From Bacteroidales bacterium (GTDB lineage: Bacteria; Bacteroidota; Bacteroidia; Bacteroidales; UBA12077): a stretch of DNA of 64,000 bases. The translations under genes were made by a program, and so were the position numbers. Positions 1 to 64,000 of this stretch are shown one piece after another. Below the pieces are notes generated by a model. The model saw nothing but the letters and a program-made list of their open reading frames with translations. It did not search any database and had not been told where the DNA came from. Every line of letters begins with the position of its first letter. The first letter of the stretch is position 1. The stretch is taken from positions 63,909-127,908 of the forward strand of contig JAHOYT010000011.1 in assembly GCA_019038645.1 (NCBI GenBank), given 5' to 3'.

Positions 1-204
1 TCACAGAGTAGAGTTGTAGTGTCTGTATCACCTTCTAACGAAGATCATTTTATTGATTACATGATCGAAAAGAAAATACCGTTTTCGGCTCTGGGTCATG
101 TTACAAAATCAGAATTAAGAATTGATGATAATTCGTATGGTTTTATAAACGACATTAAAAAACTGTATGATAGTGCATTGGAAAAACACCTGAAAGAAGA
201 TTAA
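1..204 (+). CDS. 3' end of an upstream CDS cut by the window edge (possibly AIR-synthase-related / PurM-PurL superfamily C-terminus)
   Basis: Frame +1 is open from base 1 (SQSRVVVSVSPSNEDHF...) to the stop at 202-204. Too short for a firm family call. Confidence 0.3.
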   Translation, partial: SQSRVVVSVSPSNEDHFIDYMIEKKIPFSALGHVTKSELRIDDNSYGFINDIKKLYDSALEKHLKED

Positions 205-215
205 TCTGCTTATTT

Positions 216-938
216 GTGATAACACCATATAAAGATAATAAGTCGGGCAAAAAGGAGCAGGTAGCTCAAATGTTCAATAATATTGCCCGGCGTTACGATT
301 TCCTAAATCATTTTCTTTCGTTAGGAATTGACAAAATCTGGAGGAAAAAGGCAATCAGATGCTTGAATGGCATTTCTCCAAATCCCGTAATTCTTGATGT
401 TGCTTCCGGAACGGGAGATCTGGCTATTGCTGCTTTAAAGCTTAATCCTAAAAAAATAATAGGTATTGATATTTCAGAACAAATGCTGAATGTCGGGATT
501 AAAAAAATCAGAACAAGAGGTTATCAGGATGTTATTGAACTTAAAACAGGCGATTCTGAGAATCTGGAATTTAGCAATGATTTATTCGATGGTATTACAG
601 TTGCTTTTGGAGTAAGGAATTTTGAAAATCTGAATAAAGGAGTATCTGAAATGTATCGTGTTTTAAAACCTGGTGGCAAAACAGTGATCCTGGAATTTTC
701 AAAGCCACGGGTATTTCCTGTTAAACAGATTTATAATTTTTATTTTAAGGTAATCCTGCCTGTGTTAGGTAAAATTATTTCCAAAGATACTTCTGCATAT
801 ACTTATTTACCGGAATCAGTAAATCAATTTCCCAAACGTGAATTATTTATTAAAGAACTGGAAAAAGTTGGCTTTAAAGATTGTACTTTTAAGTCATTAA
901 GTTTTGGAATTGCATGTATTTACAGTGCAATAAAATAA
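216..938 (+). CDS. ubiE: Demethylmenaquinone/ubiquinone C-methyltransferase (UbiE/MenG)
   Basis: N-terminal KKEQVAQMFNNIARRYDFLNHFLSLGIDKIWRKK is the classic UbiE signature. SAM-binding motif ILDVASGTGDLA is present. GTG start. Confidence 0.9.
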   Translation: MITPYKDNKSGKKEQVAQMFNNIARRYDFLNHFLSLGIDKIWRKKAIRCLNGISPNPVILDVASGTGDLAIAALKLNPKKIIGIDISEQMLNVGIKKIRTRGYQDVIELKTGDSENLEFSNDLFDGITVAFGVRNFENLNKGVSEMYRVLKPGGKTVILEFSKPRVFPVKQIYNFYFKVILPVLGKIISKDTSAYTYLPESVNQFPKRELFIKELEKVGFKDCTFKSLSFGIACIYSAIK

Positions 939-1001
939 AAGATGTTCATCATTAAATAATATATGAAATAAAATGTCGTTTTTTAAATCTAAAATGCAGT
1001 T

Positions 1002-1712
1002 TTGAAGAAAATATTATCCATAATTTTAATTCTGATAGCCTGGATTAATGTTTCGGCGCAAAAGGAAATTGTATTGAATTACCAGAATGTAGATAATAAA
1101 AAAATTCATTTTGGATTCACAATCGGTTTCAATACAATGGATTTTAAGATAACCCGGTCAATGAATACATTTGGGGCCGATTCAGCAATTTTACTTCCCG
1201 AAATTAACGACCTTGTGCCAGGTTTTCATGTCGGTATTGTTTCTAATCTTAGACTTAATAAGCATCTGGATTTTAGATTTTTACCAGGAATAGCTTTGGG
1301 TCAGCGCAAAATATTATTTTATGATAATAATCAAAATGTAGTTTCAGAAATGAAAATTGAATCGACATTTATTGATTTACCCTTAACATTTAAATACAAA
1401 TCTACAAGAATTGCAAATACAAGACCATATGTAATTGGAGGAGTAAATGTCAGAAACGATATGGCAAGAAACAAGGAGTTTAACGAGGATGAAGAAATTT
1501 ATATTAAATTAAAGCCTTTTGATGTTTATTATGAGATGGGAGCTGGTTTGGATTTTTATCTGGCTTATTTTAAGTTTTCAATTGAAATAAAATATTCAGT
1601 GGGTATTTTAAACGTAGTATCTTCAGATCCGGCAGATGATTATCCGCAATATACAAATTCTATAGATAAGCTAAATTCGAGAATGTTTATGATATCACTT
1701 CATTTTGAATAA
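1002..1712 (+). CDS. porT: PorT-family outer-membrane beta-barrel protein
   Basis: Signal peptide (MKKILSIILILIAWINVSAQ), alternating beta-strand pattern and C-terminal aromatic residue (..SLHFE). Lies immediately downstream of ubiE, as I recall for Bacteroidota porT. TTG start. Confidence 0.6.
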   Translation: MKKILSIILILIAWINVSAQKEIVLNYQNVDNKKIHFGFTIGFNTMDFKITRSMNTFGADSAILLPEINDLVPGFHVGIVSNLRLNKHLDFRFLPGIALGQRKILFYDNNQNVVSEMKIESTFIDLPLTFKYKSTRIANTRPYVIGGVNVRNDMARNKEFNEDEEIYIKLKPFDVYYEMGAGLDFYLAYFKFSIEIKYSVGILNVVSSDPADDYPQYTNSIDKLNSRMFMISLHFE

Positions 1713-1717
1713 GAAAT

Positions 1718-2485
1718 TCAAAATCTTCTTCTGAACTCTGAACAAACAATAGCTGTCGCAGTTGAAATATTAAGTGATTCTGAAGTTTTTATATTTTCAG
1801 GAAAATTTGGAATAAAAAGCTTTGTATTAATAAAAGTTCTCAGATATTCAGATATTCCATGCGATTCACTTCCCATAATAATAAACCCATTTTTACTAAG
1901 TTGCTCATTATATATATTGTTTCCATCAAGAAGAGTTCCAAAAATTTTGAAGTTTTCTGATTGTTTAAATTTGGGTAGAAATTCTGTAAGATCCACGTAA
2001 TGAATTTTCACTCTAAATATTGCACCCATTGATGCTTGCACTACTTTAGGATTATATACATCAACACTGTCGTTCGAGCAAAAAATGTTTTTAATTCCAA
2101 ACCAATCTGCTATTCGAATTATTGTGCCAAGATTCCCGGGATCGTTTATAGTGTCAAGAATTAAACTTAGTTCATTTTGTATTTCATTTTGATTATAGCT
2201 TAATTCAGGTTGAGCTGCAATAGCAAATACCTTATTTGGTGTCGATAGTGAGCTTATCTTTTTTAATTCAGTTTCTGATATTTCAGTAATTTCAACCTCT
2301 GATTTTAAACGATTTGCATTTTTTTCAATCCAATCTTTTGTAGAAAGGATGTCAGTAATTTGAAAATCTGAATTTAAAAGTTCATCAACAAGTTTTTCCC
2401 CTTCGGCAAAAAAACACTGATGAAGTTCTCTGTATTTCTTTTTTTTAATGGAATTTATGAATTTAGTTTTATTTTTGCTGAGCAT
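1718..2485 (-). CDS. TrmH/SpoU-family RNA 2'-O-methyltransferase (RlmB-like)
   Basis: SpoU motifs: DPGNLGTIIRIADWFG, IIMGSESHGIS, LNISTATAIVCSEF. The track ORF extends to 2704, but the ATG at 2485 (MLSKNKTKF...) gives a normal 255-aa protein. Confidence 0.8.
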   Translation of the reverse strand: MLSKNKTKFINSIKKKKYRELHQCFFAEGEKLVDELLNSDFQITDILSTKDWIEKNANRLKSEVEITEISETELKKISSLSTPNKVFAIAAQPELSYNQNEIQNELSLILDTINDPGNLGTIIRIADWFGIKNIFCSNDSVDVYNPKVVQASMGAIFRVKIHYVDLTEFLPKFKQSENFKIFGTLLDGNNIYNEQLSKNGFIIMGSESHGISEYLRTFINTKLFIPNFPENIKTSESLNISTATAIVCSEFRRRF

Positions 2486-2540
2486 ATTCCTTAATTTATT
2501 CAATAATTTAATTATTGAATGTAAATATATAAATAAAGAG

Positions 2541-4895
2541 TTGAAATTATCAGGGTTGTTATATAAATCAAAATTATATCGTTTAACGCTATTGGTTATT
2601 TTTATAAGCTTGGTTGTTTCTTCATGTAGTCCCGTAAAATATGTTTCTGATGATGAATACTTACTTGACAGGTACAGAATTAAAGTTAAAGAAGGAAAAA
2701 TCAAAACAGAAGAACTTAAAAGTTATGTAAGGCAAAAACCAAATAAAAGAATTCTGGGAATCAGATTTCATTTGTGGCTTTACAATTTATCAGCGAAAAA
2801 TAATAATAAAGAAAAGGGCTTAAATAACTGGCTAAGAACTATTGGTGAAAAACCTGTAATTTATGACAGTTATTTAATGAAAAAATCGACTGGTCATTTA
2901 AAAACATATTTTGATAACAAAGGTTATTATAATTCTATTGTTGATGATACTATCCAGTTTAGAAGAAAACGAGTGCGGGTCCTTTATAAAGTTTATATAA
3001 ATGAGCCTTTTAAAATCAGAAATGTAAGATATCAATGTAATGATACCTGTTTAATACCCAAAATTTTACCGGATACAATAAACTCCTATATAAAACCGGG
3101 CGAAAACTTTGATCTTGATCTCCTTGAAAGTGAAAGAAAAAGAGTCGAATCAGAAATGAAAAATAAGGGTTATTATAACTTCAATAAGGAATTTATTCAT
3201 TTTCAGGCCGATAGTTCTGCAAAAACACGGGATGTTGAACTAAAGATGATTATTAATGAGTTTCAGGAAAAAGGTCCCGACAACACCGTTATTACTACAA
3301 ATCATAAGAAATATATAATTAACAAAGTTAGTTTTTTTACAAATTTTGATCAGAAAGAAGCATTAGAGCAACGCGAGGATTATTATAAGGATCTTGATAC
3401 AATCTACCTTGAAGGAGTATATTTTATTACCAGGGGTGATGATAAACTTAATACCAGGGTTATTTTACAATCGAATTTTATTCAGGAAGGTGAAACATAT
3501 TCGCTTTTTAATACAAATAAAACATATAAACATTTAAATTCCTTAAGGCTTTTTAAAATAATTAATATTCAGTTTAATGAGGTTGATTCTCTCGTAAATG
3601 ATAGTCTTAATATAGGCTATATTAATTGTAATATTCAGTTAACCAAATATCTTTTACAGTCATATACAATTGAACTTCAGGGAACCAACTCATACGGTAA
3701 TATTGGTGTCGGAGGAAATTTTTTGTATCAGCACCGAAGTTTGTTTGGTGGCGCCGAAATCACAGATTTTAGAATTAATGGAGCCATTGAAGCTCTCGAT
3801 ACATCCTTAATTGAATTTAGCCGGATTAATAATGCTATTGAGTTAGGAGGAAATATAACGGTTTCAATTCCGAAATTTATGTTACCTGTTTTTAAGGCAG
3901 AAAAATTCAGTAAAAAATATAGCCCGAAAACTCAGATATCAGTTGGGTATAATTATCAGGACAGATTGGAATATAAAAGATCTGTTGCAAATATGTCATA
4001 TGGATATATTTGGGACGGAAACCGATATTTAAAGCATTCTTTTAAATTACTTGAACTAAATGCTGTTAATCTTCCGTATGCAACAACTGATTTTAAAAAT
4101 TATATAGATTCAACATATTTAAAAAGCAGTTACGATAATCATCTTGTATCTGTTATTAACTACAATTTAATTTTTAATAATCAAGACATTAGGAAGAATG
4201 CCGATTTTTATTTTTTCAGATTAAATGCAGAAATTTCAGGAAATATCCTTTCCGGAATTAGCGAATTAACAAATGCATCAAAAAATGAAGAAGGTAAATA
4301 CCTGACATTTGGGATTCCCTTTTCACAATATGCAAAATCTGATCTTGATTTCAGGTATTATAATATTATTAATAAATCCAACAGTGTTATTTTAAGACTT
4401 TTTGGGGGTATTGGAATTCCTTATGGGAATTCATCATCATTGCCTTTTGAAAAAATGTATTTTTCCGGAGGAGCAAACAGTATACGGGCATGGAGTGTAA
4501 GAAATGTTGGCCCCGGCTCTTATTCCGGAGGCTCCAAAACAAGATTTCCAAATCAAACAGGTGATATTAAACTTGAAGCGAACCTGGAATACAGATTTAA
4601 AATGTTCTGGTTAATTGAAGGAGCTCTTTTTATTGATGCAGGCAATGTATGGAATCTGAATTCAGACGAATTTGAAGGAGGATTATTCAGAAAAAATGAG
4701 TTCTATAAAGAATTTGCAATTGGTTCAGGAGTTGGTACACGTTTTGATTTTTCTTTTTTTATTTTCAGACTTGATATGGGGATCAAACTCAGAGATCCGG
4801 CTTTCCCGGAAAATGAACGATGGGTTTTTGGTAACAGAAGCCTGAACTGGCAGGATGATTTTACCATTAATATAGGTATTGGCTATCCGTTCTGA
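2541..4895 (+). CDS. BamA/TamA-family (surface antigen D15) outer-membrane protein
   Basis: Large C-terminal beta-barrel with the motif FSGGANSIRAW and ending in an aromatic residue (IGIGYPF). The track start at 2448 overlaps the divergent methyltransferase. A TTG at 2541 gives a lipoprotein-like signal (KLSGLLYKSKLYRLTLLVIFISLVVSSC). The start is uncertain. Confidence 0.75.
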   Translation: MKLSGLLYKSKLYRLTLLVIFISLVVSSCSPVKYVSDDEYLLDRYRIKVKEGKIKTEELKSYVRQKPNKRILGIRFHLWLYNLSAKNNNKEKGLNNWLRTIGEKPVIYDSYLMKKSTGHLKTYFDNKGYYNSIVDDTIQFRRKRVRVLYKVYINEPFKIRNVRYQCNDTCLIPKILPDTINSYIKPGENFDLDLLESERKRVESEMKNKGYYNFNKEFIHFQADSSAKTRDVELKMIINEFQEKGPDNTVITTNHKKYIINKVSFFTNFDQKEALEQREDYYKDLDTIYLEGVYFITRGDDKLNTRVILQSNFIQEGETYSLFNTNKTYKHLNSLRLFKIINIQFNEVDSLVNDSLNIGYINCNIQLTKYLLQSYTIELQGTNSYGNIGVGGNFLYQHRSLFGGAEITDFRINGAIEALDTSLIEFSRINNAIELGGNITVSIPKFMLPVFKAEKFSKKYSPKTQISVGYNYQDRLEYKRSVANMSYGYIWDGNRYLKHSFKLLELNAVNLPYATTDFKNYIDSTYLKSSYDNHLVSVINYNLIFNNQDIRKNADFYFFRLNAEISGNILSGISELTNASKNEEGKYLTFGIPFSQYAKSDLDFRYYNIINKSNSVILRLFGGIGIPYGNSSSLPFEKMYFSGGANSIRAWSVRNVGPGSYSGGSKTRFPNQTGDIKLEANLEYRFKMFWLIEGALFIDAGNVWNLNSDEFEGGLFRKNEFYKEFAIGSGVGTRFDFSFFIFRLDMGIKLRDPAFPENERWVFGNRSLNWQDDFTINIGIGYPF

Positions 4896-4976
4896 TTCAA
4901 TATATTTATTACTTATTAACTAAATTCAATTTATTTCTTAAATTTGTATGCGTTTAATCATTTAATTGAAAAGCAT

Positions 4977-6035
4977 ATGTCATACAACAAAATAGTTGAA
5001 TTATTAGGAGATAAAGCAGATTTTCTGTTGAATCATAAAAGCCAAACTGTTGATAAAAGTTTGATTCATTTACCCGGACCTGATTATATTGATCGTGTAT
5101 TTTATCATACAAACAGAACTCCGCAGGTTTTGAACTCATTACAGCAAATGTTTAATACCGGTAGGTTGGCTGGAACAGGTTTCCTTTCTATTCTTCCTGT
5201 TGATCAGGGTATTGAGCACACAGCCGGATCATCATTTGCTCCCAATCCTATTTATTTTGATCCGGAAAATATAATTAAGCTTGCTATCGAAGGTGGATGC
5301 AATGCAGTTGCTTCTACGTTTGGTGTTTTGGCTTCGGTTTCAAGAAAATATGCTCATAAAATACCATTTATGGTTAAAATTAATCATAATGAGTTAATGA
5401 CATATCCAAACAAATTTGATCAGATAATGTATGGTACTGTTGAAGAAGCCTGGAACCTGGGTGCAAAAGCAGTTGGTGCAACAATATATTTTGGTTCAGA
5501 TGAATCAAACAGACAATTGATTGAAGTGGCAGAAGCCTTCGAAAGAGCACATGAATTAGGAATGACAACAGTATTATGGTGTTACACCCGGAATTCAGGA
5601 TTTAAAAAAGATGGAGTTGATTATCACACAGCAGCTGATTTATCAAGTCAGGCAAATCATTTAGGTGTAACAATTCAGGCTGATATTATTAAGCAAAAAT
5701 TACCAACTAATAATGGTGGTTTTAAAGCAATAAATTTTGCCAAAACGCATGATAAGGTTTATAGTGAACTAACAACTGAACATCCAATCGATTTAACAAG
5801 ATATCAAATAATAAATAATTATATGGGCAGATTCGGATTAATTAATTCTGGTGGAGCATCGTCCGGAGCATCAGATTTAGCCGATGCTGTTGAAACTGCC
5901 GTAGTTAATAAAAGAGCGGGCGGCATGGGTCTGATTTCTGGCCGAAAAGCATTTCAACGTCCAATGAACGAAGGTGTTGAGTTGCTTAACTCAATTCAGG
6001 ATGTGTATCTTGAAAAGAAAATTGAAGTAGCGTAA
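4977..6035 (+). CDS. fbaB: Class I fructose-bisphosphate aldolase (FbaB/DhnA type)
   Basis: Near-colinear with my recollection of E. coli FbaB: [64 protein letters not shown] at 4977. Confidence 0.9.
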
Positions 6036-6172
6036 ATAATATACTTAAATTATATATATAATTAAGGCAGTGATAATTTTCTCTGTCTTTTTTATTTTCG
6101 TTTAAACTATATTTTGCAAATCAAGTCAATTTTCGTAAAATTGTTCGTTTTTGAATTTTAACACAATATAAC

Positions 6173-7540
6173 ATGGCAAATATTAATTTTACAAAAAGAG
6201 ATAGCTTTGGAAGTAAATTTGGAATTATTGCTGCTACCGCAGGTTCTGCTGTTGGTTTAGGTAATATATGGAGATTCCCTTACGTCGCGGGTGAAAATGG
6301 AGGTGGCGCCTTTGTGTTAATCTATCTTGGATTTGTATTCATGATTGGAGTTCCGGTAATGTTATCGGAGTTTACCATTGGACGTAGAGCTAAACAAAAT
6401 GCTTTTGGCTCATTTAAAACTTTAGCTCCCGGGAAACCATGGTATCTTGTTGGCTTAATGGGGATAGTTGCAGCATTTCTTATATTGGCATTTTATAGTA
6501 CTATTGCAGGATGGACACTAGAATATATTCTTCAATCTCTTACAAATAGTTTTAGTGGAAAAAACTCCGCAGAATTAAAGCAAAGTTTTGAAACATTTCA
6601 ATCAGGCACATTTAGACCTATTCTATGGCAAATAATATTTATGGGTTTAACTGGTTGGATTGTATTTTCAGGTATTAAGAATGGAATTGAAAAATATACA
6701 AAAATACTTATGCCACTATTGTTTGCTTTAATAGTTGTAATGTGTATTAGAGCAGTAACATTACCGGGTGCAATGAAAGGGTTAGAGTTTCTGTTTAAAC
6801 CCGATTTCTCTAAAATAACATGGGGTGTTGTTTTAGAAGCATTAGGTCAGGCAGCATTTTCTCTAAGTATTGGTATGGGTACATTAATAACTTATGGTTC
6901 TTATTTTAATAAAAACACGAACTTAGCAACTACTGCAGTGCAAGTATCAATGGCTGATACATTTATTGCAATTTTAGCTGGTGTAATGATTTTTCCTGCT
7001 GTTTTTGCGTTTAATTTAAAACCCGACGAAGGTTTTGGACTTGTATTTATTGTATTGCCTAATATTTTTGAACAGATGGCCGGAGGTTATATCTTTTCAA
7101 TAATCTTTTTTATACTTCTTGCAGTTGCAGCCTTAACATCAACTATTTCTGTTCTTGAAGTAGTAGTCGCTTATTTTGTCGAAGAGTTAAAAATATCAAG
7201 GAAAAAAGCAACCGTAATTGGCTCTGTAGCAATTAGTGCACTTGGAATACTTTGTACTTTGTCTTTTGGTAATTTAGGCGATCTTAAAATATTCAACAGA
7301 ACAATATTCGGAGTATTTAATGATTTAACTGCTAATATTTTTCTTCCTGTAGGAGCATTCTTGATTGTAATATTTTTAGGATGGTTTTTGGGTAAAAAAA
7401 TTATTACTGACGAATTATCAAATGAAGGAACATTAAGAATTAAATTATTAGGTGTATTTCTGTTTATTATTAAATTTATTGCACCAATAGCAATTGCTTT
7501 AGTATTTTTAAATAGTGTTGGTATAGTAAATTTTAGTTGA
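6173..7540 (+). CDS. Sodium-dependent transporter, SNF/NSS family
   Basis: GLGNIWRFPY motif near the N-terminus and about 11-12 hydrophobic helices. Confidence 0.9.
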   Translation: MANINFTKRDSFGSKFGIIAATAGSAVGLGNIWRFPYVAGENGGGAFVLIYLGFVFMIGVPVMLSEFTIGRRAKQNAFGSFKTLAPGKPWYLVGLMGIVAAFLILAFYSTIAGWTLEYILQSLTNSFSGKNSAELKQSFETFQSGTFRPILWQIIFMGLTGWIVFSGIKNGIEKYTKILMPLLFALIVVMCIRAVTLPGAMKGLEFLFKPDFSKITWGVVLEALGQAAFSLSIGMGTLITYGSYFNKNTNLATTAVQVSMADTFIAILAGVMIFPAVFAFNLKPDEGFGLVFIVLPNIFEQMAGGYIFSIIFFILLAVAALTSTISVLEVVVAYFVEELKISRKKATVIGSVAISALGILCTLSFGNLGDLKIFNRTIFGVFNDLTANIFLPVGAFLIVIFLGWFLGKKIITDELSNEGTLRIKLLGVFLFIIKFIAPIAIALVFLNSVGIVNFS

Positions 7541-7548
7541 TTTAATAA

Positions 7549-8463
7549 ATGATTAAAAAGCGATTTAAAGAATATTTTACATTTACAAAGAAGGAGCGCA
7601 ATGGTCTGTTTGTGCTCCTTATTATTTTATTTGTATTAATTCTTGTAAAGATTTATCAAAGTAATAAATCTTATGGCGAGGTAGTGTTATTTGATAGTGA
7701 TTTTCAAAAAGACATTAAAAAATTCGAAGAATCCTTAATTCCTAAAACAACAACTGAAAAAAAGAATCAGATTTCATCAGTAAATCAGGATGATTTTAAA
7801 AAAGACAAATGGTTTGTACCTGAAATATTATTCGATTTTGATCCTAATCAGGTATCGAAAAAAGAATTAAAAGAGTTGGGGTTCTCAGATAAACAAGCCA
7901 AAACATTAATGAATTATAGAGAAAAAGGAGGTTTATTCTTCACAAAGAATGATCTTTTAAAAATTTATGGAATTGGGAAAGAACAGTTTGGGATTCTTGA
8001 ACCATATATAATATTTGAAGTGAAAAATAAGGCTGAAGACTATATCCCAAAAATTTCTAAAAAAGAATTAATTGAGATTAATTCTGCTTCAAAAGAAGAT
8101 TTAATGAAAATAACTGGAATTGGAAGCTCCTACGCTGACAGAATAATTAAATACAAAAATTTACTTGGTGGATATTATGAAAAAAATCAAATATTAGAAG
8201 TTTATGGCATGGACTCAATAAGATATTTAGGACTTGTTCAGGAGGTTTTAATTGATACTAATCTAATCAATAAACTAAATTTAAATGAAGCAGATTTTAT
8301 AACTTTATTACGACATCCATATTTAAATAAATATCAAACAGAAGCTATTTTAAAATATAAAAATATAGTTGGTGATTTTACAGAATTTGAACAAATACAC
8401 GAGAACAATCTCTTAACTAAACGGGAGTTTGTAAAAATAAAACCCTATTTAAAACTTAATTAG
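7549..8463 (+). CDS. Helix-hairpin-helix (ComEA-like) domain protein with N-terminal membrane anchor
   Basis: One TM helix, then repeated HhH-like segments (ELKELGFSDKQAKTLMNYREKGG; LMKITGIGSSYADRIIKYK). Confidence 0.6.
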   Translation: MIKKRFKEYFTFTKKERNGLFVLLIILFVLILVKIYQSNKSYGEVVLFDSDFQKDIKKFEESLIPKTTTEKKNQISSVNQDDFKKDKWFVPEILFDFDPNQVSKKELKELGFSDKQAKTLMNYREKGGLFFTKNDLLKIYGIGKEQFGILEPYIIFEVKNKAEDYIPKISKKELIEINSASKEDLMKITGIGSSYADRIIKYKNLLGGYYEKNQILEVYGMDSIRYLGLVQEVLIDTNLINKLNLNEADFITLLRHPYLNKYQTEAILKYKNIVGDFTEFEQIHENNLLTKREFVKIKPYLKLN

Positions 8464-8637
8464 TAATATATTATTGACAATTGAAAAAATAATTTGTATA
8501 TTTATTTATTAAGATGTGAACATTTATCGCATTGATTTGTAATATAATAGAGTTGTAGTAATTATTAAATTGATATCCAGAATAAATTTTTATTTTATTT
8601 TTTATACATTATTTTTGAAAAGTGCATTTTAAATTAA

Positions 8638-8645
8638 TATTTTTG
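8638..8645 (+). promoter_or_regulatory. Candidate Bacteroidota -7 promoter element (TAnnTTTG) for rpsU
   Basis: TATTTTTG about 30 nt upstream of the rpsU ATG. Confidence 0.35.
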
Positions 8646-8674
8646 CGGCTCAATTAAAAAAACAGGAATTAATT

Positions 8675-8866
8675 ATGATAGTAGTACCATTAAAAGAAGG
8701 TGAAAATATCGAGAGAGCTTTGAAGAAGTTCAAAAGAAAGTTTGAAAAAACAGGAGTTGTTAAAGAACTTAGAGAAAGACAAGCTTTTATCAAACCATCT
8801 GTTAAGAATAGAGAGCAAAGAAAAAAAGCTATCTATATACAACAAATACAGCGGGAAGAGGAGTAG
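8675..8866 (+). CDS. rpsU: 30S ribosomal protein S21
   Basis: ENIERALKKFKRKFEKTGVVKELRERQAFIKPS, size 63 aa. Confidence 0.92.
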   Translation: MIVVPLKEGENIERALKKFKRKFEKTGVVKELRERQAFIKPSVKNREQRKKAIYIQQIQREEE

Positions 8867-8934
8867 CAAATATAGGGGAAGTATACTGCATCCAATTGGT
8901 GTTTGAATTACTTTTTAATTTTAATTAACCCTAT

Positions 8935-9819
8935 ATGTACAAGAATCTGTTTCTAAAATATTTACAATACGAAAAGCGATTTTCAGCAAACACGATAAAA
9001 TCATATAAAATTGATATGAAGCAGTTTGCTGATTTTATCATTACAGATTTTGATAAAGCTGATATTCAATCGGTAAATGATAAAATGATAAGGGCCTGGA
9101 TTGTAAGCCTGATGGAAAAAGATTTATCTTCAATATCTGTTAACAGAAAAATATCTACATTAAAAACATTTTATAAGTTCATGATAAGGGAGGGATATAT
9201 AAAATCCAACCCGATGGATAAAATAACTTCTCCTAAAGCATCGAAAAAGTTACCTTTATTTGTAGAAGAAAATCAGATAAGCAATTTATTGGATGATTAT
9301 TCATTTGGAGATGATTTTTCAGGAATACGCAATAAAACAATTATCGAAATGTTTTATAATACAGGAATGCGGTTGTCTGAATTAACCAACCTGAAAAATG
9401 AAAATGTAGACTTGTACAACAATACAATAAAAGTTTTAGGCAAAAGAAATAAAGAAAGAATAATTCCCGTTCATACATCTTTTGTAAAATCAGCAAAAAA
9501 ATACATTCAATTACGTGATCAGGAATTTGTTAATCTTTCTCATGATTGTTTTTTTGTTACAGATAAGGGAAACAAATTGTATGAAAAATTTGTATACAGA
9601 GTAGTGAATAAATACTTAAGCCTGGTAACCACAATAGAAAAAAAGAGTCCGCATATTCTACGACATACTTTTGCAACACATTTGTTAAATCGCGGTGCAG
9701 ATCTGAACGCAATAAAGGAATTGCTTGGGCATGCAAATCTTTCTGCTACACAGGTTTATACTCACAACACATTTAAGAAATTAAAAACTATTTATAAACA
9801 AGCTCATCCCAGAGCATAA
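8935..9819 (+). CDS. xerC: Tyrosine recombinase XerC/XerD family
   Basis: C-terminal catalytic region GMRLSEL ... HILRHTFATHLL ... LLGHANLSATQVYTH (R-H-R-Y). Sits in the conserved rpsU-xer-hpf arrangement. Confidence 0.85.
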   Translation: MYKNLFLKYLQYEKRFSANTIKSYKIDMKQFADFIITDFDKADIQSVNDKMIRAWIVSLMEKDLSSISVNRKISTLKTFYKFMIREGYIKSNPMDKITSPKASKKLPLFVEENQISNLLDDYSFGDDFSGIRNKTIIEMFYNTGMRLSELTNLKNENVDLYNNTIKVLGKRNKERIIPVHTSFVKSAKKYIQLRDQEFVNLSHDCFFVTDKGNKLYEKFVYRVVNKYLSLVTTIEKKSPHILRHTFATHLLNRGADLNAIKELLGHANLSATQVYTHNTFKKLKTIYKQAHPRA

Positions 9820-9836
9820 AAAACGGAGGAGTTACT

Positions 9837-10136
9837 ATGGACATTAAAATTCATTCAATTCACTTTGACGCAGACAAAAAACTACTTGACTTTATTAATA
9901 ACAAAGTGAAAAAGCTAATCCAGTTTTATGATAATATTATAGGAGTAGAAGTCTTTTTACGTTTAGAAAAAGATCAGGGTACAGAAAATAAGTTGGCAGA
10001 AATAAGACTGGATATACCAGGGAGTGATATTTTCGCTAAGAAAAAAAGCAAAAGTTTTGAAGAATCTGTTGATAATTCTATTGATGCAATTAAAAGACAA
10101 ATAACCAAACATAAAGAAAAACAAAGAGGTGTTTAA
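9837..10136 (+). CDS. hpf: Ribosome hibernation promoting factor / RaiA (S30AE family)
   Basis: 99 aa, with the typical IHSIHFDADKKLLDFINNKVKKL ... ESVDNSIDAIKRQITKHKEK pattern. Confidence 0.85.
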   Translation: MDIKIHSIHFDADKKLLDFINNKVKKLIQFYDNIIGVEVFLRLEKDQGTENKLAEIRLDIPGSDIFAKKKSKSFEESVDNSIDAIKRQITKHKEKQRGV

Positions 10137-10196
10137 TTATTTTTATAAAAACATGAAAATAGCACTGTTTTTTTTGTGTTTATTATAAAATATTCT

Positions 10197-10204
10197 TACA
10201 TTTG
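10197..10204 (+). promoter_or_regulatory. Candidate TAnnTTTG promoter element for the tRNA-tuf cluster
   Basis: TACATTTG 49 nt upstream of tRNA-Thr, with a TTG about 20 nt further upstream. Confidence 0.4.
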
Positions 10205-10252
10205 CGAACCGATTTTGGAAAGTTATTTCTAAAATCGGCGTTCTTTTATAGT

Positions 10253-10326
10253 GCCGATGTAGCTCAGTTGGTCAGAGCAGCTGATTTGTAATCAGCAGGT
10301 CGGGGGTTCGAATCCCTCCATCGGCT
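10253..10326 (+). tRNA. tRNA-Thr (anticodon UGU)
   Basis: Cloverleaf read by eye: acceptor GCCGATG/CATCGGC, anticodon stem GCTGA/TCAGC with loop TTTGTAA, T-loop GGTTCGAATCC. Confidence 0.9.
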
Positions 10327-10344
10327 CGTTGTATTTAAATTATT

Positions 10345-10427
10345 GGGGAGATACCAAAGTGGCCAACTGGGGCAGACTGTAACTCTGCTGGCGTACGCCT
10401 TCGTAGGTTCGAATCCTGCTCTCCCCA
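10345..10427 (+). tRNA. tRNA-Tyr (anticodon GUA), long variable arm
   Basis: Acceptor GGGGAGA/TCTCCCC, anticodon loop CTGTAAC, long variable arm, T-loop GGTTCGAATCC. Confidence 0.9.
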
Positions 10428-10501
10428 CTAAGATTTTTGAGTGTGAGTTTTAATGTTAGCGTGAAAATACATACGCCAAAATAAAAACAAACACCCAATT
10501 T

Positions 10502-10574
10502 GCGGGAGTAGCTCAGTTGGTAGAGCATTAGCCTTCCAAGCTAAGGGTCGCGGATTCGAGTTCCGTCTCCCGCT
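10502..10574 (+). tRNA. tRNA-Gly (anticodon UCC)
   Basis: Acceptor GCGGGAG/CTCCCGC, anticodon stem TTAGC/GCTAA with loop CTTCCAA, T-loop GATTCGAGTTC. Confidence 0.9.
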
Positions 10575-10583
10575 CAAATCCTT

Positions 10584-10655
<72 letters not shown>

Positions 10656-10716
10656 CGAAGTTGAAAAGTTATTATATTATTATTATAAATTATCTAATTA
10701 TCTAACATTTAGAGTT

Positions 10717-11904
10717 ATGGCTAAAGAAAAATTTGATAGGTCCAAAGCACACGTTAATATCGGTACTATTGGACACGTTGATCATGGTAAAACAACTCTT
10801 ACTGCTGCTATTACTATGGTTTTAGCTAAAAAGGGTTTGTCTGAAATAAGAGATTTTGATTCTATAGACAATGCCCCTGAAGAAAAAGAAAGAGGTATTA
10901 CTATTAACTCAGCACACGTTGAATACACAACAGAAACGCGTCACTATGCACATGTAGATTGTCCGGGTCACGCTGATTATGTTAAGAATATGGTTACTGG
11001 TGCTGCTCAGATGGATGGTGCTATTATTGTAGTTGCAGGTACTGATGGACCAATGCCTCAAACAAGAGAACACATCCTGTTAGCACGTCAGGTAAACGTA
11101 CCTCACCTAGTAGTTTTCATAAATAAAGTTGACTTAGTAGACGACCCAGAATTATTAGAATTAGTTGAAATGGAGATACGTGAACTATTAAGTTTTTATG
11201 ACTTTGATGGTGATAATGTTCCTGTAATTCATGGATCGGCATTAGGTGCATTAAACGGTGAATCTGAATGGGAAGATAAAGTAATGGAACTTATGAATGC
11301 TGTTGATAGCTATATTCCAATACCTCCTCGTGATATGGAAAAACCAATGTTAATGCCTGTTGAGGATGTATTCTCTATTACAGGTCGTGGTACAGTTGCT
11401 ACTGGTAGAATTGAAACTGGTGTTGTAAATACTGGCGACGAATTAGCTATGATTGGTTTAGGTGCTGAAGGTCGTAAGACTGTTTGTACTGGTGTTGAAA
11501 TGTTCCGTAAGATTCTTGATAGAGGTGAAGCTGGCGATAACGTTGGTTTATTGCTTCGTGGTGTTGATAAGAATGAAATCAAAAGAGGAATGGTTCTTGC
11601 TAAGCCAGGTTCAATTAAGCCACATACTAAGTTTAAAGCTGAGGTTTATATCCTGAAAAAAGAAGAAGGTGGACGTCATACTCCATTCCATAATAAGTAT
11701 CGTCCCCAGTTCTATGTTAGAACTCTGGATGTAACTGGTGAAATTTATTTGCCGGAAGGAACAGAAATGGTAATGCCAGGTGATAACGTAAGTATTACTG
11801 TTGAGTTAATCATTCCTGTTGCTATTAACCAGGGATTACGTTTTGCTATTCGTGAAGGTGGTAGAACTGTTGGAGCTGGTCAGGTTACTGAATTAATTGA
11901 CTAA
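10717..11904 (+). CDS. tuf: Elongation factor Tu
   Basis: [18 protein letters not shown] and NKVD GTPase motifs; 395 aa. Confidence 0.98.
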
Positions 11905-11935
11905 ATTCATAACATATATTTATATTAAGGATAAT

Positions 11936-11958
11936 TCGGAGATTCCGAATCTCCTTTT
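11936..11958 (+). terminator. Stem-loop plus T-run after tuf
   Basis: GGAGATT-CCG-AATCTCC followed by TTTTAT. Confidence 0.5.
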
Positions 11959-11962
11959 ATAG

Positions 11963-12035
11963 ACGGGCGTAGCTCAGCTGGTAGAGCAGTGGTCTCCAAA
12001 ACCAAAGGTCGTGAGTTCGAATCTTACCTCCCGTG
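11963..12035 (+). tRNA. tRNA-Trp (anticodon CCA)
   Basis: TAGCTCAGCTGGTAGAGC D-arm, anticodon loop CTCCAAA, T-loop AGTTCGAATCT. One acceptor-stem mismatch. Confidence 0.85.
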
Positions 12036-12051
12036 CAAATTAAATTGAATC

Positions 12052-12243
12052 ATGAAAATTAAATTATACTTTCAGGAAGCATTTAACGAACTAATATACA
12101 AAGTATCCTGGCCAACATGGTCCGATTTACAAAGTAGTGCATTAGTTGTTATGGTTGCTTCACTAATCATTGCATTAATAATATTTGCAATGGATTATAG
12201 TTTCCAGAATTTAATGGACTTAATTTACAGTATGTTTTATTAA
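12052..12243 (+). CDS. secE: Preprotein translocase subunit SecE
   Basis: 63 aa with a single C-terminal TM helix. Conserved position between tRNA-Trp and nusG. Confidence 0.85.
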   Translation: MKIKLYFQEAFNELIYKVSWPTWSDLQSSALVVMVASLIIALIIFAMDYSFQNLMDLIYSMFY

Positions 12244-12252
12244 TCACAGAAA

Positions 12253-12804
12253 GTGAAAATGGTTGAAGTTGATAAGAAGTGGTATGTTCTCCGTGCTATT
12301 GGTGGAAAAGAAAAGCGGGTGAAGGAATACATAGAGAGCGAAATTTCACGACTCAATAAACAGGAGTACATTTCTCAGGTATTAATTCCAACTGAAAAAG
12401 TTTATCAGATCAGAAATGGGAAAAAAATTAGTAAAGAACGAAGTTTTTTCCCTGGTTACATTCTGATCGAAGCTATTTTAGTCGGAGAAATAACACATAT
12501 CCTGAAAAATATACCTAATGTGATAGGCTTCCTTGAGTCAGAAGGCGATAGACCAACACCTCTTCGTCAGTCAGAAGTTAACAGAATACTTGGTAAAGTA
12601 GACGAGTTAGCCGAGAGTGATGAAGAAATCAATGTTCCTTTTTATGTTGGTGAAACAGTGAAAGTTGTCGATGGACCATTTAATAGTTTTAATGGTATTA
12701 TCGAAGAAGTAAATGATGAGAAGAAAAAACTTAAGGTAATGGTTAAGATTTTCGGTAGAAAAACTCCATTGGAATTAAGTTTTATGCAGGTTGAAAAAGA
12801 ATAA
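12253..12804 (+). CDS. nusG: Transcription termination/antitermination factor NusG
   Basis: KWYVLRAIGGKEKRV (NGN domain) and C-terminal KOW (GETVKVVDGPFNSFNGIIEEV). GTG at 12253 or ATG at 12259. Confidence 0.95.
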   Translation: MKMVEVDKKWYVLRAIGGKEKRVKEYIESEISRLNKQEYISQVLIPTEKVYQIRNGKKISKERSFFPGYILIEAILVGEITHILKNIPNVIGFLESEGDRPTPLRQSEVNRILGKVDELAESDEEINVPFYVGETVKVVDGPFNSFNGIIEEVNDEKKKLKVMVKIFGRKTPLELSFMQVEKE

Positions 12805-12825
12805 TTAAAAGAACAAATTTATATT

Positions 12826-13269
12826 ATGGCTAAAGAAGTTGCTGGATTAATAAAATTGCAAATTCGGGGTGGCGCAGCAAATCCATCTCCACCTGTAGGA
12901 CCTGCTTTAGGTGCTAAAGGTGTTAATATTATGGAGTTTTGTAAACAGTTTAATGCTCGTACTCAGGACAGAGCCGGAAAGGTTATTCCTGTGATCATTA
13001 CTGTTTATTCTGACAAGTCTTTCGATTTTGTTACAAAAACACCTCCTGTAGCTGTTCAATTATTGGAAACGGCAAAAATTAAATCCGGATCAGCTGAATC
13101 AAACAGAGAAAAAGTTGCTTCTGTTTCTTGGGATCAGGTGAAAACAATTGCAGAAGAAAAAATGCAGGATTTAAATGCCTTTACTGTTGAGTCAGCTATG
13201 AAGATGGTTGCTGGTACAGCCAGAAGTATGGGAATAACCGTAAAAGGAAAATTCCCAGGTAATAAATAA
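12826..13269 (+). CDS. rplK: 50S ribosomal protein L11
   Basis: [21 protein letters not shown] motif. Confidence 0.97.
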
Positions 13270-13291
13270 CCTAAATATCTCGAAAGAAGTT

Positions 13292-13981
13292 ATGACAAAA
13301 CTCACTAAAAATAAGAAAATTGCACTTGAAAAGATTGAACAGGATAAATTGTATACCCTGGAAGATGCTGCAAGTCTTGTTAAAGATATTTCTTTAACAA
13401 AATTTGATGCCTCCGTAGATCTTAATGTGCGATTAGGAATTGACCCGAGAAAATCCAATCAAATGGTCAGAGGTGTTGTTACTTTACCACACGGTACAGG
13501 TAAAACATTTAAAGTTTTGGCTTTATGTACTCCTGAAAAGGAAGAAGAAGCTAAAGCTGCTGGTGCTGATTACGTCGGATTGGACGAGTATATAGAAAAG
13601 ATTAAGAAAGGATGGACAGATGTTGATGTTATCATAACAATGCCTCCTGTAATGGCAAAAGTTGGACAACTAGGACGTATTTTAGGACCCAGAGGATTAA
13701 TGCCTAACCCAAAAACCGGTACTGTTACTATGGAAGTAGGAAAAGCAGTAGAAGAGGTTAAAAAGGGTAAAATCGATTTTAAAGTTGATAAATATGGTAT
13801 TATTCATTCAGCTGTTGGTAAGGTATCATTTGAACCTAATAAATTAGTTGATAATATTCGTGAATTTTTTGCAATGGTAAATAAATTAAAGCCTACTGCA
13901 ACAAAAGGAACCTATATTGCAAGTGTATACCTTTCAAGCACAATGAGTCCTGGATTAAAAATAGATCCAAAATCTATTTAA
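13292..13981 (+). CDS. rplA: 50S ribosomal protein L1
   Basis: Size, position and the motif [17 protein letters not shown]. Confidence 0.97.
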
Positions 13982-14001
13982 AAAGAGAAAAATTATTAAT
14001 T

Positions 14002-14523
14002 ATGAAACGCGAAGAGAAAGATATCATAGTTAACAACCTGGTTGATCAGCTTAAAGGTTCACCTCATTTTTATCTTACTGATGCAAGCGAGCTAAATGCA
14101 GAAGCGACTAGCTTATTAAGAAGAAAATGTTTTGCGAGTGAGATTAAAATGATTGTTGTTAAGAATACCCTTTTAAAAAGAGCATTAGAACTTACTGATT
14201 ACAAAGTTGATGAGTTATATGATGTTTTAAAGGGAGCTACATCGATAATGTTTACTCAAACCGGTAATGGCCCGGCTAAATTGATTAAAGAATTTCGTGA
14301 GAAATTTGAAAAACCATTAATTAAAGCTGCTTATGTAGAAGAGTCAGTTTATATTGGTGATGATCAGTTAGAAGCATTAGTAAATGTTAAATCTAAAGAA
14401 GAATTACTTGGTGATTTAATTGCATTGTTGCAATCACCTGTTAAAAAAGTAATATCTCAATTAAAATCAGGAAATAATATCCTGGCTGGTGTTATTGAAA
14501 CACTTTCAGACAAAAAAGAATAA
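14002..14523 (+). CDS. rplJ: 50S ribosomal protein L10
   Basis: Conserved position between rplA and rplL; 173 aa; typical L10 N-terminus. Confidence 0.93.
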   Translation: MKREEKDIIVNNLVDQLKGSPHFYLTDASELNAEATSLLRRKCFASEIKMIVVKNTLLKRALELTDYKVDELYDVLKGATSIMFTQTGNGPAKLIKEFREKFEKPLIKAAYVEESVYIGDDQLEALVNVKSKEELLGDLIALLQSPVKKVISQLKSGNNILAGVIETLSDKKE

Positions 14524-14563
14524 GTAAAAAAATAATTAAAATTAATTTTAAAAATAAAGAAAA

Positions 14564-14941
14564 ATGGCAGATTTAAAAGCGTTTGCAGAACAATTGGTTA
14601 ATTTAACTGTAAAAGAGGTAAATGAATTAGCAGACATATTAAAAGAAGAATATGGTATTGAGCCTGCAGCTGCAGCTGTTGCAGTAGCTGGTCCTGCAGC
14701 TGGCGGAGAAGCTGGTGGAGAAGCTGAAAAAACTGAATTTGATGTGGTTTTAAAAGCACCGGGTGGAGCTAAATTACAAATCGTTAAGCTTGTTAAAGAA
14801 TTAACTGGTTTAGGATTAAAAGAAGCTAAAGAAGTTGTTGATAGCGCACCAAAAGCAATTAAAGAAGGCGTTTCAAAAGAGGAAGCAGATTCACTTAAAC
14901 AACAATTAGAAGAAGCAGGAGCAGAAGTTGAACTTAAATAG
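14564..14941 (+). CDS. rplL: 50S ribosomal protein L7/L12
   Basis: Ala-rich hinge ([20 protein letters not shown]) followed by [21 protein letters not shown]. Confidence 0.97.
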
Positions 14942-14967
14942 GATTGATCTAACATACTAGCTTACAG

Positions 14968-15005
14968 GGTTTGGAATCTCATTCAATGGGATTCTAAGCC
15001 TTTTT
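14968..15005 (+). terminator. rplL-rpoB intergenic attenuator hairpin
   Basis: About 13-bp stem with G-U pairs (GGTTTGGAATCTC / GGGATTCTAAGCC) followed by TTTTT. Confidence 0.6.
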
Positions 15006-15045
15006 ATTATCTTAAGTGTTTGAGTTCAATTAATTTTATAAGTCA

Positions 15046-18000
15046 ATGGCTTCAAATATATTAAACAAAAGAATTAGTTTCGCTTCAGCAAAAAATCAGT
15101 TGGAATATCCTGATTTTCTTGAAGTGCAGTTAAAATCCTTTCAGGATTTTTTTCAACAGCATTCCACAACGGATGATCGAAAAAATGAAGGGTTGTATCA
15201 GGTTTTTAGTGATAATTTCCCTATTACTGATACAAGAAATAATTTTATCCTTGAATTTTTAGATTATTTCATCGATCCACCAAGATATTCGATCAAGGAA
15301 TGTGTTGAAAGAGGATTAACTTTTAGCGTACCGCTAAAAGCTAAACTTAAATTGTATTGTACTGATCCGGAACACGAGGATTTCGATACAGTTATCCAGG
15401 ATGTTTATCTTGGAACAGTTCCGTATATGACCAATAGGGGAACCTTTGTTATTAATGGTGCAGAACGTGTTATTGTATCTCAGTTACACCGTTCTCCGGG
15501 CGTTTTCTTTGGACAGAGTTTACACGCAAACGGAACAAAATTATATTCAGCAAGAATTATTCCTTTCCGTGGTTCATGGATCGAATTTGCTACTGACATA
15601 AACAGTGTTATGTATGCTTATATTGATCGTAAAAAGAAATTACCGGTAACAACACTTTTAAGGGCGATTGGATATGAGAGTGATAAAGACATTCTTGAAA
15701 TATTCGATTTAGCTGATGAAATAAAAGTTTCGAAATCAGGATTAAAAAAGTACGTCGGACGAAAACTTGCAGCTCGTGTTTTAAAATCATGGGTTGAAGA
15801 TTTTGTTGATGAGGATACGGGTGAGGTTGTTTCTATTGAAAGAAACGAAGTAATAATTGATCGTGAGACAGTAATTGAAAATGAACACGTTGATCAGATT
15901 GTTGATTCAGGTTCTAAAACAATTTTACTTCACAAAGAAGATCAGAACCTTACTGATTTTGCCATAATCTATAATACATTACAAAAAGATCCTTGTAATT
16001 CAGAAAAAGAAGCTGTATTGCATATATACAGACAATTGCGTAACTCTGAGCCACCTGATGAGGCTACTGCACGTGATGTAATTGACAAATTGTTTTTCTC
16101 AGATAAAAGATATGATCTTGGTGATGTAGGAAGATACAGGTTAAACAAAAAACTTAATCTGGAAACTGCAATTGATATTAAAGTCCTTACAAAAGATGAT
16201 ATAATTCAGATCATTAAATATTTGATTGAGTTAATAAACTCAAAAACCGATGTTGATGATATTGACCATCTAAGTAACCGAAGAGTTCGTACCGTTGGTG
16301 AACAATTGTCAAATCAGTTTGGTGTTGGTTTAGCACGAATGGCAAGAACAATTCGTGAAAGAATGAATGTAAGGGATAATGAGGTTTTTACACCAATAGA
16401 TCTGATAAACTCTAAAACATTATCATCAGTAATTAACTCATTTTTTGGTACAAACCAACTATCTCAGTTTATGGATCAGACAAATCCGTTAGGTGAGATA
16501 ACTCATAAAAGACGAATGTCTGCATTGGGTCCTGGTGGTTTGTCAAGAGAAAGAGCTGGTTTTGAGGTTCGTGATGTTCATTATACACATTACGGTAGGT
16601 TATGCCCTATTGAAACTCCTGAAGGCCCGAATATTGGACTTATTTCTTCGCTATGTGTATTTGCGAAAATTAATAAATTAGGATTTATAGAAACTCCTTA
16701 TAGAAAAGTAACAGAAGGAAAAGTTGGTTTAGCTGATGATTCTGTAACATTTCTAAGTGCAGAAGAGGAAGAGGGTATTATTATCGCTCAGGCAAATGCC
16801 CCAATTGATGATGAAGGTAAATTCATAAATCAAAGAGTAAAAACACGATTAGATGCTGATTATCCTTTAGCTACTCCTGAGGAAATAGTATTAATGGATG
16901 TAGCACCTAATCAGATTGCTTCTATTGCAGCATCTCTTATTCCGTTCCTTGAACATGATGATGCAAACCGTGCTTTGATGGGATCTAATATGATGCGTCA
17001 GGCAGTTCCGTTATTACAGCCTGAGGCTCCAATAGTAGGTACAGGTCTGGAAGAACATGTTATCAAAGATGCAAGAATTCAAATAGTTGCTGAAGCTAAA
17101 GGTGTTGTTGAGTATGTTGACGCTGAAGAAATAGTTATCAGATACGAAAGAAGCGAGGAGGATAAATTTGTAAGTTTCGATGATGATATTAAACGATATG
17201 AATTACCAAAATTTGCAAAAACAAATCAGAATACATGTGTTAATCTGAAACCAATTGTAAGAAAAGGACAAGAGGTTATAAAAGGACAAATTTTAACCGA
17301 GGGATATGGAACAGAAAAAGGCGAACTGGCTTTAGGAAGAAATCTTAAAGTTGCTTTTATGCCTTGGAAAGGTTACAATTTTGAGGATGCGATTGTTATT
17401 TCAGAGAATGTTGTTAAAGATGATGTATTTACTTCAATCCATATTGATGAATACTTACTTGAAGTAAGAGATACAAAACGTGGACTGGAAGAGTTAACAG
17501 CAGATATACCAAATGTTAGTGAAGAAGCAACAAAAGATCTTGACGAAAATGGTCTTATAAGAATTGGTGCTCATGTTAAACCCGGAGATATTTTAATTGG
17601 TAAAATTACTCCAAAAGGAGAGTCAGATCCTTCTCCGGAAGAAAAACTTTTGCGGGCAATATTTGGTGATAAAGCCGGAGATGTTAAGGATGCTTCTTTA
17701 AAAGCGTCTCCATCATTAAGGGGTGTTGTTATCGATAAGATATTATTCTCAAGAGCAATTAAAGATAAAAAATCAAAAAATAGCGATAAGATTGAAATTG
17801 AGGCTATTGATAAAGAATTTGGTTTAAAAGTTGACCAGTTAACACAAAAATTAATTGATAAATTATTCATTCTGGTTAATGGTAAAACTTCTCAGGGAGT
17901 AAAAGATTTCTATAACGTTGATGTAATTCCGAAAGGAATCAAGTTTACTATAAAGATGTTACAGGAAATTGATTATATGAATGTTAATCCTGGGAAATGG

Positions 18001-18858
18001 ACAACAGATAAATCAAAGAATGAAATAATTAAGAAATTGTTACATAATTATATTATAAGACGTAAAGAAACTGATTCTCATTTAAAACGTAAAAAATATA
18101 ATGTAACAATTGGAGATGAACTACCAACTGGTATTATTCAAATGGCAAAAGTATATATTGCCAAAAAACGAAAAGTTAAGGTTGGTGATAAGATGGCAGG
18201 TAGACACGGAAATAAAGGTATTGTTGCCAGAATTGTTCGCGTTGAGGATATGCCTTTCTTAGAGGATGGAACGCCAGTTGATATTGTTTTGAATCCACTG
18301 GGTGTGCCTTCAAGAATGAACCTTGGACAGATTTACGAATCGGTTCTTGGCTGGGCAGGTAAAAAGCTTGGTGTAAAGTTTGCAACACCAATTTTTGATG
18401 GAGCAACACTCGAACAAATTACCGAATATACTGAAAAAGCAGGATTGCCTGCATATGGTAAATCATTTTTATATGATGGCGGAACAGGTGAGAAATTTCA
18501 TCAACCGGCAACAGTTGGGGTTATTTATATGCTTAAACTAGGTCATATGGTTGAAGATAAAATGCACGCCCGTTCAATTGGACCATACTCCCTTATTACG
18601 CAGCAGCCTCTTGGAGGTAAAGCTCAGTTTGGAGGTCAGCGTTTTGGTGAAATGGAGGTATGGGCACTTGAAGCATTCGGTGCATCAAATATTCTTCAGG
18701 AAATACTTACCGTTAAGTCAGATGATGTTAATGGTAGAGCCAGAGCTTATGAAGCTATAGTTAAAGGAGAGCCAATGCCAATGCCTGGTATACCTGAATC
18801 GCTTAATGTTTTGTTACATGAGTTAAGAGGTTTAGGATTAAGTGTGAATCTTGACTAA
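15046..18858 (+). CDS. rpoB: DNA-directed RNA polymerase subunit beta
   Basis: 1270 aa, with [25 protein letters not shown] and [13 protein letters not shown] motifs. Confidence 0.99.
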
Positions 18859-18869
18859 CTAATAAATAC

Positions 18870-18895
18870 AGGATGTTGGGTAGCCCCAGCATCCT
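18870..18895 (+). other. rpoB-rpoC intercistronic stem-loop
   Basis: AGGATGTTGGG-TAGC-CCCAGCATCCT (11 bp, one G-U). No T-run follows. Confidence 0.5.
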
Positions 18896-18934
18896 CTACG
18901 ATTTTAATATTTACATACATTTAATTTATATCAT

Positions 18935-21900
18935 ATGTCATTCAGAAGAGATAATAAGGTAAAGAATAATTTTACAAAAATCTCTATAGGTTTAGCTTCT
19001 CCTGAAGAAATATTGGAAAGCTCCAGTGGGGAGGTATTAAAGCCTGAGACTATAAATTACAGAACATACAAACCTGAACGTGATGGTTTGTTCTGTGAAA
19101 GGATATTTGGTCCTGTTAAAGATTATGAATGTCATTGCGGTAAATACAAACGAATCAGATATAAAGGAATCGTTTGCGACCGTTGTGGAGTTGAGGTAAC
19201 AGAAAAAAAAGTGCGTAGGGAAAGAATGGGTCATATCTCTTTAGTTGTTCCTGTTGCTCATATTTGGTACTTTAAATCATTACCAAATAAAATAGGATAC
19301 CTTCTTGGTCTTCCTACAAAAAAATTAGATTCAATAATTTATTATGAAAGATATGTTGTAATTAATCCTGGTGTTAAAGCTGAAGATGATGTTAATTACC
19401 TCGATTTCTTAACTGAAGAAGAATATCTTGATATATTAGAATCCTTACCAAAGGAAAATCAATATTTGGATGATTCAGATCCAAATAAATTCATTGCAGA
19501 TATGGGAGCTGATGCTCTGTATAAATTACTTGAAAGAATAGATCTGGATGAATTATCATATTCGCTTCGTCATAAAGCTAATACTGAGACATCTCAGCAA
19601 CGTAAAAACGAAGCACTAAAAAGATTAAAAGTAGTTGAGGCGTTCAGAGCTTCAAAAAGCGTTAACAGACCGGAGTGGATGGTTGTTAAAGTTGTTCCTG
19701 TTATTCCACCTGAGTTGAGGCCTTTAGTTCCTCTTGATGGTGGTCGCTTTGCAACTTCTGATTTAAATGATTTGTACAGAAGAGTTATTATCAGAAACAA
19801 CAGATTGAAACGCTTAATTGAAATTAAAGCTCCTGAAGTTATTTTACGTAACGAAAAAAGGATGCTACAGGAAGCTGTTGATTCTTTATTCGATAACTCT
19901 AGAAAATCAAATGCTGTTAAAACGGATTCAAACAGACCTTTAAAATCATTAAGTGATAGTTTAAAAGGTAAGCAGGGACGATTTCGTCAAAACCTACTTG
20001 GTAAACGTGTTGATTATTCTGCTCGTTCGGTTATTGTTGTTGGGCCAGAATTACATTTACATGAATGTGGTTTACCAAAAGATATGGCTGCTGAACTTTA
20101 CAAACCTTTTATTATCAGAAAACTTATTGAAAGAGGTATTGTAAAAACTGTTAAATCAGCTAAGAAGATTGTCGATCGTAAAGATCCTGTTGTTTGGGAT
20201 ATCCTGGAAAATATTCTTAAAGGACATCCGGTTATGCTTAACCGTGCTCCGACATTACACCGTTTAGGTATTCAATCATTTCAGCCTAAGTTAATCGAAG
20301 GTAAAGCTATTCAGTTGCATCCTTTGGTTTGTACTGCATTTAATGCTGACTTTGATGGTGATCAGATGGCTGTTCATTTACCTCTTGGAAATCCGGCAAT
20401 ACTTGAAGCTCAAATGTTAATGCTTGCTTCACATAATATATTAAACCCTGCGAATGGAGCACCTATTACTGTCCCTTCACAGGATATGGTATTGGGATTA
20501 TACTACATTACAAAACAAAGGGATGGAGTTAAAGGCGAAGGATTAACATTTTACTCCCCTGAGGAAGTTACAATAGCTTATAATGAAGGAGCTGTTGCTC
20601 TACATGCAAGTATTAAGGTTAAGTTGCACGATTTAGTTGACGGAGAATATGTTAACCACATGATTGAAACAACTGTTGGACGAGTTTTATTTAATCAGTT
20701 TGTTCCAAAAGAAGCAGGATATATCAATCAATTATTAACAAAGAAATCTTTAAGGGATATTATTGGTGATGTTCTTAAAAAGACTGGTACCGATGTAACA
20801 GCAAAGTTCCTTGATGAAATAAAAAATCTTGGATATCAGATGGCATTCAGGGGTGGATTATCATTTAATCTTGACGATGTTATTATACCAAAAGAGAAAG
20901 TGGATCTGGTTAAGGATGGTTATGATCAGGTTGAAGAGGTGTTGACTAATTATAATATGGGTTTCATTACAAATAATGAACGTTATAATCAGATTATCGA
21001 TATCTGGACACATATTAATGCTAAGTTAACACAAACCTTAATGAATAACCTTTCAAAGGATAATCAGGGATTCAATTCTGTTTATATGATGCTTGATTCA
21101 GGTGCAAGGGGATCTAAAGAACAGATTCGTCAGCTTTCAGGAATGAGGGGACTTATGGCTAAACCTCAAAAATCAGGAACAACCGGTTCTGAAATTATTG
21201 AAAACCCGATTCTTTCGAACTTTAAGGAAGGATTATCTGTTCTTGAATATTTTATATCTACTCACGGTGCTCGTAAAGGTTTGGCAGATACAGCTTTGAA
21301 AACGGCTGATGCAGGTTATTTAACACGTCGTTTGGTTGATGTTTCTCAGGATGTTATTATAACGGAAGAAGATTGTGGAACATTACGAGGGTTGGCTGCA
21401 ACCGCAATTAAGAAAAACGAAGAGGTCGTAGAAACTTTGTTCGAAAGAATATTAGGTAGAACTACTGTTCATAATGTATACAATCCTTTAGACGGAGAAC
21501 TTATAATTGGTGCTGGTGAAGAAATAACTGAAGAAATTGGAAGAAAAATAGAGGAATCACCTATTGAGCAGGTTGAAATCAGATCAGTATTAACTTGTGA
21601 ATCTAAAAATGGTGTTTGTACAAAATGTTACGGCAGAAATTTAGCAACAGGTAGAATGGTTCAGAAAGGTGAAGCTGTAGGTGTAATAGCCGCTCAGTCA
21701 ATTGGAGAACCTGGTACACAGCTTACATTAAGAACTTTCCACGTTGGTGGTACTGCTTCAAATATTGCAACTGATTCTAGTGTAATTTCAAAATATGATG
21801 GAACTGTGGAGATTGAAGAATTAAGAACAGTTCAGAAAGTTGAAGAGGACGGTAAAAAAGTAAATATTGTAATTGGTCGTCTTGCTGAAATGCGTATCGT

Positions 21901-23194
21901 TGATAAAAATACTGGTATTGCTTTGTCGACAAATACTATTCCTTATGGTTCAAAACTATATATTAAACACGGACAAGAAGTTAAAAAAGATACTGTTATA
22001 TGTGAATGGGATCCTTATAATGCTCTTATAATATCAGAGGCATCAGGTAATTTAATATTTGATAGTGTTATTGAAGGAGTTACGTTTAAGGAAGAGTCAG
22101 ATGAACAAACCGGATTCAGAGAAAAAGTTATTATAGAAACCAGAGATAAGAAAAAGAACCCGAATGCTAAATTAGTAGGTAAGGATGGTGAGATAATTAA
22201 AACTTACAACTTACCAGTTGGCGCACATTTAAATATTGATGATGGACAAGAAGTTAAGCCTGGTCAGATTCTGGCTAAGATTCCAAGAGCAGTTGGTAAA
22301 TCTGGTGATATTACAGGTGGTTTGCCGCGTGTAACTGAATTGTTTGAAGCAAGAAATCCATCTAACCCTGCAGTTGTATCTGAAATTGACGGAGAAGTTG
22401 CATTTGGTAAAATTAAGCGTGGTAACAGAGAGATTATAGTTACTTCCAGAACAGGTGAAATTAAGAAATATCTTGTTTCATTATCAAAACAAATTCTTGT
22501 TCAGGAAAACGATTATGTAAGAGCGGGAATTCCATTGTCTGATGGTGCAATTACACCTTCTGATATACTAGCTATTAAAGGGCCTACAATGGTTCAGGAA
22601 TATATTGTAAATGAAGTACAGGAAGTATACCGATTACAGGGTGTAAAAATCAACGACAAACATTTTGAGGTTATTGTACGTCAGATGATGCGTAAGGTTG
22701 TTATTGAAGATCCGGGTGACACTAAATTCCTTGAGAAACAAGTTGTTGATAAATGGGTATTTATGAACGAGAATGACTGGATTTACGATAAAAAAGTTAT
22801 TGCTGATCCTGGAGATTCTCAGACTTTTAGTGCTGGTCAGATTGTTACAGCCAGAAAACTCAGAGATGAAAATTCCGTTTTAAAGCGTAAAGACCTGAAA
22901 TTAATTGAAGCCAGAGATGCAGTTCCCGCAACTTCAAGTCAGGTATTACAGGGTATTACAAAAGCGGCTCTTCAAACAAAGAGTTTTATGTCTGCAGCTT
23001 CGTTCCAGGAAACAACAAAAGTTTTAAATGAAGCGGCAATTAATGGAAAAGTTGACGGTCTTGAAGGATTAAAAGAGAACGTTATTGTTGGACACAAAAT
23101 TCCGGCTGGAACAGGATTACGTGACTATGAGAAAATAATTGTAGGTTCCCGCGAGGAATATGACAATTTAATGTCTGCAAAAGAAATTGATTAA
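18935..23194 (+). CDS. rpoC: DNA-directed RNA polymerase subunit beta'
   Basis: 1419 aa. Zn-finger [23 protein letters not shown] and catalytic [12 protein letters not shown]. Confidence 0.99.
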
Positions 23195-23213
23195 TGCAGT
23201 AAAATAGAATATC

Positions 23214-23537
23214 ATGGAAGACGAAAAAAAACAAAAAAAAGGACAAATAAATATTGATCTGAAAGAAGAAGTTGCTCAGGGAATTTATTCAAATCTGGCA
23301 GTTATTACTCATTCAAGCTCTGAATTTGTTTTAGATTTTGTTAGAGTTATGCCTGGTATACCAAAGGCTGAAGTAAAATCCAGAATAATATTGACTCCGG
23401 AACATGCAAAACGTTTTTTAAATGCATTACAGGATAATGTTGAGAAATATGAAAAAATGCATGGTCCCATTAGAAAATCCGAAGGAGGAGGACCTATGAT
23501 GCCAATGAATTTTGGAGGACCTACAGCACAAGCTTAA
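23214..23537 (+). CDS. DUF3467-like small protein
   Basis: 107 aa containing GIYSNLAVITHSSSEFVLDF. A small gene directly after rpoC is a recurrent Bacteroidota arrangement, from memory. Confidence 0.6.
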   Translation: MEDEKKQKKGQINIDLKEEVAQGIYSNLAVITHSSSEFVLDFVRVMPGIPKAEVKSRIILTPEHAKRFLNALQDNVEKYEKMHGPIRKSEGGGPMMPMNFGGPTAQA

Positions 23538-23554
23538 GATAATTTATAATAATG

Positions 23555-23584
23555 AAAAGGTGAATCAATTGATTCACCTTTTTT
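23555..23584. terminator. Bidirectional terminator between the DUF3467-like gene and the Nramp gene
   Basis: Perfect 28-bp palindrome AAAAGGTGAATCAATTGATTCACCTTTT. Confidence 0.8.
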
Positions 23585-23585
23585 G

Positions 23586-24845
23586 TTATAACAAAAATAA
23601 TTTCCAAACAATATAGTAAATACCAAATCCGGTTAAAATAATTAGTCCAATCCAGGACAGAATTTTTAACCACATCCCTGGTTGATTTTCCAGGGGCATA
23701 TTATTGCTTGTAACAACTTTCAGGTTTAAATATCCTAAAATAGGTGCAGTAAGGAATGATAATGTAGTAGCTAAATCAACCTGAAAACTCATTCCTTTCA
23801 GGAAAAACGTTATTATTATCATTGTTCCGGTTAATAATATTCCCAGCCAAAACCACGATAGCCAATTCCAATTGTCATTATCATTTTTCTTCAAATTAGG
23901 AATCAGTAATTCTGTTGCAGGTTTTAAAACTCTTGGATAAGCATCCAAACAGGTTAACGTAGTACTCGACATAGTTGCCAGAGCCGCTATAGCGATAAAA
24001 ATATATGACCATGAACCAAGGCTAGAGGTAAATAAACTGATAAGCTGCCCGGCAAATGTGGTCCCGCTATTTGAAAAACTTTCACCAGAACCATACATTA
24101 CAAGAGCACCAAGCGATAAAAACCCCAGAGATAAAATTGCTGTTCCAATATAACCAACATTAAAATCAAATAACGATTCTTTTACTGTGGGAATATGTTT
24201 TCCTTCTTTACGCTTGGCAATTGACCAAAACGAATGCCATACCGATATATCAATAGCAGAAGGCATCCAGCCGGCAATTGCTATCAGCAATGCAATGTCG
24301 CTAAATTCCCAGTTAAAATTTCTTATATATTCAGGATTTGGGTTGAATCCTTTAGTAAAAGCAGATACAACTGCTATAATTGTTGATATTGCCAAAAGGA
24401 TAATAATAAATTTTATTACCTTATCCAGTAAAGAATATTTGCCAATTGAAACTATTAATGTTGCAATTCCTAAAATAATGATTGTCCATGTAACAGTACT
24501 AAAAGCCCCCGGAAATACAGTTGAAAACAAACCAGCTGTAACAACTGTAATTGCTGCCTGTAAAGTGAACATGGTTGTAATAGTCAGTATCAGATATAAT
24601 ATTAGCGCACCTTTTCCTAATCGCTTATAACCATGTAATAAACTTTCTCCCGTTGACGAGGCATATCTTGGTCCAAATTCAAAAAATGGATATTTAAATA
24701 AATTTATTAATAAAATAAGTATTACTAACTGGAACCCATAAATGGCTCCGGCCCTTGTTGACTGAACTAAATGTGAAACTCCGATAGCAGCACCTGCCCA
24801 CAATAAACCGGGCCCTAAGGACCTAAGTAAATTTCTGAATCTCAT
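23586..24845 (-). CDS. Nramp-family divalent metal cation transporter
   Basis: About 11 TM helices. N-terminal GPGLLWAGAAIGVSHLVQSTRAG resembles the Nramp/MntH-like family. Confidence 0.75.
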   Translation of the reverse strand: MRFRNLLRSLGPGLLWAGAAIGVSHLVQSTRAGAIYGFQLVILILLINLFKYPFFEFGPRYASSTGESLLHGYKRLGKGALILYLILTITTMFTLQAAITVVTAGLFSTVFPGAFSTVTWTIIILGIATLIVSIGKYSLLDKVIKFIIILLAISTIIAVVSAFTKGFNPNPEYIRNFNWEFSDIALLIAIAGWMPSAIDISVWHSFWSIAKRKEGKHIPTVKESLFDFNVGYIGTAILSLGFLSLGALVMYGSGESFSNSGTTFAGQLISLFTSSLGSWSYIFIAIAALATMSSTTLTCLDAYPRVLKPATELLIPNLKKNDNDNWNWLSWFWLGILLTGTMIIITFFLKGMSFQVDLATTLSFLTAPILGYLNLKVVTSNNMPLENQPGMWLKILSWIGLIILTGFGIYYIVWKLFLL

Positions 24846-25329
24846 TTATGTCAGTTTATGGATAATACAAATTTTAAGACACGTTAAAAATATTATAAAA
24901 AGACTTATTATTATTGATCCGGTAACAATAATTTTGTTCAACATATTTTTGAAAACATGTAAATGTTATGCTGTCTTTTATTAAAAGCCATTTTAAATTA
25001 ATGACTTATTATTCATTAATATTGATTTGTTTACCCGTCTTTTTTAGAATGATTCCAAAAAACATATCGCTGACGAATTATAAGATTTTAATATGTAGAT
25101 ATTTATATAATAATAGTAAGTTCGGTTTCTTGTTTTGTACGACACTTATTTTTATATTTGCCCACTTGTAAATAAACAGTATTTTAGACTAAATACAGAT
25201 TTTAAATTTGTATTTGTTTTAAAAGTTTGTTTTATAAAAGTTTATATCAAATATAAATACTTAATTTTTTCGAACCGAAATTATTAAGTATAAAAAAAGA
25301 TTTAAATTATTAACTTAAATAGAGATTAA

Positions 25330-26079
25330 ATGAAAATTCTAATTTGCTTAAGTAATGTTCCGGATACTACTACAAAAGCTAAGTTTGTGAATGATAATAC
25401 AGCTTTTGATACCACCGGAGTACAATGGATTATTAATCCCTGGGATGAACTTGCATTAACCAGAGCTCTGGAACTTAAATCTGATGCAGCAAGCTCCATT
25501 GAAAATATTACTGTTATAACAGTTGGAGGACAAGATGCTGAACCCACAATGAGAAAAGCTTTAGCAATTGGTGCTGACGATGCTGTAAGAATTGATGCTG
25601 AGCCAAAAGATGCATATTTTGTAGCAGCACAAATTGCAGAATACATAAAAAGCAACCCTTTCGATTTGATTTTTAGTGGAATTGAATCTGCCGATTATAA
25701 CGGATCAGCAGCAGGTGGAATGTTAGCAGAGTTTTTAAATATTCCTTCTGTTTCTGCAGGATCATCAGTAAATATTGAAAACGGACAAATAAAAATTACA
25801 AGAGATATTGATGGTGGAACTGAAGATGTTACACCTGAATTACCTGTTGTGGCAATTGTACAAAAAGGTATCGCAAAAGAACCTATGATTGCAGCAATGC
25901 GTGGTATTATGATGGCACGTAAAAAGCCTCTTAATGTTGTAGCGCCGGTTGAGGTTGAAGCATTAACAGAGATTGTTAATTTTGAAATGCCACAACCTAA
26001 GCCAGCATGTAAAATGATTGAACCTGAGAATGTAAAAGAATTAGTAAATCTGCTTCAGAACGAAGCTAAAGTGATCTAA
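25330..26079 (+). CDS. etfB: Electron transfer flavoprotein beta subunit
   Basis: MKILICLSNVPDTTTK..., INPWDELALTRALELK, 249 aa. Confidence 0.93.
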   Translation: MKILICLSNVPDTTTKAKFVNDNTAFDTTGVQWIINPWDELALTRALELKSDAASSIENITVITVGGQDAEPTMRKALAIGADDAVRIDAEPKDAYFVAAQIAEYIKSNPFDLIFSGIESADYNGSAAGGMLAEFLNIPSVSAGSSVNIENGQIKITRDIDGGTEDVTPELPVVAIVQKGIAKEPMIAAMRGIMMARKKPLNVVAPVEVEALTEIVNFEMPQPKPACKMIEPENVKELVNLLQNEAKVI

Positions 26080-26156
26080 TTTCAGGGAAATCACCAGCCT
26101 GCTGGGGTATGGCAGGTTATTAATAAATCAAATTAAGAATTTAATAAAATTAAGAT

Positions 26157-27122
26157 ATGTCAGTATTAGTATTTACAGAAAATTGGGACGGAAAATTCAA
26201 GAAAATGTCTTTTGAATTAGTTTCCTATGCAAGTAAAATTGCTGAAATGTTAAATATCCAAACTGTAGCCCTTTCAATTGGCGATGTTCAGGAAAATGAG
26301 CTTAAAAAACTTGGTAATTATGCAGCAGATAAAATAATATCTGTAAACCATGATAAATTACAGAATTTAGACAATCAGGCTTATACTTCAGTTATTGCTG
26401 AAATAGCTGAGAAAGAAGGAGCAAAAGTTGTTATAATTGCTCAGAATAATATGGGTAAAGCATTAGCTCCAAGATTATCAGTGAAATTAAAAGCTGGTTT
26501 AGGTGCAGGTGTTAGTAAATTACCATCAAGTGTTGAACCGTTTACTATTTTCAAAAAAGTATATTCAGGTAAAGCGTATTCAAACCTTGTAATAAAGTCT
26601 GATATTAAGATTCTTACTTTAGCTCAGAACTCGTTTGAATTTGAAGAAAATGATAAATCTCCTGCTATTGAAAACTTTGAGCCTGCATTAGGTGATGATT
26701 TATTCAAAACATCTGTTTCAAATGTTCAGAAACAAACAGGTAAAATATTGCTTAACGATGCTGATGTTGTTGTTTCAGGTGGTCGCGGAATGAAATCAGG
26801 TGATCAGTGGGCACCAATTGAGGAATTGGCAGAGTTATTAGGTGCTGCTACAGCTTGTTCGCGTCCTGTTTCTGATGAAGGCTGGAGACCTCATGATGAG
26901 CATACCGGACAAACAGGTAAAATTATTGCTCCTAACTTGTATATCGCAGCTGGAATTTCTGGTGCAATACAACACCTTGCAGGTATAAGTTCATCTAAAT
27001 GTATTGTTGCAATCAATACAGATAAGGATGCTCCAATTTTTGAAGCTGCTGATTATGGTATAGTAGGTGATGTAGCAAAGGTACTACCGGATTTTATTCA
27101 GGCAGTTAAGGAAATAAAGTAA
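26157..27122 (+). CDS. etfA: Electron transfer flavoprotein alpha subunit
   Basis: FAD-binding C-terminal region VVSGGRG ... GQTGKIIAPNLYIAAGISGAIQHLAG. Confidence 0.93.
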   Translation: MSVLVFTENWDGKFKKMSFELVSYASKIAEMLNIQTVALSIGDVQENELKKLGNYAADKIISVNHDKLQNLDNQAYTSVIAEIAEKEGAKVVIIAQNNMGKALAPRLSVKLKAGLGAGVSKLPSSVEPFTIFKKVYSGKAYSNLVIKSDIKILTLAQNSFEFEENDKSPAIENFEPALGDDLFKTSVSNVQKQTGKILLNDADVVVSGGRGMKSGDQWAPIEELAELLGAATACSRPVSDEGWRPHDEHTGQTGKIIAPNLYIAAGISGAIQHLAGISSSKCIVAINTDKDAPIFEAADYGIVGDVAKVLPDFIQAVKEIK

Positions 27123-27142
27123 TTAACGTTAAAGAATATTTG

Positions 27143-27187
27143 CAAAGACAAAAGTTTATTTAGCAATATCTTTTGTCTTTGTCATTT
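27143..27187 (+). terminator. Stem-loop after etfA
   Basis: CAAAGACAAAAG ... CTTTTGTCTTTG (12-bp stem, 15-nt loop) then TCATTTT. Confidence 0.5.
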
Positions 27188-27335
27188 TGTAAAAGTGGGA
27201 TTTGTGATAAATGCCAAATAATATGTGCTCATAGAAATCAATAAATTATTTTCAATTATTTGATTTGTTACTATAAATTTTTATTTTGGCATCCGCATTT
27301 TAAAAAAGTAAATTTTACTTTATAAAAGTTAGACG

Positions 27336-28661
27336 ATGATAAATAGTATAATATTTATTTTATTATGGGTTGGGGCGATAGCTTTCTTTACATGGAATGT
27401 TAAAAAGATTTCAAGAAATATTAAGCTTGGCAGAGATATCGATCGTAAGGGTAACAAGAAAAAAAGATGGAGTCTTGTTTTAAAAGTTGCAGTTGGCCAG
27501 TCAAAAATAATGAGATTACCAATATCAGGAATATTACACATTTTTGTATATGCCGGATTTATTCTTGTTAATATCGAAATGCTGGAAGTAATGGTAGATG
27601 GTATTGCCGGAACACACAGAGCTTTATCCTTTTTCGGATTTTTATACCCCATTGCTATTAGTGCTTTTGAGTTTTTTGCTTTACTGGTAATAATAGGTTG
27701 TCTGATATTTCTGGTAAGAAGAAATGTGTTAAGAGTAAACAGATTTTGGAAACCAGAAATGAAATGGTGGCCACGTTTAGATGCAAACCTTATATTATTA
27801 ACAGAGGTTATTTTAATGACATCAATATTCTTTATGAATGCTTCTGATGTTATATTACAAAGCAGAGGTTTCGAACATTACCACAAGGTTGGTTCATTCT
27901 TTTTAAGCTCGGTTTTTATTCCGATGTTAACAAATCTTCCTTCAGAAACACTTGTTTTTATTGAAAGACTTTGTTGGTGGTTACATATTGTAGGTATAAT
28001 GATATTCTTAAACTACATACCTTATTCGAAGCACTTTCATGTATTTCTTTCTTTTATAAATGTATTCCATTCAAAACTGGAGCCGGTTGGGAAATTAGCT
28101 AATATGCCATCAATTACAACAGAAGTGAAAAGCATGTTAACAGGTGAAGAACCGCCATTGGATGAGAATGCAGAAGATGTTGCATTTGGGGCACAGGATG
28201 TAAAACAACTAACATGGAAACATTTAATGGATTCATATACATGTACTGAGTGCGGTCGCTGTACAAGAGTGTGTCCTGCTAATATTACTGGTAAAATACT
28301 TTCTCCACGTAAATTAATTATGGATACTCGTGACAGATTAGAACTTACCGGGAAAAATATTGATAAGAAAGGAGATGATTATTCAGATGATAAAACATTA
28401 TTTGATTACATATCTGCTGAAGAATTATGGGCTTGTACAACTTGTAATGCATGTACAAATGCCTGTCCTGTAAATATAGATCAGGTATCGTTAATTCTTG
28501 AGTTGAGAAGATATATTGTAATGGAACAGGCAGCAGCTCCTGGAGAGCTAAATGCTATTTTTAATAATATTGAAAACAATGGCGCTCCATGGCAATTCTC
28601 GCAGGATGATCGTATGCTTTGGGCGGATGAGCTTTATATTAATGAAAAAAGTGATCAGTAA
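27336..28661 (+). CDS. Membrane-bound (Fe-S)-binding oxidoreductase: N-terminal NarI/DsrM-like membrane domain plus a 2x[4Fe-4S] ferredoxin domain (EtfD-like, part 1)
   Basis: About 5 TM helices with conserved His residues (ILHIFVYAGF, WWLHIVG, SKHFHVF), then CTECGRCTRVCP and CTTCNACTNACP cluster motifs. Confidence 0.75.
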   Translation: MINSIIFILLWVGAIAFFTWNVKKISRNIKLGRDIDRKGNKKKRWSLVLKVAVGQSKIMRLPISGILHIFVYAGFILVNIEMLEVMVDGIAGTHRALSFFGFLYPIAISAFEFFALLVIIGCLIFLVRRNVLRVNRFWKPEMKWWPRLDANLILLTEVILMTSIFFMNASDVILQSRGFEHYHKVGSFFLSSVFIPMLTNLPSETLVFIERLCWWLHIVGIMIFLNYIPYSKHFHVFLSFINVFHSKLEPVGKLANMPSITTEVKSMLTGEEPPLDENAEDVAFGAQDVKQLTWKHLMDSYTCTECGRCTRVCPANITGKILSPRKLIMDTRDRLELTGKNIDKKGDDYSDDKTLFDYISAEELWACTTCNACTNACPVNIDQVSLILELRRYIVMEQAAAPGELNAIFNNIENNGAPWQFSQDDRMLWADELYINEKSDQ

Positions 28662-28787
28662 GTTTTGAATAATACATAATGATTTTTAAATAGAAATTAA
28701 AGAGTAAAGTTCAATGTTTAAGTTTAAAGTTCAAAAATAAATACTAAAACTTTAAACTCGTAACTAAAAACTTTCAACTATAATATA
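28662..28787. repeat. Intercistronic heptamer-periodic repeat element (AACTNNN)n with an imperfect complementary arm
   Basis: GTTTAAGTTTAAAGTTCAAAA ... AAAACTTTAAACTCGTAACTAAAAACTTTCAAC. Shares the exact 12-mer AACTTTAAACTC (28748-28759) with 61621-61632. Confidence 0.55.
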
Positions 28788-29588
28788 ATGACAGAAGGTA
28801 AACAAAAAATCAAAGTTCCTGTAATGGCTGATCTTTTTGCTAAAGGCGAAAAGCCGGAGTATTTACTTTGGGTAGGTAGCGCAGGGGCATTCGATGATAG
28901 ATATAAAAAAGTAACACGTGCATTTGTTAAGATTCTGACTCATCTGAATATAAGTTATGCAGTTTTAGGTGTTGAGGAATCATCGAGTGGTGATGTTGCA
29001 CGTCGTGCAGGTAATGAAATGCTATTTCAGATGCAGGCAATGACTAATATAGAGATCATGAATTCTTACGAAGTAAAAAAGATAATTACTTGTGATCCAC
29101 ATGCATTCAATACATTTAAGAATGAATATCCCGATTATGATGGAAATTATGAAGTAATGCATCATACACAATTTCTATATAAGTTAATTTCAGAAGGGAA
29201 ACTTAATATTAAAAGTGATTTATTTAAGAATAAAACAATCACTTATCATGATCCGTGTTATCTGGGGCGCGCAAATGGTGAATACGATGCTCCAAGAGAA
29301 GTTATGACTACAGTTCCGTCAAAAAAAGTTGAAATGAAACGAAATAAAAGTAATGCTTTGTGTTGTGGTGCAGGTGGTGGACAAATGTTTAAGGAAGCTG
29401 AAAAAGGCGATAAAGAAATTTTTATTGAAAGAACCGAAGATTTATTGGAAACCGGTGCTGACATTATCGTAACAGCGTGTCCGTATTGCATGGTAATGAT
29501 GACAGATGGATTAAAATACAAAAACAAAGAAGAAGAAATAAAAAATTACGATATTGCAGAACTAATAGAACAATCTTTAGAATTATAA
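28788..29588 (+). CDS. Cysteine-rich CCG-domain (HdrD/GlpC-like) Fe-S protein (EtfD-like, part 2)
   Basis: Two CCG-type regions: CDPH ... DPCYLGR ... CCGAGGG ... ACPYC. Confidence 0.75.
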   Translation: MTEGKQKIKVPVMADLFAKGEKPEYLLWVGSAGAFDDRYKKVTRAFVKILTHLNISYAVLGVEESSSGDVARRAGNEMLFQMQAMTNIEIMNSYEVKKIITCDPHAFNTFKNEYPDYDGNYEVMHHTQFLYKLISEGKLNIKSDLFKNKTITYHDPCYLGRANGEYDAPREVMTTVPSKKVEMKRNKSNALCCGAGGGQMFKEAEKGDKEIFIERTEDLLETGADIIVTACPYCMVMMTDGLKYKNKEEEIKNYDIAELIEQSLEL

Positions 29589-29605
29589 ATTAAAACTAAA
29601 ATAAA

Positions 29606-31387
29606 ATGGAAAAAGATTTAACCATAAAAGGTGGTGAATTTTTATTGAAGAAGACTGAAGCCAATGATATTTTTATACCTGAAGAATTTGATGAAGAACA
29701 ACAGATGATCGCACAAACATGTGACGATTTTCTTGAAACTGAAGTTTTTCCAATTCTTGACAGAATTGATTCTCAGGAAGAAGGTTTAATGAGAAGTATA
29801 GTTGAAAAAGCAGGAGAGTTAGGCCTGTTAGGGGTTTCTATACCTGAAGAATACGACGGTTTCGGACAATCATTTGTTACATCGATGCTTTCCAGTGAAA
29901 GAATGGGAGCTGGTAATTCATTTGCTGTTGCTTTTTCAGCACATACCGGAATTGGCTCTTTACCAATAGCGTATTACGGAAACCACGAGCAAAAACAAAA
30001 ATATCTGACAAAACTTGCAACAGGTGAATGGGCTGGTGCTTATTGTTTAACTGAGCCGGGAGCAGGTTCTGATGCCAACTCTGGTAAAACAAAAGCAGTG
30101 CTTTCTGAAGATGGGAAACATTATATTTTAAACGGACAAAAAATGTGGATCACTAATGGTGGTTTTGCAGATGTTCAGACTGTATTTGCTAAGATTGATA
30201 ATGATAGAGTACTTAGTGCATTTATTGTTGAAAGAGAATGGGATGGCGTTGTTTTAAACCCTGAAGAAAAAAAGATGGGTATTAAAGGATCATCTACCAG
30301 ACAAATATTCTATAACGATGTAAAAGTTCCTGTTGAAAACTTATTAGGTAAACGTGGCGAAGGATTCAGAATTGCATTAAATATTTTGCACATGGGACGT
30401 ATCAAATTAGGAGGAAACGTTCTTGGTGCTGCTAAAAGAGCTGTTGATCAATCTGTTAATTATGCAAATGAGCGTAAGCAGTTTGGTACTTTAATAGCTA
30501 ATTTCGGAGCAATTAAACATAAATTAGCCCAACAAGTAATTAAAACTTTTACAACAGAATCTGCTGTTTACAGAGTAAGTAAGGATATTGATGATGCTAT
30601 TGAAATATATAAAACAAAAGAAGGATGTGATTACGGCAGAGCTGTTATGGATGCCTTCGGTCAATATGGTGCTGAAGCTGCTATAATGAAAGTGTTTGGT
30701 TCTGAAGCATTAGATTATATTGCTGATGAAAATGTTCAAATAATGGGTGGAATGGGATTTTCTGCTGAAATGCCAGCCGATAGAGGATACCGAGATTCCC
30801 GTATTAATCGTATTTTCGAAGGTACAAACGAAATTAATCGTATTCTGCTTGCTGATACTATTATTAAACGTGGGCAAAAAGGAACAATACCATTATTCGA
30901 AAAAGCAAAAGAAATTGTTGCAGGATTAGATAATTTAACTAATTCATATGAAACAAAAGGATATTTTGAAGATAAATCATTCTTTGTGGAAAACTTCAAA
31001 AATATTGCTTTAATGTTAATGGAAGTTGCTGTAAATAAATTTGATCGTAAATTGGTTCATGAACAGGAAGTTCTTAATAGTATTTCTGATATTCTTATGA
31101 GCGTTTATGTTGCGGAATCAACTATGTTACGCGTTCAGAAGTTGGAATCTGTTAAATCAGAGGATTTTAACTTATACAAAGATATGCTTGATGTATATGT
31201 ATTCGAATCTGCTTCTTTAATTCATAAGCATGCATTGGATGCTATTCATTCAATCGAAGACGACAAGCTAACTGAAAAATTGATTAAAGGAACTCAGATT
31301 TATACTAATGTTCCTGGTATTAATGTTAAAGATGCACGAAGAAGAATAGCTGATAAATTAATCGGGGAAAACAAATACTGTTTCTAA
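29606..31387 (+). CDS. Long-form acyl-CoA dehydrogenase (593 aa, with C-terminal extension)
   Basis: CLTEPGAGSDA, WITNGG and GGMGFSAEMPADRGYRDSRINRIFEGTNEINR motifs. Confidence 0.9.
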   Translation: MEKDLTIKGGEFLLKKTEANDIFIPEEFDEEQQMIAQTCDDFLETEVFPILDRIDSQEEGLMRSIVEKAGELGLLGVSIPEEYDGFGQSFVTSMLSSERMGAGNSFAVAFSAHTGIGSLPIAYYGNHEQKQKYLTKLATGEWAGAYCLTEPGAGSDANSGKTKAVLSEDGKHYILNGQKMWITNGGFADVQTVFAKIDNDRVLSAFIVEREWDGVVLNPEEKKMGIKGSSTRQIFYNDVKVPVENLLGKRGEGFRIALNILHMGRIKLGGNVLGAAKRAVDQSVNYANERKQFGTLIANFGAIKHKLAQQVIKTFTTESAVYRVSKDIDDAIEIYKTKEGCDYGRAVMDAFGQYGAEAAIMKVFGSEALDYIADENVQIMGGMGFSAEMPADRGYRDSRINRIFEGTNEINRILLADTIIKRGQKGTIPLFEKAKEIVAGLDNLTNSYETKGYFEDKSFFVENFKNIALMLMEVAVNKFDRKLVHEQEVLNSISDILMSVYVAESTMLRVQKLESVKSEDFNLYKDMLDVYVFESASLIHKHALDAIHSIEDDKLTEKLIKGTQIYTNVPGINVKDARRRIADKLIGENKYCF

Positions 31388-31410
31388 GTATTGCTCTTTA
31401 TAATATTATA

Positions 31411-31442
31411 AGCCTCTTTTCGAAAGATCAGGGGCTTTTTTT
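31411..31442 (+). terminator. Rho-independent terminator after the acyl-CoA dehydrogenase gene
   Basis: AGCCTCT...AGGGGCT hairpin followed by a T7 run. Confidence 0.65.
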
Positions 31443-31506
31443 ATTTTATTAGCGGTTTGAAAGCTTAATATTTTCAATTAAATTTACTGATATTAAAATT
31501 GAAAAG

Positions 31507-32307
31507 ATGAGTTTGAATAGTGATTTTGAAAATGGAATTGTAATTCTTGGAGCAGGTAATGTTGCAACTCATTTGTCTTTAGCTTTAAAGAAAGCAGGAT
31601 TTCCGATTAAATGTATTTATAGCAAAACAATTGATGCCGCTAAAGAATTAGCGTTAAAGGTCGACTCTCATTATACTAATGAAATAAATCAAATCCCTGT
31701 CGAAGCTGATATATATATCATAGCTGTTAAAGACGAGATTATAGAGGAGATTGTAAAGAATATAAAATTACAATACGGGATAATAGTTCATACAGCAGGG
31801 AGTATTTCAATGAATGTTTTTGAAAACCGGTTTAAAAATTACGGAGTGTTTTATCCGGTACAGACATTTTCAAAATCAAGAGAGATTGATTTTTCAAATA
31901 TTCCGGTTTGTATCGAAGCGAGTAATAAATTATTAGAAAACAAACTTTTTAATCTTGCAAAATGCCTTAGTAAAAGTGTCCATTTAATTGATTCCGAAAA
32001 AAGGAAGATGCTACACTTGGCGGCTGTTTTTGCATGTAATTTTGCAAATCACATGTATTCGGCTGCTACAGAAATATTAAATCAATCAGGAATCTCTTTT
32101 GATTTACTAAAACCATTAATTGAGGAAACAGCTCAAAAAGCAATCGATAGTGATCCAGCTAAAGCTCAAACAGGACCAGCTGTAAGAAATGATCTAAATG
32201 TTATTAATAAACATTTAGAAATGTTAAAAAGCAATCCTGAATTAGGGAAAATATATAAATTTGTAAGTGAAAGTATTTATAAGTTAAGTCAACAAAACGA
32301 TAAGTAA
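31507..32307 (+). CDS. Rossmann-fold NAD(P)-binding protein with DUF2520-like C-terminus
   Basis: N-terminal IVILGAGNVATHLSLAL dinucleotide fold. The family name is from memory. Confidence 0.55.
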   Translation: MSLNSDFENGIVILGAGNVATHLSLALKKAGFPIKCIYSKTIDAAKELALKVDSHYTNEINQIPVEADIYIIAVKDEIIEEIVKNIKLQYGIIVHTAGSISMNVFENRFKNYGVFYPVQTFSKSREIDFSNIPVCIEASNKLLENKLFNLAKCLSKSVHLIDSEKRKMLHLAAVFACNFANHMYSAATEILNQSGISFDLLKPLIEETAQKAIDSDPAKAQTGPAVRNDLNVINKHLEMLKSNPELGKIYKFVSESIYKLSQQNDK

Positions 32308-32313
32308 ATTAAA

Positions 32314-32820
32314 ATGGCAAATTTTAAAGAAGATCTTCAGAATATAAAAGCATTTGTATTTGATGTCGATGGTGTTTTTACCGATGGGCAAATTTATTTA
32401 GATCCAAGTGGTGAATTCGTGCGTTCAGTTAATATGAAAGATGGATATGCTGTAAATTATGCATTAAAACAAGGATATATAATTGGAATTATTTCGGGAG
32501 GGAATTCGGAAGCAACACAAAAACGTTTTAAATATCTTGGAATAACTGATATATATATGAATTCGAGAGATAAAGTAAATGATTTTGAGGATTTTTATTA
32601 TAAATACGGATTAAAACCCGAAGAAATTCTTTATATGGGAGATGATTTGCCCGATTATGAAGTAATGCAAATAGCAGGATTACCCACTTGTCCATCTGAT
32701 GCAGCTGAAGAAATCAAAGCTATTTCGAAATATATATCAACATTTAATGGTGGCAGGGGATGTGTACGGGATGTAATTGAACAAGTGTTACGATTACAGG
32801 GGAAATGGAAAAAGTTTTAA
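32314..32820 (+). CDS. kdsC: KDO 8-phosphate phosphatase (HAD-IIIA, KdsC)
   Basis: FVFDVDGVFTDG motif I, size 168 aa, GDDLPD motif. Confidence 0.85.
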   Translation: MANFKEDLQNIKAFVFDVDGVFTDGQIYLDPSGEFVRSVNMKDGYAVNYALKQGYIIGIISGGNSEATQKRFKYLGITDIYMNSRDKVNDFEDFYYKYGLKPEEILYMGDDLPDYEVMQIAGLPTCPSDAAEEIKAISKYISTFNGGRGCVRDVIEQVLRLQGKWKKF

Positions 32821-32846
32821 TTAAATCAATAACCGGAGGTTAATAG

Positions 32847-33797
32847 ATGATCAACTTTTTACGTCTTATTCGTTACAAGAACTTATTAATTATTGTTCTT
32901 ACGCAATATTTAATGCGTTGGAGTATTATAAAACCCATACTCGGGGTTTATGAATTTAAGTTACAATTTTCTGAGTTAAATTTCTTTTTTCTGGTAATGG
33001 CAACAGTTTTTATTACTGCCGCCGGATACGTAATTAATGATTATTTCGATACTAAAACAGATATGGTGAACAGACCGGAAACTGTAATTGTGGGTAAATT
33101 AATGAACCGAAGATGGGCTATTTTATTACACGTTCTTTTTAATTCAATTGGAATTGGTTTGGGTACATATATTTCTTTTTATATAGGAATACCCGTGCTA
33201 TCGCTGGTTTTTGTTTTAATTACAGGAATTTTGTGGTTTTATTCGACTACTTATAAACGTCAGTTTCTAATTGGGAATATAATTGTTGCATTTCTAACCG
33301 CAGTTGTTCCTTTAATGGTTATTCTTTTTGAAATTCCCTTATTGAAAAATGAATATGGTCTGTTATTAAAAGAGTTGAGGTCAGATTTTACACATATAAT
33401 ATTATGGGTTAGTGCTTTTGCATTATTTGCATTTCTGTTAACAATGATCAGAGAAATAATTAAAGACGTAGAAGATTACGAAGGTGATAGTGCTTATGGC
33501 AGAAAAACAATGCCGATTGTTTTGGGAGTACTGAATTCAAAAATAATAATTATTACTTTTTTATTAACTACACTATTTTCAATTGTTTATATTTATTTAA
33601 GGTTTTTGAATGATTTGGTAACACTTATTTATTTTGGTGTATTTCTGATCATTCCTTTGCTTTACCTTTTATATAAAATTATTGTTGCGGACGATAAAAA
33701 AGATTACCATACTGCAAGTAATTTGTCTAAAGTAATTATGCTTGCAGGTATTTTCTATGCTTTGGTCGCAAATTATATTATTATTCAGAATTTTTAA
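32847..33797 (+). CDS. UbiA-family prenyltransferase
   Basis: NDYFDTKTD (NDxxDxxxD) and DVEDYEGD Asp-rich motifs; about 8-9 TM helices. Confidence 0.85.
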   Translation: MINFLRLIRYKNLLIIVLTQYLMRWSIIKPILGVYEFKLQFSELNFFFLVMATVFITAAGYVINDYFDTKTDMVNRPETVIVGKLMNRRWAILLHVLFNSIGIGLGTYISFYIGIPVLSLVFVLITGILWFYSTTYKRQFLIGNIIVAFLTAVVPLMVILFEIPLLKNEYGLLLKELRSDFTHIILWVSAFALFAFLLTMIREIIKDVEDYEGDSAYGRKTMPIVLGVLNSKIIIITFLLTTLFSIVYIYLRFLNDLVTLIYFGVFLIIPLLYLLYKIIVADDKKDYHTASNLSKVIMLAGIFYALVANYIIIQNF

Positions 33798-33809
33798 AAT
33801 TAATTTTTT

Positions 33810-34403
33810 ATGTTTATTCCGAACATTGACGATTATAACATCATTTTAGCTTCGCAGTCTCCGCGAAGGCACTATTTGTTAAAAGAAATTGGGCTCGAAT
33901 TTGAAATTAAGCTAAAGGAATTCGTTGATGAAGATTATCCTGAAAATCTAAAAAAAGAAGAAATCCCTCTTTTTATTGCTAAAAAGAAAGCAAATGTTTT
34001 CGATAATGATCTGTCTGAACATGATATTTTGATAACAGCAGACACTATTGTGTGGCTAAACGACAAGGTTATACAAAAGCCAGTTGATCAGGAAGATGCT
34101 CTAAGAATATTAAAAGAACTTTCGGGTAAATGTCACCAGGTTTATACAGGAGTTTGCATAAAATCGGCGGTAAAAGAAATTTCATTTACTTCCTGTACCG
34201 ATGTTTATTTTAAAAAATTAACATACCCCGAAATAGATTATTACATTAAGCACTTTCAGCCATTAGATAAGGCAGGCGCGTATGGCATTCAGGAATGGAT
34301 TGGTTATATTGGAGTAGAAAAGATTAATGGTTCCTTTTTTAATGTTATGGGATTGCCTGTGCAGAAGTTATACTCGGAATTAGACGATTTTATTAATAGT
34401 TAA
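33810..34403 (+). CDS. maf: Maf-like nucleoside triphosphate pyrophosphatase
   Basis: ILASQSPRR, TADTIV and KAGAYGIQE motifs. Confidence 0.9.
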   Translation: MFIPNIDDYNIILASQSPRRHYLLKEIGLEFEIKLKEFVDEDYPENLKKEEIPLFIAKKKANVFDNDLSEHDILITADTIVWLNDKVIQKPVDQEDALRILKELSGKCHQVYTGVCIKSAVKEISFTSCTDVYFKKLTYPEIDYYIKHFQPLDKAGAYGIQEWIGYIGVEKINGSFFNVMGLPVQKLYSELDDFINS

Positions 34404-34415
34404 TCAGAATTAAAT

Positions 34416-36551
34416 ATGAAAAAGTTTTTTGTGATAGTCGTTATCACTTTGTCAGTAATTACTTTTAGAGCAAGCGCTGATGAAGGAATGTGGATTCCTT
34501 TGTTAATAGAGAAATATAATATTGATGATATGCAGGCTAAAGGTTTTAAACTTACTGCAGAAGATATTTATAGTATAAATAATGCATGTTTGATAGATGC
34601 AGTAGTTTTGTTTGGCAGAGGCTGTACAGGTGAATTAATTTCTGATCAGGGGCTTCTATTAACGAATCATCATTGTGGTTATGGGGCAATTCAAAAACAT
34701 AGTTCTGTTGAACTTGATTATCTTACCGATGGGTTTTGGGCTATGAATAATGAGCAGGAATTACCAAACCCTGATTTAACTGTAAAATTCCTTAAACGTA
34801 TTGCTGATGTAACAGATATTGTTTTAGCTGATATTGGCGAAAATTTATTAGAGAATGAACGAGCGTATTCTATTGAAGAGAATATAAAAAAAATCGAAAA
34901 TAATATAAGTGGCGGGGAATACATTAATAGTATTGAATCTTTTTTTTATGGAAATCAATATTATTTGTTTGTATACGAAGAATTTAAAGATGTGCGTTTA
35001 GTAGGTGCACCTCCGTCTGCTATCGGGAAATTTGGTGGCGATACCGACAATTGGATGTGGCCACGACATACAGGAGATTTTTCAGTTTTCAGAATTTATG
35101 CTGATAAAGACAATAGTCCGGCAGAATATGCTATTGATAATGTACCTTATAAACCCAAAAAATATTTATCGGTTTCTTTAAAAGGTATAAACGAGGGTGA
35201 TTTTACATTGGTTTTGGGATATCCCGGTAGTACAAAAGAGTATATCATATCCGACGCCATTAAACAGATTAAAGAAATTCGTAATCCCAAATGCATCGAA
35301 TTACGGAATAAGAGACTTGAAATAATGAACAAATACATGGATACGAATGATACAATTCGTATTAAATATGCTGGTAAAAATGCCAGAGTAAGTAATTCAT
35401 GGAAAAGATGGAAAGGAGAGATTGTTGGACTTGAAAGGTTAAATGCCATTGAAACCAAAAGCAAACTCGAAAAAAAATTTAATAAATGGGCAACCGGAAA
35501 TGAATATGCAAATGTAATTCCTGAATTAGAAAGTATTTACGAAAGAATGGAGAAATATACAATTGCATATGATTATTATAAAGAGTCAATAATGGCTATT
35601 GAAATAATTCGTTTTGCAGAGAAGTTTAAAGAATTAATAGAAATAGCATCTTTTTCTGAAATTGATAGTCTGACACTGGAAATTAAAATTCAGGAATTAG
35701 AAAAACAATCTGAAGCTTTTTATAAAGATTATGTTGAATTTATCGATAAAGAAATTTTTTACGAACTCCTTCCAATGTATTTTAATAATGTTGCCCCGGA
35801 ATTTCATCCGGAAATAATTGATGTGGGGTTTGAAGGCGATTATATGAAGTTTATTGAAAGCCTTTTCATAAATTCGATTTTTACCCAGGAAGATGAAATA
35901 GATAAAATATTAATATCAGGATCAGCAGAAAGTATTCAACAGCTGGTTAACGATCCTGTTTATAAGTTTCTTGACAGATTCGGTAAAGTGTACAGTGAGA
36001 AAATCTTACCTTATTACGATTCTTTAAATGCTCAAACCAATATACTGTACAGAAAATACATTAAAGGCCTGAGTAAAATGCAAAATGACAACATTTTATA
36101 TCCTGATGCAAATTTAACAATGCGTGTATCCTATGGTGAAATAAAAGGTTCGCAACCGAAGGATGGTGTAAAATATGTGTATTATACAACGCTCGATGGA
36201 GTTATGGAAAAGGATAATCCGGATATTTACGATTATGATGTTCCTGATAAACTAAAGGAATTGTTCGAATCAAAAGATTATGGTATTTATGAAGTTAATG
36301 GTACTGTTCCTGTATGTTTTATTGCTACAAATCATACTACAGGAGGGAATTCTGGTAGCCCGGTTTTAGATGCAGAAGGAAATTTGATCGGGATAAATTT
36401 TGATCGTGTATGGGAAGGAATAATGAGTGATATGGTATTTGATCCTGAACAAAGTAGAAATATATCACTTGATATCCGATACATACTGTTTATTATTGAT
36501 AAATATGCAGGCGCAAAATACCTGATTGATGAAATGAACATCATAAAATAA
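34416..36551 (+). CDS. S46-family dipeptidyl-peptidase (DPP7/DPP11-like)
   Basis: Signal peptide then DEGMWIP, TNHHCGY (His) and GGNSGSPVLD (Ser). 711 aa. Confidence 0.9.
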   Translation: MKKFFVIVVITLSVITFRASADEGMWIPLLIEKYNIDDMQAKGFKLTAEDIYSINNACLIDAVVLFGRGCTGELISDQGLLLTNHHCGYGAIQKHSSVELDYLTDGFWAMNNEQELPNPDLTVKFLKRIADVTDIVLADIGENLLENERAYSIEENIKKIENNISGGEYINSIESFFYGNQYYLFVYEEFKDVRLVGAPPSAIGKFGGDTDNWMWPRHTGDFSVFRIYADKDNSPAEYAIDNVPYKPKKYLSVSLKGINEGDFTLVLGYPGSTKEYIISDAIKQIKEIRNPKCIELRNKRLEIMNKYMDTNDTIRIKYAGKNARVSNSWKRWKGEIVGLERLNAIETKSKLEKKFNKWATGNEYANVIPELESIYERMEKYTIAYDYYKESIMAIEIIRFAEKFKELIEIASFSEIDSLTLEIKIQELEKQSEAFYKDYVEFIDKEIFYELLPMYFNNVAPEFHPEIIDVGFEGDYMKFIESLFINSIFTQEDEIDKILISGSAESIQQLVNDPVYKFLDRFGKVYSEKILPYYDSLNAQTNILYRKYIKGLSKMQNDNILYPDANLTMRVSYGEIKGSQPKDGVKYVYYTTLDGVMEKDNPDIYDYDVPDKLKELFESKDYGIYEVNGTVPVCFIATNHTTGGNSGSPVLDAEGNLIGINFDRVWEGIMSDMVFDPEQSRNISLDIRYILFIIDKYAGAKYLIDEMNIIK

Positions 36552-36729
36552 TACAACATTTTATTTGAATGTAAGGATTCTCTTAAAAAATTCTGCAAAT
36601 TAATCTGTTCGTGTAAATAAGAATTTGAGTATTTAAAAATTGAAACACAGCTTTCAGTCCTATATGTTTGTCAACACATAAATTCCTATAATTCTTAAAA
36701 TCAGAATATTGAATACAGGCAAAAATCAA

Positions 36730-36749
36730 AGTATGACTATTGTCATACT
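36730..36749. promoter_or_regulatory. Palindromic candidate operator upstream of the [FeFe]-hydrogenase operon
   Basis: AGTATGAC-TATT-GTCATACT. TGTCAT recurs twice more within the next 90 nt. Confidence 0.25.
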
Positions 36750-36882
36750 TCTGTCTAAGAAATGTCATGTTCTTTTGCATCTATGAATTCTATTTTTATT
36801 TCCTAAAATAGATGCTTTGAAAGTAATTCAGTGTCATGAAAATGATGCAGTTATAAAAATAATTAAATAAAACTATATCAAA

Positions 36883-37350
36883 ATGCCAGAAATTAAAGAA
36901 TTAGTTACGGGTTTAGCTGACAAACATGGAAGAACAAGAGAAAGCTTGCTTCCGATTTTGCAAGGTATTATTACTGAGGAAAGATTCATTTCAGATGATG
37001 CATTGACAGAGGTCGCAAGAGAGTTGGACATATCTGCCGCACTTGTTTATGGTACTGCAACATTCTATTCGTTCCTTGATACAAAGCCCCGCGGGAAATT
37101 TGTAATTCGTATTTGCAGAACAATTACATGCGATATGAAAGGGAAAAAGCAAATTATTAATACCCTGGAAGATCTACTTAAAATCAGGGTTGGTGAAACA
37201 ACAAAAGATAAGAATTTTACTCTTTTAGAGACTAACTGCCTTGGTTGGTGTCATAAAGGTCCGGCAATGCTTATTAATGATGATGTGTTCACTGAACTTA
37301 CTGAGGATAAAATTACCGAAATAATCCGTGATTATATGAGAAATATTTAA
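36883..37350 (+). CDS. [FeFe]-hydrogenase NuoE-like [2Fe-2S] subunit (HydC/HndA-like)
   Basis: Thioredoxin-like 2Fe-2S pattern C(RTITC)...C(LGWC); 155 aa; first gene of the hydrogenase operon. Confidence 0.85.
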   Translation: MPEIKELVTGLADKHGRTRESLLPILQGIITEERFISDDALTEVARELDISAALVYGTATFYSFLDTKPRGKFVIRICRTITCDMKGKKQIINTLEDLLKIRVGETTKDKNFTLLETNCLGWCHKGPAMLINDDVFTELTEDKITEIIRDYMRNI

Positions 37351-37379
37351 TTATCAATTTGTTAAAGGAGATTATAATT

Positions 37380-38543
37380 ATGCCAGATAAAAAATTAAAA
37401 AGAGTAGACATTATTTTTAACGAAGATTGTAACTGTAATGAAGTACTCACGAATAGTCTGAAGAAATCGAAAGATGAAATCCTTAAAGAGATTTTAGATT
37501 CAGGATTAAGAGGCCGTGGTGGAGCAGGTTTTCCTACAGGATTAAAATGGAAATTTGCTTCTCAGGAAGCTGAGAAAGAAAAATATGTTGTTTGTAACGC
37601 CGATGAAGGTGAGCCTGGAACATTTAAAGATCGTGAAATTTTAACAAGAGTTCCATTAAAGGTATTCGGAGGTATGGCTATTTGTGCTAAAGTTATTGGT
37701 GCAAAACAAGGTTACGTATATTTAAGGGGTGAGTACCAATTCTTAAAAGCCGATTTAGAAAAATCTTTGGAAGAGTTTCATGCTGTTCTGAAGGATATAG
37801 GGTTTGATTTTCAGATTAAAATTACCATGGGTGCAGGAGCTTATATTTGTGGCGAAGAAAGCGCTTTATTTGAATCAATGGAAGGTAACCGGGGTGAACC
37901 AAGAAATAAACCACCTTACCCAACAGTTTCAGGTTTTAGAAATAAACCAACTGTTATCAATAATGTAGAAACTCTTGTCGATTCATTTATGATTTGCAGA
38001 ATTGGGTCACAAAAGTTTATGGAGCTGGGAACTACTGACTCAAGAGGTTCAAAGCTATTCTCAATCTCAGGAGATACACCAATAGCAGGAATATATGAAT
38101 TGGAGTTAGGTATGGCATTAGAAGATTTCGTTGAGGAGTTTGGTGATGGCGATACTAAAGCTGTTCAGGTTGGTGGTGCATCAGGTTTTTGTGTACCAAG
38201 AAAAAAATTCAAAGAAACTATTATTGGATTTGAAGGTGTTCCAACAGGAGGTTCTATGATGCTTTTCAATAGCTCCAGATCAATGTATAACGTATTAAAG
38301 AATTATGTTGAATTTTTTGAAGAAGAATCTTGTGGTCAATGTACTCCTTGCCGTGTAGGTTGCCAACAACTTAAAAAGGGAATTGAAGCTATTAAGAAAG
38401 GCGAAAAATCAGCTTCTTATCTTAAAACATTACAAAAACTGGCAGAAACAATGAAAGTTAGTTCTAAATGTGGTTTAGGTCAGTCAGTTGCTAATTCATT
38501 TTCTTCAATTGTTGACAACTTTAAAGAAGAAATGATTTACTAA
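37380..38543 (+). CDS. [FeFe]-hydrogenase NuoF-like NAD(H)/FMN subunit (HydB-like, minimal form)
   Basis: GRGGAGFPTGLKW (FMN), GAGAYICGEESAL, ESCGQCTPCRVG (N3 cluster). ATG at 37380 follows AAGGAG. No N- or C-terminal ferredoxin domains. Confidence 0.88.
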   Translation: MPDKKLKRVDIIFNEDCNCNEVLTNSLKKSKDEILKEILDSGLRGRGGAGFPTGLKWKFASQEAEKEKYVVCNADEGEPGTFKDREILTRVPLKVFGGMAICAKVIGAKQGYVYLRGEYQFLKADLEKSLEEFHAVLKDIGFDFQIKITMGAGAYICGEESALFESMEGNRGEPRNKPPYPTVSGFRNKPTVINNVETLVDSFMICRIGSQKFMELGTTDSRGSKLFSISGDTPIAGIYELELGMALEDFVEEFGDGDTKAVQVGGASGFCVPRKKFKETIIGFEGVPTGGSMMLFNSSRSMYNVLKNYVEFFEEESCGQCTPCRVGCQQLKKGIEAIKKGEKSASYLKTLQKLAETMKVSSKCGLGQSVANSFSSIVDNFKEEMIY

Positions 38544-38582
38544 AGAAATTATTGTAATAAAAATAAAATTAAGAATAAAAAC

Positions 38583-40373
38583 ATGGCTAATACTGTAAAT
38601 ATAAAAATAGACGGAATCGATGTAAGTGTTGAGGCTGGTAAAACTGTTCTTGATGCTGCAAAGAAATTAAATATACATATTCCAACTCTTTGTTATCACG
38701 AAGATTTATGTGTAGCCGGAAATTGCAGAGTATGCGTAGTTGAACAGGAAGGTGTTAACAACCTTGTTGCTTCATGTGCAATACCTGCTCAGAAAGGAAT
38801 GGTTATTCATACAAATTCACATAAAGTAAGAAACGCACGTAGACACGTAGTTGAATTATTGCTTTCAGAACATAATGCTGATTGTACAAAGTGTTATAAA
38901 AATACAAAATGTGAATTACAGGATCTGGCAAGCGAAATGGTAATCAATGAGCATATGTTTATGGATCTTGTACCTGATAAGAACTATACAACAGACAAGC
39001 AGTCACCTTCAATTATTAAAGATGATAGCAAATGTATTCGTTGTCAACGTTGTGTTAGAACTTGTCATGATTTGCAGCATGTAAGTGCATTGGGAGTCGC
39101 TTACAAAGGCGATCATATGAAGATTTCTACTTTCTTCGAACATCCTATGTATGAAGTGGTTTGTACTAATTGCGGTCAGTGTGTAAACCGTTGTCCAACA
39201 GGAGCATTAATCGAGAAAAATTACCTTGATGAGGTTTGGGACGCTATTTATGATGAAGATAAACATGTTATAGTGCAAACTGCTCCGGCTACCCGTATTG
39301 CGTTAGGTGAAGATTTGGGTATGGAATCAGGTAGTATTGTAACTGGTAAAATGGCTGCATCTCTAAGGCGTCTGGGCTTTGATTCAGTACTTGACACTGA
39401 CTTTTCTGCAGATTTAACAATCATGGAGGAAGGAACTGAATTACTAACAAGACTTAAAAAAGCATTAGTTGATAAAGATACAAGCGTTAAGTTACCAATG
39501 TTCACTTCTTGCTCACCTGGTTGGGTAAAGTTTTTAGAACATACATATCCTGATTATCTCGATAACCTTTCTACTTGTAAATCTCCCCAGCAAATGTTTG
39601 GTGCACTTGCAAAAACATATTATGCCGAAAAGAAAGGTCTTGACCCCGATAAAATTGTTTGTGTATCTATTATGCCTTGTACTGCTAAGAAATTTGAAGC
39701 TAACAGACCGGAAATGAGAGATAGTGGTTATCAGGATGTTGATATGGGTCTTACAACAAGAGAATTAGCTGTAATGATTAAACAAGCCGGAATTGATTTT
39801 CAGGAACTTCCTGATGAAAAATTCGATAGTTTAATGGGAGAATCATCAGGTGCAGCCGTAATTTTTGGTGCTACAGGTGGTGTTATGGAAGCTGCGCTTC
39901 GTACAGCTTATGAAATTGTAACCGGAAGAGAGGTTCCATTCAAAAACTTAAATATTACTGCTGTACGTGGTATGGAAGGTGTTCGTGAAGCAAATATTAA
40001 GCTCGAAAATGTTTTACCAGCCTGGAGCTTTTTGGAGGGCGTAGAGTTAAAAACAGCTGTTGCTCATGGTTTAACGAATGCGCACCAAATAATGGAAGCT
40101 ATTCATAAAGGCGAAGCAAATTATCACTTTGTCGAGGTAATGGGATGTCCGGGTGGATGTATTGGTGGTGGAGGCCAACCAATTCCTACAACTCCCGAGA
40201 TTCGAAGAAAACGAGCTGAAGCAATTTATCGCGAAGATGAGGGAATGGCTGTACGTAAGTCTCATGAAAATCCTGAAGTTCAGCAAATTTATAGGGAATT
40301 CCTTGGAGAACCTCTCAGTGATAAATCACATTGGTTATTACATACTCATTACGTTAAAAGAAAGAGAGTTTAA
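38583..40373 (+). CDS. hydA: [FeFe]-hydrogenase catalytic subunit (HydA, M3-type)
   Basis: N-terminal 2Fe-2S and F-cluster Cys motifs. H-cluster motifs FTSCSPGW (variant of TSCCPxW), MPCTAKKFE and EVMGCPGGCIGGGGQP. Confidence 0.92.
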   Translation: MANTVNIKIDGIDVSVEAGKTVLDAAKKLNIHIPTLCYHEDLCVAGNCRVCVVEQEGVNNLVASCAIPAQKGMVIHTNSHKVRNARRHVVELLLSEHNADCTKCYKNTKCELQDLASEMVINEHMFMDLVPDKNYTTDKQSPSIIKDDSKCIRCQRCVRTCHDLQHVSALGVAYKGDHMKISTFFEHPMYEVVCTNCGQCVNRCPTGALIEKNYLDEVWDAIYDEDKHVIVQTAPATRIALGEDLGMESGSIVTGKMAASLRRLGFDSVLDTDFSADLTIMEEGTELLTRLKKALVDKDTSVKLPMFTSCSPGWVKFLEHTYPDYLDNLSTCKSPQQMFGALAKTYYAEKKGLDPDKIVCVSIMPCTAKKFEANRPEMRDSGYQDVDMGLTTRELAVMIKQAGIDFQELPDEKFDSLMGESSGAAVIFGATGGVMEAALRTAYEIVTGREVPFKNLNITAVRGMEGVREANIKLENVLPAWSFLEGVELKTAVAHGLTNAHQIMEAIHKGEANYHFVEVMGCPGGCIGGGGQPIPTTPEIRRKRAEAIYREDEGMAVRKSHENPEVQQIYREFLGEPLSDKSHWLLHTHYVKRKRV

Positions 40374-40392
40374 TTATATCTCAATATATTTT

Positions 40393-40421
40393 AAAAGGAT
40401 AGCATTTTGCTATCCTTTTTT
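40393..40421 (+). terminator. Rho-independent terminator after hydA
   Basis: AAAAGGATAGCA-TTT-TGCTATCCTTTT followed by extra Ts. Confidence 0.8.
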
Positions 40422-40642
40422 ATTCAATAAAAGGATTGAAAATGCTGGCTATTATTTGTGGATTGATCAATTTTTGTATCTTTGGTAGCTATAAAATATT
40501 TGATATTAGTTCAGTTCATTTACTACATTTCATTTAATATTTGTGAAACCCCAGAAGAGACTTTCAATTTATTGAAGGAAAAAGAATATTAAGATTTAGG
40601 TTTTTGAACTAATGAAATTATAAATTTAAAAATACTTTAATA

Positions 40643-41023
40643 ATGGAAACAATTTCAATGATTGGTGCAACAATTGTGACACTTGCCTTAATTTCATATT
40701 CCGTTGGTGTTATTGCCGAACAAAAACAAAAGCGGATTATCAAAACAGTTTTGATTTTTATCACACTTGGAATAGTACTCGATGTAACAGCAACCATTTG
40801 TATGATAGTGGGCTCATCAAATACTCCATTTACTTTGCATGGTTTTCTTGGGTATTCCGCTTTAGTTGCTATGCTAATTGACGTGATACTGATCTGGAAA
40901 TTTTATAATAAAAACGGTTCAGGTGCTGATGTGCCGCGATCCTTACATTTATATACTTTAATCGCCTATTTGTGGTGGGTTATTGCTTATATTACCGGAA
41001 GTGCTCTTGTTATGATCAAATAA
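40643..41023 (+). CDS. Small 4-TM membrane protein (possibly HsmA/TIGR03987-like)
   Basis: 126 aa, four hydrophobic helices, His residues inside helices (FTLHGFLGY, SLHLYT). The family name is a weak recollection. Confidence 0.4.
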   Translation: METISMIGATIVTLALISYSVGVIAEQKQKRIIKTVLIFITLGIVLDVTATICMIVGSSNTPFTLHGFLGYSALVAMLIDVILIWKFYNKNGSGADVPRSLHLYTLIAYLWWVIAYITGSALVMIK

Positions 41024-41057
41024 TTTTTGAAATTATCAGGACGCATCATTAGAAGTA

Positions 41058-41071
41058 TTGATAATTATCAA
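41058..41071. promoter_or_regulatory. Perfect FNR/CRP-type box TTGAT-N4-ATCAA upstream of the ImcH-like gene
   Basis: TTGATAATTATCAA, centred about 90 nt upstream of the ATG at 41155. Confidence 0.55.
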
Positions 41072-41154
41072 TGCACTAAAAATTAGCATGTTGTAAATTG
41101 GTTTTAATTAGCAATATTCGTAACTTGAAAGTATAATTATACAAACTTTCGGTT

Positions 41155-42657
41155 ATGAAATTACCTCGATCATATTATAATTTGCTATCCTTTATTGGTA
41201 CTACAATAGCAGGAATAAGCCTGTTCATGATTCTTTATCTTTTTGCTGTTTCTTTCTTTTTTGAAAGAACCAGCTCCTATTTAGGGTTATTCATTTATAT
41301 TATTGTACCTGTTTTTATGGTATTTGGCCTTATCTTAATCCCCCTGGGGATGTCAATCGAGATAAGAAAAAGAAAAAAGAAAGGCAAAGAATATCTTCAA
41401 AAAGCGTGGCCTGTAATTGACCTGAATATTTCCAGGTATCGTAATGCTATTATCATATTCTCAATTGGCTCATTATTCTTTCTTTTTTTAACTGGAGTTG
41501 GTAGTTATGAGGCATTTCACTATACAGAATCAGTCGAATTTTGCGGTAAATTGTGCCATGAAGTTATGGAACCTGAGTATGTAGCTTACCAAAATTCATC
41601 ACATTCACGGGTAGCTTGTGTTGATTGTCATGTTGGTTCCGGTGCAGATTGGTATATGAGATCAAAACTATCTGGTTTAAGACAGGTGTATGCCGTGTTA
41701 ACCGATAATTTTTCCCGCCCTATTGAAACTCCGGTAAAAGATTTAAGGCCGGCCAGAGAAACATGTGAAGAATGCCACTGGCCTCTGAAGTTCTATGAAA
41801 GGCGATTAAGACATTCTAAGCATTATTTAACCGACAGTCTGAATACAGAATTGAACATTAGTATGCAAATGAAAATTGGTCCAACTCATAGTGCTCTTGG
41901 TCTGACTGAAGGTATTCACTGGCACATAAATCCTGATGTGAAAATCGAGTATATATCAAGAAATGATGACAGGGAAAATATACCATGGGTAAAATATACA
42001 AATCTTGCCGATAAAACAGTAACAATTTATGAAGATATCAGGGAGCCTTTGAAGCAAGTGAATATCGAATCGTCTGTTACCAGAGAAATGGATTGTATTG
42101 ACTGTCACAACAGACCATCACATCATTATTTAACACCACAGGAATTTGTTGACAATGCTATTGCTTCGGGAGTTATTCCTCAGGATTTACCTTTTATTAA
42201 GAAAATTGCAATGGATTTATTTATTGAACCTTTTGAGAGAAGTGATACTGCTCTTGTTGTAATAGAAAATCATATAAATGAATTTTATAAGAGTTACAAT
42301 TCATTGAATAAAGAGCTTCTTACTAACAAAATAGACAATGCAATAAATGGATTGCAAGAAGGTTTTAGTACGAATATTTTTCCCGAAATGGGAGTTAGCT
42401 GGGATGAATATCCAGATCATATAGGACACAAGACATATAACGGTTGCTTTAGATGTCATAGTGACAATCATGTTAGTAAAGAGGGTCAAACAATAAGTAA
42501 AGATTGTAATCTTTGTCATACCATTGTAATGCAGGGAAGAGTAGGAGAAGAATCAATAGCTTTTGTTAATGATTCTTTGGAATTTATACATCCTGTAGAT
42601 ATAGAAGGTGTTTGGAAAGAAGAACTATGTATGGAGTGCCACAGGTACTTATATTAA
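41155..42657 (+). CDS. Inner-membrane multihaem cytochrome c with NapC/NirT-like region (ImcH-like), 7 haem motifs
   Basis: Three N-terminal TM helices. Motifs: CGKLCH (CxxxCH), CVDCH, CEECH, CIDCH, CFRCH, CNLCH, CMECH. The NapC/NirT-like context FCGKLCHEVMEPEYVAYQNSSHSRVACVDCHVG is present. Confidence 0.75.
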   Translation: MKLPRSYYNLLSFIGTTIAGISLFMILYLFAVSFFFERTSSYLGLFIYIIVPVFMVFGLILIPLGMSIEIRKRKKKGKEYLQKAWPVIDLNISRYRNAIIIFSIGSLFFLFLTGVGSYEAFHYTESVEFCGKLCHEVMEPEYVAYQNSSHSRVACVDCHVGSGADWYMRSKLSGLRQVYAVLTDNFSRPIETPVKDLRPARETCEECHWPLKFYERRLRHSKHYLTDSLNTELNISMQMKIGPTHSALGLTEGIHWHINPDVKIEYISRNDDRENIPWVKYTNLADKTVTIYEDIREPLKQVNIESSVTREMDCIDCHNRPSHHYLTPQEFVDNAIASGVIPQDLPFIKKIAMDLFIEPFERSDTALVVIENHINEFYKSYNSLNKELLTNKIDNAINGLQEGFSTNIFPEMGVSWDEYPDHIGHKTYNGCFRCHSDNHVSKEGQTISKDCNLCHTIVMQGRVGEESIAFVNDSLEFIHPVDIEGVWKEELCMECHRYLY

Positions 42658-42683
42658 TTCATACCAGCTTATTAGTACACAAG

Positions 42684-42720
42684 AAAAACTCCTCAGTTCT
42701 GAATATACTGAGGAGTTTTT
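42684..42720. terminator. Bidirectional terminator between the ImcH-like gene and the tetrahaem gene
   Basis: AAAAACTCCTCAG ... CTGAGGAGTTTTT (13-bp stem flanked by A and T runs). Confidence 0.8.
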
Positions 42721-42739
42721 ATATAATTTGTAATGAGAT

Positions 42740-43261
42740 TTATTGTGTTAAAGGGTTTGGATGAGCGATTTTTGCTACAGCCTCTTCATAATTGAATTCT
42801 TTATAAGTAGGACTCTCTTCATTATGACATGTTACACAAACAGCTTCTACAGGTAAAATCAGGCCATTATCTAAACTCTTTTGCTGATCTTTCATAACAG
42901 ACATAGACTTATATTTACTTCCTGGTCCATGGCATGATTCACATGAAACACCTTCTTTGGCAGTAATTGTTAACATTAGATCTTCGCTGGCTGCATGATA
43001 AGTTGAGTGACACTTTAAACATTTTGGATCATTTTGTGGATCATCTGAGAATTTTTTTGATTCTTCGCTTGCCAATGTTTCATATGCTTTTGCATGAAGT
43101 TTACTTTTCCATGTGTCGTATTGTTTACCTTTTGCCTCTTTATTATGGCACATTTTACATTTCGCAGCACCAATATATTCATAATCTTGTGCCTTTGACA
43201 GACTAACTACAAGAAAAACAGAACAGGCAATTAATAATAATTTTTTTAAATTCATAATCAT
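42740..43261 (-). CDS. Periplasmic tetrahaem cytochrome c (c554-like family)
   Basis: Signal peptide plus CKMCH, CLKCH, CESCH (in GVSCESCHGPGS) and CVTCH. Confidence 0.8.
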   Translation of the reverse strand: MIMNLKKLLLIACSVFLVVSLSKAQDYEYIGAAKCKMCHNKEAKGKQYDTWKSKLHAKAYETLASEESKKFSDDPQNDPKCLKCHSTYHAASEDLMLTITAKEGVSCESCHGPGSKYKSMSVMKDQQKSLDNGLILPVEAVCVTCHNEESPTYKEFNYEEAVAKIAHPNPLTQ

Positions 43262-43473
43262 TTCCTTTCATTTATAAATTAATAATTCGCTATTTTTTTG
43301 TTTTATTAAGTCATTCTTTAATCCAAAAATAGCACTTTTAAATTATTACACAAATTAAAATGCCATTTACTTATCTTATTATTGTCTTTTAAATAAATAT
43401 GAATACATGCATCTATGTATATAATTGCTAGTTAAATATAAAATAAAAAATTGGATGACAGTTATTTAATAAT

Positions 43474-43506
43474 AAAAATTCTCATGTAAATTACATGAGA
43501 ATTTTT
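43474..43506 (-). terminator. Terminator after the cytochrome b gene, separating it from the tetrahaem gene
   Basis: AAAAATTCTCATGTAA-A-TTACATGAGAATTTTT palindrome. Confidence 0.7.
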
Positions 43507-43536
43507 AATTATAATTAAAAATTAATTGCAAGTTTT

Positions 43537-44157
43537 TTATTCCGCTTCATGGTATCCTGTTATGATACTTTTAAAGTTTTTTAGAGGATGCTTACCGATA
43601 GTAATTACGTATAAATGAATTATTAAAAAAATCAGGATAAAAAATCCTGCAATCGAATGGAAGAAAGTAGTTAATCTAATTCCACTCATATCATAGAATT
43701 TTTCAATAATCATTTCAGGAAATAATAATGCAACACCTGTAATTATAACCACAGGAACTAACAGATACATTGTCCCAAAGTAAGATACCTTTTGTAGTGG
43801 GTTAAACTTTTCTTCCTCAGAAATATGAAATGGTTTTGGTTCTCCTTTCAAATATCCAAAAACATAATATTTTCCTTGTTTATATAATCTGTCAATTAAA
43901 CCTTTTAATTTAAGTTTATAATGCTTATTATTTCCGGTAAGAATACCTGCAATGAAAAAGAAAGAATAACTTATTATAATAACAACACCAATAAAATTAT
44001 GCAAAGAAACAGCAGAATTAAATCTTATTAATGGAGATTCTAAATTTGTAAATTGCATACTAATACCTGTAATACCTAAAAGTATTATGCTAATGGCATT
44101 AATTACATGCCATATTCTTAACCAAACAGGATAAAGATATAATCTATTATTGCTCAT
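43537..44157 (-). CDS. Dihaem b-type cytochrome membrane subunit (FdnI/HydC/PhsC-like)
   Basis: 206 aa, 4 TM helices with conserved His residues (RIWHVINA, SLHNFIG, FFHSIAG, IIHLYV). Starts 2 nt after the upstream 7-haem gene. Confidence 0.75.
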   Translation of the reverse strand: MSNNRLYLYPVWLRIWHVINAISIILLGITGISMQFTNLESPLIRFNSAVSLHNFIGVVIIISYSFFFIAGILTGNNKHYKLKLKGLIDRLYKQGKYYVFGYLKGEPKPFHISEEEKFNPLQKVSYFGTMYLLVPVVIITGVALLFPEMIIEKFYDMSGIRLTTFFHSIAGFFILIFLIIHLYVITIGKHPLKNFKSIITGYHEAE

Positions 44158-44158
44158 T

Positions 44159-45085
44159 TTATTTACGTTTAATAATTCTTAAAAATGTATGTAAAAATAT
44201 TCCAGATAATGTAAGGCCAAAAATAATTAAACTAATTAAATTGACATAACTATTTCTATTTGCCCCAATCATATACGCATCATTAAGAATAAATGAATTA
44301 TAAAAGTTAAATTCTGCACGATCTTCTTTTGATTGATGTTTATATAGCTTGTCACGTAAGGATGAATTTGATGAATGACATTCAACGCAATTACGTACAG
44401 CCTGTTCTTTTGGAACAATATGGTGAACCGCATCAGCAGTGTCTGTAACTGCAGTATGACATTCTATGCAACGGACTCTTGAAAAATGTAAAGCCTGATT
44501 TGGTAGCCAATCGTGGGTAGCAATCAATTGAGGATTTTCGTGGGTAGTATATATCTGATATTTATCAACATCATTATGACAGTTTAAACACCTGTTGTTA
44601 TTATATTGAACCAGTTCAGCCATATCAGACTTCACTAATTTATTTGAATGAGGATCATGGCACAACTCACAATTAAAAACATCACCAAAAGCTTCCATAT
44701 GAACGCTTTTTTTCACTTCCGAAGCAATTACCTCAAAAGCATGGCAATCCACACACGTCAGTTTTGGTTCAATTTTTAATTCACAATTATGAGGATAGGT
44801 GTTATACTCCTCGGAATGACAATCTGAACACGCAAGTGCGCTATGTTCTCCATGAAGATAACTAATTGAATCTATAACTAAATAAGGATTCATTAATTTA
44901 CGTTCAGTCAGTTCTGTATTTTCATTATAAAATGAATAATATTTGTGCCCATGGCATTTAAGACAAGTACTATTTGATTCAGGCATTTCAAGTATTTCCT
45001 CATTTTCCTGAGCTTGAACAATAAAATGAAAAGAAAAGAGAAATAAACTGATAATAATCAACTTCGTTGGTAAAACAATTTTCAT
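44159..45085 (-). CDS. Heptahaem cytochrome c with C-terminal membrane anchor
   Basis: Signal peptide. CLKCH, CSDCH, CVDCH, CELCH, CLNCH, CIECH, CVECH. C-terminal TM helix (LISLIIFGLTLSGIFLHTFL). Confidence 0.8.
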   Translation of the reverse strand: MKIVLPTKLIIISLFLFSFHFIVQAQENEEILEMPESNSTCLKCHGHKYYSFYNENTELTERKLMNPYLVIDSISYLHGEHSALACSDCHSEEYNTYPHNCELKIEPKLTCVDCHAFEVIASEVKKSVHMEAFGDVFNCELCHDPHSNKLVKSDMAELVQYNNNRCLNCHNDVDKYQIYTTHENPQLIATHDWLPNQALHFSRVRCIECHTAVTDTADAVHHIVPKEQAVRNCVECHSSNSSLRDKLYKHQSKEDRAEFNFYNSFILNDAYMIGANRNSYVNLISLIIFGLTLSGIFLHTFLRIIKRK

Positions 45086-45317
45086 TTTTAGAATAGATTA
45101 TTTAGGGTTTAAAAAATAAATAATTATTATGTTTTGAATATTTGAAAAAGGATTTTTCAAAATTTATAATTTTACTGATACGCAATTAAATCATTTATTA
45201 TTAATTGACAAAAGATTTGCCTATAAATATTTTAACAAAAAATAACAAACTATAATTTTTATTAGATTTTTCATTGATATTTAGCAGTCATCATGTCAGT
45301 CTAATTAGTGTATAACA

Positions 45318-45332
45318 TTGATATATATACAA
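45318..45332. promoter_or_regulatory. Degenerate FNR-like box in the divergent promoter region of the 7-haem/cyt b operon and the 19-haem gene
   Basis: TTGATATATATACAA. It equals the 51579 box with one extra A. About 80 nt upstream of the ATG at 45408. Confidence 0.3.
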
Positions 45333-45407
45333 ATAATTAGATAGATAAAATTTGATGATTTAACCAAATTAAGATATATTTACTTATATATTCTAATTTT
45401 TAGACAT

Positions 45408-48194
45408 ATGATTTTCAATCAATTTATTCCAAAAAGAAGCATTTGTTTATTTTCAGTTTTATTTTTTTTACAAATATCATTTACATATAGCCAGTCTGAT
45501 GAAGACTGTTTGACGTGCCATGAAGATACTGAACTAACGTCAGAAAAAAATGGAACTACAAAATCAATGTATGTCGATGGGACTATTTTAAAATATTCAG
45601 TTCATAAATCTGTTTCCTGTGCTTCATGTCATAAAGATGCTGATGTAAATGATTTTCCACATGATGAAAATTTAAGTAAAGTTAATTGTGGTGAATGCCA
45701 TGTAAATGCAGATGATAACTTTTATAAAGGGATTCATGGTCTGGCATTGAAATTAGATGAACCACATGCACCTACTTGTAAAGAATGTCATGGTGAGCAT
45801 TTAATATTACATCAGTCAAATCCAAAGTCTTTAACTTATAAAATGAATATCCCGGTTTTATGCGGTAAATGTCATAAAGAAGGAGCTCCTGTTGCGCGTG
45901 CTTATAAAATTACACAACATAATATACTGGATAATTATAGTCAGAGTATTCATGGATTAGGATTATTTAACAGAGGGCTAATTGTTACTGCAACCTGTAA
46001 CAACTGCCATGGTAACCATTTAATTTTATCACATACCAGTCCAAATTCTACTATTTCTGTTAATAATATTGCTGAAACATGTATGCAATGTCATGCCCGA
46101 ATCGAAGATGTTCATACTAAGGTTATAAAAGGTGAATTGTGGGAAGAATCTCCCGGAGCAATTCCAGCTTGTACTAACTGTCATCCTCCTCATAAGATTA
46201 ATACTCAGAACATTATGGCAACCATGTCAGACAAGTCTTGTTTACGTTGTCATAGCGATGATGACATTCACAAGATTGTTGATGGGGAAAAAATATCATT
46301 AAAAGTTGACAGAGCAGATCTGGATAGTTATGAACATAAAAATATAACATGTGTAAAATGTCATACTGATGTTTCACCATATTTAGAAAGACCATGTGAA
46401 ACCGCCATGGATGTAGATTGTGATAATTGCCATGCGGAAGTATCAAGCATATATTTTGCCAGCGGACATGGACAGGCATATTTCAGAAAAGATGAAAATG
46501 CCCCATATTGCACTGATTGTCATGGAAGCCACAAAGTAAGGTCCAGATATGATGAAGAAGCACAGACATACAGAACAAATATACCAAGCCTATGTGGTGA
46601 GTGCCATCAAAAAGATAATAAGGCAATTGAAGGTAAGGGATTAAAAGAACTTGATGCTTATTTGGATTATTCATCAAGCGTGCATGGTAAAAGTCTGGAA
46701 GAAAAAGGATTAACAATAAGTGCTGTTTGTATCGACTGCCATTCAACCCATAATATGCTAAAAGAATCTGATGAAAACTCGTCAGTTCATCCAAAAAATC
46801 TTCCTTCAACATGTGCAAAATGCCACAAACCAATATCTGACGAATATTTAGCAAGCGAACATTCAATTGAACATAATGATCCTGATAAAAAATTCCCGAC
46901 TTGCGCTAACTGTCATTCCGCACATGTTATTTCAAATATAGATCAGGATGAGTTTATGACAGAGATAACTCATCAATGTGGTTCTTGTCATGAAGATTTA
47001 TCGGAAACGTATTTAGATACGTATCATGGTAAGGCTTATCAGTTAGGTTATTTAGAAACTGCAAGATGTTCTGATTGCCATGGAGCTCATAAAATTTTAG
47101 ATGTGAATAATCCTGATTCCGAAGTTGGGATTCATAATATTGTTGCAACCTGTCAAAAATGCCATCCTGATGCAAACGAGAGATTTACAGGCTATTTAAC
47201 ACACGCAACTCATAACGATAAAAGTAAATATCCGGCACTATATTATGCTTTTTGGGCAATGACATTTTTACTTGTTGGTGTTTTTGGATTTTACGGAATT
47301 CATACTCTTTTATGGATTCCAAGGTCTATAATAGAGAGAAGAAAGGAAAAACATGTAAAACCAGAAGGGAAAATAAAATATATCAGGCGATTTGAATATA
47401 GTCAAAGAATCACACACCTTTTTGTAATTATGAGCTTTATTCTCCTTGCAATTACCGGGATGATAATAAAATTTGCACATATGGATTGGGCAAAATTTTT
47501 AGTAAAAGCAATTGGTGGTGCTTATAATGCAAGTATAATTCACAGGTTTGGTGCTGTAATAACGTTTGGTTACTTCGCTTATCATCTTTATTCCCTGATC
47601 AAATTAAAGATTAAACGAAAAAAATCATTTAGGAAATTCATTTTTGGCAGTAATTCATTAATGTTTAATATGCAGGATTGGAGAGATTTGTGGGCAACAT
47701 TAAAATGGTTTGTAGGGAAAAGTCCACGTCCAAATTACGGAAGATGGACATATTGGGAAAAATTTGACTATATGGCTGTTTTTTGGGGAGTAGCTGTTAT
47801 TGGATTTTCCGGATTAATGTTATGGTTTCCTGAGTTTTTCTCAAAGGCGTTACCAGGATGGGTTATTAATGTAGTTCAGATTATTCATAGTGATGAAGCT
47901 TTACTGGCAACAGGTTTTATCTTTACGGTTCACTTTTTTCATACTCATTTCCGCCCTGAAGCTTTTCCAATGGATACTGTTATTTTTACAGGACTTGTTC
48001 CGTTAGAAAATTTTAAAAAGGAAAGACCAAAAGAATATAATGAACTTGTGGAATCTGGTCGTTTGGAAGAACTTGTAGTTGAAAAAGAAATTACAAAATG
48101 GAAATTAAAACTTGTTAAAGCATTTGGATTCTTTTTCGTAGGAATTGGAATTACGTTGGTTATTCTTATAATATATTCTTTACTATCCGGGTAA
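45408..48194 (+). CDS. 19-haem cytochrome c fused to a C-terminal dihaem cytochrome b membrane domain (CbcL-like architecture)
   Basis: 19 CxxCH motifs counted in residues 34-585. Then about 5 TM helices with FdnI/PhsC-like His pattern (RITHLFVI, IIHRFGA, IIHSDEA, TVHFFHTH). Confidence 0.8.
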   Translation: MIFNQFIPKRSICLFSVLFFLQISFTYSQSDEDCLTCHEDTELTSEKNGTTKSMYVDGTILKYSVHKSVSCASCHKDADVNDFPHDENLSKVNCGECHVNADDNFYKGIHGLALKLDEPHAPTCKECHGEHLILHQSNPKSLTYKMNIPVLCGKCHKEGAPVARAYKITQHNILDNYSQSIHGLGLFNRGLIVTATCNNCHGNHLILSHTSPNSTISVNNIAETCMQCHARIEDVHTKVIKGELWEESPGAIPACTNCHPPHKINTQNIMATMSDKSCLRCHSDDDIHKIVDGEKISLKVDRADLDSYEHKNITCVKCHTDVSPYLERPCETAMDVDCDNCHAEVSSIYFASGHGQAYFRKDENAPYCTDCHGSHKVRSRYDEEAQTYRTNIPSLCGECHQKDNKAIEGKGLKELDAYLDYSSSVHGKSLEEKGLTISAVCIDCHSTHNMLKESDENSSVHPKNLPSTCAKCHKPISDEYLASEHSIEHNDPDKKFPTCANCHSAHVISNIDQDEFMTEITHQCGSCHEDLSETYLDTYHGKAYQLGYLETARCSDCHGAHKILDVNNPDSEVGIHNIVATCQKCHPDANERFTGYLTHATHNDKSKYPALYYAFWAMTFLLVGVFGFYGIHTLLWIPRSIIERRKEKHVKPEGKIKYIRRFEYSQRITHLFVIMSFILLAITGMIIKFAHMDWAKFLVKAIGGAYNASIIHRFGAVITFGYFAYHLYSLIKLKIKRKKSFRKFIFGSNSLMFNMQDWRDLWATLKWFVGKSPRPNYGRWTYWEKFDYMAVFWGVAVIGFSGLMLWFPEFFSKALPGWVINVVQIIHSDEALLATGFIFTVHFFHTHFRPEAFPMDTVIFTGLVPLENFKKERPKEYNELVESGRLEELVVEKEITKWKLKLVKAFGFFFVGIGITLVILIIYSLLSG

Positions 48195-48222
48195 TAATTT
48201 TTGTTCGATACTATCTAGACAA

Positions 48223-48256
48223 AAGAACCATCGGTGTACAAACACCGATGGTTCTT
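48223..48256. terminator. Bidirectional terminator between the 19-haem gene and the beta-barrel gene
   Basis: AAGAACCATCGGTGT-ACAA-ACACCGATGGTTCTT (15-bp perfect stem). Confidence 0.85.
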
Positions 48257-48286
48257 ATTTTAAACAATTAAACTATATTGATTCTT

Positions 48287-49153
48287 TTATTGGAATCTCA
48301 CAATAATATTAAACCCTAGTAATATTCCTTCGCTATCAAATTTGTTTGTATTCATTACATAATTCTTTTGTGCCATAATTCCCTGGTAATTTGTGGCAAA
48401 AACTTGAAAAGCATGTGTTGGAGTACTGATTTCTAATCCAAAAGCAATTCCTGGCTGAATTTCATAAGAATAATCCCGAACAGAATTGATATTTATTGGT
48501 TGATGATATTCGAACATAGCTGACATTGTACCCGTAAATTTATATCGGCCACCAACCATTACTCCGGATTTATTATTCTGATAAACACTGTCGACAGCGT
48601 TAAAATGCGAATAACTTGGGGCTAATTGTACCGATAATGCGTCGGTAAATTTTCGGGAAACAATAATTTGAGTAAAGTATGAGAAGCGATCAGTGAATTC
48701 ATAATTACCACCAAAAAATTGATCCTCTCTGGTATCAACTGTTACATTAGCATGAACTGATAATGAAACAGGCATGCTGCCGGATCTTGTTTGTTGCAGA
48801 ATTGCGTATTTACCATTAAGATCCTGGAACTTATTAGCTTTTTCTGTTCCAATTCCAATGGTTAATTTGTCGGTAATTCCGTATTGTAAACCCATTCTTA
48901 TATTTGATGCAGCATAGATTCCAAACAAATCAGTAAATCCATTATCCATTCCACCAAAACGGTGATGTATAATTAGTTCCAGTGATTTCGCAGTAGAACC
49001 TATAATTGTTTGACTTTCAATTAAGGTTGATGCTTCCCAGGGCATATAAACAGGTTTTTCTACTTTTTTTTCAGTTTCTTCCTGCGCAAATGCAATAGTG
49101 CTGGTTGCAGCAATTAATAATGTAATGAAAAATTTGAAAGTGTATTTCTTCAT
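48287..49153 (-). CDS. Small outer-membrane beta-barrel protein (resembles DUF5777-type)
   Basis: Signal peptide (..STIAFAQEE), alternating amphipathic strands, C-terminal FNIIVRFQ. 35 nt downstream of the monohaem lipoprotein gene. Confidence 0.65.
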   Translation of the reverse strand: MKKYTFKFFITLLIAATSTIAFAQEETEKKVEKPVYMPWEASTLIESQTIIGSTAKSLELIIHHRFGGMDNGFTDLFGIYAASNIRMGLQYGITDKLTIGIGTEKANKFQDLNGKYAILQQTRSGSMPVSLSVHANVTVDTREDQFFGGNYEFTDRFSYFTQIIVSRKFTDALSVQLAPSYSHFNAVDSVYQNNKSGVMVGGRYKFTGTMSAMFEYHQPININSVRDYSYEIQPGIAFGLEISTPTHAFQVFATNYQGIMAQKNYVMNTNKFDSEGILLGFNIIVRFQ

Positions 49154-49188
49154 GATTTTAAATATTTATTTACAATACTTTAATTTTA

Positions 49189-49542
49189 TTAGTTGTCTAA
49201 AGCTCCTTCTTGTATCCATTTAAGAAGATAAGCGCTTTCTTCTGGTGTAAATGGATTACTACCATGTCCTTCATTTACTTTAATATAAATTTCACTTGAT
49301 GCAGGCTCATCAGTGTTAATGTAACCTCCATCCATTAAATTGGTATATTCATTTCCGTCAGTTAAAACCGGCTTAACGTTTGCATGACAGCTGGCACATT
49401 TTTGTTCAAAAATAGGTTTTATATGTTCTGTAAAGCTAAGTCCATCAGGTACCTCAAAAACCAAAGGTTCAATTACATTATATTCACATGATGAAGTACA
49501 GATTAAAATTAATCCTAAAATAAATAATAAACTTTTTTTCAT
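49189..49542 (-). CDS. Monohaem c-type cytochrome lipoprotein (PSCyt1-like domain), paralogue 1
   Basis: Lipobox ICTSSC, single CASCH, C-terminal LLKWIQEGA. Confidence 0.7.
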   Translation of the reverse strand: MKKSLLFILGLILICTSSCEYNVIEPLVFEVPDGLSFTEHIKPIFEQKCASCHANVKPVLTDGNEYTNLMDGGYINTDEPASSEIYIKVNEGHGSNPFTPEESAYLLKWIQEGALDN

Positions 49543-49855
49543 TTTCGTATCCTTTTCTTTATTTAAAAAAGCTGTTTAGTTCACTTAAACAACTTCTTAG
49601 GCAATATTAATATATTTTTTATATTAAAACAATGTAGCTGTTTAATGCCATTTAATTATATGACGAGTTACTACTTTAATTATGATTTTGATCAGTTATA
49701 AGGTAGCCATTTTATATTAAATTAATTCTTGTTAATAATTATTTAGTAAACTCAAGTATTTGTTTTTTAGAATTTTATGTACGAAATGAAAATAACCCGT
49801 TACAATAATTAATAATATGATAAAGAATAGGAAACTATATTTTAAAATGATTTTG

Positions 49856-50242
49856 TTAGTTGTTTTCAGCCCCTTCTTCTATCCATTTAAGAAGATAAGC
49901 TAATTCTAAAGGAGTATATGGATTACTACCCGGATGACCTAAATAGACTTTAACAAATAATTCACTTGATTCAGGATCGTTAGTATTAATGTAACCACCA
50001 TTAATTAAATTATCATATGCGCTACCGGTGATTAAAACAGGATTGGTTATAGAATGACAGGATATACATTTATCCTGAAAAACAGGTTCAATTTGTGCAG
50101 AAAAACTAATAGGGTCTGCAGGATCGTCAGGGTCATCAGGTAGCTCAGGTAACTCCCTTACAATTGGTTCAACTATCTTGTATTCACACGAAGTAATAAA
50201 GATAAAAACTAATCCTAAAATAATTAATAGACTCTTTTTCAT
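49856..50242 (-). CDS. Monohaem c-type cytochrome lipoprotein, paralogue 2 (Pro/Asp-rich linker)
   Basis: Lipobox FITSC, PELPDDPDDPADP linker, single CISCH, C-terminal LLKWIEEGA. Clearly paralogous to 49189-49542. Confidence 0.7.
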   Translation of the reverse strand: MKKSLLIILGLVFIFITSCEYKIVEPIVRELPELPDDPDDPADPISFSAQIEPVFQDKCISCHSITNPVLITGSAYDNLINGGYINTNDPESSELFVKVYLGHPGSNPYTPLELAYLLKWIEEGAENN

Positions 50243-50262
50243 TCTGGTATCTTTTAAAAATA

Positions 50263-50294
50263 AAGAAGTTGCTTAGATAACTAAGCAACTTCTT
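50263..50294 (-). terminator. Hairpin between the hexahaem gene and monohaem paralogue 2 (terminator or attenuator)
   Basis: AAGAAGTTGCTTAG-ATAA-CTAAGCAACTTCTT (14 bp). A T-rich tract follows on the minus strand. A degenerate copy lies at about 49566-49600, upstream of paralogue 1. Confidence 0.6.
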
Positions 50295-50311
50295 AAATAG
50301 GTTCAGTTTTT

Positions 50312-51433
50312 TTATAATGTTGCAGCTAATGTAATAGTGTTATCTAATAAAGTGATAATGTAATCCGGGTTGTGAATTCCAAGACTCTGATCTTCTGCAA
50401 TAATTAAATAGTTAAATACACATCTTCCTAGATCTGCAGCAACAGGATTGTCGCTATATCCACCATATCCTGCGCCCATTGCATGATATCCTACAGTGTC
50501 TATGGTCTCTACATGTTCTCCTAAAGTTTCGTTCCATACTGTTTCAGTTTCGGTGTCAGGATCCAAACCTCCTAATAATGCTAATGTTCTTCCTAAGCTA
50601 GTTAATTTGCCTTCAACCTCATCCTGAATTGCTTCAAGTTTATCTTCAATGTCACTATGGCAAGTAGTACAAGCAGACTCATCCAAAGCTAATGTGTGGT
50701 TACCTTCGTTCATGTGGCAAGTAATACAATCATGACTGAATGATGCTGATGGATCGAATGCTCCTGTTGGGTATCCGGTACCTACTTCAACTCCTCCTTG
50801 AGAATTTAATATATTTCCTTGTGGTCCATGGTGTGGTCCCCAATAATGAGATAAAGGTACATCAGCTGTAGAAGTAGCACTTGGTGCGCCTGTAGGATTA
50901 CGTGATTGGTGACACTGTACACACATGTTAACATCGTCCATATCTTCAAATTCACCTGAAGCAACATCTGTATTATCAATACCTAAAATTGTTTCAGTTA
51001 CCTGATCTGTAAAAGTTAATCCCCAGTCTGTTGCATCATTGGCTGTATGAATAGGGTGGCAAGCTTTACAACTAATTGCAGATTGATCAGTTAGGGCTAA
51101 ATCAAAAATTTCATCAGCAGAAGTAAAATCCATACGAGCTAAAAATCCTTCAGTACTGTGACATCCTGAACAGTCTCCACTTCGGGAAAAATATGTTCCT
51201 AATGAATGAGCAGATTCGTTGAATTGATCAACTTTAACATCATATTCGGTACCTTCATTATGGCAAGCCATACAAACAGCAGTACCATCACCACCGGTAG
51301 CCCCATCGACGCCGTCGACTCCGGCAATACCGTCAGTACCATCAATACCATCAATACCTGCAGGTCCTTCACAAGACATGAAGATTGCTCCAAAAAGGAA
51401 CAAAATACTTAATAATTTAATTAAATTTTTCAT
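50312..51433 (-). CDS. Hexahaem cytochrome c lipoprotein with N-terminal collagen-like Gly-X-Y repeat
   Basis: Lipobox FMSC. GPAGIDGIDGTDGIAGVDGVDGATGGDGT (9 G-X-Y triplets). CMACH, CSGCH, CKACH, CVQCH, CITCH, CTTCH. Confidence 0.8.
   Translation of the reverse strand: MKNLIKLLSILFLFGAIFMSCEGPAGIDGIDGTDGIAGVDGVDGATGGDGTAVCMACHNEGTEYDVKVDQFNESAHSLGTYFSRSGDCSGCHSTEGFLARMDFTSADEIFDLALTDQSAISCKACHPIHTANDATDWGLTFTDQVTETILGIDNTDVASGEFEDMDDVNMCVQCHQSRNPTGAPSATSTADVPLSHYWGPHHGPQGNILNSQGGVEVGTGYPTGAFDPSASFSHDCITCHMNEGNHTLALDESACTTCHSDIEDKLEAIQDEVEGKLTSLGRTLALLGGLDPDTETETVWNETLGEHVETIDTVGYHAMGAGYGGYSDNPVAADLGRCVFNYLIIAEDQSLGIHNPDYIITLLDNTITLAATL
51281..51367 (-). repeat. Coding triplet repeat for the collagen-like G-X-Y tract of the hexahaem lipoprotein
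   Basis: Residues 23-51 of the CDS. This DNA repetitiveness also generates the spurious ORFs 51199-51393(-) and 51206-51412(+). Confidence 0.8.
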
Positions 51434-51517
51434 AGAGTATTTAAGTTTTGATTGAGTTTATAATTCTTTTGCCAATGTAGTTATACTTCTATATATTTGC
51501 TATTTCTTAGCATTGAT

Positions 51518-51533
51518 TGTTATTTAAATAACA
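51518..51533. promoter_or_regulatory. 16-bp perfect palindrome flanked by direct TTGATT repeats
   Basis: TGTTATTTAAATAACA, with TTGATT at 51513-51518 and 51535-51540. Lies in the divergent region between the hexahaem operon and the Crp/Fnr gene. Confidence 0.3.
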
Positions 51534-51578
51534 GTTGATTATAATCGATCTTTAGAACATTTAACATCAATTTACGTA

Positions 51579-51592
51579 TTGATATATATCAA
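51579..51592. promoter_or_regulatory. Perfect FNR/CRP-type box TTGAT-N4-ATCAA
   Basis: TTGATATATATCAA, centred about 62 nt upstream of the Crp/Fnr ATG (51648) and about 152 nt from the hexahaem gene start (51433). Confidence 0.55.
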
Positions 51593-51647
51593 TAAAGAAA
51601 TTAAGATTTGTATATCTTATTATGTACTTTTCAAAACTCAAAAATTA

Positions 51648-52343
51648 ATGATGGATTTAAATGCTAAGATATCGTGCAAAAATTGTAAACACGGCTGGGG
51701 AAATTTTAAAAATTTAACCGCTAAAGAACTTGAAATAGTAAATGAAAACAGATTTCAGGCTAATTTTCAGGCCGGGGAAATAATTTTTAAACAAGGCTCT
51801 CCTGTATCAAATGCAGTTTTTTTAATAAATGGAATGGCAAAAATATATATAGAGGGTTTTGATAAGAAAAGAATGATGGTGGGTATTGCTAAACCAAAGG
51901 CTTTAATTGCCGGACCGGGTACTTTTGTTGATGATAGACATCATTATTCTGTTGCTGCATTAACTGATGTTACAGCATGTTTTATTAAAATGGATGTTCT
52001 TAAGGATTTTGTGAATACTAATGGTAAATTTGCCGAAGGATGGTTGCGGGATATAAGTCAAAAAGCATTAGGAACGTTTTATAAATTTTTAAGTCACACG
52101 CAAAAAAAAATGCATGGTCGTTTGGCCGAGACATTATTGTATTTAGCTGATGAGGTTCACAATTCAGATGATTTTACGATGCTTTTATCAAGGCAAGAAT
52201 TAGGCGAATTGTCCGGAATGGCTAAAGAAAGTGTTGTTCGGATATTGAAAGATTTAGCACAAGATAATATTATAGAAGATAAATGTCCCCATATTAAAAT
52301 CCTGAATAGGAAAAAGCTTCAAATGATTTCAAATATGGGTTAA
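51648..52343 (+). CDS. Crp/Fnr-family transcriptional regulator
   Basis: cNMP-binding-like beta-roll (FQAGEIIFKQGSPVSNAVFLINGMAKIY) and C-terminal HTH (SRQELGELSGMAKESVVRILKDL). N-terminal CKNC. ATG at 51648. Confidence 0.85.
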   Translation: MMDLNAKISCKNCKHGWGNFKNLTAKELEIVNENRFQANFQAGEIIFKQGSPVSNAVFLINGMAKIYIEGFDKKRMMVGIAKPKALIAGPGTFVDDRHHYSVAALTDVTACFIKMDVLKDFVNTNGKFAEGWLRDISQKALGTFYKFLSHTQKKMHGRLAETLLYLADEVHNSDDFTMLLSRQELGELSGMAKESVVRILKDLAQDNIIEDKCPHIKILNRKKLQMISNMG

Positions 52344-52349
52344 TATGTA

Positions 52350-55300
52350 ATGTATAAAATAAAAATTAAGTTTATGAAAAAGAAAAGTATCTTTCTGTTT
52401 ACTCCTTGGTTTATGGGAGTTTTGTTTATAGTGTTTGCGATGTCAATGGCTTTTGCAACATTTTATGAAAACGATTTTGGTGCAGTTGCGGCCAAAACAT
52501 TAGTTTATAACACTAAATGGTTTGAATTGTTAATGCTTTTAATGGTAATTAATCTTACCGGACAGGTATTTCAGTTTAAGTTATACAAAAGAAAGAAACT
52601 TACTATTTTACTATTTCACGCCGCCTTTGTTTTAATGATAATTGGTGCCGGAATTACACGTTATTTTGGGTTTGAAGGCGTTGTTCATATTCGTGAAAAT
52701 GATTCTCAAAATATTTGTACTTCAACAGATCAGTATTTGCAATTTAATGTTAGTAATTTAGACGGAAATGTTCTTTTTTCCGATTCAAAGAAATTATCTA
52801 TAACATCTGTAAAACAAGAAAAATATCATCAAGATGTAAAAATAGATGATGTAGATTATTCATTAAAATTTACTAACTATTTGACTAATGCAGTAGAGTC
52901 GATAGTTAATGTTGAAAATGGAGAACCTATGGTTTCTGTTTTAATATCAAGAGGAATGATGGGACGACAAACTATATTTTTGAAAAAAGGTGAAATTAAA
53001 AATGTGGGTGGAATTATGTTTGGTTTTGGCGAAGATGATTCTGTTGATGTGAGAATTACTATTCAGGATGATGCATTCAAAATACAATCGGAATATCCCA
53101 TTAGCGAAATAAGCATGATGTCGCAAAAAGCAACTATTCATGAACAAGGTGAAGCCATTCCGTTTGAAACTATGAAAATTTACCAGGTTAAAGGTTTATC
53201 TATTGTAGCTGAAGTGTTAAGCAAAAGTGGGGTTGTTAAAGTGGTAAATGCAGATTCCAAAACAAATACAACAAATAAAAGTGCTTTGGTTTTTGAATTG
53301 GTTCACGGAAATAAATTAACTGAATTAATTCTATTGAGAGCGCCGGGAATAAATAATACTACTAGATTTATTAATGGGGAGCATTCTATTGAGGTAAGCT
53401 ATAGTTCATTAGAAGTAGAATTACCGTTTAGCTTAAAGTTGGAAGATTTTATACTGGAAAGATATCCTGGTTCAAGTAGCCCTTCATCCTATAAGAGTGA
53501 TGTTGTATTAATAGATGAAAAGGAGGGTGTAAATATGCCTTATTCTATTTATATGAATCATATATTAAAATATAAGGGTTGGAGATTTTATCAATCGTCA
53601 TACGATCAGGATGAAAGAGGAACAATTTTATCTGTGAACAGAGATTTTGCAGGAATGTTTGTTACATATGTCGGATATTTTATATTATTCTTATTTATGG
53701 TACTATCATTGATTAATAAAAATTCAGCTTTTCGAACAGTTACTAAAAACTTTTTTAGATCAACTTCAGGTAAAGTAGTCAGTTTATTATTTTTATTTCT
53801 AAGTTCTTCATTACTGGCAAGTTCTCAAAATCAGAAATTAGTAGTACCCAAATCTCTTTCCAATGAGTTTGGAAAAGTATTAGTTCAGAATCAGAAAGGA
53901 AGAACTGAACCTATTTACGCTTTAAGCAACGATATTTTAAGAAAAGTAACCAAAGAAACAGAATTCGACGGGTATTCACCAATGCAGGTGTTTTTAGGAT
54001 TCTATTTTGATTTTCATAACTGGCAAAAGGTTCCGTTAATTAAAATTTCTAATGTTGATGTAAAAAAAGCAATTGGTATTAATGGAGATTATGCTGCATT
54101 TTCAGATATTGTTGATTTGCAGGAAAATAGTTATAAATTAAAACAATATGTGGATGCTGCTTATGCAAAGCCATCAGGAGCCAGAAATAAGTTTGATAAG
54201 GAAATTATTAAAGTAGATGAGCGCTTGAATATTTGCTTCATGATTTACTCAGGTGAGTTCATGAAAATATTACCGGTTAAAGATCATTCAATGAAATGGC
54301 ATTCACCAAAAGATGCTTATACATTTGTTGCAAACGCTGATGATTCACTGTACTTAAGAAATATTGTTGGTTTATTTGCTCAGGGAGTTGATATAGCGAA
54401 TACCTCTGGTGATTATACTCAGGCTAATGAAACTTTAAAATCAATAATTAATTATCAGAGAAATTTTGCGCAATATGAATTGCCGGATACAAGAAAGGTA
54501 AATGCGGAAATACTCTATTATAAATCCAAAATTTATGATAAACTTTTCCCTTTTTATGCTTCTATTGGATTGCTTCTTTTATTTATTCTGCTTTATGGAA
54601 TAATATCTCAGAACAAAAATCTTGGACTAATAATTAAAATTTTTACAGGACTTCTTATTGTAGGTTTTGTTTTTCATACAATGGGATTGACTATTCGATG
54701 GTATGTTTCGGGCCATGCACCAATGAGTAATGGTTATGAATCAATGATTTTTATTTCCTGGGTAACTATATTGGCCGGATTCTTTTTTGGTAAGCGATCT
54801 TCATTTGTTTTGGCTGCAACATCTGTTTTAGGTGGTTTTACACTTATGGTAGCACATTTAAGTTTTATGGATCCACAAATAACAAATCTGGTTCCGGTGT
54901 TGCAATCTTATTGGTTAACAATTCACGTTTCTGTTATTACAGGTAGCTACGGATTCTTAGGTTTAGGTGCTATAATAGGAATTATTGTACTAATTCTTTA
55001 TTCAATGATCTCGGAAAGTAATAAAGCAAATATATTATCAACAATAGAAGAGCTAACAATTATTAATTACAAAGCATTGACTATTGGCTTATATCTTCTT
55101 ACTATCGGAACTTTTCTGGGAGCTATTTGGGCTAATGAATCATGGGGCAGATATTGGGGTTGGGATCCAAAAGAAACATGGTCGTTGATTACAATTATTG
55201 TTTATAGTTTTGTTATTCACTCCAGAATGATAAAGGAATTAAAAGGATTTTATGCTTTTAATGTAATTTCATTATTTGCATTCTCTTCTGTGTTAATGAC

Positions 55301-55463
55301 CTATTTCGGTGTGAATTATTATTTGTCAGGATTACACTCATATGCGGGTGGAGATCCTGTGCCTGTACCTAAGTTTGTTTATGTAAGTATTTTCCTATTA
55401 GTTTCACTATCGATATTGGCTTACCAGAGATACAGGAAAATTTTATTAACAAATACAAAATAG
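52350..55463 (+). CDS. ccsBA: Fused system II cytochrome c synthase CcsBA (ResB + CcsA)
   Basis: N-terminal ResB-like TM and periplasmic domain. C-terminal CcsA with WWD motif WGRYWGWDPKETWS and conserved His. 1037 aa. Alternative start at 52374. Confidence 0.88.
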   Translation: MYKIKIKFMKKKSIFLFTPWFMGVLFIVFAMSMAFATFYENDFGAVAAKTLVYNTKWFELLMLLMVINLTGQVFQFKLYKRKKLTILLFHAAFVLMIIGAGITRYFGFEGVVHIRENDSQNICTSTDQYLQFNVSNLDGNVLFSDSKKLSITSVKQEKYHQDVKIDDVDYSLKFTNYLTNAVESIVNVENGEPMVSVLISRGMMGRQTIFLKKGEIKNVGGIMFGFGEDDSVDVRITIQDDAFKIQSEYPISEISMMSQKATIHEQGEAIPFETMKIYQVKGLSIVAEVLSKSGVVKVVNADSKTNTTNKSALVFELVHGNKLTELILLRAPGINNTTRFINGEHSIEVSYSSLEVELPFSLKLEDFILERYPGSSSPSSYKSDVVLIDEKEGVNMPYSIYMNHILKYKGWRFYQSSYDQDERGTILSVNRDFAGMFVTYVGYFILFLFMVLSLINKNSAFRTVTKNFFRSTSGKVVSLLFLFLSSSLLASSQNQKLVVPKSLSNEFGKVLVQNQKGRTEPIYALSNDILRKVTKETEFDGYSPMQVFLGFYFDFHNWQKVPLIKISNVDVKKAIGINGDYAAFSDIVDLQENSYKLKQYVDAAYAKPSGARNKFDKEIIKVDERLNICFMIYSGEFMKILPVKDHSMKWHSPKDAYTFVANADDSLYLRNIVGLFAQGVDIANTSGDYTQANETLKSIINYQRNFAQYELPDTRKVNAEILYYKSKIYDKLFPFYASIGLLLLFILLYGIISQNKNLGLIIKIFTGLLIVGFVFHTMGLTIRWYVSGHAPMSNGYESMIFISWVTILAGFFFGKRSSFVLAATSVLGGFTLMVAHLSFMDPQITNLVPVLQSYWLTIHVSVITGSYGFLGLGAIIGIIVLILYSMISESNKANILSTIEELTIINYKALTIGLYLLTIGTFLGAIWANESWGRYWGWDPKETWSLITIIVYSFVIHSRMIKELKGFYAFNVISLFAFSSVLMTYFGVNYYLSGLHSYAGGDPVPVPKFVYVSIFLLVSLSILAYQRYRKILLTNTK

Positions 55464-55527
55464 GAAAATTACAAAGCTATTAATCTATTGAATATCAGAT
55501 AAGCATTATTTTATATATGATATTGTA

Positions 55528-55726
55528 AAGAGGGTGTCCAAAAAGTAGTAGAACTGTCATTGCTCACTTCGCTCGTGAGAGAAGTTCCCTTGATTATGCC
55601 TGACTTCCTTCGGCAGTTAAACCGGCAGGCAGGAAAGGGAATCTCTTATTAGACAGTAATACAGGTTAATATGAGATCTCCAATCGAGTTGGAGATGACA
55701 AATAGTGATTTTTTGGACACCCTCTT
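55528..55726. repeat. 199-bp intergenic element bounded by a perfect 17-bp inverted repeat, with internal hairpins (MITE-like element or structured RNA)
   Basis: AAGAGGGTGTCCAAAAA (55528-55544) and its exact reverse complement (55710-55726). Internal stems CTCAC..GTGAG and ATCTCCAA-TCGAG-TTGGAGAT. GC-rich core CGGCAGTTAAACCGGCAGGCAGG. Confidence 0.6.
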
Positions 55727-55825
55727 GCTTTTAAACAATTAAGAAGTAATAATAGATATAATTTTGCCTGGTTAGTTTGTAAATGAAATGCTTATTAAAT
55801 ATTTGGCAAACAAAATAATACAAAA

Positions 55826-56521
55826 TTAACCTGTTTCACTTATTCTTTTTAAACGGTTGTAATCAATTATTTTGAGTTTCTTCCCTTCAATTTCAATTAA
55901 TTTATCTTCTTTAAACTTTTTTAGCATTCTTATAACAGTTTCTGCACTCATCGTCGATAATTCCGCAATATCTTTGCGTGACAATACCAAATCAAACTCT
56001 CTTTCTTTAAAAACTCTGTCAGACAAACACAAAATAATATCAGCTAATCTTCCGTATGATTGTTTGTGAGTAAGACAAAAAAAGCGACTATTAATTTGAA
56101 CACTTTTTGCACTTAAGATATCAATAATGCTTTTTGCAAAGCCAGAATTCTTATTTAGTAATTTTCTGAAAGCTACAACATTAATTTGATTTACTATAGT
56201 ATCCACATAAGCCATTGCTGAATATTGAAAAGTAGTATATTCTTCATTAACTGAAGTTAGTCCAAGCATGCTTCCTTCGGGAATCATTTTTAAAACTAAA
56301 GAATTAATCCCGTCATCAATATAAACTTTAATCAACCCACTCTCAACAGACATGATGTGTGATGCATAACTCCCTTGTTTGCATATAATCTCTCCCTTTT
56401 TGTATTTTATCTTTACTGTATTCTCATCCAGAAATTTCGTTTCTTTTTTATTCAATTTATCAAAACATATACAGGGATCTAAACTTATAGTACAACCCGA
56501 ATATTGAATTTCCTTCGCCAT
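55826..56521 (-). CDS. Crp/Fnr-family transcriptional regulator (Cys-rich N-terminus)
   Basis: N-terminal C10/C17/C19 (GCTISLDPCIC), cNMP-like beta-roll, C-terminal HTH (SRKDIAELSTMSAETVIRMLKKF). Confidence 0.85.
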   Translation of the reverse strand: MAKEIQYSGCTISLDPCICFDKLNKKETKFLDENTVKIKYKKGEIICKQGSYASHIMSVESGLIKVYIDDGINSLVLKMIPEGSMLGLTSVNEEYTTFQYSAMAYVDTIVNQINVVAFRKLLNKNSGFAKSIIDILSAKSVQINSRFFCLTHKQSYGRLADIILCLSDRVFKEREFDLVLSRKDIAELSTMSAETVIRMLKKFKEDKLIEIEGKKLKIIDYNRLKRISETG

Positions 56522-56559
56522 ATCTTAATATTATCGTTTGAATTGCAAATATACACAAA

Positions 56560-56579
56560 TCAGTTTTAAAACTGATTCA
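56560..56579. promoter_or_regulatory. Perfect 20-bp palindrome in the divergent regulator / decahaem promoter region
   Basis: AATCAGTTTTAAAACTGATT, between the Crp/Fnr gene (start 56521) and the decahaem gene (start 56712). Confidence 0.4.
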
Positions 56580-56711
56580 CATCATGTATAAAAATGCATC
56601 GAATCATATTTTTTTATTGCGCATGGCTACCCCAAAAACTTTGCCAGTTCTGGGGAAACGCTCATCTTTATACTCAAATAAAAAAGTCTTTTATATTATA
56701 ATATTAATAAC

Positions 56712-58067
56712 ATGAAAAACAAATTCGCCAAACCAGGTTTTTTGATTTTAATAGCAGTTTTAATTGGAATAAACTACAGTTGTTCTAATAAAACAATTGA
56801 GGTATTTGAAGAAAAAATGACTGTTGCATCCTGTGAAGGATGTCATATTAACTATGCACATTTACAGGAAATATATACACCTGATACTGCTGCTCCGGCA
56901 GGAGGTTGCGGTGGAGAAGCTCCTCATTATGAGCCTTATGATAGAGTTTACATGGGAGGTGCGGGTTACGCTGATTTTAAAAAAACAGTACATTATAACA
57001 TGGGCTGTATTGCCTGTCATAACGGAACTGATAACACATCAGATAAAGATGTAGCTCATTCCGGCGATTTTATTTCTCATCCTTCGCTGTATTATGAAGA
57101 AAAATGCGGTGATTGTCATGACGAAATCACTAATAACTATGTGACAAGTATTCATAACGGAACAGGCCAAAAAAGAGCAGTTACGATGCGAAGCGGTTTA
57201 AGTGGTGCTGAAGAATTTGATCTGTTACCTGAACATCAAATTGAAGGTTATAATGCTAATTGTGCTACTTGCCATGGTACTTGCGGAAATTGTCACGTTT
57301 CCCGACCTGCAATTGCTGGTGGTGGTCTTTCAAATGGCCATGCTTTTACTAAAACTCCTGATATGGTAGACATTTGTATTAGTTGCCATACATCAAGAGG
57401 CGGGCATGCCTATTTAGGTGTAGCAATAGGAACTGTGCCTGATGCACACTTAACAAATAATGGATATGATTGTATGGATTGTCATACCGGTGCAGAATTA
57501 CATGGCGATGGAAATCCGGTAGATCAAAGATATGCATATAGTGAATTACCTACATGTGATAAATGCCATACTGATATTGCAACTGAAAACGATTACCATT
57601 CTATGCATTATGATGATTTCAATTGCCAGGTTTGTCACTCGCAGGATTATAATAATTGTGGTAGTTGCCATGTACATGGTGATGGAGCACGTGTTCCATC
57701 GTATTTAGGATTTAAAATTGGGGTTAACCCGATTCCTGATATTAAAACTGATTTCAACTTTGTATTATTGAGAAGAACTTTGGCTGCACCTGATAATTGG
57801 AAAGAATATGGAGTTGAAAGTTATGCCAACTTTGATGTTTTACCAACATATAATTATACCTCACCGCATAATATTTTAAGATGGACAACCAGAACCCAGG
57901 TTGATGGATCTGATTGTACAACAAGCTGCCATATCAGAGATGAGGATGGAGTATTAATCAATAAGGAATTATACTTATTTCAGGAGGATTTAGTAGAAGA
58001 CTGGGAATTAAGCGCAACAACTGGAATTACGGTTGATGGGAAATTACCTGGAACATGGACAAAATAA
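56712..58067 (+). CDS. Decahaem (10 CxxCH + 1 CxxxCH) cytochrome c lipoprotein
   Basis: Lipobox NYSC. CEGCH, CIACH, CGDCH, CATCH, CGNCH, CISCH, CMDCH, CDKCH, CQVCH, CGSCH, plus CTTSCH. Confidence 0.8.
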   Translation: MKNKFAKPGFLILIAVLIGINYSCSNKTIEVFEEKMTVASCEGCHINYAHLQEIYTPDTAAPAGGCGGEAPHYEPYDRVYMGGAGYADFKKTVHYNMGCIACHNGTDNTSDKDVAHSGDFISHPSLYYEEKCGDCHDEITNNYVTSIHNGTGQKRAVTMRSGLSGAEEFDLLPEHQIEGYNANCATCHGTCGNCHVSRPAIAGGGLSNGHAFTKTPDMVDICISCHTSRGGHAYLGVAIGTVPDAHLTNNGYDCMDCHTGAELHGDGNPVDQRYAYSELPTCDKCHTDIATENDYHSMHYDDFNCQVCHSQDYNNCGSCHVHGDGARVPSYLGFKIGVNPIPDIKTDFNFVLLRRTLAAPDNWKEYGVESYANFDVLPTYNYTSPHNILRWTTRTQVDGSDCTTSCHIRDEDGVLINKELYLFQEDLVEDWELSATTGITVDGKLPGTWTK

Positions 58068-58113
58068 ATAAATTAATCAATAAATATGTTTTACAAAAAT
58101 TAAAATTATTATT

Positions 58114-59079
58114 ATGAAAAACACAAAAATTTTATTATTAAGTATTTTATCAGCTTTTTTATTCTTTGCATCTTGTGATGACGATGATCCGGTAGTAAAT
58201 GAATCTGAAGTTCTTGTTGAATATCTTGAAACAACAGGAGGAACAGTAGTTAATACTTTCCCTGTTATGATTAAAACATCAGATGTAAATACGGGAAATT
58301 TAACTGAAGCGGATCAATATGTTATTGATATCAGATCTGCCACAGATTATGCAACAGGACACATTGAAGGAGCTGTTAATGTTGCAGCTGGAGAAGTCCT
58401 TGCACATTATGAAGCAAATAACCTGGAAAGTTATACAACTGTTGCTATTGCTTGCTATAGTGGCCAATCTGCAGGATGGGTAAACGGACTGTTATACACA
58501 ATGGGTTACACGAATACAAAAGACATGAAATGGGGAATGTGTGGTTGGAATGAAACAACTTCCGGATCATGGACATCTAATATTGGTAATAATTATGCTT
58601 CTGCTTTAGTTACTGATGTTACTGCAAAAGCTGAAGAAGGAAGTCTTCCAAAATTAAGCACAGGGGTAACTGATGCTGAAGATATTTTAAGAGCAAGAGT
58701 TGAGGCTGTTTTTGCTGAAGGCTTTAGTGAAGCTGCAGTTTCGGCTTCTACTGTTTTTACTACACCAGACGATTATTATATTGTTAATTACTGGAGCGAA
58801 GATCATTACAGCTGGGGTCATATCCCGGGAGCAATTCAATATAGTCCGGGAGCTACTTTAACTTCAGATACTTTCCTTAAGACTCTTCCAACTGACAAGC
58901 CTATTGCAGTTTATTGCTATACTGGTCAGACATCAGCTCACGTTGCTGCTTATTTACGAGTTTTAGGATATGACGCAAAATCAGTTAAATTTGGTGTTAA
59001 TGGAATGTCTTATGATGCTATGCCAGGAACTAAGTTTATAGAAGAGACTGATGTTCATGATTATGAATTAGTTCAATAA
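58114..59079 (+). CDS. Tandem-rhodanese-domain lipoprotein
   Basis: Lipobox FFASC. Two rhodanese active-site loops, CYSGQSA and CYTGQTS, each preceded by a GHI(E/P)GA motif. Confidence 0.8.
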   Translation: MKNTKILLLSILSAFLFFASCDDDDPVVNESEVLVEYLETTGGTVVNTFPVMIKTSDVNTGNLTEADQYVIDIRSATDYATGHIEGAVNVAAGEVLAHYEANNLESYTTVAIACYSGQSAGWVNGLLYTMGYTNTKDMKWGMCGWNETTSGSWTSNIGNNYASALVTDVTAKAEEGSLPKLSTGVTDAEDILRARVEAVFAEGFSEAAVSASTVFTTPDDYYIVNYWSEDHYSWGHIPGAIQYSPGATLTSDTFLKTLPTDKPIAVYCYTGQTSAHVAAYLRVLGYDAKSVKFGVNGMSYDAMPGTKFIEETDVHDYELVQ

Positions 59080-59101
59080 TAATATTGAAAATACTATTAT
59101 G

Positions 59102-59134
59102 AAAAGAGATTGCACATTTGCAATCTCTTTTTTT
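59102..59134 (+). terminator. Rho-independent terminator after the rhodanese gene
   Basis: AAAAGAGATTGCA-CATT-TGCAATCTCTTTT plus a T-run. Confidence 0.8.
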
Positions 59135-59180
59135 AGTATTAACTATTTATAATAACAAATAATTTTTGAGCTTCAATATT

Positions 59181-59894
59181 CTATAAACCTAAAAACTCTA
59201 TACTTATTCCGCAAAGAAATATGGTTGCTCCGGCAATGGCATGCATATATCTTTCCATATTTAATTTTGGCAAAAATTTAAATCCATATAATGATGTTGT
59301 TACCACAAGCATCATTGTTCCAACAGTAGCAGTACTGAAAATAACAGTAACCATAATTATATCCAAAACATTGTTTTGAGCAGCCGGGTAAAGCAGAACC
59401 GGGATGAATGGTTCACACGGACCAAATATGAAAATTGTAAACAGAACCCAGGGTGTTAATTCCTTAATGCTTTTTTTTTCGTGAACATGTGAATGTTCTT
59501 TGAAATGTGAATGTTTATGAATATGAACTTTGCCATTGGCATGTGCGTGTTCATGTGAATGTTCTTTTTGTTTGTAAGCCTTACGTAATCCCCAGATAAA
59601 ATAAACCAAACCAAATGCGATCATCAGCCAGGCAGCAACAGAGCCGCGTGTAGCTTCAATGGGAGTGAGTTTATTCACGGCAATTCCCAGTAAAACACCA
59701 ATAAAACCAATTAAAATAGAACTAGCAACATGACCAATACCACAAATAAAAGTAATAAGGTTTGTTTTCCACATGGACCATTTACGCGCCCTGGACATTA
59801 CAATAAATGGAATATAATGATCAGGCCCCAAAAGGGTATGAAAAAATCCTATTGAGGCTGCTGTTAGGTAAAGGATGCTTGAATCTATTTGCAT
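59181..59894 (-). CDS. Ni/Co transporter-like membrane protein with His-rich loop (NicO/RcnA-like)
   Basis: 6 TM helices. Central loop KEHSHEHAHANGKVHIHKHSHFKEHSHVHEKK. N-terminal FFHTLLGPDH motif. Confidence 0.55.
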   Translation of the reverse strand: MQIDSSILYLTAASIGFFHTLLGPDHYIPFIVMSRARKWSMWKTNLITFICGIGHVASSILIGFIGVLLGIAVNKLTPIEATRGSVAAWLMIAFGLVYFIWGLRKAYKQKEHSHEHAHANGKVHIHKHSHFKEHSHVHEKKSIKELTPWVLFTIFIFGPCEPFIPVLLYPAAQNNVLDIIMVTVIFSTATVGTMMLVVTTSLYGFKFLPKLNMERYMHAIAGATIFLCGISIEFLGL

Positions 59895-59904
59895 GTTTAC
59901 GGTT

Positions 59905-60042
59905 TAAATTCCAAATTACAAAGAGCAACTTTCAAACCCGCCTGCCGGACGGGCAGGTAAAAACCAAAAATCAATTTTTAAAACAGATTTGTATTAAGTT
60001 ACTTTATGGTTTTGAGTTTTTGATATTGAGGTTTGGAATTTA
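59905..60042. repeat. 138-bp intergenic element bounded by an 11-bp inverted repeat, with a GC-rich central hairpin
   Basis: TAAATTCCAAA (59905-59915) and TTTGGAATTTA (60032-60042). Internal CCTGCC-GGACG-GGCAGG hairpin. Confidence 0.45.
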
Positions 60043-60074
60043 TTTGTTTATTGTGATTTGATATTTGTTATTTC

Positions 60075-60482
60075 TTACAGATACTTTTTATCTTCTTCGG
60101 GAACGTCAAAATATTGTTTGTAATGATTAGCATCAGGGCCAATTTGCTCAATGCTTTTATCACTGATTTTATAGGTGCATTTTTCACCTGCTAAACTTGA
60201 AAAATATACTTCGAAATGTTCATCTCCATCTTTCATGTGAATTTTAACAAGGTGAGGATTTTCTTCACGGTTTAATGTTGCATGACAGATTGGACATGAG
60301 AATACGTATTCTTCTCCTTCATGAATCTGAAAAGTAGGGTGAGTAGTAATTGCATAATCGCCAATTTCAGAGTTCAGAAAGACTAAACCCTTTTCGTTCT
60401 TTTTTGATTTTGCTGATAACAATATGGAGTTTGTTACTCGTAATTGTCCCTTGCAAATCGGACAGAAATAATCTTTTGCCAT
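60075..60482 (-). CDS. Hypothetical protein with two CPIC (CxxC) knuckles
   Basis: FCPICKG at residues 6-12 and SCPICHA at residues 62-68; 135 aa; 12 nt downstream of the hydrogenase maturation protease gene. Confidence 0.5.
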   Translation of the reverse strand: MAKDYFCPICKGQLRVTNSILLSAKSKKNEKGLVFLNSEIGDYAITTHPTFQIHEGEEYVFSCPICHATLNREENPHLVKIHMKDGDEHFEVYFSSLAGEKCTYKISDKSIEQIGPDANHYKQYFDVPEEDKKYL

Positions 60483-60494
60483 AGTATTCGGGTT

Positions 60495-60941
60495 TTAATG
60501 GTTTATAATATTTAAAATATTGCATGCTGTTTCCATTACAATTTCCGAAATTTCTTCACCAAAATCAATATTTTTTGGTTGAATACCTAAAATAAATACC
60601 GGCATTTTAAATAATTCTGATATTCTTTTTAGTGAAATATTATGTGTATTTAAAGTAAAATCTTTTACTTTTTCAGCAGGGAGTAATTCGTAATATCCCG
60701 CTTGTTTGCCAAACTCAACACAGTCAACAAGTATAAGAACATCAGGACTTAATGAATTTATTTTACCAATATAATTTTCGATACTAATTTCAACGCTTAA
60801 CTTTTGAATTGATGATGAATCCTTTATATTATCACAAATATAAACACCTATTCCATCATCACTTTTTAAAACATTTCCAATCCCAACAAAGAGTTTCTTT
60901 TTATCCGGTTGTGTTATTAAACTGTTTAAGTTTTCAATCAC
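60495..60941 (-). CDS. [NiFe]-hydrogenase maturation endopeptidase (HycI/HybD family)
   Basis: FVGIGNVLKSDDGIG N-terminal motif and a later VDC.. region. 148 aa. 4-nt overlap with the upstream 4Fe-4S gene. Confidence 0.75.
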   Translation of the reverse strand: MIENLNSLITQPDKKKLFVGIGNVLKSDDGIGVYICDNIKDSSSIQKLSVEISIENYIGKINSLSPDVLILVDCVEFGKQAGYYELLPAEKVKDFTLNTHNISLKRISELFKMPVFILGIQPKNIDFGEEISEIVMETACNILNIINH

Positions 60942-61552
60942 TCAAAAGTGTATTTAATTAAAACTTCTCTTAAGCAATTCGGACATAGAACATTAAACAT
61001 ATCCTTCCTTTTTAGTCCGTCTCTGATATCAGATTCAATATCGGATTTAGAAGCTAAACGCAGTTTTTCGTTAAGTAAATTTAAATTCTGAATTGAGGCA
61101 AAAGCTTTTGGTCCGAGCTTTTTATGCATATATTGAAGATGATCTTTTGTTGTAACTACAGCACTACAATTTTTGCAAATTATCAGTTCTTTTTCCTGAT
61201 ACTCCACATTATTTGTCCTGTCGAAAACGGCAATGTCGAATATTTCATCAGATAGTTTTACACCTTTTTGTGTAATGCAGTGATCCTGACATTGTCCACA
61301 GAAAATACATTTTCCATAATCGCGCCTGATGGTACGAATTCCTTTTACTTTATCATCTTCGAATGTAATTGCCAATGGAGGACAAACATTTGCACAAGTT
61401 TCACATCCCACACAATTATTATCATCAACCACAGGTTTGCCTCTGAAATTTTCGAAAGGAGTATGTGGTTCCTTTGGGAACTTTGTTGTGTAAGCTGGTG
61501 AAAACAATGACACCAACGCTTCTTTTACTTCTCTTATTTTAGGATATCTCAT
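60938..61552 (-). CDS. 2x[4Fe-4S] ferredoxin-type subunit (NuoI/HycF/MbhN-like) with Cys-rich C-terminal extension
   Basis: CVGCETCANVCP and CIFCGQCQDHC, plus C-terminal CKNC ... CPNC. Confidence 0.75.
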   Translation of the reverse strand: MRYPKIREVKEALVSLFSPAYTTKFPKEPHTPFENFRGKPVVDDNNCVGCETCANVCPPLAITFEDDKVKGIRTIRRDYGKCIFCGQCQDHCITQKGVKLSDEIFDIAVFDRTNNVEYQEKELIICKNCSAVVTTKDHLQYMHKKLGPKAFASIQNLNLLNEKLRLASKSDIESDIRDGLKRKDMFNVLCPNCLREVLIKYTFE

Positions 61553-61640
61553 TTTAGTTCAAAGTTTTGAGTTTTGAGTTTTGAGTTTCGAGTTTAGCGT
61601 TTCGAGTCATAATAACTCTGAACTTTAAACTCTGAACTTT
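61553..61640. repeat. Intercistronic heptamer tandem repeat with complementary arm, between mnhG and the 4Fe-4S gene
   Basis: GTTTTGA x3, then GTTTCGA, GTTTAGC, GTTTCGA (61564-61605). Followed by AACTCTG AACTTTA AACTCTG AACTTTT. Confidence 0.6.
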
Positions 61641-61967
61641 TTAACTTTTAATTACATCTTTATAATCATCTTTTACACTTTTATCGCCTAATTTAATCCC
61701 GAATATATAAGCTCCCTTAACAAGAGCATGTGCTGCTACAGTAGCGCTTAAAAATAACAATGGTAGAGCTATTAAGGCTCTGACACCTGCTCCGGCAAAA
61801 CCGCAAAAAAACAAAACCCCTAATAGTATACTGCATGTTCCAAGTGTAACACACTTTGTTGCTGATTGTAACCGGTTGTAAACATCTGGTAGACGTATTA
61901 AACCTATGCAACCAAAAAGGTTAAATAGTATACCTACACATATTAATATGAAGCCTATTATTTCCAT
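61641..61967 (-). CDS. Mrp-type cation/proton antiporter subunit G (MnhG/MbhC-like)
   Basis: IGLIRLPDVYNRLQSATKCVTLG signature; 3 TM helices. Confidence 0.8.
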   Translation of the reverse strand: MEIIGFILICVGILFNLFGCIGLIRLPDVYNRLQSATKCVTLGTCSILLGVLFFCGFAGAGVRALIALPLLFLSATVAAHALVKGAYIFGIKLGDKSVKDDYKDVIKS

Positions 61968-61968
61968 G

Positions 61969-62235
61969 TTATTCGTTTAATTTCTTGCCACTTAAATATT
62001 TAGCTAAGGTTAAAGTTCCAATAAAACTTAAAATAATCCATGCAATACCAATATCAAGTATATATGATCTTTTGGTTGTGATGGTTAATATGGCGCATAT
62101 TCCAACCACCAGAATTCCGAAGATATCTATTCCAACCATCCTGTCGGCAATTGATGGCCCACGAATTATTCTATAAAGGCAGAAAACGCATAATGCAATT
62201 TGCACATAAAGTAATATGTTCAGATAATCTATCAT
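61969..62235 (-). CDS. Mrp-type antiporter subunit F (MnhF/MbhB-like)
   Basis: RIIRGPSIADRMVGID signature; 88 aa; 3 TM helices. Confidence 0.8.
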   Translation of the reverse strand: MIDYLNILLYVQIALCVFCLYRIIRGPSIADRMVGIDIFGILVVGICAILTITTKRSYILDIGIAWIILSFIGTLTLAKYLSGKKLNE

Positions 62236-62717
62236 TCGAATATTTTTTTAATATATTTTTCAAATCTTCCTGATACTTTATCACTATATTCTTCAGGATC
62301 ATCAGTGCTAATATAAATCCAGTGAACATAAATATAATCGTCGATAATATCGACAGTAATTGTTCCTGGCGTCATTGTTATGGAGTTAGCTAAAGTTGTT
62401 TTTGCAATATCTGTTTTTAAATCAGTTTTTATTTTAACAATTCCAGGTTTTATTGGCATGGCTGGATGCAAAACTCTGTACGCAACTTCTATATTCGCTT
62501 TTAAACATTCCCAGATGAATATTATTAAATATACAATAAACCAAAAATACCTTTGTGGCTGAAGAAACTTATAAATACTGGTTACAAAGAATTTTCCGAA
62601 AAGAATAGTTGTAGCGAGTGCCGCTACAATTCCAACAATGATATTGGATGTTGTTAAACTGAAGGTTAATAACAACCAGAATATAAGCGAGATTATGAAT
62701 AGTGCAATATATTTCAT
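62232..62717 (-). CDS. Mrp-type antiporter subunit E (MnhE/MbhA-like)
   Basis: 161 aa, 2-3 N-terminal TM helices, motif ANSITMTPGT. Position upstream of the F and G subunits. Confidence 0.75.
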   Translation of the reverse strand: MKYIALFIISLIFWLLLTFSLTTSNIIVGIVAALATTILFGKFFVTSIYKFLQPQRYFWFIVYLIIFIWECLKANIEVAYRVLHPAMPIKPGIVKIKTDLKTDIAKTTLANSITMTPGTITVDIIDDYIYVHWIYISTDDPEEYSDKVSGRFEKYIKKIFE

Positions 62718-62718
62718 G

Positions 62719-64000
62719 TTAATACTTTATTACCAGGTTAAGATATTCATCTAAATTGATTAAAGAGTTTACCGCCTGATCAAAAACTACTTCACGAACA
62801 CTCGGTATTGCCAAAACACTTAATCCAAGACACAGGATTACAAGAATGATCATGGAAAAACTCATGGTAAAAGGTACTTCTTTAATATCCCTGAAATTTT
62901 TGTTTTTTCCATAGAAAACAGATTTCTGGAATTTTAAAAAATATGCAAGAGTTATAATACTTACCATTACTGCAAGAAATGCCAATAAGTAAAATTTGGC
63001 CTGAACAGCAGCTATAATAATAATTAACTTACTAAAGAACCCGTTAAATGGTGGAATCCCGGATATTGACATGGATGCACCCAGCGAGGAAGTTGATGTA
63101 ATTGGCATATTTTCAGCCAAACCACCCAACTGGTTCATATCCCGTGTGTTTGTTCTGTATTCAATTGCTCCGGCATTAAGGAATAATAATCCTTTAAATA
63201 CTGAGTGGTTTACCATGTGAAATAAACTTCCGGAAATTGCTAAAACAGCAACACCTTCTTTTCCACCTTTGGATAATACCATCATTCCTATTCCAAATCC
63301 AAGAATAATATAACCTATTTGACTGATACTTGAGTAGGCGAGGAGTCGTTTTATATCCCACTGATTTATTGCTAATACCGATCCAATAATCATTGAAAGT
63401 GTTCCCAAAACTGTAATAACAACAGCAATCTCATATGTAAACTCGAACATGTTAAAGAATAATCGAATTAATACATAAACCCCTATTGCTTTAATCAGAA
63501 CGCCCGAAAGCATTGCCGATACAGGCGATGGTGCTGATGAGTGTGCATCGGGTAACCAGGCATGGAAAGGAATTATTGCTGCTTTTAATCCGAATCCGGT
63601 TATTAATAGTATTTGTGTAAATGTTAAGAAAACAGAATCATCATGAGTTTGAAGTACATCGGAAATATCAGCAATATTTAAAGTTTTTGTTTGCCAGTAT
63701 AACAACGCTATGCTAAATAATATCAGGAAAGATGCAATATTTCCCAGAACCTGATATTTAAATGATGCTTCCAGTTCATTTTTACCCACACCAAAAGCTA
63801 CTAAGGCATAGGATGCAATTACCGAAATTTCGAGGAAGACAAACATATTGAAAAGATCGCCACTTAAAACAACACCATTCATACCGGCAATCATTAAACA
63901 AAACAGAGCGTAAAAATTATTTTCGGATGTGTATTTACTTATATAAGAAATTGAATAAAATGCTACCAAGAATCCAATGATACTGATAATGCATAAAATT
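62719..64000 (-). CDS. Mrp subunit D / NuoM-NuoN-like proton-conducting membrane subunit (5' end outside window)
   Basis: Proton_antipo_M-like motifs: FHAWLPDAHSSAPSPVSAMLSGVL, LLAYSSISQIGY. The frame stays open to the window edge. Confidence 0.8.
   Translation of the reverse strand, partial: ILCIISIIGFLVAFYSISYISKYTSENNFYALFCLMIAGMNGVVLSGDLFNMFVFLEISVIASYALVAFGVGKNELEASFKYQVLGNIASFLILFSIALLYWQTKTLNIADISDVLQTHDDSVFLTFTQILLITGFGLKAAIIPFHAWLPDAHSSAPSPVSAMLSGVLIKAIGVYVLIRLFFNMFEFTYEIAVVITVLGTLSMIIGSVLAINQWDIKRLLAYSSISQIGYIILGFGIGMMVLSKGGKEGVAVLAISGSLFHMVNHSVFKGLLFLNAGAIEYRTNTRDMNQLGGLAENMPITSTSSLGASMSISGIPPFNGFFSKLIIIIAAVQAKFYLLAFLAVMVSIITLAYFLKFQKSVFYGKNKNFRDIKEVPFTMSFSMIILVILCLGLSVLAIPSVREVVFDQAVNSLINLDEYLNLVIKY

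Follow-up and report, generated by a model that had tools for sequence, protein, structure and literature searches.

The haem-protein cluster and its setting

The DNA analyzed here (the window, 64 kb in all) carries an 18-kb cluster of haem-protein genes from an uncultured anaerobic Bacteroidales bacterium, and the cluster is real. Counted in the translations, eight of its genes hold 54 CxxCH and 2 CxxxCH motifs, the same frames at the same coordinates and with the same counts as in an earlier note on this sequence, which had put the total at about 56. Inside the island there are 54 CxxCH motifs in 5,418 aa, compared with one in 13,265 aa in the remainder of the window, and shuffled cytochrome sequences yielded a mean of 0.27 and a maximum of 3. 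G+C content is flat across the island (29–36%), which therefore bears no mark of recent acquisition. The genes between the cytochromes were also as the earlier note had described them: domain matches identify two b-type cytochrome modules, a small outer-membrane beta-barrel, a fused CcsBA haem lyase, two Crp/Fnr regulators, and a tandem-rhodanese lipoprotein, so that the island brings its own maturation and regulation. Its layout resembles that of extracellular electron transfer (EET), with inner-membrane quinol oxidases, a periplasmic cytochrome, and an outer-membrane barrel accompanied by lipoprotein cytochromes. To judge from its design, the cluster looks like a route for respiratory electrons from the cell membrane outward to the surface of the cell. 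A molybdopterin signature, an NrfA-type CxxCK, and Hao or Dsr signatures are all absent from the island, in agreement with the view that it has no recognizable terminal reductase.

Overall, the interpretation given in the earlier note was partly supported. It treated the locus as a single island; comparative genomics instead gives two independent cassettes and not one co-conserved block. We refer to these as module B (40643–55463) and module A (55826–59132). It also held that such systems are uncharacterized in Bacteroidota, and no paper was found with experimental characterization of this one, but homologues of ImcH, CbcBA, and CbcL in Bacteroidetes have been reported before (PMC6295460; bioRxiv 10.1101/2021.04.15.440034). 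All homologues of the island proteins that we considered come from MAGs. Elsewhere, the window includes menaquinone biosynthesis genes (UbiE/MenG, 216–938; a UbiA family member, 32847–33797) and encodes HydABC, an Mrp-type membrane hydrogenase module, and Etf/Bcd. From these last three, the host would seem to be a fermenting anaerobe in need of electron sinks.

Module B: membrane cytochromes, outer-membrane components, and regulation

Module B encodes three candidate quinol oxidases. The first is an ImcH-like protein of 500 aa (41155–42657, + strand) in which three N-terminal transmembrane helices (TMH; residues 18–36, 44–62, and 98–116) precede seven haem sites, six CxxCH and one CxxxCH at residue 130. 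It matches NapC/NirT (PF03264, E = 1.6e-10) and NrfH (TIGR03153, E = 3.5e-14; PDB NrfH 2j7a_C, E = 1.5e-4). Geobacter sulfurreducens ImcH, described as having 507 aa, likewise has three N-terminal TMH, then seven haems, and NapC/NirT/NrfH homology. Directly upstream, and unlike in Geobacter, lies a gene for a small HsmA-family membrane protein with four TMH (40643–41023, + strand; TIGR03987, E = 5e-16, below the cutoff of that model). An HsmA-family protein is likewise paired with a 501-aa Cytochrom_NNT protein in another locus, L080, and it is possible that the HsmA-family protein is a haem-binding membrane partner of the ImcH-like protein.

The second candidate is a gene pair separated by one base (44158). 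A CbcA-like heptahaem cytochrome (44159–45085, − strand; 7 CxxCH) has a signal peptide, a C-terminal TMH (residues 280–298), and His299 right behind it, and its partner is a CbcB-like dihaem cytochrome b with four TMH (43537–44157, − strand; PF01292, E = 2.3e-25) and His at positions 17, 53, 167, and 181. The latter scores 171 bits against the “Thiosulfate reductase cytochrome B” model NF011582 (cutoff 204). Geobacter CbcBA is likewise described as a heptahaem protein with a C-terminal TMH beside a “thiosulfate reductase”-like dihaem cytochrome b with four TMH. In L080, an NrfC/NrfD-type quinol module takes the position of this pair, and the swap supports a quinol-oxidase role. The third candidate is a CbcL-like fusion (45408–48194, + strand; 19 CxxCH) of a periplasmic haem domain to a C-terminal cytochrome b (PF01292 at residues 593–747; FdnI-like at 657–882), just as Geobacter CbcL joins a multihaem domain to a HydC/FdnI-type cytochrome b. 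The 19 haems, compared with nine in Geobacter, are arranged as 8+8+3, the 8-haem block being internally duplicated (residues 30–265 against 274–509, 31% identity, E = 5e-43). Orthologues with 59–62% identity occur in five loci. This C-terminal domain and the CbcB-like protein are the two b-type modules mentioned above.

In domain order and in TMH and haem numbers, the inner-membrane parts appear to match ImcH, CbcBA, and CbcL as architectural counterparts, a likeness judged from published descriptions of the Geobacter proteins. The three types co-occur in Geobacter, and the counterparts co-occur here too, although regulation is of the FNR/Crp type in the island and by sigma54/BccR in Geobacter. 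The earlier claim that the parts are unlike Mtr, Omc, or Pcc components consequently needs to be divided: the island has no Mtr or Pcc member, and no MtrA, MtrB, or MtrC homologue in it exceeds the family cutoffs, but the claim does not hold for the inner-membrane proteins.

A soluble tetrahaem protein (42740–43261, − strand; 4 CxxCH; PF13435, E = 2.4e-16), a c554-family member that carries an SPase I signal peptide, is a candidate periplasmic electron shuttle. Its gene is co-conserved in seven loci, and the protein has a second match (E = 1e-22) in the C-terminal domain of the “UshA-like (seleno)protein” model NF041198. The outer-membrane barrel is a DUF5777 protein of 288 aa (48287–49153, − strand; PF19089, E = 5e-72) with invariant His64, His183, and His247 and no sequence relative in the PDB. 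It has 1,213 homologues; all of the matches listed (n = 120) are 245–320 aa long with DUF5777 as the sole domain. The monohaem lipoprotein c1a (49189–49542, − strand; lipobox, 1 CxxCH) is its obligate upstream neighbor, as a c1-type gene lies immediately before DUF5777 in every one of the 10 loci compared, the two frames overlapping in L080 and L081. A tandem paralogue, c1b (49856–50242, − strand; 1 CxxCH), has 53% identity to c1a (E = 6e-47), and neither monohaem lipoprotein has a recognizable surface-export signal. Genetic coupling of an outer-membrane barrel to c-type cytochromes in a quinol-to-surface chain is also found in MtrCAB, PcoAB/Pcc, and Cyc2. As an idea, a monohaem protein with a small barrel resembles a split Cyc2, with the cytochrome and barrel genes separate here. 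The DUF5777 barrel falls far short of MtrB-type conduits in size, which counts against a conduit reading, and an MtrA-like decahaem would by no means fit inside it.

The remaining cytochrome of module B is a hexahaem lipoprotein (50312–51433, − strand; 6 CxxCH) with a collagen-like GXY stalk at its N-terminal residues 22–50 and a terminator-like hairpin 3′ of its gene (50263–50294, − strand; a 14-bp stem, then a T-run). Profile searches against the PDB matched OcwA (6i5b, 1.8e-14), OmhA (6qvm, 2e-14), and NrfA (1e-11), and the AF2 model (pLDDT 83.8) gave OcwA as the best Foldseek match (1.2e-4, TM 0.45), followed by 6qvm and NrfA. Judging by profile and predicted fold, the protein is homologous to OcwA and OmhA, both of them surface metal reductases, and to NrfA, with which it shares the haem core and C-terminal helices (the “S.G.HNP.Y” region). 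It has six haems, compared with nine in OcwA (Thermincola potens), 11 in OmhA (Carboxydothermus ferrireducens), and five in NrfA, and its lipid anchor, its stalk, its lack of CxxCK, and its diderm host are further differences. For its six haems, the protein has six conserved non-motif His, five of them invariant and the sixth nearly so, which fits bis-His electron transfer. We propose that this protein, which has no recognizable surface-export signal, may be the distal electron-output cytochrome of module B.

Next to the hexahaem gene, as in L080–L082, lies the gene for the Crp/Fnr-family regulator Crp1 (51648–52343, + strand; 231 aa; PF00027 and PF13545). Its start is most likely the ATG at 51648, as called in L001, and this replaces a TTG at 51579. 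A fused CcsB(ResB)–CcsA System II cytochrome c synthase of 1037 aa follows (52350–55463, + strand; PF05140 and PF01578; 200 bits against TIGR03144, cutoff 187.6), and CcsBA is also found within module B of L080 and L082. Only two perfect FNR-type boxes occur in the 64 kb (0.52 expected), and both are in module B promoters: TTGATAATTATCAA (41058–41071) has its center 90 nt ahead of the ATG start codon of the ImcH-like gene, and TTGATATATATCAA (51579–51592) lies in the divergent hexahaem/Crp1 promoter region, where there is a second box with one mismatch (51535–51548).

Module A: an undecahaem cytochrome and its rhodanese partner

The core of module A is an undecahaem lipoprotein of 451 aa (“c10”; 56712–58067, + strand; 10 CxxCH and a CxxxCH at residue 402). 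The CxxxCH is an invariant eleventh haem site, where distant relatives have CxxCH. There are more than 1,000 homologues, with 65–91% identity among the matches listed (n = 120), and the wider family forms 449 clusters at 50% identity. The earlier note had called for domain-profile and AF2/Foldseek comparisons. These placed the hexahaem protein with OcwA, OmhA, and NrfA, whereas the undecahaem protein (AF2 model pLDDT 84.5) had no fold or sequence match in the PDB, nor any detectable sequence similarity to MccSep, Otr, MccA, or NrfA. Its conserved His and Met exceed what six-coordination of all 11 haems needs, and no open catalytic site is evident from them, which counts against reading the protein as a reductase.

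Downstream is the tandem-rhodanese lipoprotein (58114–59079, + strand; two PF00581 domains), in which catalytic Cys114 and Cys268 are both invariant across 70 homologues. A terminator-like hairpin (59101–59132, + strand; a 14-bp stem, then a T-run) closes the operon. With the N-termini of the 70 homologues compared, the C-DDDD at the N-terminus is similar to the signal for surface export in Bacteroidota (LES), defined as C-X-K-(D/E)2 (PMC5080379). Such a signal is present in only about half of the undecahaem homologues. Divergent from the undecahaem gene, in this locus and in 63–69 loci overall, is the gene for FNR-like regulator 2 (55826–56521, − strand; Fnr NF008365, E = 6.6e-18; conserved Cys 10, 17, 19, 47, 149, and 165). 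The palindrome ATCAGTTTTAAAACTGAT (56559–56576) between the two is a candidate operator; ATCA-N10-TGAT, with up to three mismatches, recurs between the orthologous gene pairs in 49 of 65 cases, at a similar offset from the regulator gene in most.

Two proteins, P0166 and P0185, hold an undecahaem-like domain and a tandem rhodanese in a single polypeptide, and rhodanese fragments are present in P0179 and P0165. These cytochrome–rhodanese fusions occur in distant relatives from other phyla. From its conservation and fusions, the rhodanese is evidently an obligate partner of the undecahaem protein and no bystander, and this points to sulfur or selenium chemistry as the likely terminal reaction, instead of, or besides, metal oxides. 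Some distant undecahaem relatives have no rhodanese and are paired with NrfCD (L083) or stand alone (L084), which suggests that the undecahaem fold is a general electron-transfer module.

The pair parallels, by analogy, Geobacter ExtH/MccSep. The ExtHIJKL/MccSep system consists of a rhodanese lipoprotein, a porin-like protein, and a multihaem polysulfide reductase (PMC13510729, PMC6148476). Here too, a rhodanese lipoprotein gene adjoins a multihaem gene of approximately 450 aa, the island has an outer-membrane barrel, and reduction of sulfane sulfur or selenite via a haem chain is proposed. However, the undecahaem protein has 11 haems and MccSep five, with no detectable sequence or fold similarity; its ORF is uninterrupted, with no selenocysteine; the barrel is the 288-aa DUF5777 protein and not the 21-strand ExtI; and the rhodanese has two active domains, unlike ExtH. 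A rhodanese-type sulfur carrier feeding a membrane-linked reductase is also known from Sud–PsrABC (Wolinella succinogenes) and PhsABC, and the CbcB-like subunit scores as PhsC-like. Unlike Psr and Phs, the island has neither a molybdopterin (PsrA/PhsA) nor an FeS (PsrB/PhsB) subunit, and the role of catalytic partner would fall to a multihaem cytochrome. Dethiobacter, a sulfur/thiosulfate reducer without Mo enzymes, has multihaem and rhodanese clusters.

The comparison with MccSep, which is periplasmic and lies beside a porin-like protein, bears on a reading in which all of the lipoproteins face the periplasm, DUF5777 serves, like ExtI, as a channel for substrate or product, and the hexahaem or undecahaem protein is a periplasmic enzyme whose substrate is nitrite, sulfite, tetrathionate, polysulfide, or selenite. 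The small barrel, the hexahaem protein's relation to NrfA, the lack of export signals on it and on the monohaem lipoproteins, and the ordinary signal peptide of the fused P0185 would all fit. We nevertheless regard this as decidedly unlikely, given one conserved distal His per haem in the hexahaem protein, no CxxCK or other open-site signature, and rhodanese N-termini that fit an experimentally defined surface-export signal. The tight barrel–monohaem pairing and the three invariant barrel His suggest a redox rather than a transport role.

Linkage of the modules and a proposed respiratory chain

Both cassettes of the island have an FNR-type regulator of their own, and both occur separately in other genomes. 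The regulator–undecahaem–rhodanese triplet recurs without variation in about 69 of the 78 related loci (55–78% identity), and module B occurs without it in L080–L082. In most loci, the triplet stands without other island genes in the 10 kb covered on each side, an observation that counts against a composite system. If the triplet is left aside, the commonest recurrent neighbors of the undecahaem gene belong to module B, and the modules are adjacent in three different arrangements: that of the window, that of L002 (undecahaem, rhodanese, c1, DUF5777, CbcA, and CbcB co-directional in one string), and the L039 type, with module A lodged within module B. The two independent modules are repeatedly linked.

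We propose, as a reading about evenly balanced between right and wrong, a composite anaerobic respiration in which module B exports electrons and the cytochrome–rhodanese pair of module A reduces sulfur compounds. Menaquinol would be oxidized at the inner membrane by three parallel module B enzymes: the ImcH-like heptahaem protein, possibly with the HsmA-like 4-TM protein; the CbcBA-like pair; and the 19-haem CbcL-like fusion. Electrons would then flow outward through the periplasmic tetrahaem protein to an outer-membrane unit of the DUF5777 barrel, the presumed conduit, and one or both monohaem lipoproteins, with the hexahaem OcwA-like lipoprotein on its collagen-like stalk as the general electron-output cytochrome. 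CcsBA would mature the 56 haem sites. Module A would be an added, dedicated terminal reductase working at the outer membrane, drawing its electrons from module B because it has no quinol oxidase of its own. The tandem rhodanese would take sulfane sulfur (S0, polysulfide, thiosulfate) or selenium (selenite) as a Cys persulfide, and the undecahaem lipoprotein would supply two electrons, releasing sulfide. The topology of the lipoproteins is uncertain because the hexahaem and monohaem proteins have no export signal and about half of the undecahaem homologues do. Reduction of thiosulfate or polysulfide from menaquinol is thermodynamically tight.

The whole island, including the undecahaem protein, may instead serve insoluble Fe(III)/Mn(IV) oxides, electrodes, humics, or partner cells, with the rhodanese as an accessory, for example in sulfide-mediated iron chemistry or in haem/thiol protection. 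ImcH, CbcL, and CbcBA are Geobacter quinol oxidases specific to extracellular acceptors, the nearest relatives of the hexahaem protein are the Fe(III) reductases OcwA and OmhA, cbcBA homologues have been put forward as markers of EET in Bacteroidetes (Prolixibacter, Marinilabiliales, and Labilibaculum), and module B occurs without module A. Such a system would leave unexplained the link of the undecahaem protein, in about 69 loci, to a rhodanese whose two catalytic Cys are both invariant, and the fusion of the two in other phyla. In addition, the undecahaem protein is better conserved than the hexahaem lipoprotein in the same loci (60–78% compared with 26–35% identity), and ExtKL, long held to be part of a putative outer-membrane electron conduit, proved to be a polysulfide reductase. 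We therefore consider mineral or electrode respiration as the sole function unlikely, although credible.

Electrons could also run the other way, from sulfide, polysulfide, or thiosulfate oxidized by the rhodanese and undecahaem proteins into the cytochrome network and on to the quinone pool or extracellular acceptors. Rhodaneses and His/Cys or multihaem cytochromes also act in sulfur oxidation (TsdA, SoxAX), CbcL/MtoC homologues occur in metal reducers and metal oxidizers alike, a c554-type tetrahaem protein is present, and many source MAGs are, going by their names, from sulfidic caves and stratified lakes. An oxidative direction appears very improbable in a host that looks fermentative, with FNR-type regulators and no oxidase, Sox, or rDsr genes within the 64-kb window. 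Returning to the composite anaerobic respiration, an 11-haem protein and a sulfur-transfer enzyme together form the best-conserved part of the system, and this pairing suggests a possible haem-based respiration of sulfur compounds.

The haem island and its two cassettes

On translation of the ORFs between 40643 and 59079, the haem c motif counts that the earlier note had given for eight genes were matched exactly. The island holds 54 CxxCH motifs in 5,418 residues, as against one in the 13,265 residues of all other ORFs in the window, and since shuffled cytochrome sequences average 0.27 motifs, this clustering is real and far above chance. Pfam and NCBIfam confirmed the parts said to be interleaved with the cytochromes: two cytochrome b modules (PF01292, at 43537-44157 and over the last third of a 928-aa protein), a barrel, CcsBA, two Crp/Fnr regulators and a tandem rhodanese. 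CcsBA, a fusion of ResB and CcsA, carries PF05140 and PF01578 domains and scores 200.4 bits with TIGR03144 (cutoff 187.6), which makes it a System II cytochrome c synthase. The reported lack of a molybdopterin-type reductase also held, as neither library matched a molybdopterin or 4Fe-4S subunit, including molybdopterin subunits of the Psr, Phs or Ttr type, among the ORFs of this interval. The earlier observation is genuine and was mostly well read.

The island is not conserved as a whole block, however, and consists of two cassettes. When one genome per GTDB species was scanned, relatives of the 451-aa undecahaem cytochrome (55-78% identity) turned up at 76 loci, all of them in metagenome-assembled genomes (MAGs), nearly all labelled Bacteroidota and one labelled Kapabacteria. 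Neighbourhoods were compared by tblastn of every island protein against the loci and by all-against-all clustering of locus ORFs. A divergent Crp/Fnr gene, the undecahaem gene and the tandem rhodanese gene form a near-invariant triplet (module A, 55826-59132 in the window) in about 69 of 78 loci; other island genes lie within 10 kb of the undecahaem gene in seven to nine loci only. The remaining genes (module B, 40643-55463) are present in loci L080, L081 and L082 with no undecahaem or rhodanese gene nearby. Their order there is Crp, hexahaem, monohaem lipoprotein and DUF5777, then CbcA-CbcB or NrfC-NrfD, optionally the 19-haem and tetrahaem genes, and finally the ImcH-like gene and CcsBA. L080 shares the hydrogenase-side flank of the window and has different genes at the position of module A.

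Outside the triplet, module B genes are found beside module A more often than any others, and the two modules are joined in three layouts. One is that of the window; in another (L002, a Tenuifilaceae MAG), undecahaem, rhodanese, monohaem lipoprotein, DUF5777, CbcA, CbcB and NrfCD form one co-directional string; in the third (the L039, L052 and L064 type), module A is inserted within module B. Linkage repeated in differing arrangements argues for functional coupling of the two cassettes. The only other recurrent neighbours of module A are housekeeping genes (biotin carboxylase, carboxyltransferase) in one clade. In L002, genes for a cysteine desulfurase-like protein, TusA, Se_S_carrier and SelD stand just upstream of the triplet (4232-7402). 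A link to selenium through these genes was set aside, as they did not recur in other loci, and is kept as a hint.

Horizontal transfer was considered and set aside: G+C content is flat across the region and the flanking genes are core genes. Upstream lie a tuf-rpoBC cluster, Etf/Bcd genes and an electron-bifurcating hydrogenase, the NADH-dependent group A6 [FeFe] enzyme of the HydABC type at 36883-40373. On the downstream side, 59181-63969 encodes a HycI protease, proteins resembling ferredoxin and NicO/DsbD_2 (the latter with a His-rich loop) and, as an Mrp-type membrane module, antiporter subunits of the Mrp/Mnh type. Judging by these two hydrogenase-related gene sets, the host looks like a hydrogen-cycling fermenter. 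The sole CxxCH outside the island belongs to a 135-aa cytoplasmic zinc-ribbon-like protein (60075-60482) that has no signal peptide, is not a cytochrome and is kept beside hydrogenase genes in L002 and L080. Farther upstream, genes for EtfB/EtfA, an FeS/CCG-domain oxidoreductase and an acyl-CoA dehydrogenase (25330-31387) form what looks like an electron-bifurcating Bcd/Etf-type system. At 8935-12036, a XerD-type tyrosine recombinase gene precedes four tRNA genes (Thr, Tyr, Gly, Thr), and beyond that block come EF-Tu, tRNA-Trp and the nusG-rplKAJL-rpoBC cluster. An Rfam scan returned nothing but tRNAs.

Inner-membrane cytochromes and a candidate outer-membrane unit

The earlier note had found the parts unlike Mtr, Omc or Pcc components. 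This stands in that no MtrCAB or Pcc match was obtained; however, the inner-membrane trio shares the architecture of ImcH, CbcBA and CbcL of Geobacter. The 500-aa ImcH-like protein (41155-42657, plus strand) has transmembrane helices at 18-36, 44-62 and 98-116, followed by seven haem sites (a CxxxCH at 130 and six CxxCH), with NrfH/NapC homology over the first haems (PF03264, E 1.6e-10; TIGR03153, E 3.5e-14; 2j7a_C, E 1.5e-4). Geobacter ImcH, as published, is a 507-aa protein with three helices within about the first 130 residues, seven haems and a periplasmic domain of ~370 aa, and the window protein shares its helix number, haem number, length class and NrfH/NapC homology. The two genes of the CbcBA-like pair (43537-45085) are one base apart (44158). 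The CbcB-like partner has four transmembrane helices, PF01292 and a match to NF011582 ("thiosulfate reductase cytochrome b", E 2.5e-50), and the CbcA-like heptahaem (44159-45085, minus strand) has seven CxxCH and a C-terminal helix (280-298) with His299 directly after it. Geobacter CbcA and CbcB are described likewise, including the misleading thiosulfate-reductase annotation (bioRxiv 10.1101/2021.04.15.440034): a four-helix dihaem cytochrome b adjoins a heptahaem whose C-terminal helix contributes a His. Their sigma54/BccR-type regulation is not shared, however, as the island regulators are Crp/Fnr only. The CbcL-like protein (45408-48194, plus strand) has 19 CxxCH followed by PF01292/TIGR01583 at 593-882, the same fusion of an N-terminal multihaem domain to a C-terminal HydC/FdnI-like cytochrome b as in the CbcL/MtrH/MtoC family, for which 3-23 haems have been reported (PMC6295460). 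It reaches 19 haems because an eight-haem block is duplicated (residues 30-265 and 274-509; 31% identity, E 5e-43; identical haem spacing of +37, +23, +30 and +28).

Homologues of the ImcH, CbcBA and CbcL families in Bacteroidetes have been noted before (PMC6295460; bioRxiv 10.1101/2021.04.15.440034). We would assign the trio to these kinds by architecture and family-level homology, and all three would oxidise menaquinol, for which biosynthesis genes are found within the window. In Geobacter, the three serve different potential windows, the lowest being that of CbcBA. Electron flow in the oxidative direction is a rival to this reading that we consider much less likely.

Several neighbours of the trio deserve mention. 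An HsmA-family four-helix protein (40643-41023) adjoins the ImcH-like gene, as it does in L080 (17354-17734), where the next genes encode HmuY and a TonB-dependent receptor of the haem-uptake type. The four-helix protein may bind haem as a membrane partner, or it may be tied to haem supply. In the otherwise syntenic module B of L080, NrfC-like (Fer4_11) and NrfD-like genes (12368-14418) replace the CbcBA-like pair, a swap of quinol-oxidase modules. The tetrahaem protein (42740-43261, minus strand; four haem motifs) matches the C-terminal domain of the NCBIfam family "UshA-like (seleno)protein" (E 1e-22), and a UshA/SoxB-like metallophosphoesterase gene stands beside the hexahaem gene in four loci (L029, L061, L064 and L065). 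This points to a split version of a UshA-tetrahaem enzyme that is as yet uncharacterised.

The candidate outer-membrane unit is built around a 288-aa DUF5777 barrel (48287-49153; Pfam E 5e-72). It has 1,213 homologues, and the 120 listed are 245-320 aa long and consist of the DUF5777 domain only; DUF5777-cytochrome fusions, sought as a Cyc2-like signature, were not found among them. A sequence search gave no PDB relative, and the term "DUF5777" was not found in the literature searched. Three His (H64, H183 and H247) and over 20 polar residues are invariant in the family. Conservation of this sort is unusual in so small an outer-membrane barrel, and it may point to a bound cofactor or to a partner that fits closely. 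A monohaem lipoprotein gene lies immediately upstream of DUF5777 in every locus examined, with overlapping frames in L080 and L081. The window has two such paralogues (49189-49542 and 49856-50242, both on the minus strand with one haem motif each; 53% identical), separated by a very AT-rich 313-nt spacer (49543-49855) with no ORF and no Rfam match. We infer that barrel and monohaem protein form a redox unit, a kind of "split Cyc2". MtrCAB and Pcc conduits are different, with a barrel of at least 20 strands and decahaems of the MtrA/DmsE and MtrC/OmcA types, and island proteins score far under the cutoffs of the DmsE and OmcA/MtrC NCBIfam models.

Homologues of the hexahaem lipoprotein (50312-51433, minus strand; six haem motifs) number 613 and come from MAGs of Bacteroidota, of Chlorobi/Ignavibacteria type and of Marinisomatota, with 31-86% identity among the 120 matches listed. 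The lipoprotein shows significant profile and fold similarity to the OcwA/OmhA/NrfA superfamily. A 46-member profile retrieved OcwA of Thermincola potens (6i5b, 1.8e-14), the S-layer undecahaem OmhA of Carboxydothermus ferrireducens (6qvm, 2e-14) and NrfA enzymes, and Foldseek ranked the structures in the same way for the AlphaFold model (pLDDT 83.8; OcwA 1.2e-4, probability 1.00). Because it lacks the CxxCK lysine-ligated catalytic haem of NrfA nitrite reductase and has one conserved distal His for each of its six haems (five invariant non-motif His and one nearly so), the hexahaem is read as an electron-transfer protein rather than an enzyme. A marginal match to MccSep (ExtKL, the Geobacter multihaem polysulfide reductase; E 0.84) was lost in the profile search, which gave OcwA, OmhA and NrfA, and kinship with MccSep was rejected. 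Directly after the lipid-anchor Cys, residues 22-50 (entry 50375-51370) comprise about nine collagen-like GXY repeats, GPAGIDGIDGTDGIAGVDGVDGATGGDG, with the repeat Gly invariant across 46 homologues, one of which is named "collagen-like protein" at NCBI. On this multihaem cytochrome, the segment may act as a stalk about 8 nm long or as an element for trimerisation.

The undecahaem lipoprotein and the tandem rhodanese

A rival reading is that the system serves extracellular electron transfer (EET) to metals only. In module A, the undecahaem lipoprotein (56712-58067, plus strand; ten CxxCH and one CxxxCH) belongs to a family in which more than 1,000 clusters of homologues were found (65-91% identity among the 120 listed). 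It is much more conserved than the hexahaem, since across the same loci the undecahaem is 60-78% identical and the hexahaem 26-35%. Its CxxxCH (402-407) is invariant and is CxxCH in distant relatives; therefore, there are eleven haem sites. Conserved distal His and Met outnumber the haems, a count that is uninformative as to an open haem site. The wider family comprises 449 clusters at 50% identity, with few named members (Deltaproteobacteria, Anaerolinea, Sulfurovum and other MAGs) and no functional names.

Despite a confident model (pLDDT 84.5), the undecahaem had no fold match in the PDB (best E 2.1) and no sequence match to solved structures, although MccSep chains were present in the sequence library. 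Neither sequence nor fold searches placed it with Otr, MccA, NrfA, Hao, MtrC or MccSep. MccSep has five haems, a His/Cys-ligated haem, an in-frame UGA selenocysteine codon and a C-terminal Ig-like domain, whereas the undecahaem has eleven haem sites, an uninterrupted ORF and no sequence match to it. There was no fold match to MccSep either, in a structure library (entries to April 2026) that may not include it. Among distant relatives, one (P0183) has a NapC/NirT quinol-dehydrogenase N-terminus fused straight to an undecahaem-like domain, others are fused to c554-type or CarboxypepD_reg domains, and the relative in L083 sits in an NrfCD neighbourhood. The P0183 and c554 fusions and the L083 neighbourhood show an undecahaem fold that would be fed from quinol-oxidising modules. 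As a family, these proteins are a modular building block for electron transfer.

The rhodanese (58114-59079, plus strand) has two PF00581 domains with six-residue active-site loops (CYSGQS at 114, CYTGQT at 268), and both catalytic Cys are conserved in all of 70 homologues. The strongest evidence that undecahaem and rhodanese work as one unit is that two distant relatives, P0166 (652 aa) and P0185 (715 aa), join an undecahaem-like domain and a C-terminal tandem rhodanese in one protein (Pfam E 2e-34 and 1e-37); two more (P0179 and P0165) carry rhodanese fragments. Such fusions are a plausible origin of the JGI label "thiosulfate sulfurtransferase" on many undecahaem homologues. In Dethiobacter alkaliphilus, which reduces sulfur/thiosulfate and has no Mo enzymes, a multihaem protein encoded beside rhodanese genes was noted to bear the same mislabel. 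In L003, the rhodanese gene beside the undecahaem is broken into three short ORFs (141, 57 and 87 aa; 11350-12352), which could reflect a pseudogene, an assembly error or recoding. A literature search found no paper describing the Bacteroidales undecahaem-rhodanese module. We favour a role in sulfur reduction over a metal-only one.

Location, regulation and proposed role

A further rival is a purely periplasmic respiration in which the barrel is a channel. Lipoboxes are present in the hexahaem, both monohaem proteins, the undecahaem and the rhodanese. The experimentally defined Bacteroidetes surface lipoprotein export signal (LES) is C-X-K-(D/E)2 after the lipobox (PMC5080379). Rhodanese homologues begin with this motif or with poly-Asp (acidic in 65 of 69, a strict match in 34 of 69), and undecahaem N-termini are acidic in 56 of 118 homologues; on the strength of these N-termini, the rhodanese is likely and the undecahaem plausibly exposed at the surface. 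The hexahaem (C-EGPAG) and monohaem N-termini do not match the signal, and these proteins may face either side of the outer membrane.

Two perfect TTGAT-N4-ATCAA boxes occur in the window (0.52 expected), at 41058 upstream of the ImcH-like gene and at 51579 in the divergent promoter of the hexahaem gene and the first Crp gene. The region between the second regulator and the undecahaem gene has ATCAGT-N6-ACTGAT (56559-56576), and the ATCA-N10-TGAT core of this sequence is shared by 49 of 65 orthologous intergenic regions, mostly at about the same offset. Six Cys of the second regulator are conserved, three of them N-terminal (10, 17 and 19), as would be compatible with an FNR-like Fe-S sensor. 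The hexahaem gene and the rhodanese gene are each followed by a terminator-like hairpin. A scan for promoter consensus sequences gave 114 matches where 105 were expected, which does not exceed background.

In the mechanism we propose, anoxia would turn on both cassettes through FNR-type regulators, and electrons from menaquinol would pass from the ImcH-, CbcBA- and CbcL-like oxidases through the tetrahaem protein to the outer-membrane unit. From there they would reach either the OcwA-like hexahaem, as a general output, or the undecahaem. The rhodanese would take up sulfane sulfur as persulfide, which the undecahaem would reduce to sulfide. This scheme parallels Sud-Psr and ExtH-MccSep, but the cytochrome has no detectable similarity to MccSep, and neither Mo nor Se is involved. 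We give the overall mechanism an even chance; which acceptor is used, which way electrons flow and how the proteins are placed are all inferred. A more specific reading is put forward tentatively and is rather doubtful: undecahaem and rhodanese would be a new class of haem-only surface terminal reductase of Bacteroidales for elemental sulfur, polysulfide, thiosulfate or selenite, using no Mo or Se. It would be fed via a minimal trans-outer-membrane conduit of a new kind, a monohaem lipoprotein plugging the His-lined DUF5777 barrel like a split Cyc2. Reductase and conduit alike would be common across anoxic sediments and sulfidic waters.

The island is not categorically new, as the inner-membrane trio and the OcwA-like cytochrome are new members or variants of kinds already known. 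The undecahaem-rhodanese module and the monohaem/DUF5777 pair are uncharacterised, widespread and directly testable. Both families are broad, with more than 1,000 sequence clusters for the undecahaem and a similar number for DUF5777. The cytochrome-rhodanese pair, with its fusions in other phyla, is a testable candidate for a second haem-based sulfur reductase without detectable sequence similarity to MccSep, itself described only recently. The monohaem lipoprotein and DUF5777 are a compact candidate for a new route for electrons across the outer membrane, of interest to biogeochemistry and bioelectrochemistry. As fermenters, Bacteroidales abound in sediments, stratified lakes, sulfidic caves and digesters; to our knowledge, models usually give them no respiratory outlet besides fumarate or low oxygen. 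If a cytochrome chain to the envelope were widespread among them, carbon turnover and sulfur cycling in these habitats would have to be attributed differently.

Follow-up and report, generated by a model that had tools for sequence, protein, structure and literature searches.

A 64,000-nucleotide stretch of DNA, hereafter the window, carries a forward-strand gene of 928 uninterrupted codons whose product joins a 19-motif multihaem cytochrome c region to a dihaem cytochrome b membrane domain (Table 1). Pfam assigns to the protein the c7, c3 and paired CXXCH families together with PF01292 (Ni_hydr_CYTB, 35.6 bits for a cut-off of 30.1). A sequence-only reading had proposed a single polypeptide with this fusion, which the reading frame, the Pfam assignments and the alignment with E. 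coli FdnI described below uphold. The outcome named there as refuting it, a chimera of two genes created by misassembly or a frameshift, is ruled out by the hundreds of full-length, co-linear homologues that independent assemblies contain, and keeps a negligible probability: all 120 closest database proteins are 878–962 aa long, 113 of them with 19 motifs, 76 more co-linear full-length homologues come from independent genomes of many phyla, and named strains in Table S2 of PMC6295460 (Marinifilaceae bacterium SPP2, Caldithrix abyssi DSM 13497) have an identical architecture. Near-identical contigs from other samples also cover the c/b junction within 46989–47213 (46989–47168 with 2 mismatches, 47033–47183 with 1 and 47107–47213 with 16), although these are fragmentary Logan contigs that would be weak support alone.

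The bc gene lies among other cytochrome genes, several of which accompany it elsewhere. The NapC/NirT-like (ImcH-type) protein of the cluster is not the bc gene product but a 500 aa neighbor with transmembrane helices within residues 9–118 and haem motifs at 130 (CX3CH), 155, 204, 314, 431, 451 and 492, a spacing that agrees with the ImcH homologues listed in PMC6295460 (Table S3). Directly upstream of the bc gene is a CbcBA-like pair. As in Geobacter CbcBA, the logic is that of an inner-membrane dihaem b combined with a multihaem c, but CbcBA is made of two polypeptides and its b subunit is of the PhsC type; the PhsC-like protein of the window matches the fused b domain only marginally (E = 0.002 over 58 residues). 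Homologues of cbcBA have been reported in Prolixibacter, Marinilabiliales and Labilibaculum (Joshi et al., 2021). Downstream lies a block encoding a DUF5777 beta-barrel and cytochrome lipoproteins, which may form the pathway's terminus at the outer membrane. Its linkage to the bc gene is confined to Bacteroidota-type loci (18 of 83) and other phyla have different neighbors, hence the downstream partner is not shared by all carriers. A HydABC-type [FeFe] hydrogenase and an S46 peptidase adjoin the cytochrome cluster. No gene for a catalytic reductase (molybdopterin enzyme, NrfA or similar) was found in the conserved cluster. A sigma-70 scan returned promoter-like sites at chance level (27 compared with 21 ± 4.7), a terminator scan found none and the inverted repeats in the 322 bp divergent intergenic region were unremarkable.

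Table 1. The bc-type cytochrome gene, its parts and its neighbors in window coordinates. Linkage counts refer to 83 loci carrying the bc gene.
Feature	Position	Strand	Basis
CbcL-family bc-type cytochrome, whole gene (928 aa, 19 c-haem sites, dihaem b membrane domain)	45408..48194	+	ORF, motif count, Pfam, NCBIfam, full-length homologues
Sec-type signal peptide, residues 1–29 (K9 R10, hydrophobic core, ...TYS/QS)	45408..45494	+	read from sequence
Octahaem module A, residues 28–271, haems 1–8	45489..46220	+	alignment with module B, 366 vs 45 ± 8 for shuffles
Octahaem module B, residues 272–515, haems 9–16, with lone Cys330	46221..46952	+	internal alignment
Haems 17–19 and linker, residues 516–608	46953..47231	+	internal alignment, conservation
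TM helix 1, residues 609–645, periplasm to cytoplasm, with invariant H632	47232..47342	+	AF2 DSSP, hydropathy, loop charge, conservation
FdnI-like four-helix dihaem b core, residues 657–885	47376..48062	+	family profile vs PDB, Foldseek, PF01292
TM helix 6, residues 897–927, without FdnI counterpart	48096..48188	+	AF2 DSSP, hydropathy
ImcH-like quinol oxidase with seven haem motifs after three N-terminal TMs	41155..42657	+	PF03264, NrfH-like matches; spacing; linked in 31/83 loci
Small periplasmic tetrahaem cytochrome, c554-like, candidate soluble acceptor	42740..43261	-	PF13435 60.9 bits; four CxxCH and signal peptide; 28/83 loci
CbcBA-like pair	43537..45085	-	linked in 19/83 loci; directly upstream of bc gene
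7-haem cytochrome with C-terminal TM (CbcBA-like pair)	44159–45085	-	
PhsC-like dihaem cytochrome b (CbcBA-like pair)	43537–44157	-	
DUF5777 block, barrel and cytochrome lipoproteins	48287..51433	-	12–18/83 loci, order always the same
DUF5777 beta-barrel	48287–49153	-	PF19089 242.6 bits
Two monohaem lipoproteins	49189–49542, 49856–50242	-	motif counts, signal peptides
6-haem lipoprotein with GxDGxDG linker	50312–51433	-	motif counts, signal peptides
Crp/Fnr-type regulator	51579–52343	+	Pfam; synteny in loci L001 and L003
Fused ResB-CcsA (CcsBA) cytochrome c maturation protein	52350–55463	+	TIGR03144 200.4 bits, cut-off 187.6; synteny in loci L001 and L003
10–11-haem lipoprotein and rhodanese, downstream	56712–59079		

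Modular build of the haem c domain

CxxCH motifs in the N-terminal region number exactly 19, as the sequence-only reading had counted, all of them within residues 34–586; 0.105 would be expected by chance, and 2000 shuffles of the same residues gave a maximum of 2. These motifs follow a Sec-type leader, the arrangement by which CbcL/MtrH/MtoC proteins are recognized. The leader forms a helix at residues 2–25 of the AlphaFold2 model and is the least conserved part of the protein (21% column identity). Only two cysteines lie outside the motifs, C13 in the signal peptide and C330, and the latter is unchanged in 77 of 77 sequences. Possible sixth ligands for the haems are 20 invariant non-motif histidines and one invariant cysteine. 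H599 and H602 in the linker to the membrane domain are likewise invariant.

Internal duplication, also anticipated from the recurring motifs, is evident from the alignment of residues 47–284 with 291–530, which scores far above shuffled sequences (Table 1). The large repeat is not the tri- or tetrahaem unit suggested at that stage but an octahaem module of 244 residues, itself made of two-haem units of the form HG..C..CHG.H...NI(P/V)..C..CH that recur with z = 13–16. Successive motifs of module A are spaced by 37, 23, 30, 28, 45, 28, 30 and 23 residues. The region around haem 1 (residues 28–70) matches that around haem 9 (272–314) with z = 9.3, and residues 540–588, beyond module B, match the dihaem unit at 110–158 with z = 16.5. 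Judged from these repeats and from the shorter relatives described below, the predicted c domain is the product of tandem duplication, an 11-haem family member whose first eight haems have been copied once more at its N-terminus. A Foldseek search with the c-domain model gave no match at E ≤ 0.001; weak matches to hydroxylamine oxidoreductase, with TM-scores of about 0.2, are not interpretable.

An FdnI-like membrane domain with six helices

The C-terminal part of the protein contains six membrane helices in the AlphaFold2 model (DSSP; residues 609–645, 664–688, 705–737, 782–806, 817–847 and 897–927), one more than the five counted from the sequence at first. The charges of the loops agree with the positive-inside rule, with a K+R density of 0.39 in the loop that follows helix 1. 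Searched as a single sequence against the PDB with phmmer, the b domain returned nothing meaningful, and FdnI was reached by the family profile only, with E. coli FdnI (1kqf_C) matching at E = 0.0018. The profile alignment places H670, H712, H827 and H842 at the positions of FdnI H18, H57, H155 and H169, and Foldseek with the full-length model returned 1kqf_C as top match (probability 1.00, target TM-score 0.81), FdnI being the sole match. The FdnI/HydC-type dihaem pattern noted earlier is thus borne out by all four b-haem histidines, which are invariant, and by the fold. By analogy with FdnI, H670 and H842 would be the axial ligands of the cytoplasmic-side haem and H712 and H827 those of the periplasmic-side haem. 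These four residues and H632 are invariant in alignments of 121 and of 77 sequences. H726 and H847 are additional invariant histidines of the b core and, together with H632, lie in the cytoplasmic-side half of the membrane.

The resemblance to FdnI covers the fold and the aligned haem-ligating histidines. In contrast, FdnI lacks a c domain, is a four-helix protein docked to FdnGH and reduces menaquinone at the cytoplasmic side within a redox loop. An assignment as the FdnI subunit of formate dehydrogenase was rejected (TIGR01583 equivalog, 35.1 bits against 115.85), the cluster containing no gene for a molybdopterin or FeS subunit. A quinol dehydrogenase of the NapC/NirT/NrfH/CymA type was likewise rejected (TIGR02161, 17.1 against 310.6 bits), the membrane part being C-terminal and of the b type. 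An MtrA/DmsE decahaem cytochrome was rejected as well; the matches to that family (TIGR03508, 69.6 against 192.2 bits) and to the c7-polymer 'nanowire' family (TIGR04257, 18.2 against 40 bits) reflect generic multihaem similarity only.

A probable long form of the CbcL/MtrH/MtoC family

The protein belongs to a form present in hundreds of sediment bacteria. Co-linear full-length homologues are encoded by 594 or more genomes at species level, spread over many phyla, the nearest database proteins being 98% and 82% identical. All 19 motifs are retained in 73 of 76 aligned full-length homologues, and all 38 motif cysteines and the set of histidines are conserved across phyla. The nine-haem CbcL had been put forward as the only described precedent, but 19-haem, six-helix proteins whose motifs are spaced as in the window protein were already listed in 2018 in a catalogue of CbcL/MtrH/MtoC homologues with 3–23 haem motifs (Zhong and Shi, 2018; PMC6295460, Table S2). 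Their sources are Marinifilaceae SPP2, HGW-Bacteroidetes-4, Marinilabiliales, Salinivirgaceae, Ignavibacteria and Caldithrix abyssi, and most members of the catalogue are given six transmembrane helices. The catalogued proteins BAX79136.1 (SPP2), WP_006928296.1 (C. abyssi Cabys_319) and PKP08298.1 (HGW-Bacteroidetes-4) share with the window protein the number and spacing of motifs, six transmembrane helices and a length of 913–932 aa, and differ from it in sequence only; every motif position in BAX79136.1 equals that of the window protein plus 1. The exact SPP2 motif fingerprint recurs in 20 close homologues (64–69% identity). On these comparisons, the predicted gene product is a long-form CbcL/MtrH/MtoC inner-membrane bc-type cytochrome, and its architecture is not new but known since the 2018 catalogue. 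No experimentally characterized 19-haem member was found in the searched literature, queries for '19-haem' and for DUF5777 returned nothing relevant, and a paper on chitin and extracellular electron transfer and the Caldithrix genome paper contain no discussion of the 19-haem bc protein. A search for RNA runs likewise returned none. Sequence does not reveal in which direction electrons flow, and Fe(II) oxidizers are among the organisms with MtoC relatives.

Searching with the b domain recovered 391 cluster representatives (E ≤ 1e-30) that have 0–22 haem motifs in their N-terminal parts, the counts peaking at 9 and 11. Examples of the 11- and 22-haem forms are Opitutus terrae Oter_2603, P0123 and P0132. 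The 11-haem members P0123, P0128 and P0139 match residues ~243/271–928 end to end at 42–48% identity, and their motif spacing (37, 23, 30, 28, 45, 28, 30, 25, 30, 28) is that of haems 9–19. The window protein differs from this form by one more octahaem module at the N-terminus, while the 22-haem form has a complete second 11-haem unit in its place.

The sequence-only reading had correctly named CbcL as a relative. Kinship to G. sulfurreducens CbcL (GSU0274) is suggested by indirect but strong evidence from the motif fingerprint, a nine-haem intermediate and the catalogue. The intermediate, P0162, aligns with residues 306–926 in BLASTP at E = 4e-114 and has a motif spacing resembling that of GSU0274, although it does not possess H726. 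The membrane domain is 39–48% identical to nine-haem proteins with the CbcL motif fingerprint. CbcL likewise consists of an N-terminal periplasmic multihaem c domain and a six-helix HydC/FdnI-like dihaem b domain with one histidine in each of helices 1–3 and two in helix 5. In contrast, it possesses 9 haems in 619 aa instead of 19 in 928 aa, and the motif spacing of the c domains differs except for the last two intervals. The function of CbcL has been demonstrated, while the window protein is known from its sequence.

Probable menaquinol oxidation and a proposed route of electrons

We consider it likely that the protein, as a long form of the CbcL family, oxidizes menaquinol and feeds extracellular electron transfer by passing the electrons to the periplasm. 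The Sec signal peptide would place residues ~30–608 in the periplasm, where the 19 CxxCH sites would bind haem covalently with maturation by the CcsBA protein encoded 4 kb away. A transmembrane helix would then return the chain to the cytoplasm, to be followed by the FdnI-like four-helix bundle with its four b-haem histidines and by the sixth helix. The b domain may be where menaquinol is oxidized, with a site that probably lies, like that of FdnI, close to the cytoplasmic-side haem, and electrons would cross the membrane via the two b haems to enter the 19-haem chain. From there they may pass to periplasmic and outer-membrane partners, candidates being the c554-like tetrahaem cytochrome, the DUF5777 barrel and the cytochrome lipoproteins, and end on an acceptor that is extracellular or poorly soluble, for instance oxides of Fe(III) or Mn(IV). 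The host is probably a low-GC, Bacteroidales-like organism of marine sediment with ImcH-like, CbcBA-like and 19-haem bc proteins encoded side by side. Geobacter similarly possesses several quinol oxidases, of the ImcH, CbcL and CbcBA types, which serve different acceptor potentials there, CbcL being the menaquinol-linked oxidase in use below about -0.1 V.

The length of the haem chain raises the question of a shuttle. Linear multihaem chains span roughly 0.8–1 nm per haem, and 19 haems could thus reach about 15–19 nm. One extended chain might connect the inner membrane directly to an outer-membrane partner, independent of a diffusible carrier, a stronger form of the sequence-only reading's suggestion that the haems could cross much of the periplasm. 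The lengthening of the family by tandem duplication of whole modules, from 11 haems to 19 (8+11) and to 22 (11+11), is what would be expected of a growing wire, and in the added module every motif and ligand is invariant across phyla, an indication that the extra haems are under selection. We nevertheless regard a direct wire as unlikely. A soluble tetrahaem cytochrome gene nearby in 28 of 83 loci suggests that a shuttle is still used, the predicted models have a pTM of 0.50–0.53 and the c domain has no significant Foldseek match. The nine haems of CbcL, which are low-spin and bis-His ligated with a potential of -194 mV, act by reducing soluble PpcA (PMC9129911). Very doubtful is the more specific proposal that in Bacteroidota and allied phyla a rigid wire of at least 15 nm docks on the undescribed module of DUF5777 barrel and mono- and hexahaem lipoproteins, forming a shuttle-free route from quinol to the cell surface. 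Within such a route, one haem of the added module might be His/Cys-ligated via Cys330 and act as a redox gate.

The protein could alternatively serve as a periplasmic electron hub or capacitor that stores electrons or supplies periplasmic reductases encoded elsewhere, with soluble acceptors and no extracellular transfer. Gene neighborhoods that vary between phyla would fit such a role, and the 10–11-haem lipoprotein and rhodanese downstream could hint at sulfur chemistry. We find this decidedly improbable for a conserved cluster that lacks a catalytic reductase but contains an outer-membrane barrel and lipoprotein cytochromes.

Highly improbable is flow in the opposite direction, with the protein as a quinone reductase that takes in electrons from a donor outside the cell (Fe(II), a syntrophic partner or a cathode, for example), a role put forward for MtoC. 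Both MtoC and MtrH are members of this family found in Fe(II) oxidizers, and Zhong and Shi saw nothing in the sequences that distinguishes oxidases from reductases (PMC6295460). However, the window resembles that of a fermentative or anaerobic organotroph, with its hydrogenase and peptidase, and the neighbors of the bc gene are homologues of CbcBA and of ImcH, the latter occurring only in Fe(III) reducers in PMC6295460.

As the architecture was already catalogued in 2018, what the present analysis offers of value is a testable hypothesis and the uncharacterized DUF5777 module nearby. If menaquinol oxidation for extracellular electron transfer is the correct reading, a Geobacter-like set of quinol oxidases (ImcH-like, CbcL-like and CbcBA-like) is present in many uncultured sediment bacteria, including Bacteroidota, Calditrichota, Ignavibacteria, Acidobacteriota and others, which may therefore respire minerals or electrodes. 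This would change the tally of fermentative sediment taxa that take part in iron and manganese cycling. The series of 9, 11, 19 and 22/23 haems represents a natural experiment in which a haem wire was lengthened by module duplication, and it could show the limit to the reach of a membrane-anchored cytochrome.

The 19-haem protein and its long-form relatives

The 19-haem fusion is real and was accurately described in the sequence-only reading: a single uninterrupted reading frame encodes 928 residues with exactly 19 CxxCH motifs (residues 34-586), while chance expectation is 0.1 (residue shuffles of the protein; maximum 2 in 2000 shuffles). The only cysteines outside the motifs are C13, in the leader, and C330. 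Pfam returns several multihaem c families and PF01292 (Ni_hydr_CYTB; 35.6 bits, gathering score 30.1), and the NCBIfam models FdnI, DmsE, NrfB and NapC all match below threshold. The window has a G+C content of 32.7% and the closest sequencing run is a marine sediment metagenome. The best 120 database matches, mainly from Bacteroidales/Bacteroidota MAGs and usually called 'cytochrome c3 family protein' where named, are 878-962 aa long and 62-98% identical with near full coverage. 19 motifs are present in 113 of them and 18 in seven, four of which are shorter and lack the first motif. When each GTDB species was represented by a single genome, scanning identified at least 594 relatives, the phyla listed being Bacteroidota, Chlorobiota/Ignavibacteria, Calditrichota, Latescibacterota, Zixibacteria, Eisenbacteria, KSB1, Gemmatimonadota, Acidobacteriota and others. 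73 of 76 full-length ORFs from the scanned loci carry exactly 19 motifs, with each motif cysteine 100% conserved. An assembly chimera of two genes, against which the sequence-only reading had cautioned, is ruled out by these full-length homologues; short contigs from other samples also span the c/b junction region, which is weaker evidence.

The suggestion that 9-haem Geobacter CbcL is the only precedent is out of date because a survey of CbcL/MtrH/MtoC homologues in 15 phyla already lists 19-haem proteins (Zhong and Shi, 2018; PMC6295460, Table S2). The window protein thus belongs to a kind catalogued in 2018. The surveyed homologues range from 3 to 23 haem motifs and from 416 to 1034 aa; most have six TMs, and histidines in the TMs are conserved. 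The 19-haem entries come from Bacteroidetes (Marinifilaceae SPP2, HGW-Bacteroidetes-4, two Marinilabiliales, Salinivirgaceae) and from Ignavibacteria, Syntrophaceae, Gemmatimonadetes, Handelsmanbacteria and Caldithrix abyssi, alongside 20-haem proteins in Elusimicrobia and Omnitrophica and one 23-haem protein. In the SPP2 homologue every motif lies one position further along than in the window protein. Used alone as query, the b domain matches 2411 cluster representatives at E <= 0.001, of which 391 reach E <= 1e-30. Ahead of the b domain these proteins have 0-22 haem motifs, the counts peaking at 9 and 11. Family forms with 13, 15 and 17 haems are also present. CbcL itself (GSU0274) was compared with the window protein through motif spacing and the 9-haem representatives, several of which have spacings near that of GSU0274; one of these, P0162, can be aligned with residues 306-926 of the window protein (E = 4e-114).

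Modular construction of the c domain

Motif spacings in the 19-haem protein are 37,23,30,28,45,28,30,23 / 37,23,30,28,45,28,30,25 / 30,28. Residues 47-284 align with residues 291-530 with a score of 366 (shuffles 45 +/- 8), and the haem-9 region also aligns with the haem-1 region. The internal duplication proposed earlier is therefore present; its unit, taken to be tri- or tetrahaem, is instead, on these spacings and alignments, an octahaem module of 244 residues, itself composed of dihaem units (a dihaem unit recurs inside the module with z = 13-16). Three 11-haem relatives (P0123, P0128, P0139) are 42-48% identical to residues ~243/271-928 along their whole length, match the N-terminal part only secondarily and have a spacing identical to haems 9-19. 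This agreement in alignment and spacing indicates that the 19-haem protein is an 11-haem family member whose first eight haems are present once more at the N terminus as a copy. In the 22-haem relative P0132 two 11-haem units follow each other as an exact tandem, and the family enlarges by whole modules.

Across phyla, conservation is 97% or more for 18 non-motif histidines of the c domain and for H599 and H602, a number sufficient for each of the 19 haems to be bis-His-ligated. For CbcL, bis-His ligation of its nine haems was shown experimentally (PMC9129911). Cys330, located within RPCET in the second module and outside any CxxCH, does not vary in 77 homologues from different phyla. It lies one residue off the position matching the first module's invariant distal His85 and may serve one haem as ligand in a His/Cys pair. 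Foldseek with the c-domain model gave no informative match.

A dihaem b domain of the FdnI type

A 63-member family profile matches E. coli FdnI (1kqf_C) at E = 0.0018 over positions 657-885, aligning H670, H712, H827 and H842 with the FdnI haem ligands H18, H57, H155 and H169. All four are invariant among aligned homologues. For the AF2 model (mean pLDDT 71; membrane part 80-90), Foldseek gives a single significant match, again to 1kqf_C (probability 1.00, target TM-score 0.81, rmsd 3.7 Å). Ligand alignment and fold match bear out the proposed FdnI-type dihaem domain, and a lack of b-haem ligands, envisaged as a possible objection, does not apply because all four histidines are present. Instead of the five TMs first counted, the model has six membrane helices: one anchor helix, an FdnI-like four-helix core and one further helix. 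The protein carries an export signal, and loop charges are as the positive-inside rule expects for an outward-facing c domain.

Three extra histidines lie in the cytoplasmic half, H632 and H726 being invariant and H847 present in 99% of sequences; H726 is not retained in the CbcL-like P0162. Joshi et al. described this supernumerary-His pattern in CbcL and speculated that it permits alternative haem binding. By analogy with FdnI, these residues could instead line the quinone site, leaving quinone site, proton path and alternative haem ligation as candidate roles.

The cytochrome island and the putative electron route

The 19-haem gene is located in a cytochrome island.

Features in and around the cytochrome island (window positions)
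Feature	Position	Strand	Remark
HydABC-type [FeFe] hydrogenase, three genes (NuoE-like, NuoF-like, HydA)	36883-40373	+	directly upstream of island
ImcH-like, 500 aa	41155-42657	+	three N-terminal TMs, seven haem motifs (first CX3CH)
c554-like tetrahaem	42740-43261		
CbcBA-like pair	43537-45085	-	7-haem c with C-terminal TM, then PhsC-like dihaem b
19-haem protein	45408-48194	+	
Cys330 codon	46395-46397	+	lone invariant Cys, module B (residues 272-515)
H632, H726, H847 codons	47301-47303, 47583-47585, 47946-47948	+	conservation
DUF5777 beta-barrel	48287-49153	-	
Two paralogous monohaem lipoproteins and 6-haem lipoprotein	to 51433	-	6-haem: collagen-like GxDGxDG linker
Crp/Fnr-type regulator and fused CcsBA	51579-55463		
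Second Crp-type regulator	55826-56521		divergently placed
451-aa lipoprotein, then two-domain rhodanese	56712-59079	+	lipoprotein: 10 CxxCH, one CX4CH

Motif spacing of the ImcH-like protein is identical to that of the Draconibacterium sediminis homologue (PMC6295460, Table S3). In the CbcBA-like pair, the PhsC-like b protein scores 171 bits (cut-off 204, thiosulfate reductase b subunit) and the 7-haem protein has 28pb_A, an entry titled only 'Cytochrome c', as best PDB relative (E = 1e-6); in the 19-haem protein, residues 277-420 also have this entry as their best PDB match. Joshi et al. reported CbcBA-like pairs in Prolixibacter, Marinilabiliales and Labilibaculum. Each of the three inner-membrane quinol oxidase types of Geobacter (ImcH, CbcL and CbcBA) thus has a relative in this run of adjacent genes. 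The cytochrome cluster contains no catalytic reductase gene. The rhodanese and its lipoprotein have a possible link to sulfur chemistry.

Across 83 homologue-bearing loci from all phyla, the commonest neighbours are ImcH-like (31) and c554-like (28) genes. In Bacteroidota-type loci, isolate Maribellus sp. YY47 among them, one gene order recurs: Crp, 6-haem, small protein, DUF5777, CbcA-like, CbcB-like, bc, ImcH-like, c554-like, CcsBA. Outside these loci gene context differs. A 67%-identical homologue in a Bacteroidetes MAG (GCA_020444515.1, 93-8838) has a quite different setting: in place of the DUF5777 cluster, NHL-repeat/DUF5128 proteins lie in between several multihaem cytochromes, alongside a cytochrome-OmpA fusion. 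The DUF5777-lipoprotein sub-operon is conserved in 12-18 of the 83 loci. DUF5777 found no mention in the literature searched and no PDB relative; with a monohaem protein and barrel recalling a split Cyc2, the block could represent an undescribed outer-membrane electron conduit. The value of the 19-haem gene lies in this adjoining module and in long-form CbcL proteins being a group for which the literature searched holds no experimental work.

By analogy with CbcL and FdnI, the b domain would oxidise menaquinol, its two haems would carry electrons across the membrane and the c haems would pass them to periplasmic or outer-membrane cytochromes and on to extracellular acceptors, oxidase direction and acceptor both being putative. 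The duplication pattern makes it plausible that the 19-haem chain spans the periplasm directly, but this is unlikely. The small soluble tetrahaem kept near the gene favours a shuttle. The neighbouring hydrogenase suggests a fermentative organism whose respiratory outlet would be optional. Were the quinol site cytoplasmic, as it is in FdnI, no energy would be conserved in the quinol oxidation step; we infer that this would agree with the low yields reported when Geobacter grows by way of CbcL.

Follow-up and report, generated by a model that had tools for sequence, protein, structure and literature searches.

Pairing of a monohaem lipoprotein gene with a DUF5777 barrel gene in Bacteroidota suggests an undescribed mode of electron transfer at the outer membrane

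We examined a 64,000-nucleotide stretch of a Bacteroidales genome (GCA_019038645.1, contig JAHOYT010000011.1, positions 63,909 to 127,908; here called the window), in which an initial annotation had singled out four adjacent genes as an outer-membrane module. A check of the open reading frames placed all four on the minus strand. In the order of transcription, the locus comprises the following features:

50312..51433, minus strand: HEXA, a hexahaem c-type lipoprotein (373 aa, six CxxCH)
51278..51367, minus strand: collagen-like (Gly-X-Y)x10 spacer, HEXA residues 23-52, read from the sequence
50263..50294, minus strand: terminator- or attenuator-like hairpin just after the HEXA stop codon (14-bp stem, then a T-run; -19.4 kcal/mol, z = -8.1)
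49856..50242, minus strand: mono2, monohaem c-type lipoprotein paralogue 2 (128 aa, lipobox ITSC, one CxxCH)
49571..49598, minus strand: degenerate copy of the hairpin, upstream of mono1 (fold -10.8 kcal/mol, z = -2.9)
49189..49542, minus strand: mono1, monohaem c-type lipoprotein paralogue 1 (117 aa, lipobox TSSC, one CxxCH)
48287..49153, minus strand: DUF5777 outer-membrane beta-barrel (288 aa, 12 predicted strands)

Much of the initial annotation of these genes was borne out. All four products carry an export signal, and three have lipoboxes (FMSC at the end of the HEXA signal peptide, with Cys21 as the lipobox cysteine; ITSC in mono2; TSSC in mono1). The gap from mono1 to the barrel gene downstream measured 35 nt, the value given earlier, and 313 nt separate mono2 from mono1. 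The suggested DUF5777 identity of the barrel was upheld by a Pfam match along its full length (PF19089, E = 5e-72; 242.6 bits against a cut-off of 23.1). An AlphaFold2 model (pLDDT 81, pTM 0.75) has 12 strands, at the low end of the 12 to 16 anticipated, and agrees with the claim that the barrel is too small to sheathe a decahaem cytochrome. The signal peptide proposed for this 288-aa protein is present, ending between AFA and QEE, but the C-terminal aromatic residue is not: the last residue is Gln and the penultimate one Phe, a terminal Phe being found in many homologues. Foldseek matched the model to generic small barrels only (NanC, FapF, OmpG, and Tsx), with two autotransporters further down the list; by Pfam, the barrel had no detected homology to those of Slam (DUF560), autotransporters, or intimin. 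At the presumed lumen-facing positions of the strands, Arg, Glu, Asn, Gln, Lys, and His residues are highly conserved, a pattern that would not be expected of a non-specific anchor. A full-text literature search found no paper naming DUF5777.

The proteins encoded by mono1 and mono2 are 60% identical, mono2 carrying an extra Pro/Asp-rich linker insertion, and mono2 too is a member of the family that adjoins DUF5777 barrels. At the DNA level, the unit of hairpin plus monohaem gene is 83% identical to the neighbouring copy. Judged by sequence, the second monohaem gene is a recent, lineage-specific tandem duplicate. Across the family, the lipobox cysteine is conserved and is followed by an unusually well kept mature N-terminus, C-E/D/Q-Y/W-x-x-I-x-P (C-E-Y-x-x-I-E-P in mono1), and then by a variable acidic, Pro-rich linker. 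The haem motif is retained in all members as CxxCH, CX3CH, or CX4CH, a distal His is conserved in most, and the C-terminal end is invariant (W-I-x-x-G-A-x-(N/D)-N in mono1). The joint conservation of N-terminus, haem motif, distal His, and C-terminus suggests a specific docking interaction.

In HEXA, the lipobox residue Cys21 is followed by a collagen-like spacer and then by a haem domain of OcwA/NrfA-like type, which includes C-terminal helices. Gly recurs at every third residue from 23 to 50, between the lipidated cysteine and the first of the CxxCH motifs (C54, C88, C122, C171, C236, and C255); the Pfam Collagen model stays below threshold (16.7 bits versus 27.2). The terminator-like hairpin in the HEXA-mono2 spacer sets HEXA off from mono2, and among 40 related hexahaem-to-monohaem spacers, about two thirds hold a hairpin with a stem of at least 10 bp at the same position, although the sequences differ.

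To ask how far these genes travel together, we carried out the co-occurrence analysis proposed in the initial annotation on 80 species-representative genomes, with one locus each. In 78/80 genomes, the gene immediately upstream of the barrel gene, and on its strand, encodes a monohaem homologue (median gap, 20 nt; some genes overlap), an adjacency that is far beyond chance and close to obligate and that agrees with the tight coupling suspected earlier. The pair stands beside a HEXA homologue and/or a quinol-dehydrogenase module in 79/80 loci, the sole exception ending at a contig end. HEXA itself has a homologue in 54/80 loci and none within 6 kb in the other 26/80. A heptahaem plus cytochrome b module accompanies the pair in 42/80 loci, an NrfC/NrfD-like module in 31/80, a class I cytochrome c in 48/80, and a divergent Crp/Fnr regulator in 61/80. 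Further afield, all five distant members of the monohaem family that were checked share a cluster with a DUF5777 gene, 0 to 3 genes away, as does the single barrel checked from a KSB1-labelled MAG with a monohaem homologue, and the cassette is present in cultured Carboxylicivirga (C. mesophila, for example) and Polaribacter. The four genes are not equal members of one unit: the invariant unit is a two-gene cassette of a monohaem c-type lipoprotein (~100 mature residues) and a 12-stranded DUF5777 barrel, mono2 being a duplicate and HEXA a frequent accessory. The earlier statement that a small PSCyt-like cytochrome recurs with DUF5777 in Bacteroidota was right as to recurrence, and we found no paper that explains the pairing; the PSCyt1 label, however, is not assigned by Pfam to the monohaem proteins of the window, PF07635 being present in more distant members of the family.

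In Flavobacteriia and Chitinophagia, the pair has other neighbours. There, it is clustered with a YceI-like protein (always) and a membrane-anchored OB-fold protein (usually), encoded between cytochrome and barrel, under a LytTR regulator, and multihaem cytochromes and quinol modules are absent nearby. Flavobacteriia also have a second barrel with YceI and the OB-fold protein that lacks its own cytochrome. The ancestral or general role of the cassette may be something other than respiratory electron export, and any mechanism proposed for it must also fit this arrangement.

In the window, the monohaem-barrel module is part of a large respiratory cytochrome island of ~18 kb (about 41 kb to 58 kb) with 54 CxxCH motifs. 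The other features of the island are as follows:

41155..42657, plus strand: hexahaem cytochrome with NapC/NirT-like N-terminal region (500 aa; PF03264, E = 1.6e-10)
42740..43261, minus strand: tetrahaem cytochrome c (173 aa)
43537..44157, minus strand: dihaem cytochrome b membrane subunit, PhsC/HydC-like (206 aa; Pfam Ni_hydr_CYTB, E = 2e-25)
44159..45085, minus strand: heptahaem cytochrome c with C-terminal membrane helix (308 aa)
45408..48194, plus strand: 19-CxxCH plus cytochrome b fusion of CbcL/MtrH/MtoC-type architecture (928 aa; Pfam multihaem domains, Ni_hydr_CYTB at residues 593-747)
51579..52343, plus strand: Crp/Fnr-family regulator divergent from HEXA, with an N-terminal CxxC motif (Pfam cNMP_binding and HTH_Crp_2)
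52350..55463, plus strand: fused CcsBA (ResB-CcsA) system II cytochrome c synthase (1037 aa; Pfam ResB and Cytochrom_C_asm)
55826..56521, minus strand: second Crp/Fnr-family regulator paralogue with an N-terminal Cys cluster, which clusters with the regulator at 51579..52343
56712..58067, plus strand: decahaem cytochrome c at the island edge (451 aa; ten CxxCH; Pfam Cytochrome_C7 and c3_2)

The fusion at 45408..48194 has the architecture of the CbcL/MtrH/MtoC quinol dehydrogenases (PMC6295460). The heptahaem and cytochrome b genes at 44159..45085 and 43537..44157 constitute the module counted in 42/80 loci; the best NCBIfam match of the cytochrome b is the PhsC model (E = 2.5e-50), below its cut-off. 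The counterparts of the divergent regulator in 61/80 loci occupy the same position, nearly all with the N-terminal Cys motif, and CcsBA is present in 15/80 loci. Hydrogenase genes lie on both flanks. The CbcL-type fusion, CcsBA, and the flanking hydrogenases mark a fermentative anaerobe that needs electron sinks.

Taken together, the side-by-side arrangement of monohaem lipoprotein and barrel in Bacteroidota suggests that electrons are handed on at the outer membrane in a manner not yet described. Our preferred reading, which we hold tentatively at a probability of roughly 0.4, is that the pair forms the outer-membrane station in an anaerobic chain for electron disposal, operating as a cytochrome-porin that is split and miniature. 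The oxidation of menaquinol would fall to the inner-membrane modules, namely, the CbcL-like 19-haem/cytochrome b fusion, the heptahaem protein with its cytochrome b partner, and, in relatives, the NrfCD-like pair. By way of cytochromes that are periplasmic or anchored in a membrane, electrons would then reach the monohaem lipoprotein at its barrel and go from there to an extracytoplasmic acceptor, either directly or through HEXA on its collagen-like tether of variable length. Because the barrel is too narrow to enclose the haem domain, it would act in one of two ways: by letting a small redox-active solute reach the haem, or by gripping the conserved N-terminal segment of the lipoprotein so that the haem comes to lie at the pore mouth. 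In principle, the pair would resemble Cyc2 rather than the sheath of Mtr or Pcc. We infer the outer-membrane location, the formation of a complex, the direction of electron flow, and the identity of the acceptor.

Several observations weigh against this proposal. Tunnelling from a single haem does not reach across the membrane, and a haem domain of ~75 residues does not fit into a 12-strand lumen, so the physical path of the electron is left unspecified. The Bacteroidota lipoprotein export signal, C-X-K-(D/E)2 or S-D-D-D-D (PMC5080379), has no match in the monohaem proteins (C-E-Y-K/N-...) or in HEXA (C-E-G-P-A-G), which would thus face the periplasm by default. The collagen-like stalk is non-conductive and, if rigid, would hold the HEXA head several nanometres from the membrane. 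HEXA also resembles NrfA-type enzymes, which reduce soluble substrates.

Alternatively, though we consider this unlikely, the barrel could be a dedicated display or anchoring device, its 12-strand lumen threaded either by the conserved N-terminal stretch of the monohaem lipoprotein or by the spacer of HEXA, which is rich in Gly; lipid anchor and haem domain would lie on opposite faces of the membrane, and the barrel would carry neither electrons nor solute. The strongly conserved mature N-terminus followed by a variable linker is consistent with such threading, tight gene coupling would suit co-assembly, and the lack of a canonical export signal means that surface exposure would need another route (PMC5080379). 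The strand count is that of barrels that hold one polypeptide segment, and FapF and two autotransporters are among the fold matches. In most of 57 HEXA homologues, a Gly-X-Y run directly follows the cysteine (usually 5-10 triplets, up to 15); even in the homologue L005, a 3-triplet spacer leaves 16 residues from this cysteine to the first haem cysteine, by estimate a barrel-crossing length. However, display leaves the electron route to a surface haem unexplained, the second flavobacterial barrel has no cytochrome of its own, and the Pfam comparison linked the barrel to none of the Slam, autotransporter, or intimin families.

The relationships of HEXA bring in another explanation, a form of periplasmic Nrf-like respiration, which we regard as doubtful. 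The HEXA family profile matches OcwA (6i5b, E = 4e-13), the S-layer undecahaem cytochrome of C. ferrireducens (6qvm, E = 2e-12), NrfA (E = 1.7e-10), and the octahaem nitrite reductase family, and OcwA is also the top Foldseek match of the HEXA model, with TM-scores that are modest (0.45) because the model contains no haems. By profile and predicted fold, HEXA is related to OcwA and NrfA. Only five invariant non-motif His residues serve six haems in the family, so that a Met ligand or an open site is conceivable at one of the haems. Under this explanation, the three lipoproteins would sit on the inner leaflet of the outer membrane, as the missing export signal predicts; HEXA, fed by the NrfCD-like modules found in 31/80 clusters or by cytochrome b modules via small cytochromes, would reduce a solute in the periplasm, and the barrel would be a channel through which a particular soluble electron acceptor or donor diffuses. 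The conserved polar lumen would fit a channel of this kind, and the specific channels NanC and Tsx are among the nearest fold relatives. Against this, HEXA lacks the CxxCK catalytic motif, its best matches are surface metal reductases rather than bona fide NrfA, and an obligately adjacent cytochrome would be superfluous for a plain channel; moreover, the pair persists in the 26/80 loci that have no HEXA gene within 6 kb, and in Flavobacteriia it does so where multihaem cytochromes are wholly absent.

Polyisoprenoids are ligands of YceI-family proteins, whose genes often neighbour that of cytochrome b561. It is quite improbable that what the barrel handles in the outer membrane is a hydrophobic molecule, redox-active or isoprenoid (e.g., a quinone-type mediator), delivered by YceI-type carriers where present and oxidised or reduced by the monohaem lipoprotein, so that electrons cross the outer membrane on a lipid-soluble carrier and not a protein wire: the YceI and OB-fold genes between cytochrome and barrel in Flavobacteriia and Chitinophagia favour this, and it would resolve the inability of one haem to span the membrane, but it is wholly inferential, and neither YceI nor the OB-fold protein occurs in the window or in its relatives.

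Among known systems, RcsF threads through OmpA, OmpC, and OmpF, and the linker of intimin and autotransporters passes through its own 12-strand barrel. These systems and the lipoprotein translocator Slam (DUF560) share with the cassette the genetic or physical pairing of a small barrel with a lipoprotein or linker peptide, and the 12-strand size would suit one threaded segment. Slam has a TPR domain, whereas the cassette barrel has neither a TPR domain nor detected sequence homology to these systems.

The best profile and fold matches of HEXA, OcwA of Thermincola potens and the C. ferrireducens undecahaem cytochrome, are cell-surface cytochromes of Gram-positive bacteria and share with it the spacing of haem motifs, a 'GPHHGPQ'-type segment (aligned with 6qvm), and C-terminal helices with an 'S-x-G-x-H-N' His. 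OcwA is a surface terminal reductase, and both are NrfA-superfamily members used as cell-surface reductases (PMC6703420). HEXA differs in having six haems against nine or eleven, in being a lipoprotein of a diderm, and in its collagen-like N-terminal spacer.

The porins of Geobacter Pcc are larger than the cassette barrel. Like the island, MtrCAB/MtoAB and Pcc (OmbB-OmaB-OmcB, Ext) combine a barrel, a cytochrome lipoprotein, and CbcL/MtrH-type quinol dehydrogenases (PMC6295460), with a multihaem lipoprotein as putative terminal reductase. In contrast to the 26-strand barrel that encloses a decahaem in Mtr-type complexes (PMC8406198, section 11), the cassette barrel has 12 strands and an obligate partner with one haem, and the barrel families are not homologous.

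The closest parallel in principle is Cyc2, a fused cytochrome-porin that serves as the Fe(II) oxidase of Acidithiobacillus, Zetaproteobacteria, and Gallionellaceae and shows that one haem with a small barrel is enough for a redox device in the outer membrane (PMC8406198). Like the cassette, it joins one c-type haem to a small outer-membrane barrel unable to sheathe a multihaem wire; electron exchange must occur at or in the pore, and each is a proposed entry or exit point of the respiratory chain. No sequence relationship was seen between the two. Cyc2 unites both parts in one polypeptide, with a barrel predicted to be OprP-like and to have 16 strands, whereas the cassette is encoded by two genes, for a lipoprotein cytochrome and a 12-strand DUF5777 barrel. 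The fermentative, anaerobic context of the cassette, with its quinol dehydrogenases, points to electron export rather than aerobic Fe(II) oxidation.

All four open reading frames (ORFs) that the initial annotation had proposed as an outer-membrane module were recovered by ORF read-out, lying head to tail on the minus strand:

51433..50312, minus strand: HEXA, the hexahaem lipoprotein, 373 aa, with lipobox FMSC making Cys21 the lipidation site
50242..49856, minus strand: mono2, a monohaem lipoprotein, 128 aa, with lipobox ITSC and one CxxCH
49542..49189, minus strand: mono1, a monohaem lipoprotein, 117 aa, with lipobox TSSC and one CxxCH
49153..48287, minus strand: the barrel, a DUF5777 protein of 288 aa, with a signal peptide cleaved between AFA and QEE

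The three lipoprotein assignments were borne out by these lipoboxes, and the claimed 35-nt gap between mono1 and the barrel measured 35 nt. The barrel had also been said to end in an aromatic residue; its last residue is in fact Gln, with Phe in the penultimate position, and many homologues do end in Phe. The monohaem proteins are 60% identical to each other, and their genes form a duplicated unit that includes the upstream hairpin and shares 83% DNA identity with the adjoining copy, from which we infer that the second monohaem gene is a recent tandem duplicate. Just past the end of HEXA, the window sequence forms a stable hairpin (−19.4 kcal/mol, z = −8), and about two thirds of related genomes have a HEXA-monohaem hairpin whose stem is 10 bp or longer, the sequences differing. 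This conserved hairpin suggests that HEXA is expressed at a level different from that of the monohaem-barrel pair and that the four genes do not form one uniform transcript. A sigma-70 promoter scan, which is ill-suited to Bacteroidota promoters, showed no excess of sites (21, compared to 19.5 in shuffled sequence).

The barrel alignment was scanned against one genome per GTDB species, yielding 282 confirmed relatives, of which the best 80 loci were kept. Nearly all of these 80 belong to Bacteroidota (Bacteroidales, Marinilabiliales, Saprospiraceae, and others), and ten are from Carboxylicivirga, nine of them from cultured strains; C. mesophila JCM 18290 and C. sediminis JR1 (loci L032 and L037) are among the carriers. 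In tblastn searches with the window proteins, a monohaem homologue was present in every one of the best 80 of 282 loci. In 78 of these 80 it lies directly upstream of the barrel on the same strand, so the recurrent cytochrome-barrel pairing put forward in the initial annotation is real. We refer to a monohaem lipoprotein gene with its adjoining DUF5777 barrel gene as the cassette. The median distance between the two genes is 20 nt, with some pairs overlapping, and they are separate genes in 80/80 loci. Two separately encoded monohaem copies were found in the window only, compared with the 80 loci.

For neighbourhood counts, all ORFs of the best 80 of 282 loci were clustered. A divergent Crp/Fnr regulator recurrently heads the series, with the hexahaem gene, the monohaem gene, the barrel, and quinol modules after it in that order. 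On the 3′ side of the barrel these modules comprise a heptahaem cytochrome with a PhsC/HydC-like cytochrome b, and/or an NrfC-like FeS protein with an NrfD-like membrane protein; the NrfCD-type order also has genes for an Ig-like membrane protein and a class I cytochrome c after the barrel. Among the best 80 of 282 loci, neighbours included the Crp/Fnr regulator (61 loci), the hexahaem gene (54), class I cytochrome c (48), heptahaem plus cytochrome b (42), NrfC-like plus NrfD-like proteins (31), and CcsBA (15), with both quinol modules in 9. In the co-occurrence analysis that the initial annotation had suggested, the hexahaem gene or at least one quinol module is found in 79 of these 80 loci, and the exception stops at a contig end. 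In about 8 to 9 genomes, an HmuY-like lipoprotein and a TonB-dependent receptor adjoin the cytochrome cluster (loci L002, L021, L029, L030, L035, L059, L075, and L076) and may supply haem for the many c-type cytochromes.

The barrel aligns with Pfam DUF5777 (PF19089) over model positions 3 to 247 of 247 (E = 5e-72; 242.6 bits against a gathering score of 23.1), and by this profile match it is a bona fide member of the family. Its AlphaFold2 model, built from a 19-sequence alignment (pLDDT 81, pTM 0.75), has 12 strands. This is the low end of the 12 to 16 first proposed, and the accompanying view that the barrel is too small to sheath a decahaem stands. All Foldseek matches of the model in the PDB were outer-membrane barrels, generic and small (NanC, FapF, OmpG, and Tsx; TM scores of ~0.4 to 0.6, with NanC at 0.63 on target), and the predicted fold is that of an outer-membrane beta-barrel. 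On the strands, positions alternating with hydrophobic residues are taken by highly conserved Arg, Glu, Asn, Gln, and Lys. It had been allowed that the barrel might be a characterised porin or transporter; we rejected this identification, as Pfam returned only DUF5777, NCBIfam nothing, and Foldseek against the PDB only generic small barrels. The family comprises 1,948 representatives at 50% identity. Among the best 150 of these, none of the four longer or multidomain proteins inspected was a cytochrome-barrel fusion; the four were N-terminal extensions without haem motifs or tandem barrels. One 615-aa family protein (P0264) consists of two fused DUF5777 barrels, and in one related locus (L074) the barrel gene is present as a tandem pair.

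An alignment of 78 of the 80 monohaem family members from related loci conserves the lipobox Cys and a mature N-terminus of the form C-E/D/Q-Y/W/K-x-x-I-x-P, which is followed by a variable acidic, Pro-rich linker. Every aligned member keeps the haem motif, as CxxCH in most; a distal His is conserved in most members, with Met in a few, and the C-terminal end W-I/L-x-x-G-A-x-N/D-N is invariant. Of the 80 family members from related loci, 79 have a single haem motif; the other is a four-domain fusion (L018), a 398-aa ORF upstream of the barrel with four CxxCH and several monohaem domains fused. The haem attachment site is kept across homologues with variable spacing: CX4CH (usually CN-x-SGCH) occurs in the Saprospiraceae/Lewinellaceae loci L036, L048, L055, L057, L060, L064, L066, and L070 and also in L024, L038, and L080, and CX3CH occurs in L031. 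The initial label "PSCyt-like" is right only in a loose sense. PF07635 (PSCyt1) gave no match to the window monohaem proteins in Pfam even at E <= 1, with weak matches around CxxCH only, but a monohaem profile search returned 174 relatives, among which distant members of 218 to 234 aa do carry PF07635. One Carboxylicivirga family member bears the UniRef name "Cytochrome C Planctomycete...".

The published Bacteroidota lipoprotein export signal is C-X-K-(D/E)2-X, or S-D-D-D-D/S-D-D-F-E, at positions +2 to +6 (PMC5080379). It is absent from the window monohaem proteins, which start C-E-Y-K-I-V-E and C-E-Y-N-V-I-E, and from window HEXA, which starts C-E-G-P-A-G. HEXA homologues that start C-T-K-E-G-P or C-V-K-E-G-P match half of the rule.

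In HEXA, Cys21 is followed by Glu22 and then by a stretch of ten Gly-X-Y triplets, with Gly recurring every three residues between 23 and 50; the six CxxCH motifs begin at C54, C88, C122, C171, C236, and C255. Most of 57 homologues from related loci carry a Gly-X-Y run directly after the lipidated Cys, usually of 5 to 10 triplets and at most 15. Pfam Collagen (PF01391) scores 16.7 bits on window HEXA against a threshold of 27.2; several homologues have a precomputed PF01391 match, and one is named "collagen-like protein" by NCBI. This spacer suggests a trimeric reductase on a stalk. The HEXA search returned 613 relatives, with a functional name on none of the 120 listed. The family profile matched OcwA (6i5b; E = 4e-13), the C. 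ferrireducens S-layer undecahaem cytochrome (6qvm; E = 2e-12), NrfA (3ubr; E = 1.7e-10), and MtrC (E = 1.5e-6). The alignment spans CxxCH(M), CxxCH, and "D-x-S-x-G-x-H-N" segments, that is, the last haem motifs, C-terminal helices, and a conserved His. Foldseek with the AlphaFold2 model (pLDDT 74) ranked OcwA, 6qvm, and NrfA enzymes in that order. OcwA, a member of the NrfA superfamily, acts as a terminal reductase at the cell surface and also turns over nitrite slowly (PMC6703420). For its six haems, HEXA offers only five invariant His outside the haem motifs, along with a Met that is nearly invariant behind motif five, so one haem may be His/Met-ligated or open. The CxxCK catalytic motif of canonical NrfA is absent and the six CxxCH are invariant in 26 homologues; HEXA is therefore not a canonical NrfA. 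From its profile matches and motifs, we assign HEXA as a pruned six-haem form of the NrfA/OcwA superfamily with a collagen-like tether, a form of which no description was found in the searched literature. The sole paper retrieved with both "collagen-like" and "multiheme" was an unrelated protein-design review, and a collagen-like spacer on a multihaem cytochrome appears to be undescribed. In a metagenome-assembled genome (MAG) labelled Neomarinimicrobiota (L090, 938-3629), the neighbours of a hexahaem homologue are DUF1302 and TP_0789-like (LolA-like) genes and not DUF5777; NCBI calls this homologue "collagen-like protein".

Beyond these loci, a distant barrel subfamily occurs in a second arrangement, detected in a TARA Oceans contig, Polaribacter sp. 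Hel1_85, a Chitinophagaceae MAG, and two further MAGs (one Flavobacteriales). A metagenome scan with one distant barrel (P0344) gave three loci, one of them informative. The usual order is a LytTR regulator, a monohaem-family cytochrome c, a tRNA_anti-like OB-fold protein, YceI, and DUF5777, and the cytochrome c is 30% identical to mono1 and of the His/Met type. Such Flavobacteriia/Chitinophagia-type cassettes are present in L081 (345-5807), L084 (1732-7205), L085, L087, and L088, the OB-fold gene being absent in L088; L081 and L084 each carry an additional, divergent OB-YceI-barrel set that lacks a cytochrome. At 8652-9422, some 3 kb away from its cassette, L081 further encodes a 256-aa candidate secreted haem protein that combines a single CxxCH with a Reeler domain and a type IX secretion C-terminal sorting domain; the Polaribacter locus lacks this gene. 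The multihaem/NrfCD arrangement was found in a Cyclobacteriaceae MAG and a KSB1-labelled MAG. All five distant monohaem relatives looked up share a cluster with a DUF5777 barrel, 0 to 3 genes away, which argues that the cytochrome-barrel link is ancient within the phylum; the multihaem context belongs to particular lineages.

In the window, the cassette lies in a cytochrome island of ~41.1 to 58.1 kb with 54 CxxCH motifs. The island encodes a hexahaem NapC/NirT-like protein, a tetrahaem cytochrome, a heptahaem and cytochrome b pair, a 928-aa fusion of 19 haem motifs with cytochrome b, HEXA/mono2/mono1/barrel, two Crp/Fnr paralogues flanking a fused CcsBA, and a decahaem cytochrome. Features of the island and its flanks are as follows:

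36883-40373, plus strand: three adjoining genes that look like a HydABC-type [FeFe]-hydrogenase of the NADH- and ferredoxin-linked type
45408-48194, plus strand: 928-aa fusion with 19 CxxCH and Ni_hydr_CYTB at residues 593-747 (Pfam)
51579-52343, plus strand, and 55826-56521, minus strand: Crp/Fnr-family paralogues flanking ccsBA, both with N-terminal Cys motifs
56712-59894: 451-aa decahaem cytochrome, two-domain rhodanese, and a DsbD_2-like membrane protein on the opposite strand
60495-63969, minus strand: MnhG and MnhE (Mrp/Mnh-type antiporter subunits) beside a 4Fe-4S protein and a HycI-like maturation protease

The 928-aa protein has the architecture of the CbcL/MtrH/MtoC quinol dehydrogenases, an N-terminal multihaem c domain with a C-terminal HydC/FdnI-type cytochrome b. 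Published proteins of this type span 416 to 1034 aa and 3 to 23 haems (PMC6295460), and the 19 motifs here are near the upper end. An N-terminal Cys motif (CxxC, CxxCxxC, or CxCxxC) is present in nearly all 64 cassette-adjacent Crp/Fnr homologues of other genomes, which, with the motifs of the window paralogues, suggests metal- or redox-sensing regulators. The decahaem cytochrome has homologues in 5 of the 80 related loci, and its region may be linked to sulfur compounds or thiol redox. The HydABC-type genes encode a thioredoxin-like 2Fe-2S protein, a NuoF-like flavoprotein, and an Fe-only hydrogenase large subunit with a small-subunit domain. MnhG, MnhE, and their 4Fe-4S and HycI-like neighbours suggest a membrane-bound Mbh- or Ech-like hydrogenase complex. 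The HydABC-type hydrogenase upstream and the Mrp/Mbh-like genes and HycI protease downstream give the host the look of a fermentative anaerobe and the island that of an electron sink.

The hedged interpretation in the initial annotation is partly supported, and from gene context and homology we infer, with a probability of about 0.4, that the pair is the outer-membrane station of an electron chain. Since the barrel could not sheath a cytochrome, the pair would have to act as a split, miniature cytochrome-porin, for which Cyc2, where one haem is joined to a 16-strand barrel in a fusion, offers a precedent (PMC8406198). Electrons would pass from menaquinol through cytochrome b/multihaem or NrfCD-type modules to periplasmic cytochromes, and from these through the monohaem protein at the barrel to HEXA or an acceptor. 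Such a conduit has weak points: a lone haem cannot bridge the membrane, the collagen-like spacer does not conduct, and the Flavobacteriia arrangement lacks multihaem cytochromes. It is somewhat doubtful, but a real prospect, that the pair represents a new phylum-wide class of outer-membrane redox device, unrelated to Mtr, Pcc, and Cyc2. In such a device, electrons would need no multihaem wire to cross the outer membrane; they would go either through a haem positioned at a narrow pore with a specific lining or by way of a lipid-soluble carrier handled by the barrel. It would be fed by multihaem cytochromes in anaerobic lineages and by YceI-type carriers in Flavobacteriia, and the collagen-stalked, OcwA-like hexahaem lipoprotein would be a trimeric terminal reductase.

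The monohaem proteins and window HEXA lack the Bacteroidota export signal (PMC5080379), which also counts against the split cytochrome-porin. A display or anchoring device, in which the N-terminal segment of the lipoprotein would thread through the barrel in an RcsF- or intimin-like manner, is unlikely. We would likewise give low odds to the barrel as a specific solute channel for periplasmic, Nrf-like respiration, with HEXA as the enzyme. Least probable of these is a hydrophobic redox mediator, where the barrel would handle a lipid-soluble carrier delivered by YceI-type proteins. Fe(II) oxidation by the island, as by Cyc2, is down-weighted, because the flanking hydrogenases, Crp/Fnr-type regulator, and CbcL-like modules point to electron export, although proteins of the CbcL type can run either way.

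Bacteroidota abound in sediments, guts, oceans, and bioelectrochemical reactors, and we know of no outer-membrane electron-transfer machinery defined for the phylum. Literature searches for "DUF5777" or "PF19089" found no paper, and searches on Carboxylicivirga cytochromes and Bacteroidota porin-cytochromes found nothing specific. The cassette occurs in at least 80 species-level genomes, and its barrel family, clustered at 50% identity, has ~1,950 representatives. Should the pair be the outer-membrane step of electron disposal, its two genes would serve as a marker of extracellular or periplasmic respiration in the phylum; the pair would also explain electron shedding by fermentative Bacteroidales and imply that a 12-strand barrel with one haem can replace large porin-decahaem complexes. 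The cassette is conserved across the phylum, uncharacterised, and carried by Carboxylicivirga type strains and Polaribacter isolates; its presence in these cultured organisms makes the questions directly testable. An anode-enriched Bacteroidetes MAG is reported to carry a cluster of six multihaem genes and one barrel (PMC8258643).

Compared with known systems, the cassette differs from Mtr and Pcc in its barrel and in its partner. Their large porin (26 strands in MtrB) encloses a periplasmic cytochrome of ~8 to 10 haems, whereas the cassette has a predicted 12-strand, 288-aa barrel and a single-haem partner (79/80 members from the best 80 of 282 loci). The counterpart of their surface multihaem lipoprotein reductase would be HEXA, a predicted lipoprotein that in the window is without an export signal. 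Cyc2 resembles the cassette in its single CxxCH haem, one motif being present in each window monohaem protein. In contrast, Cyc2 joins cytochrome and porin in one polypeptide with a 16-strand barrel, whereas the cassette comprises two genes in 80/80 loci and a barrel modelled with 12 strands. The cassette is thus like Mtr/Pcc and Cyc2 in logic but is a member of neither family.
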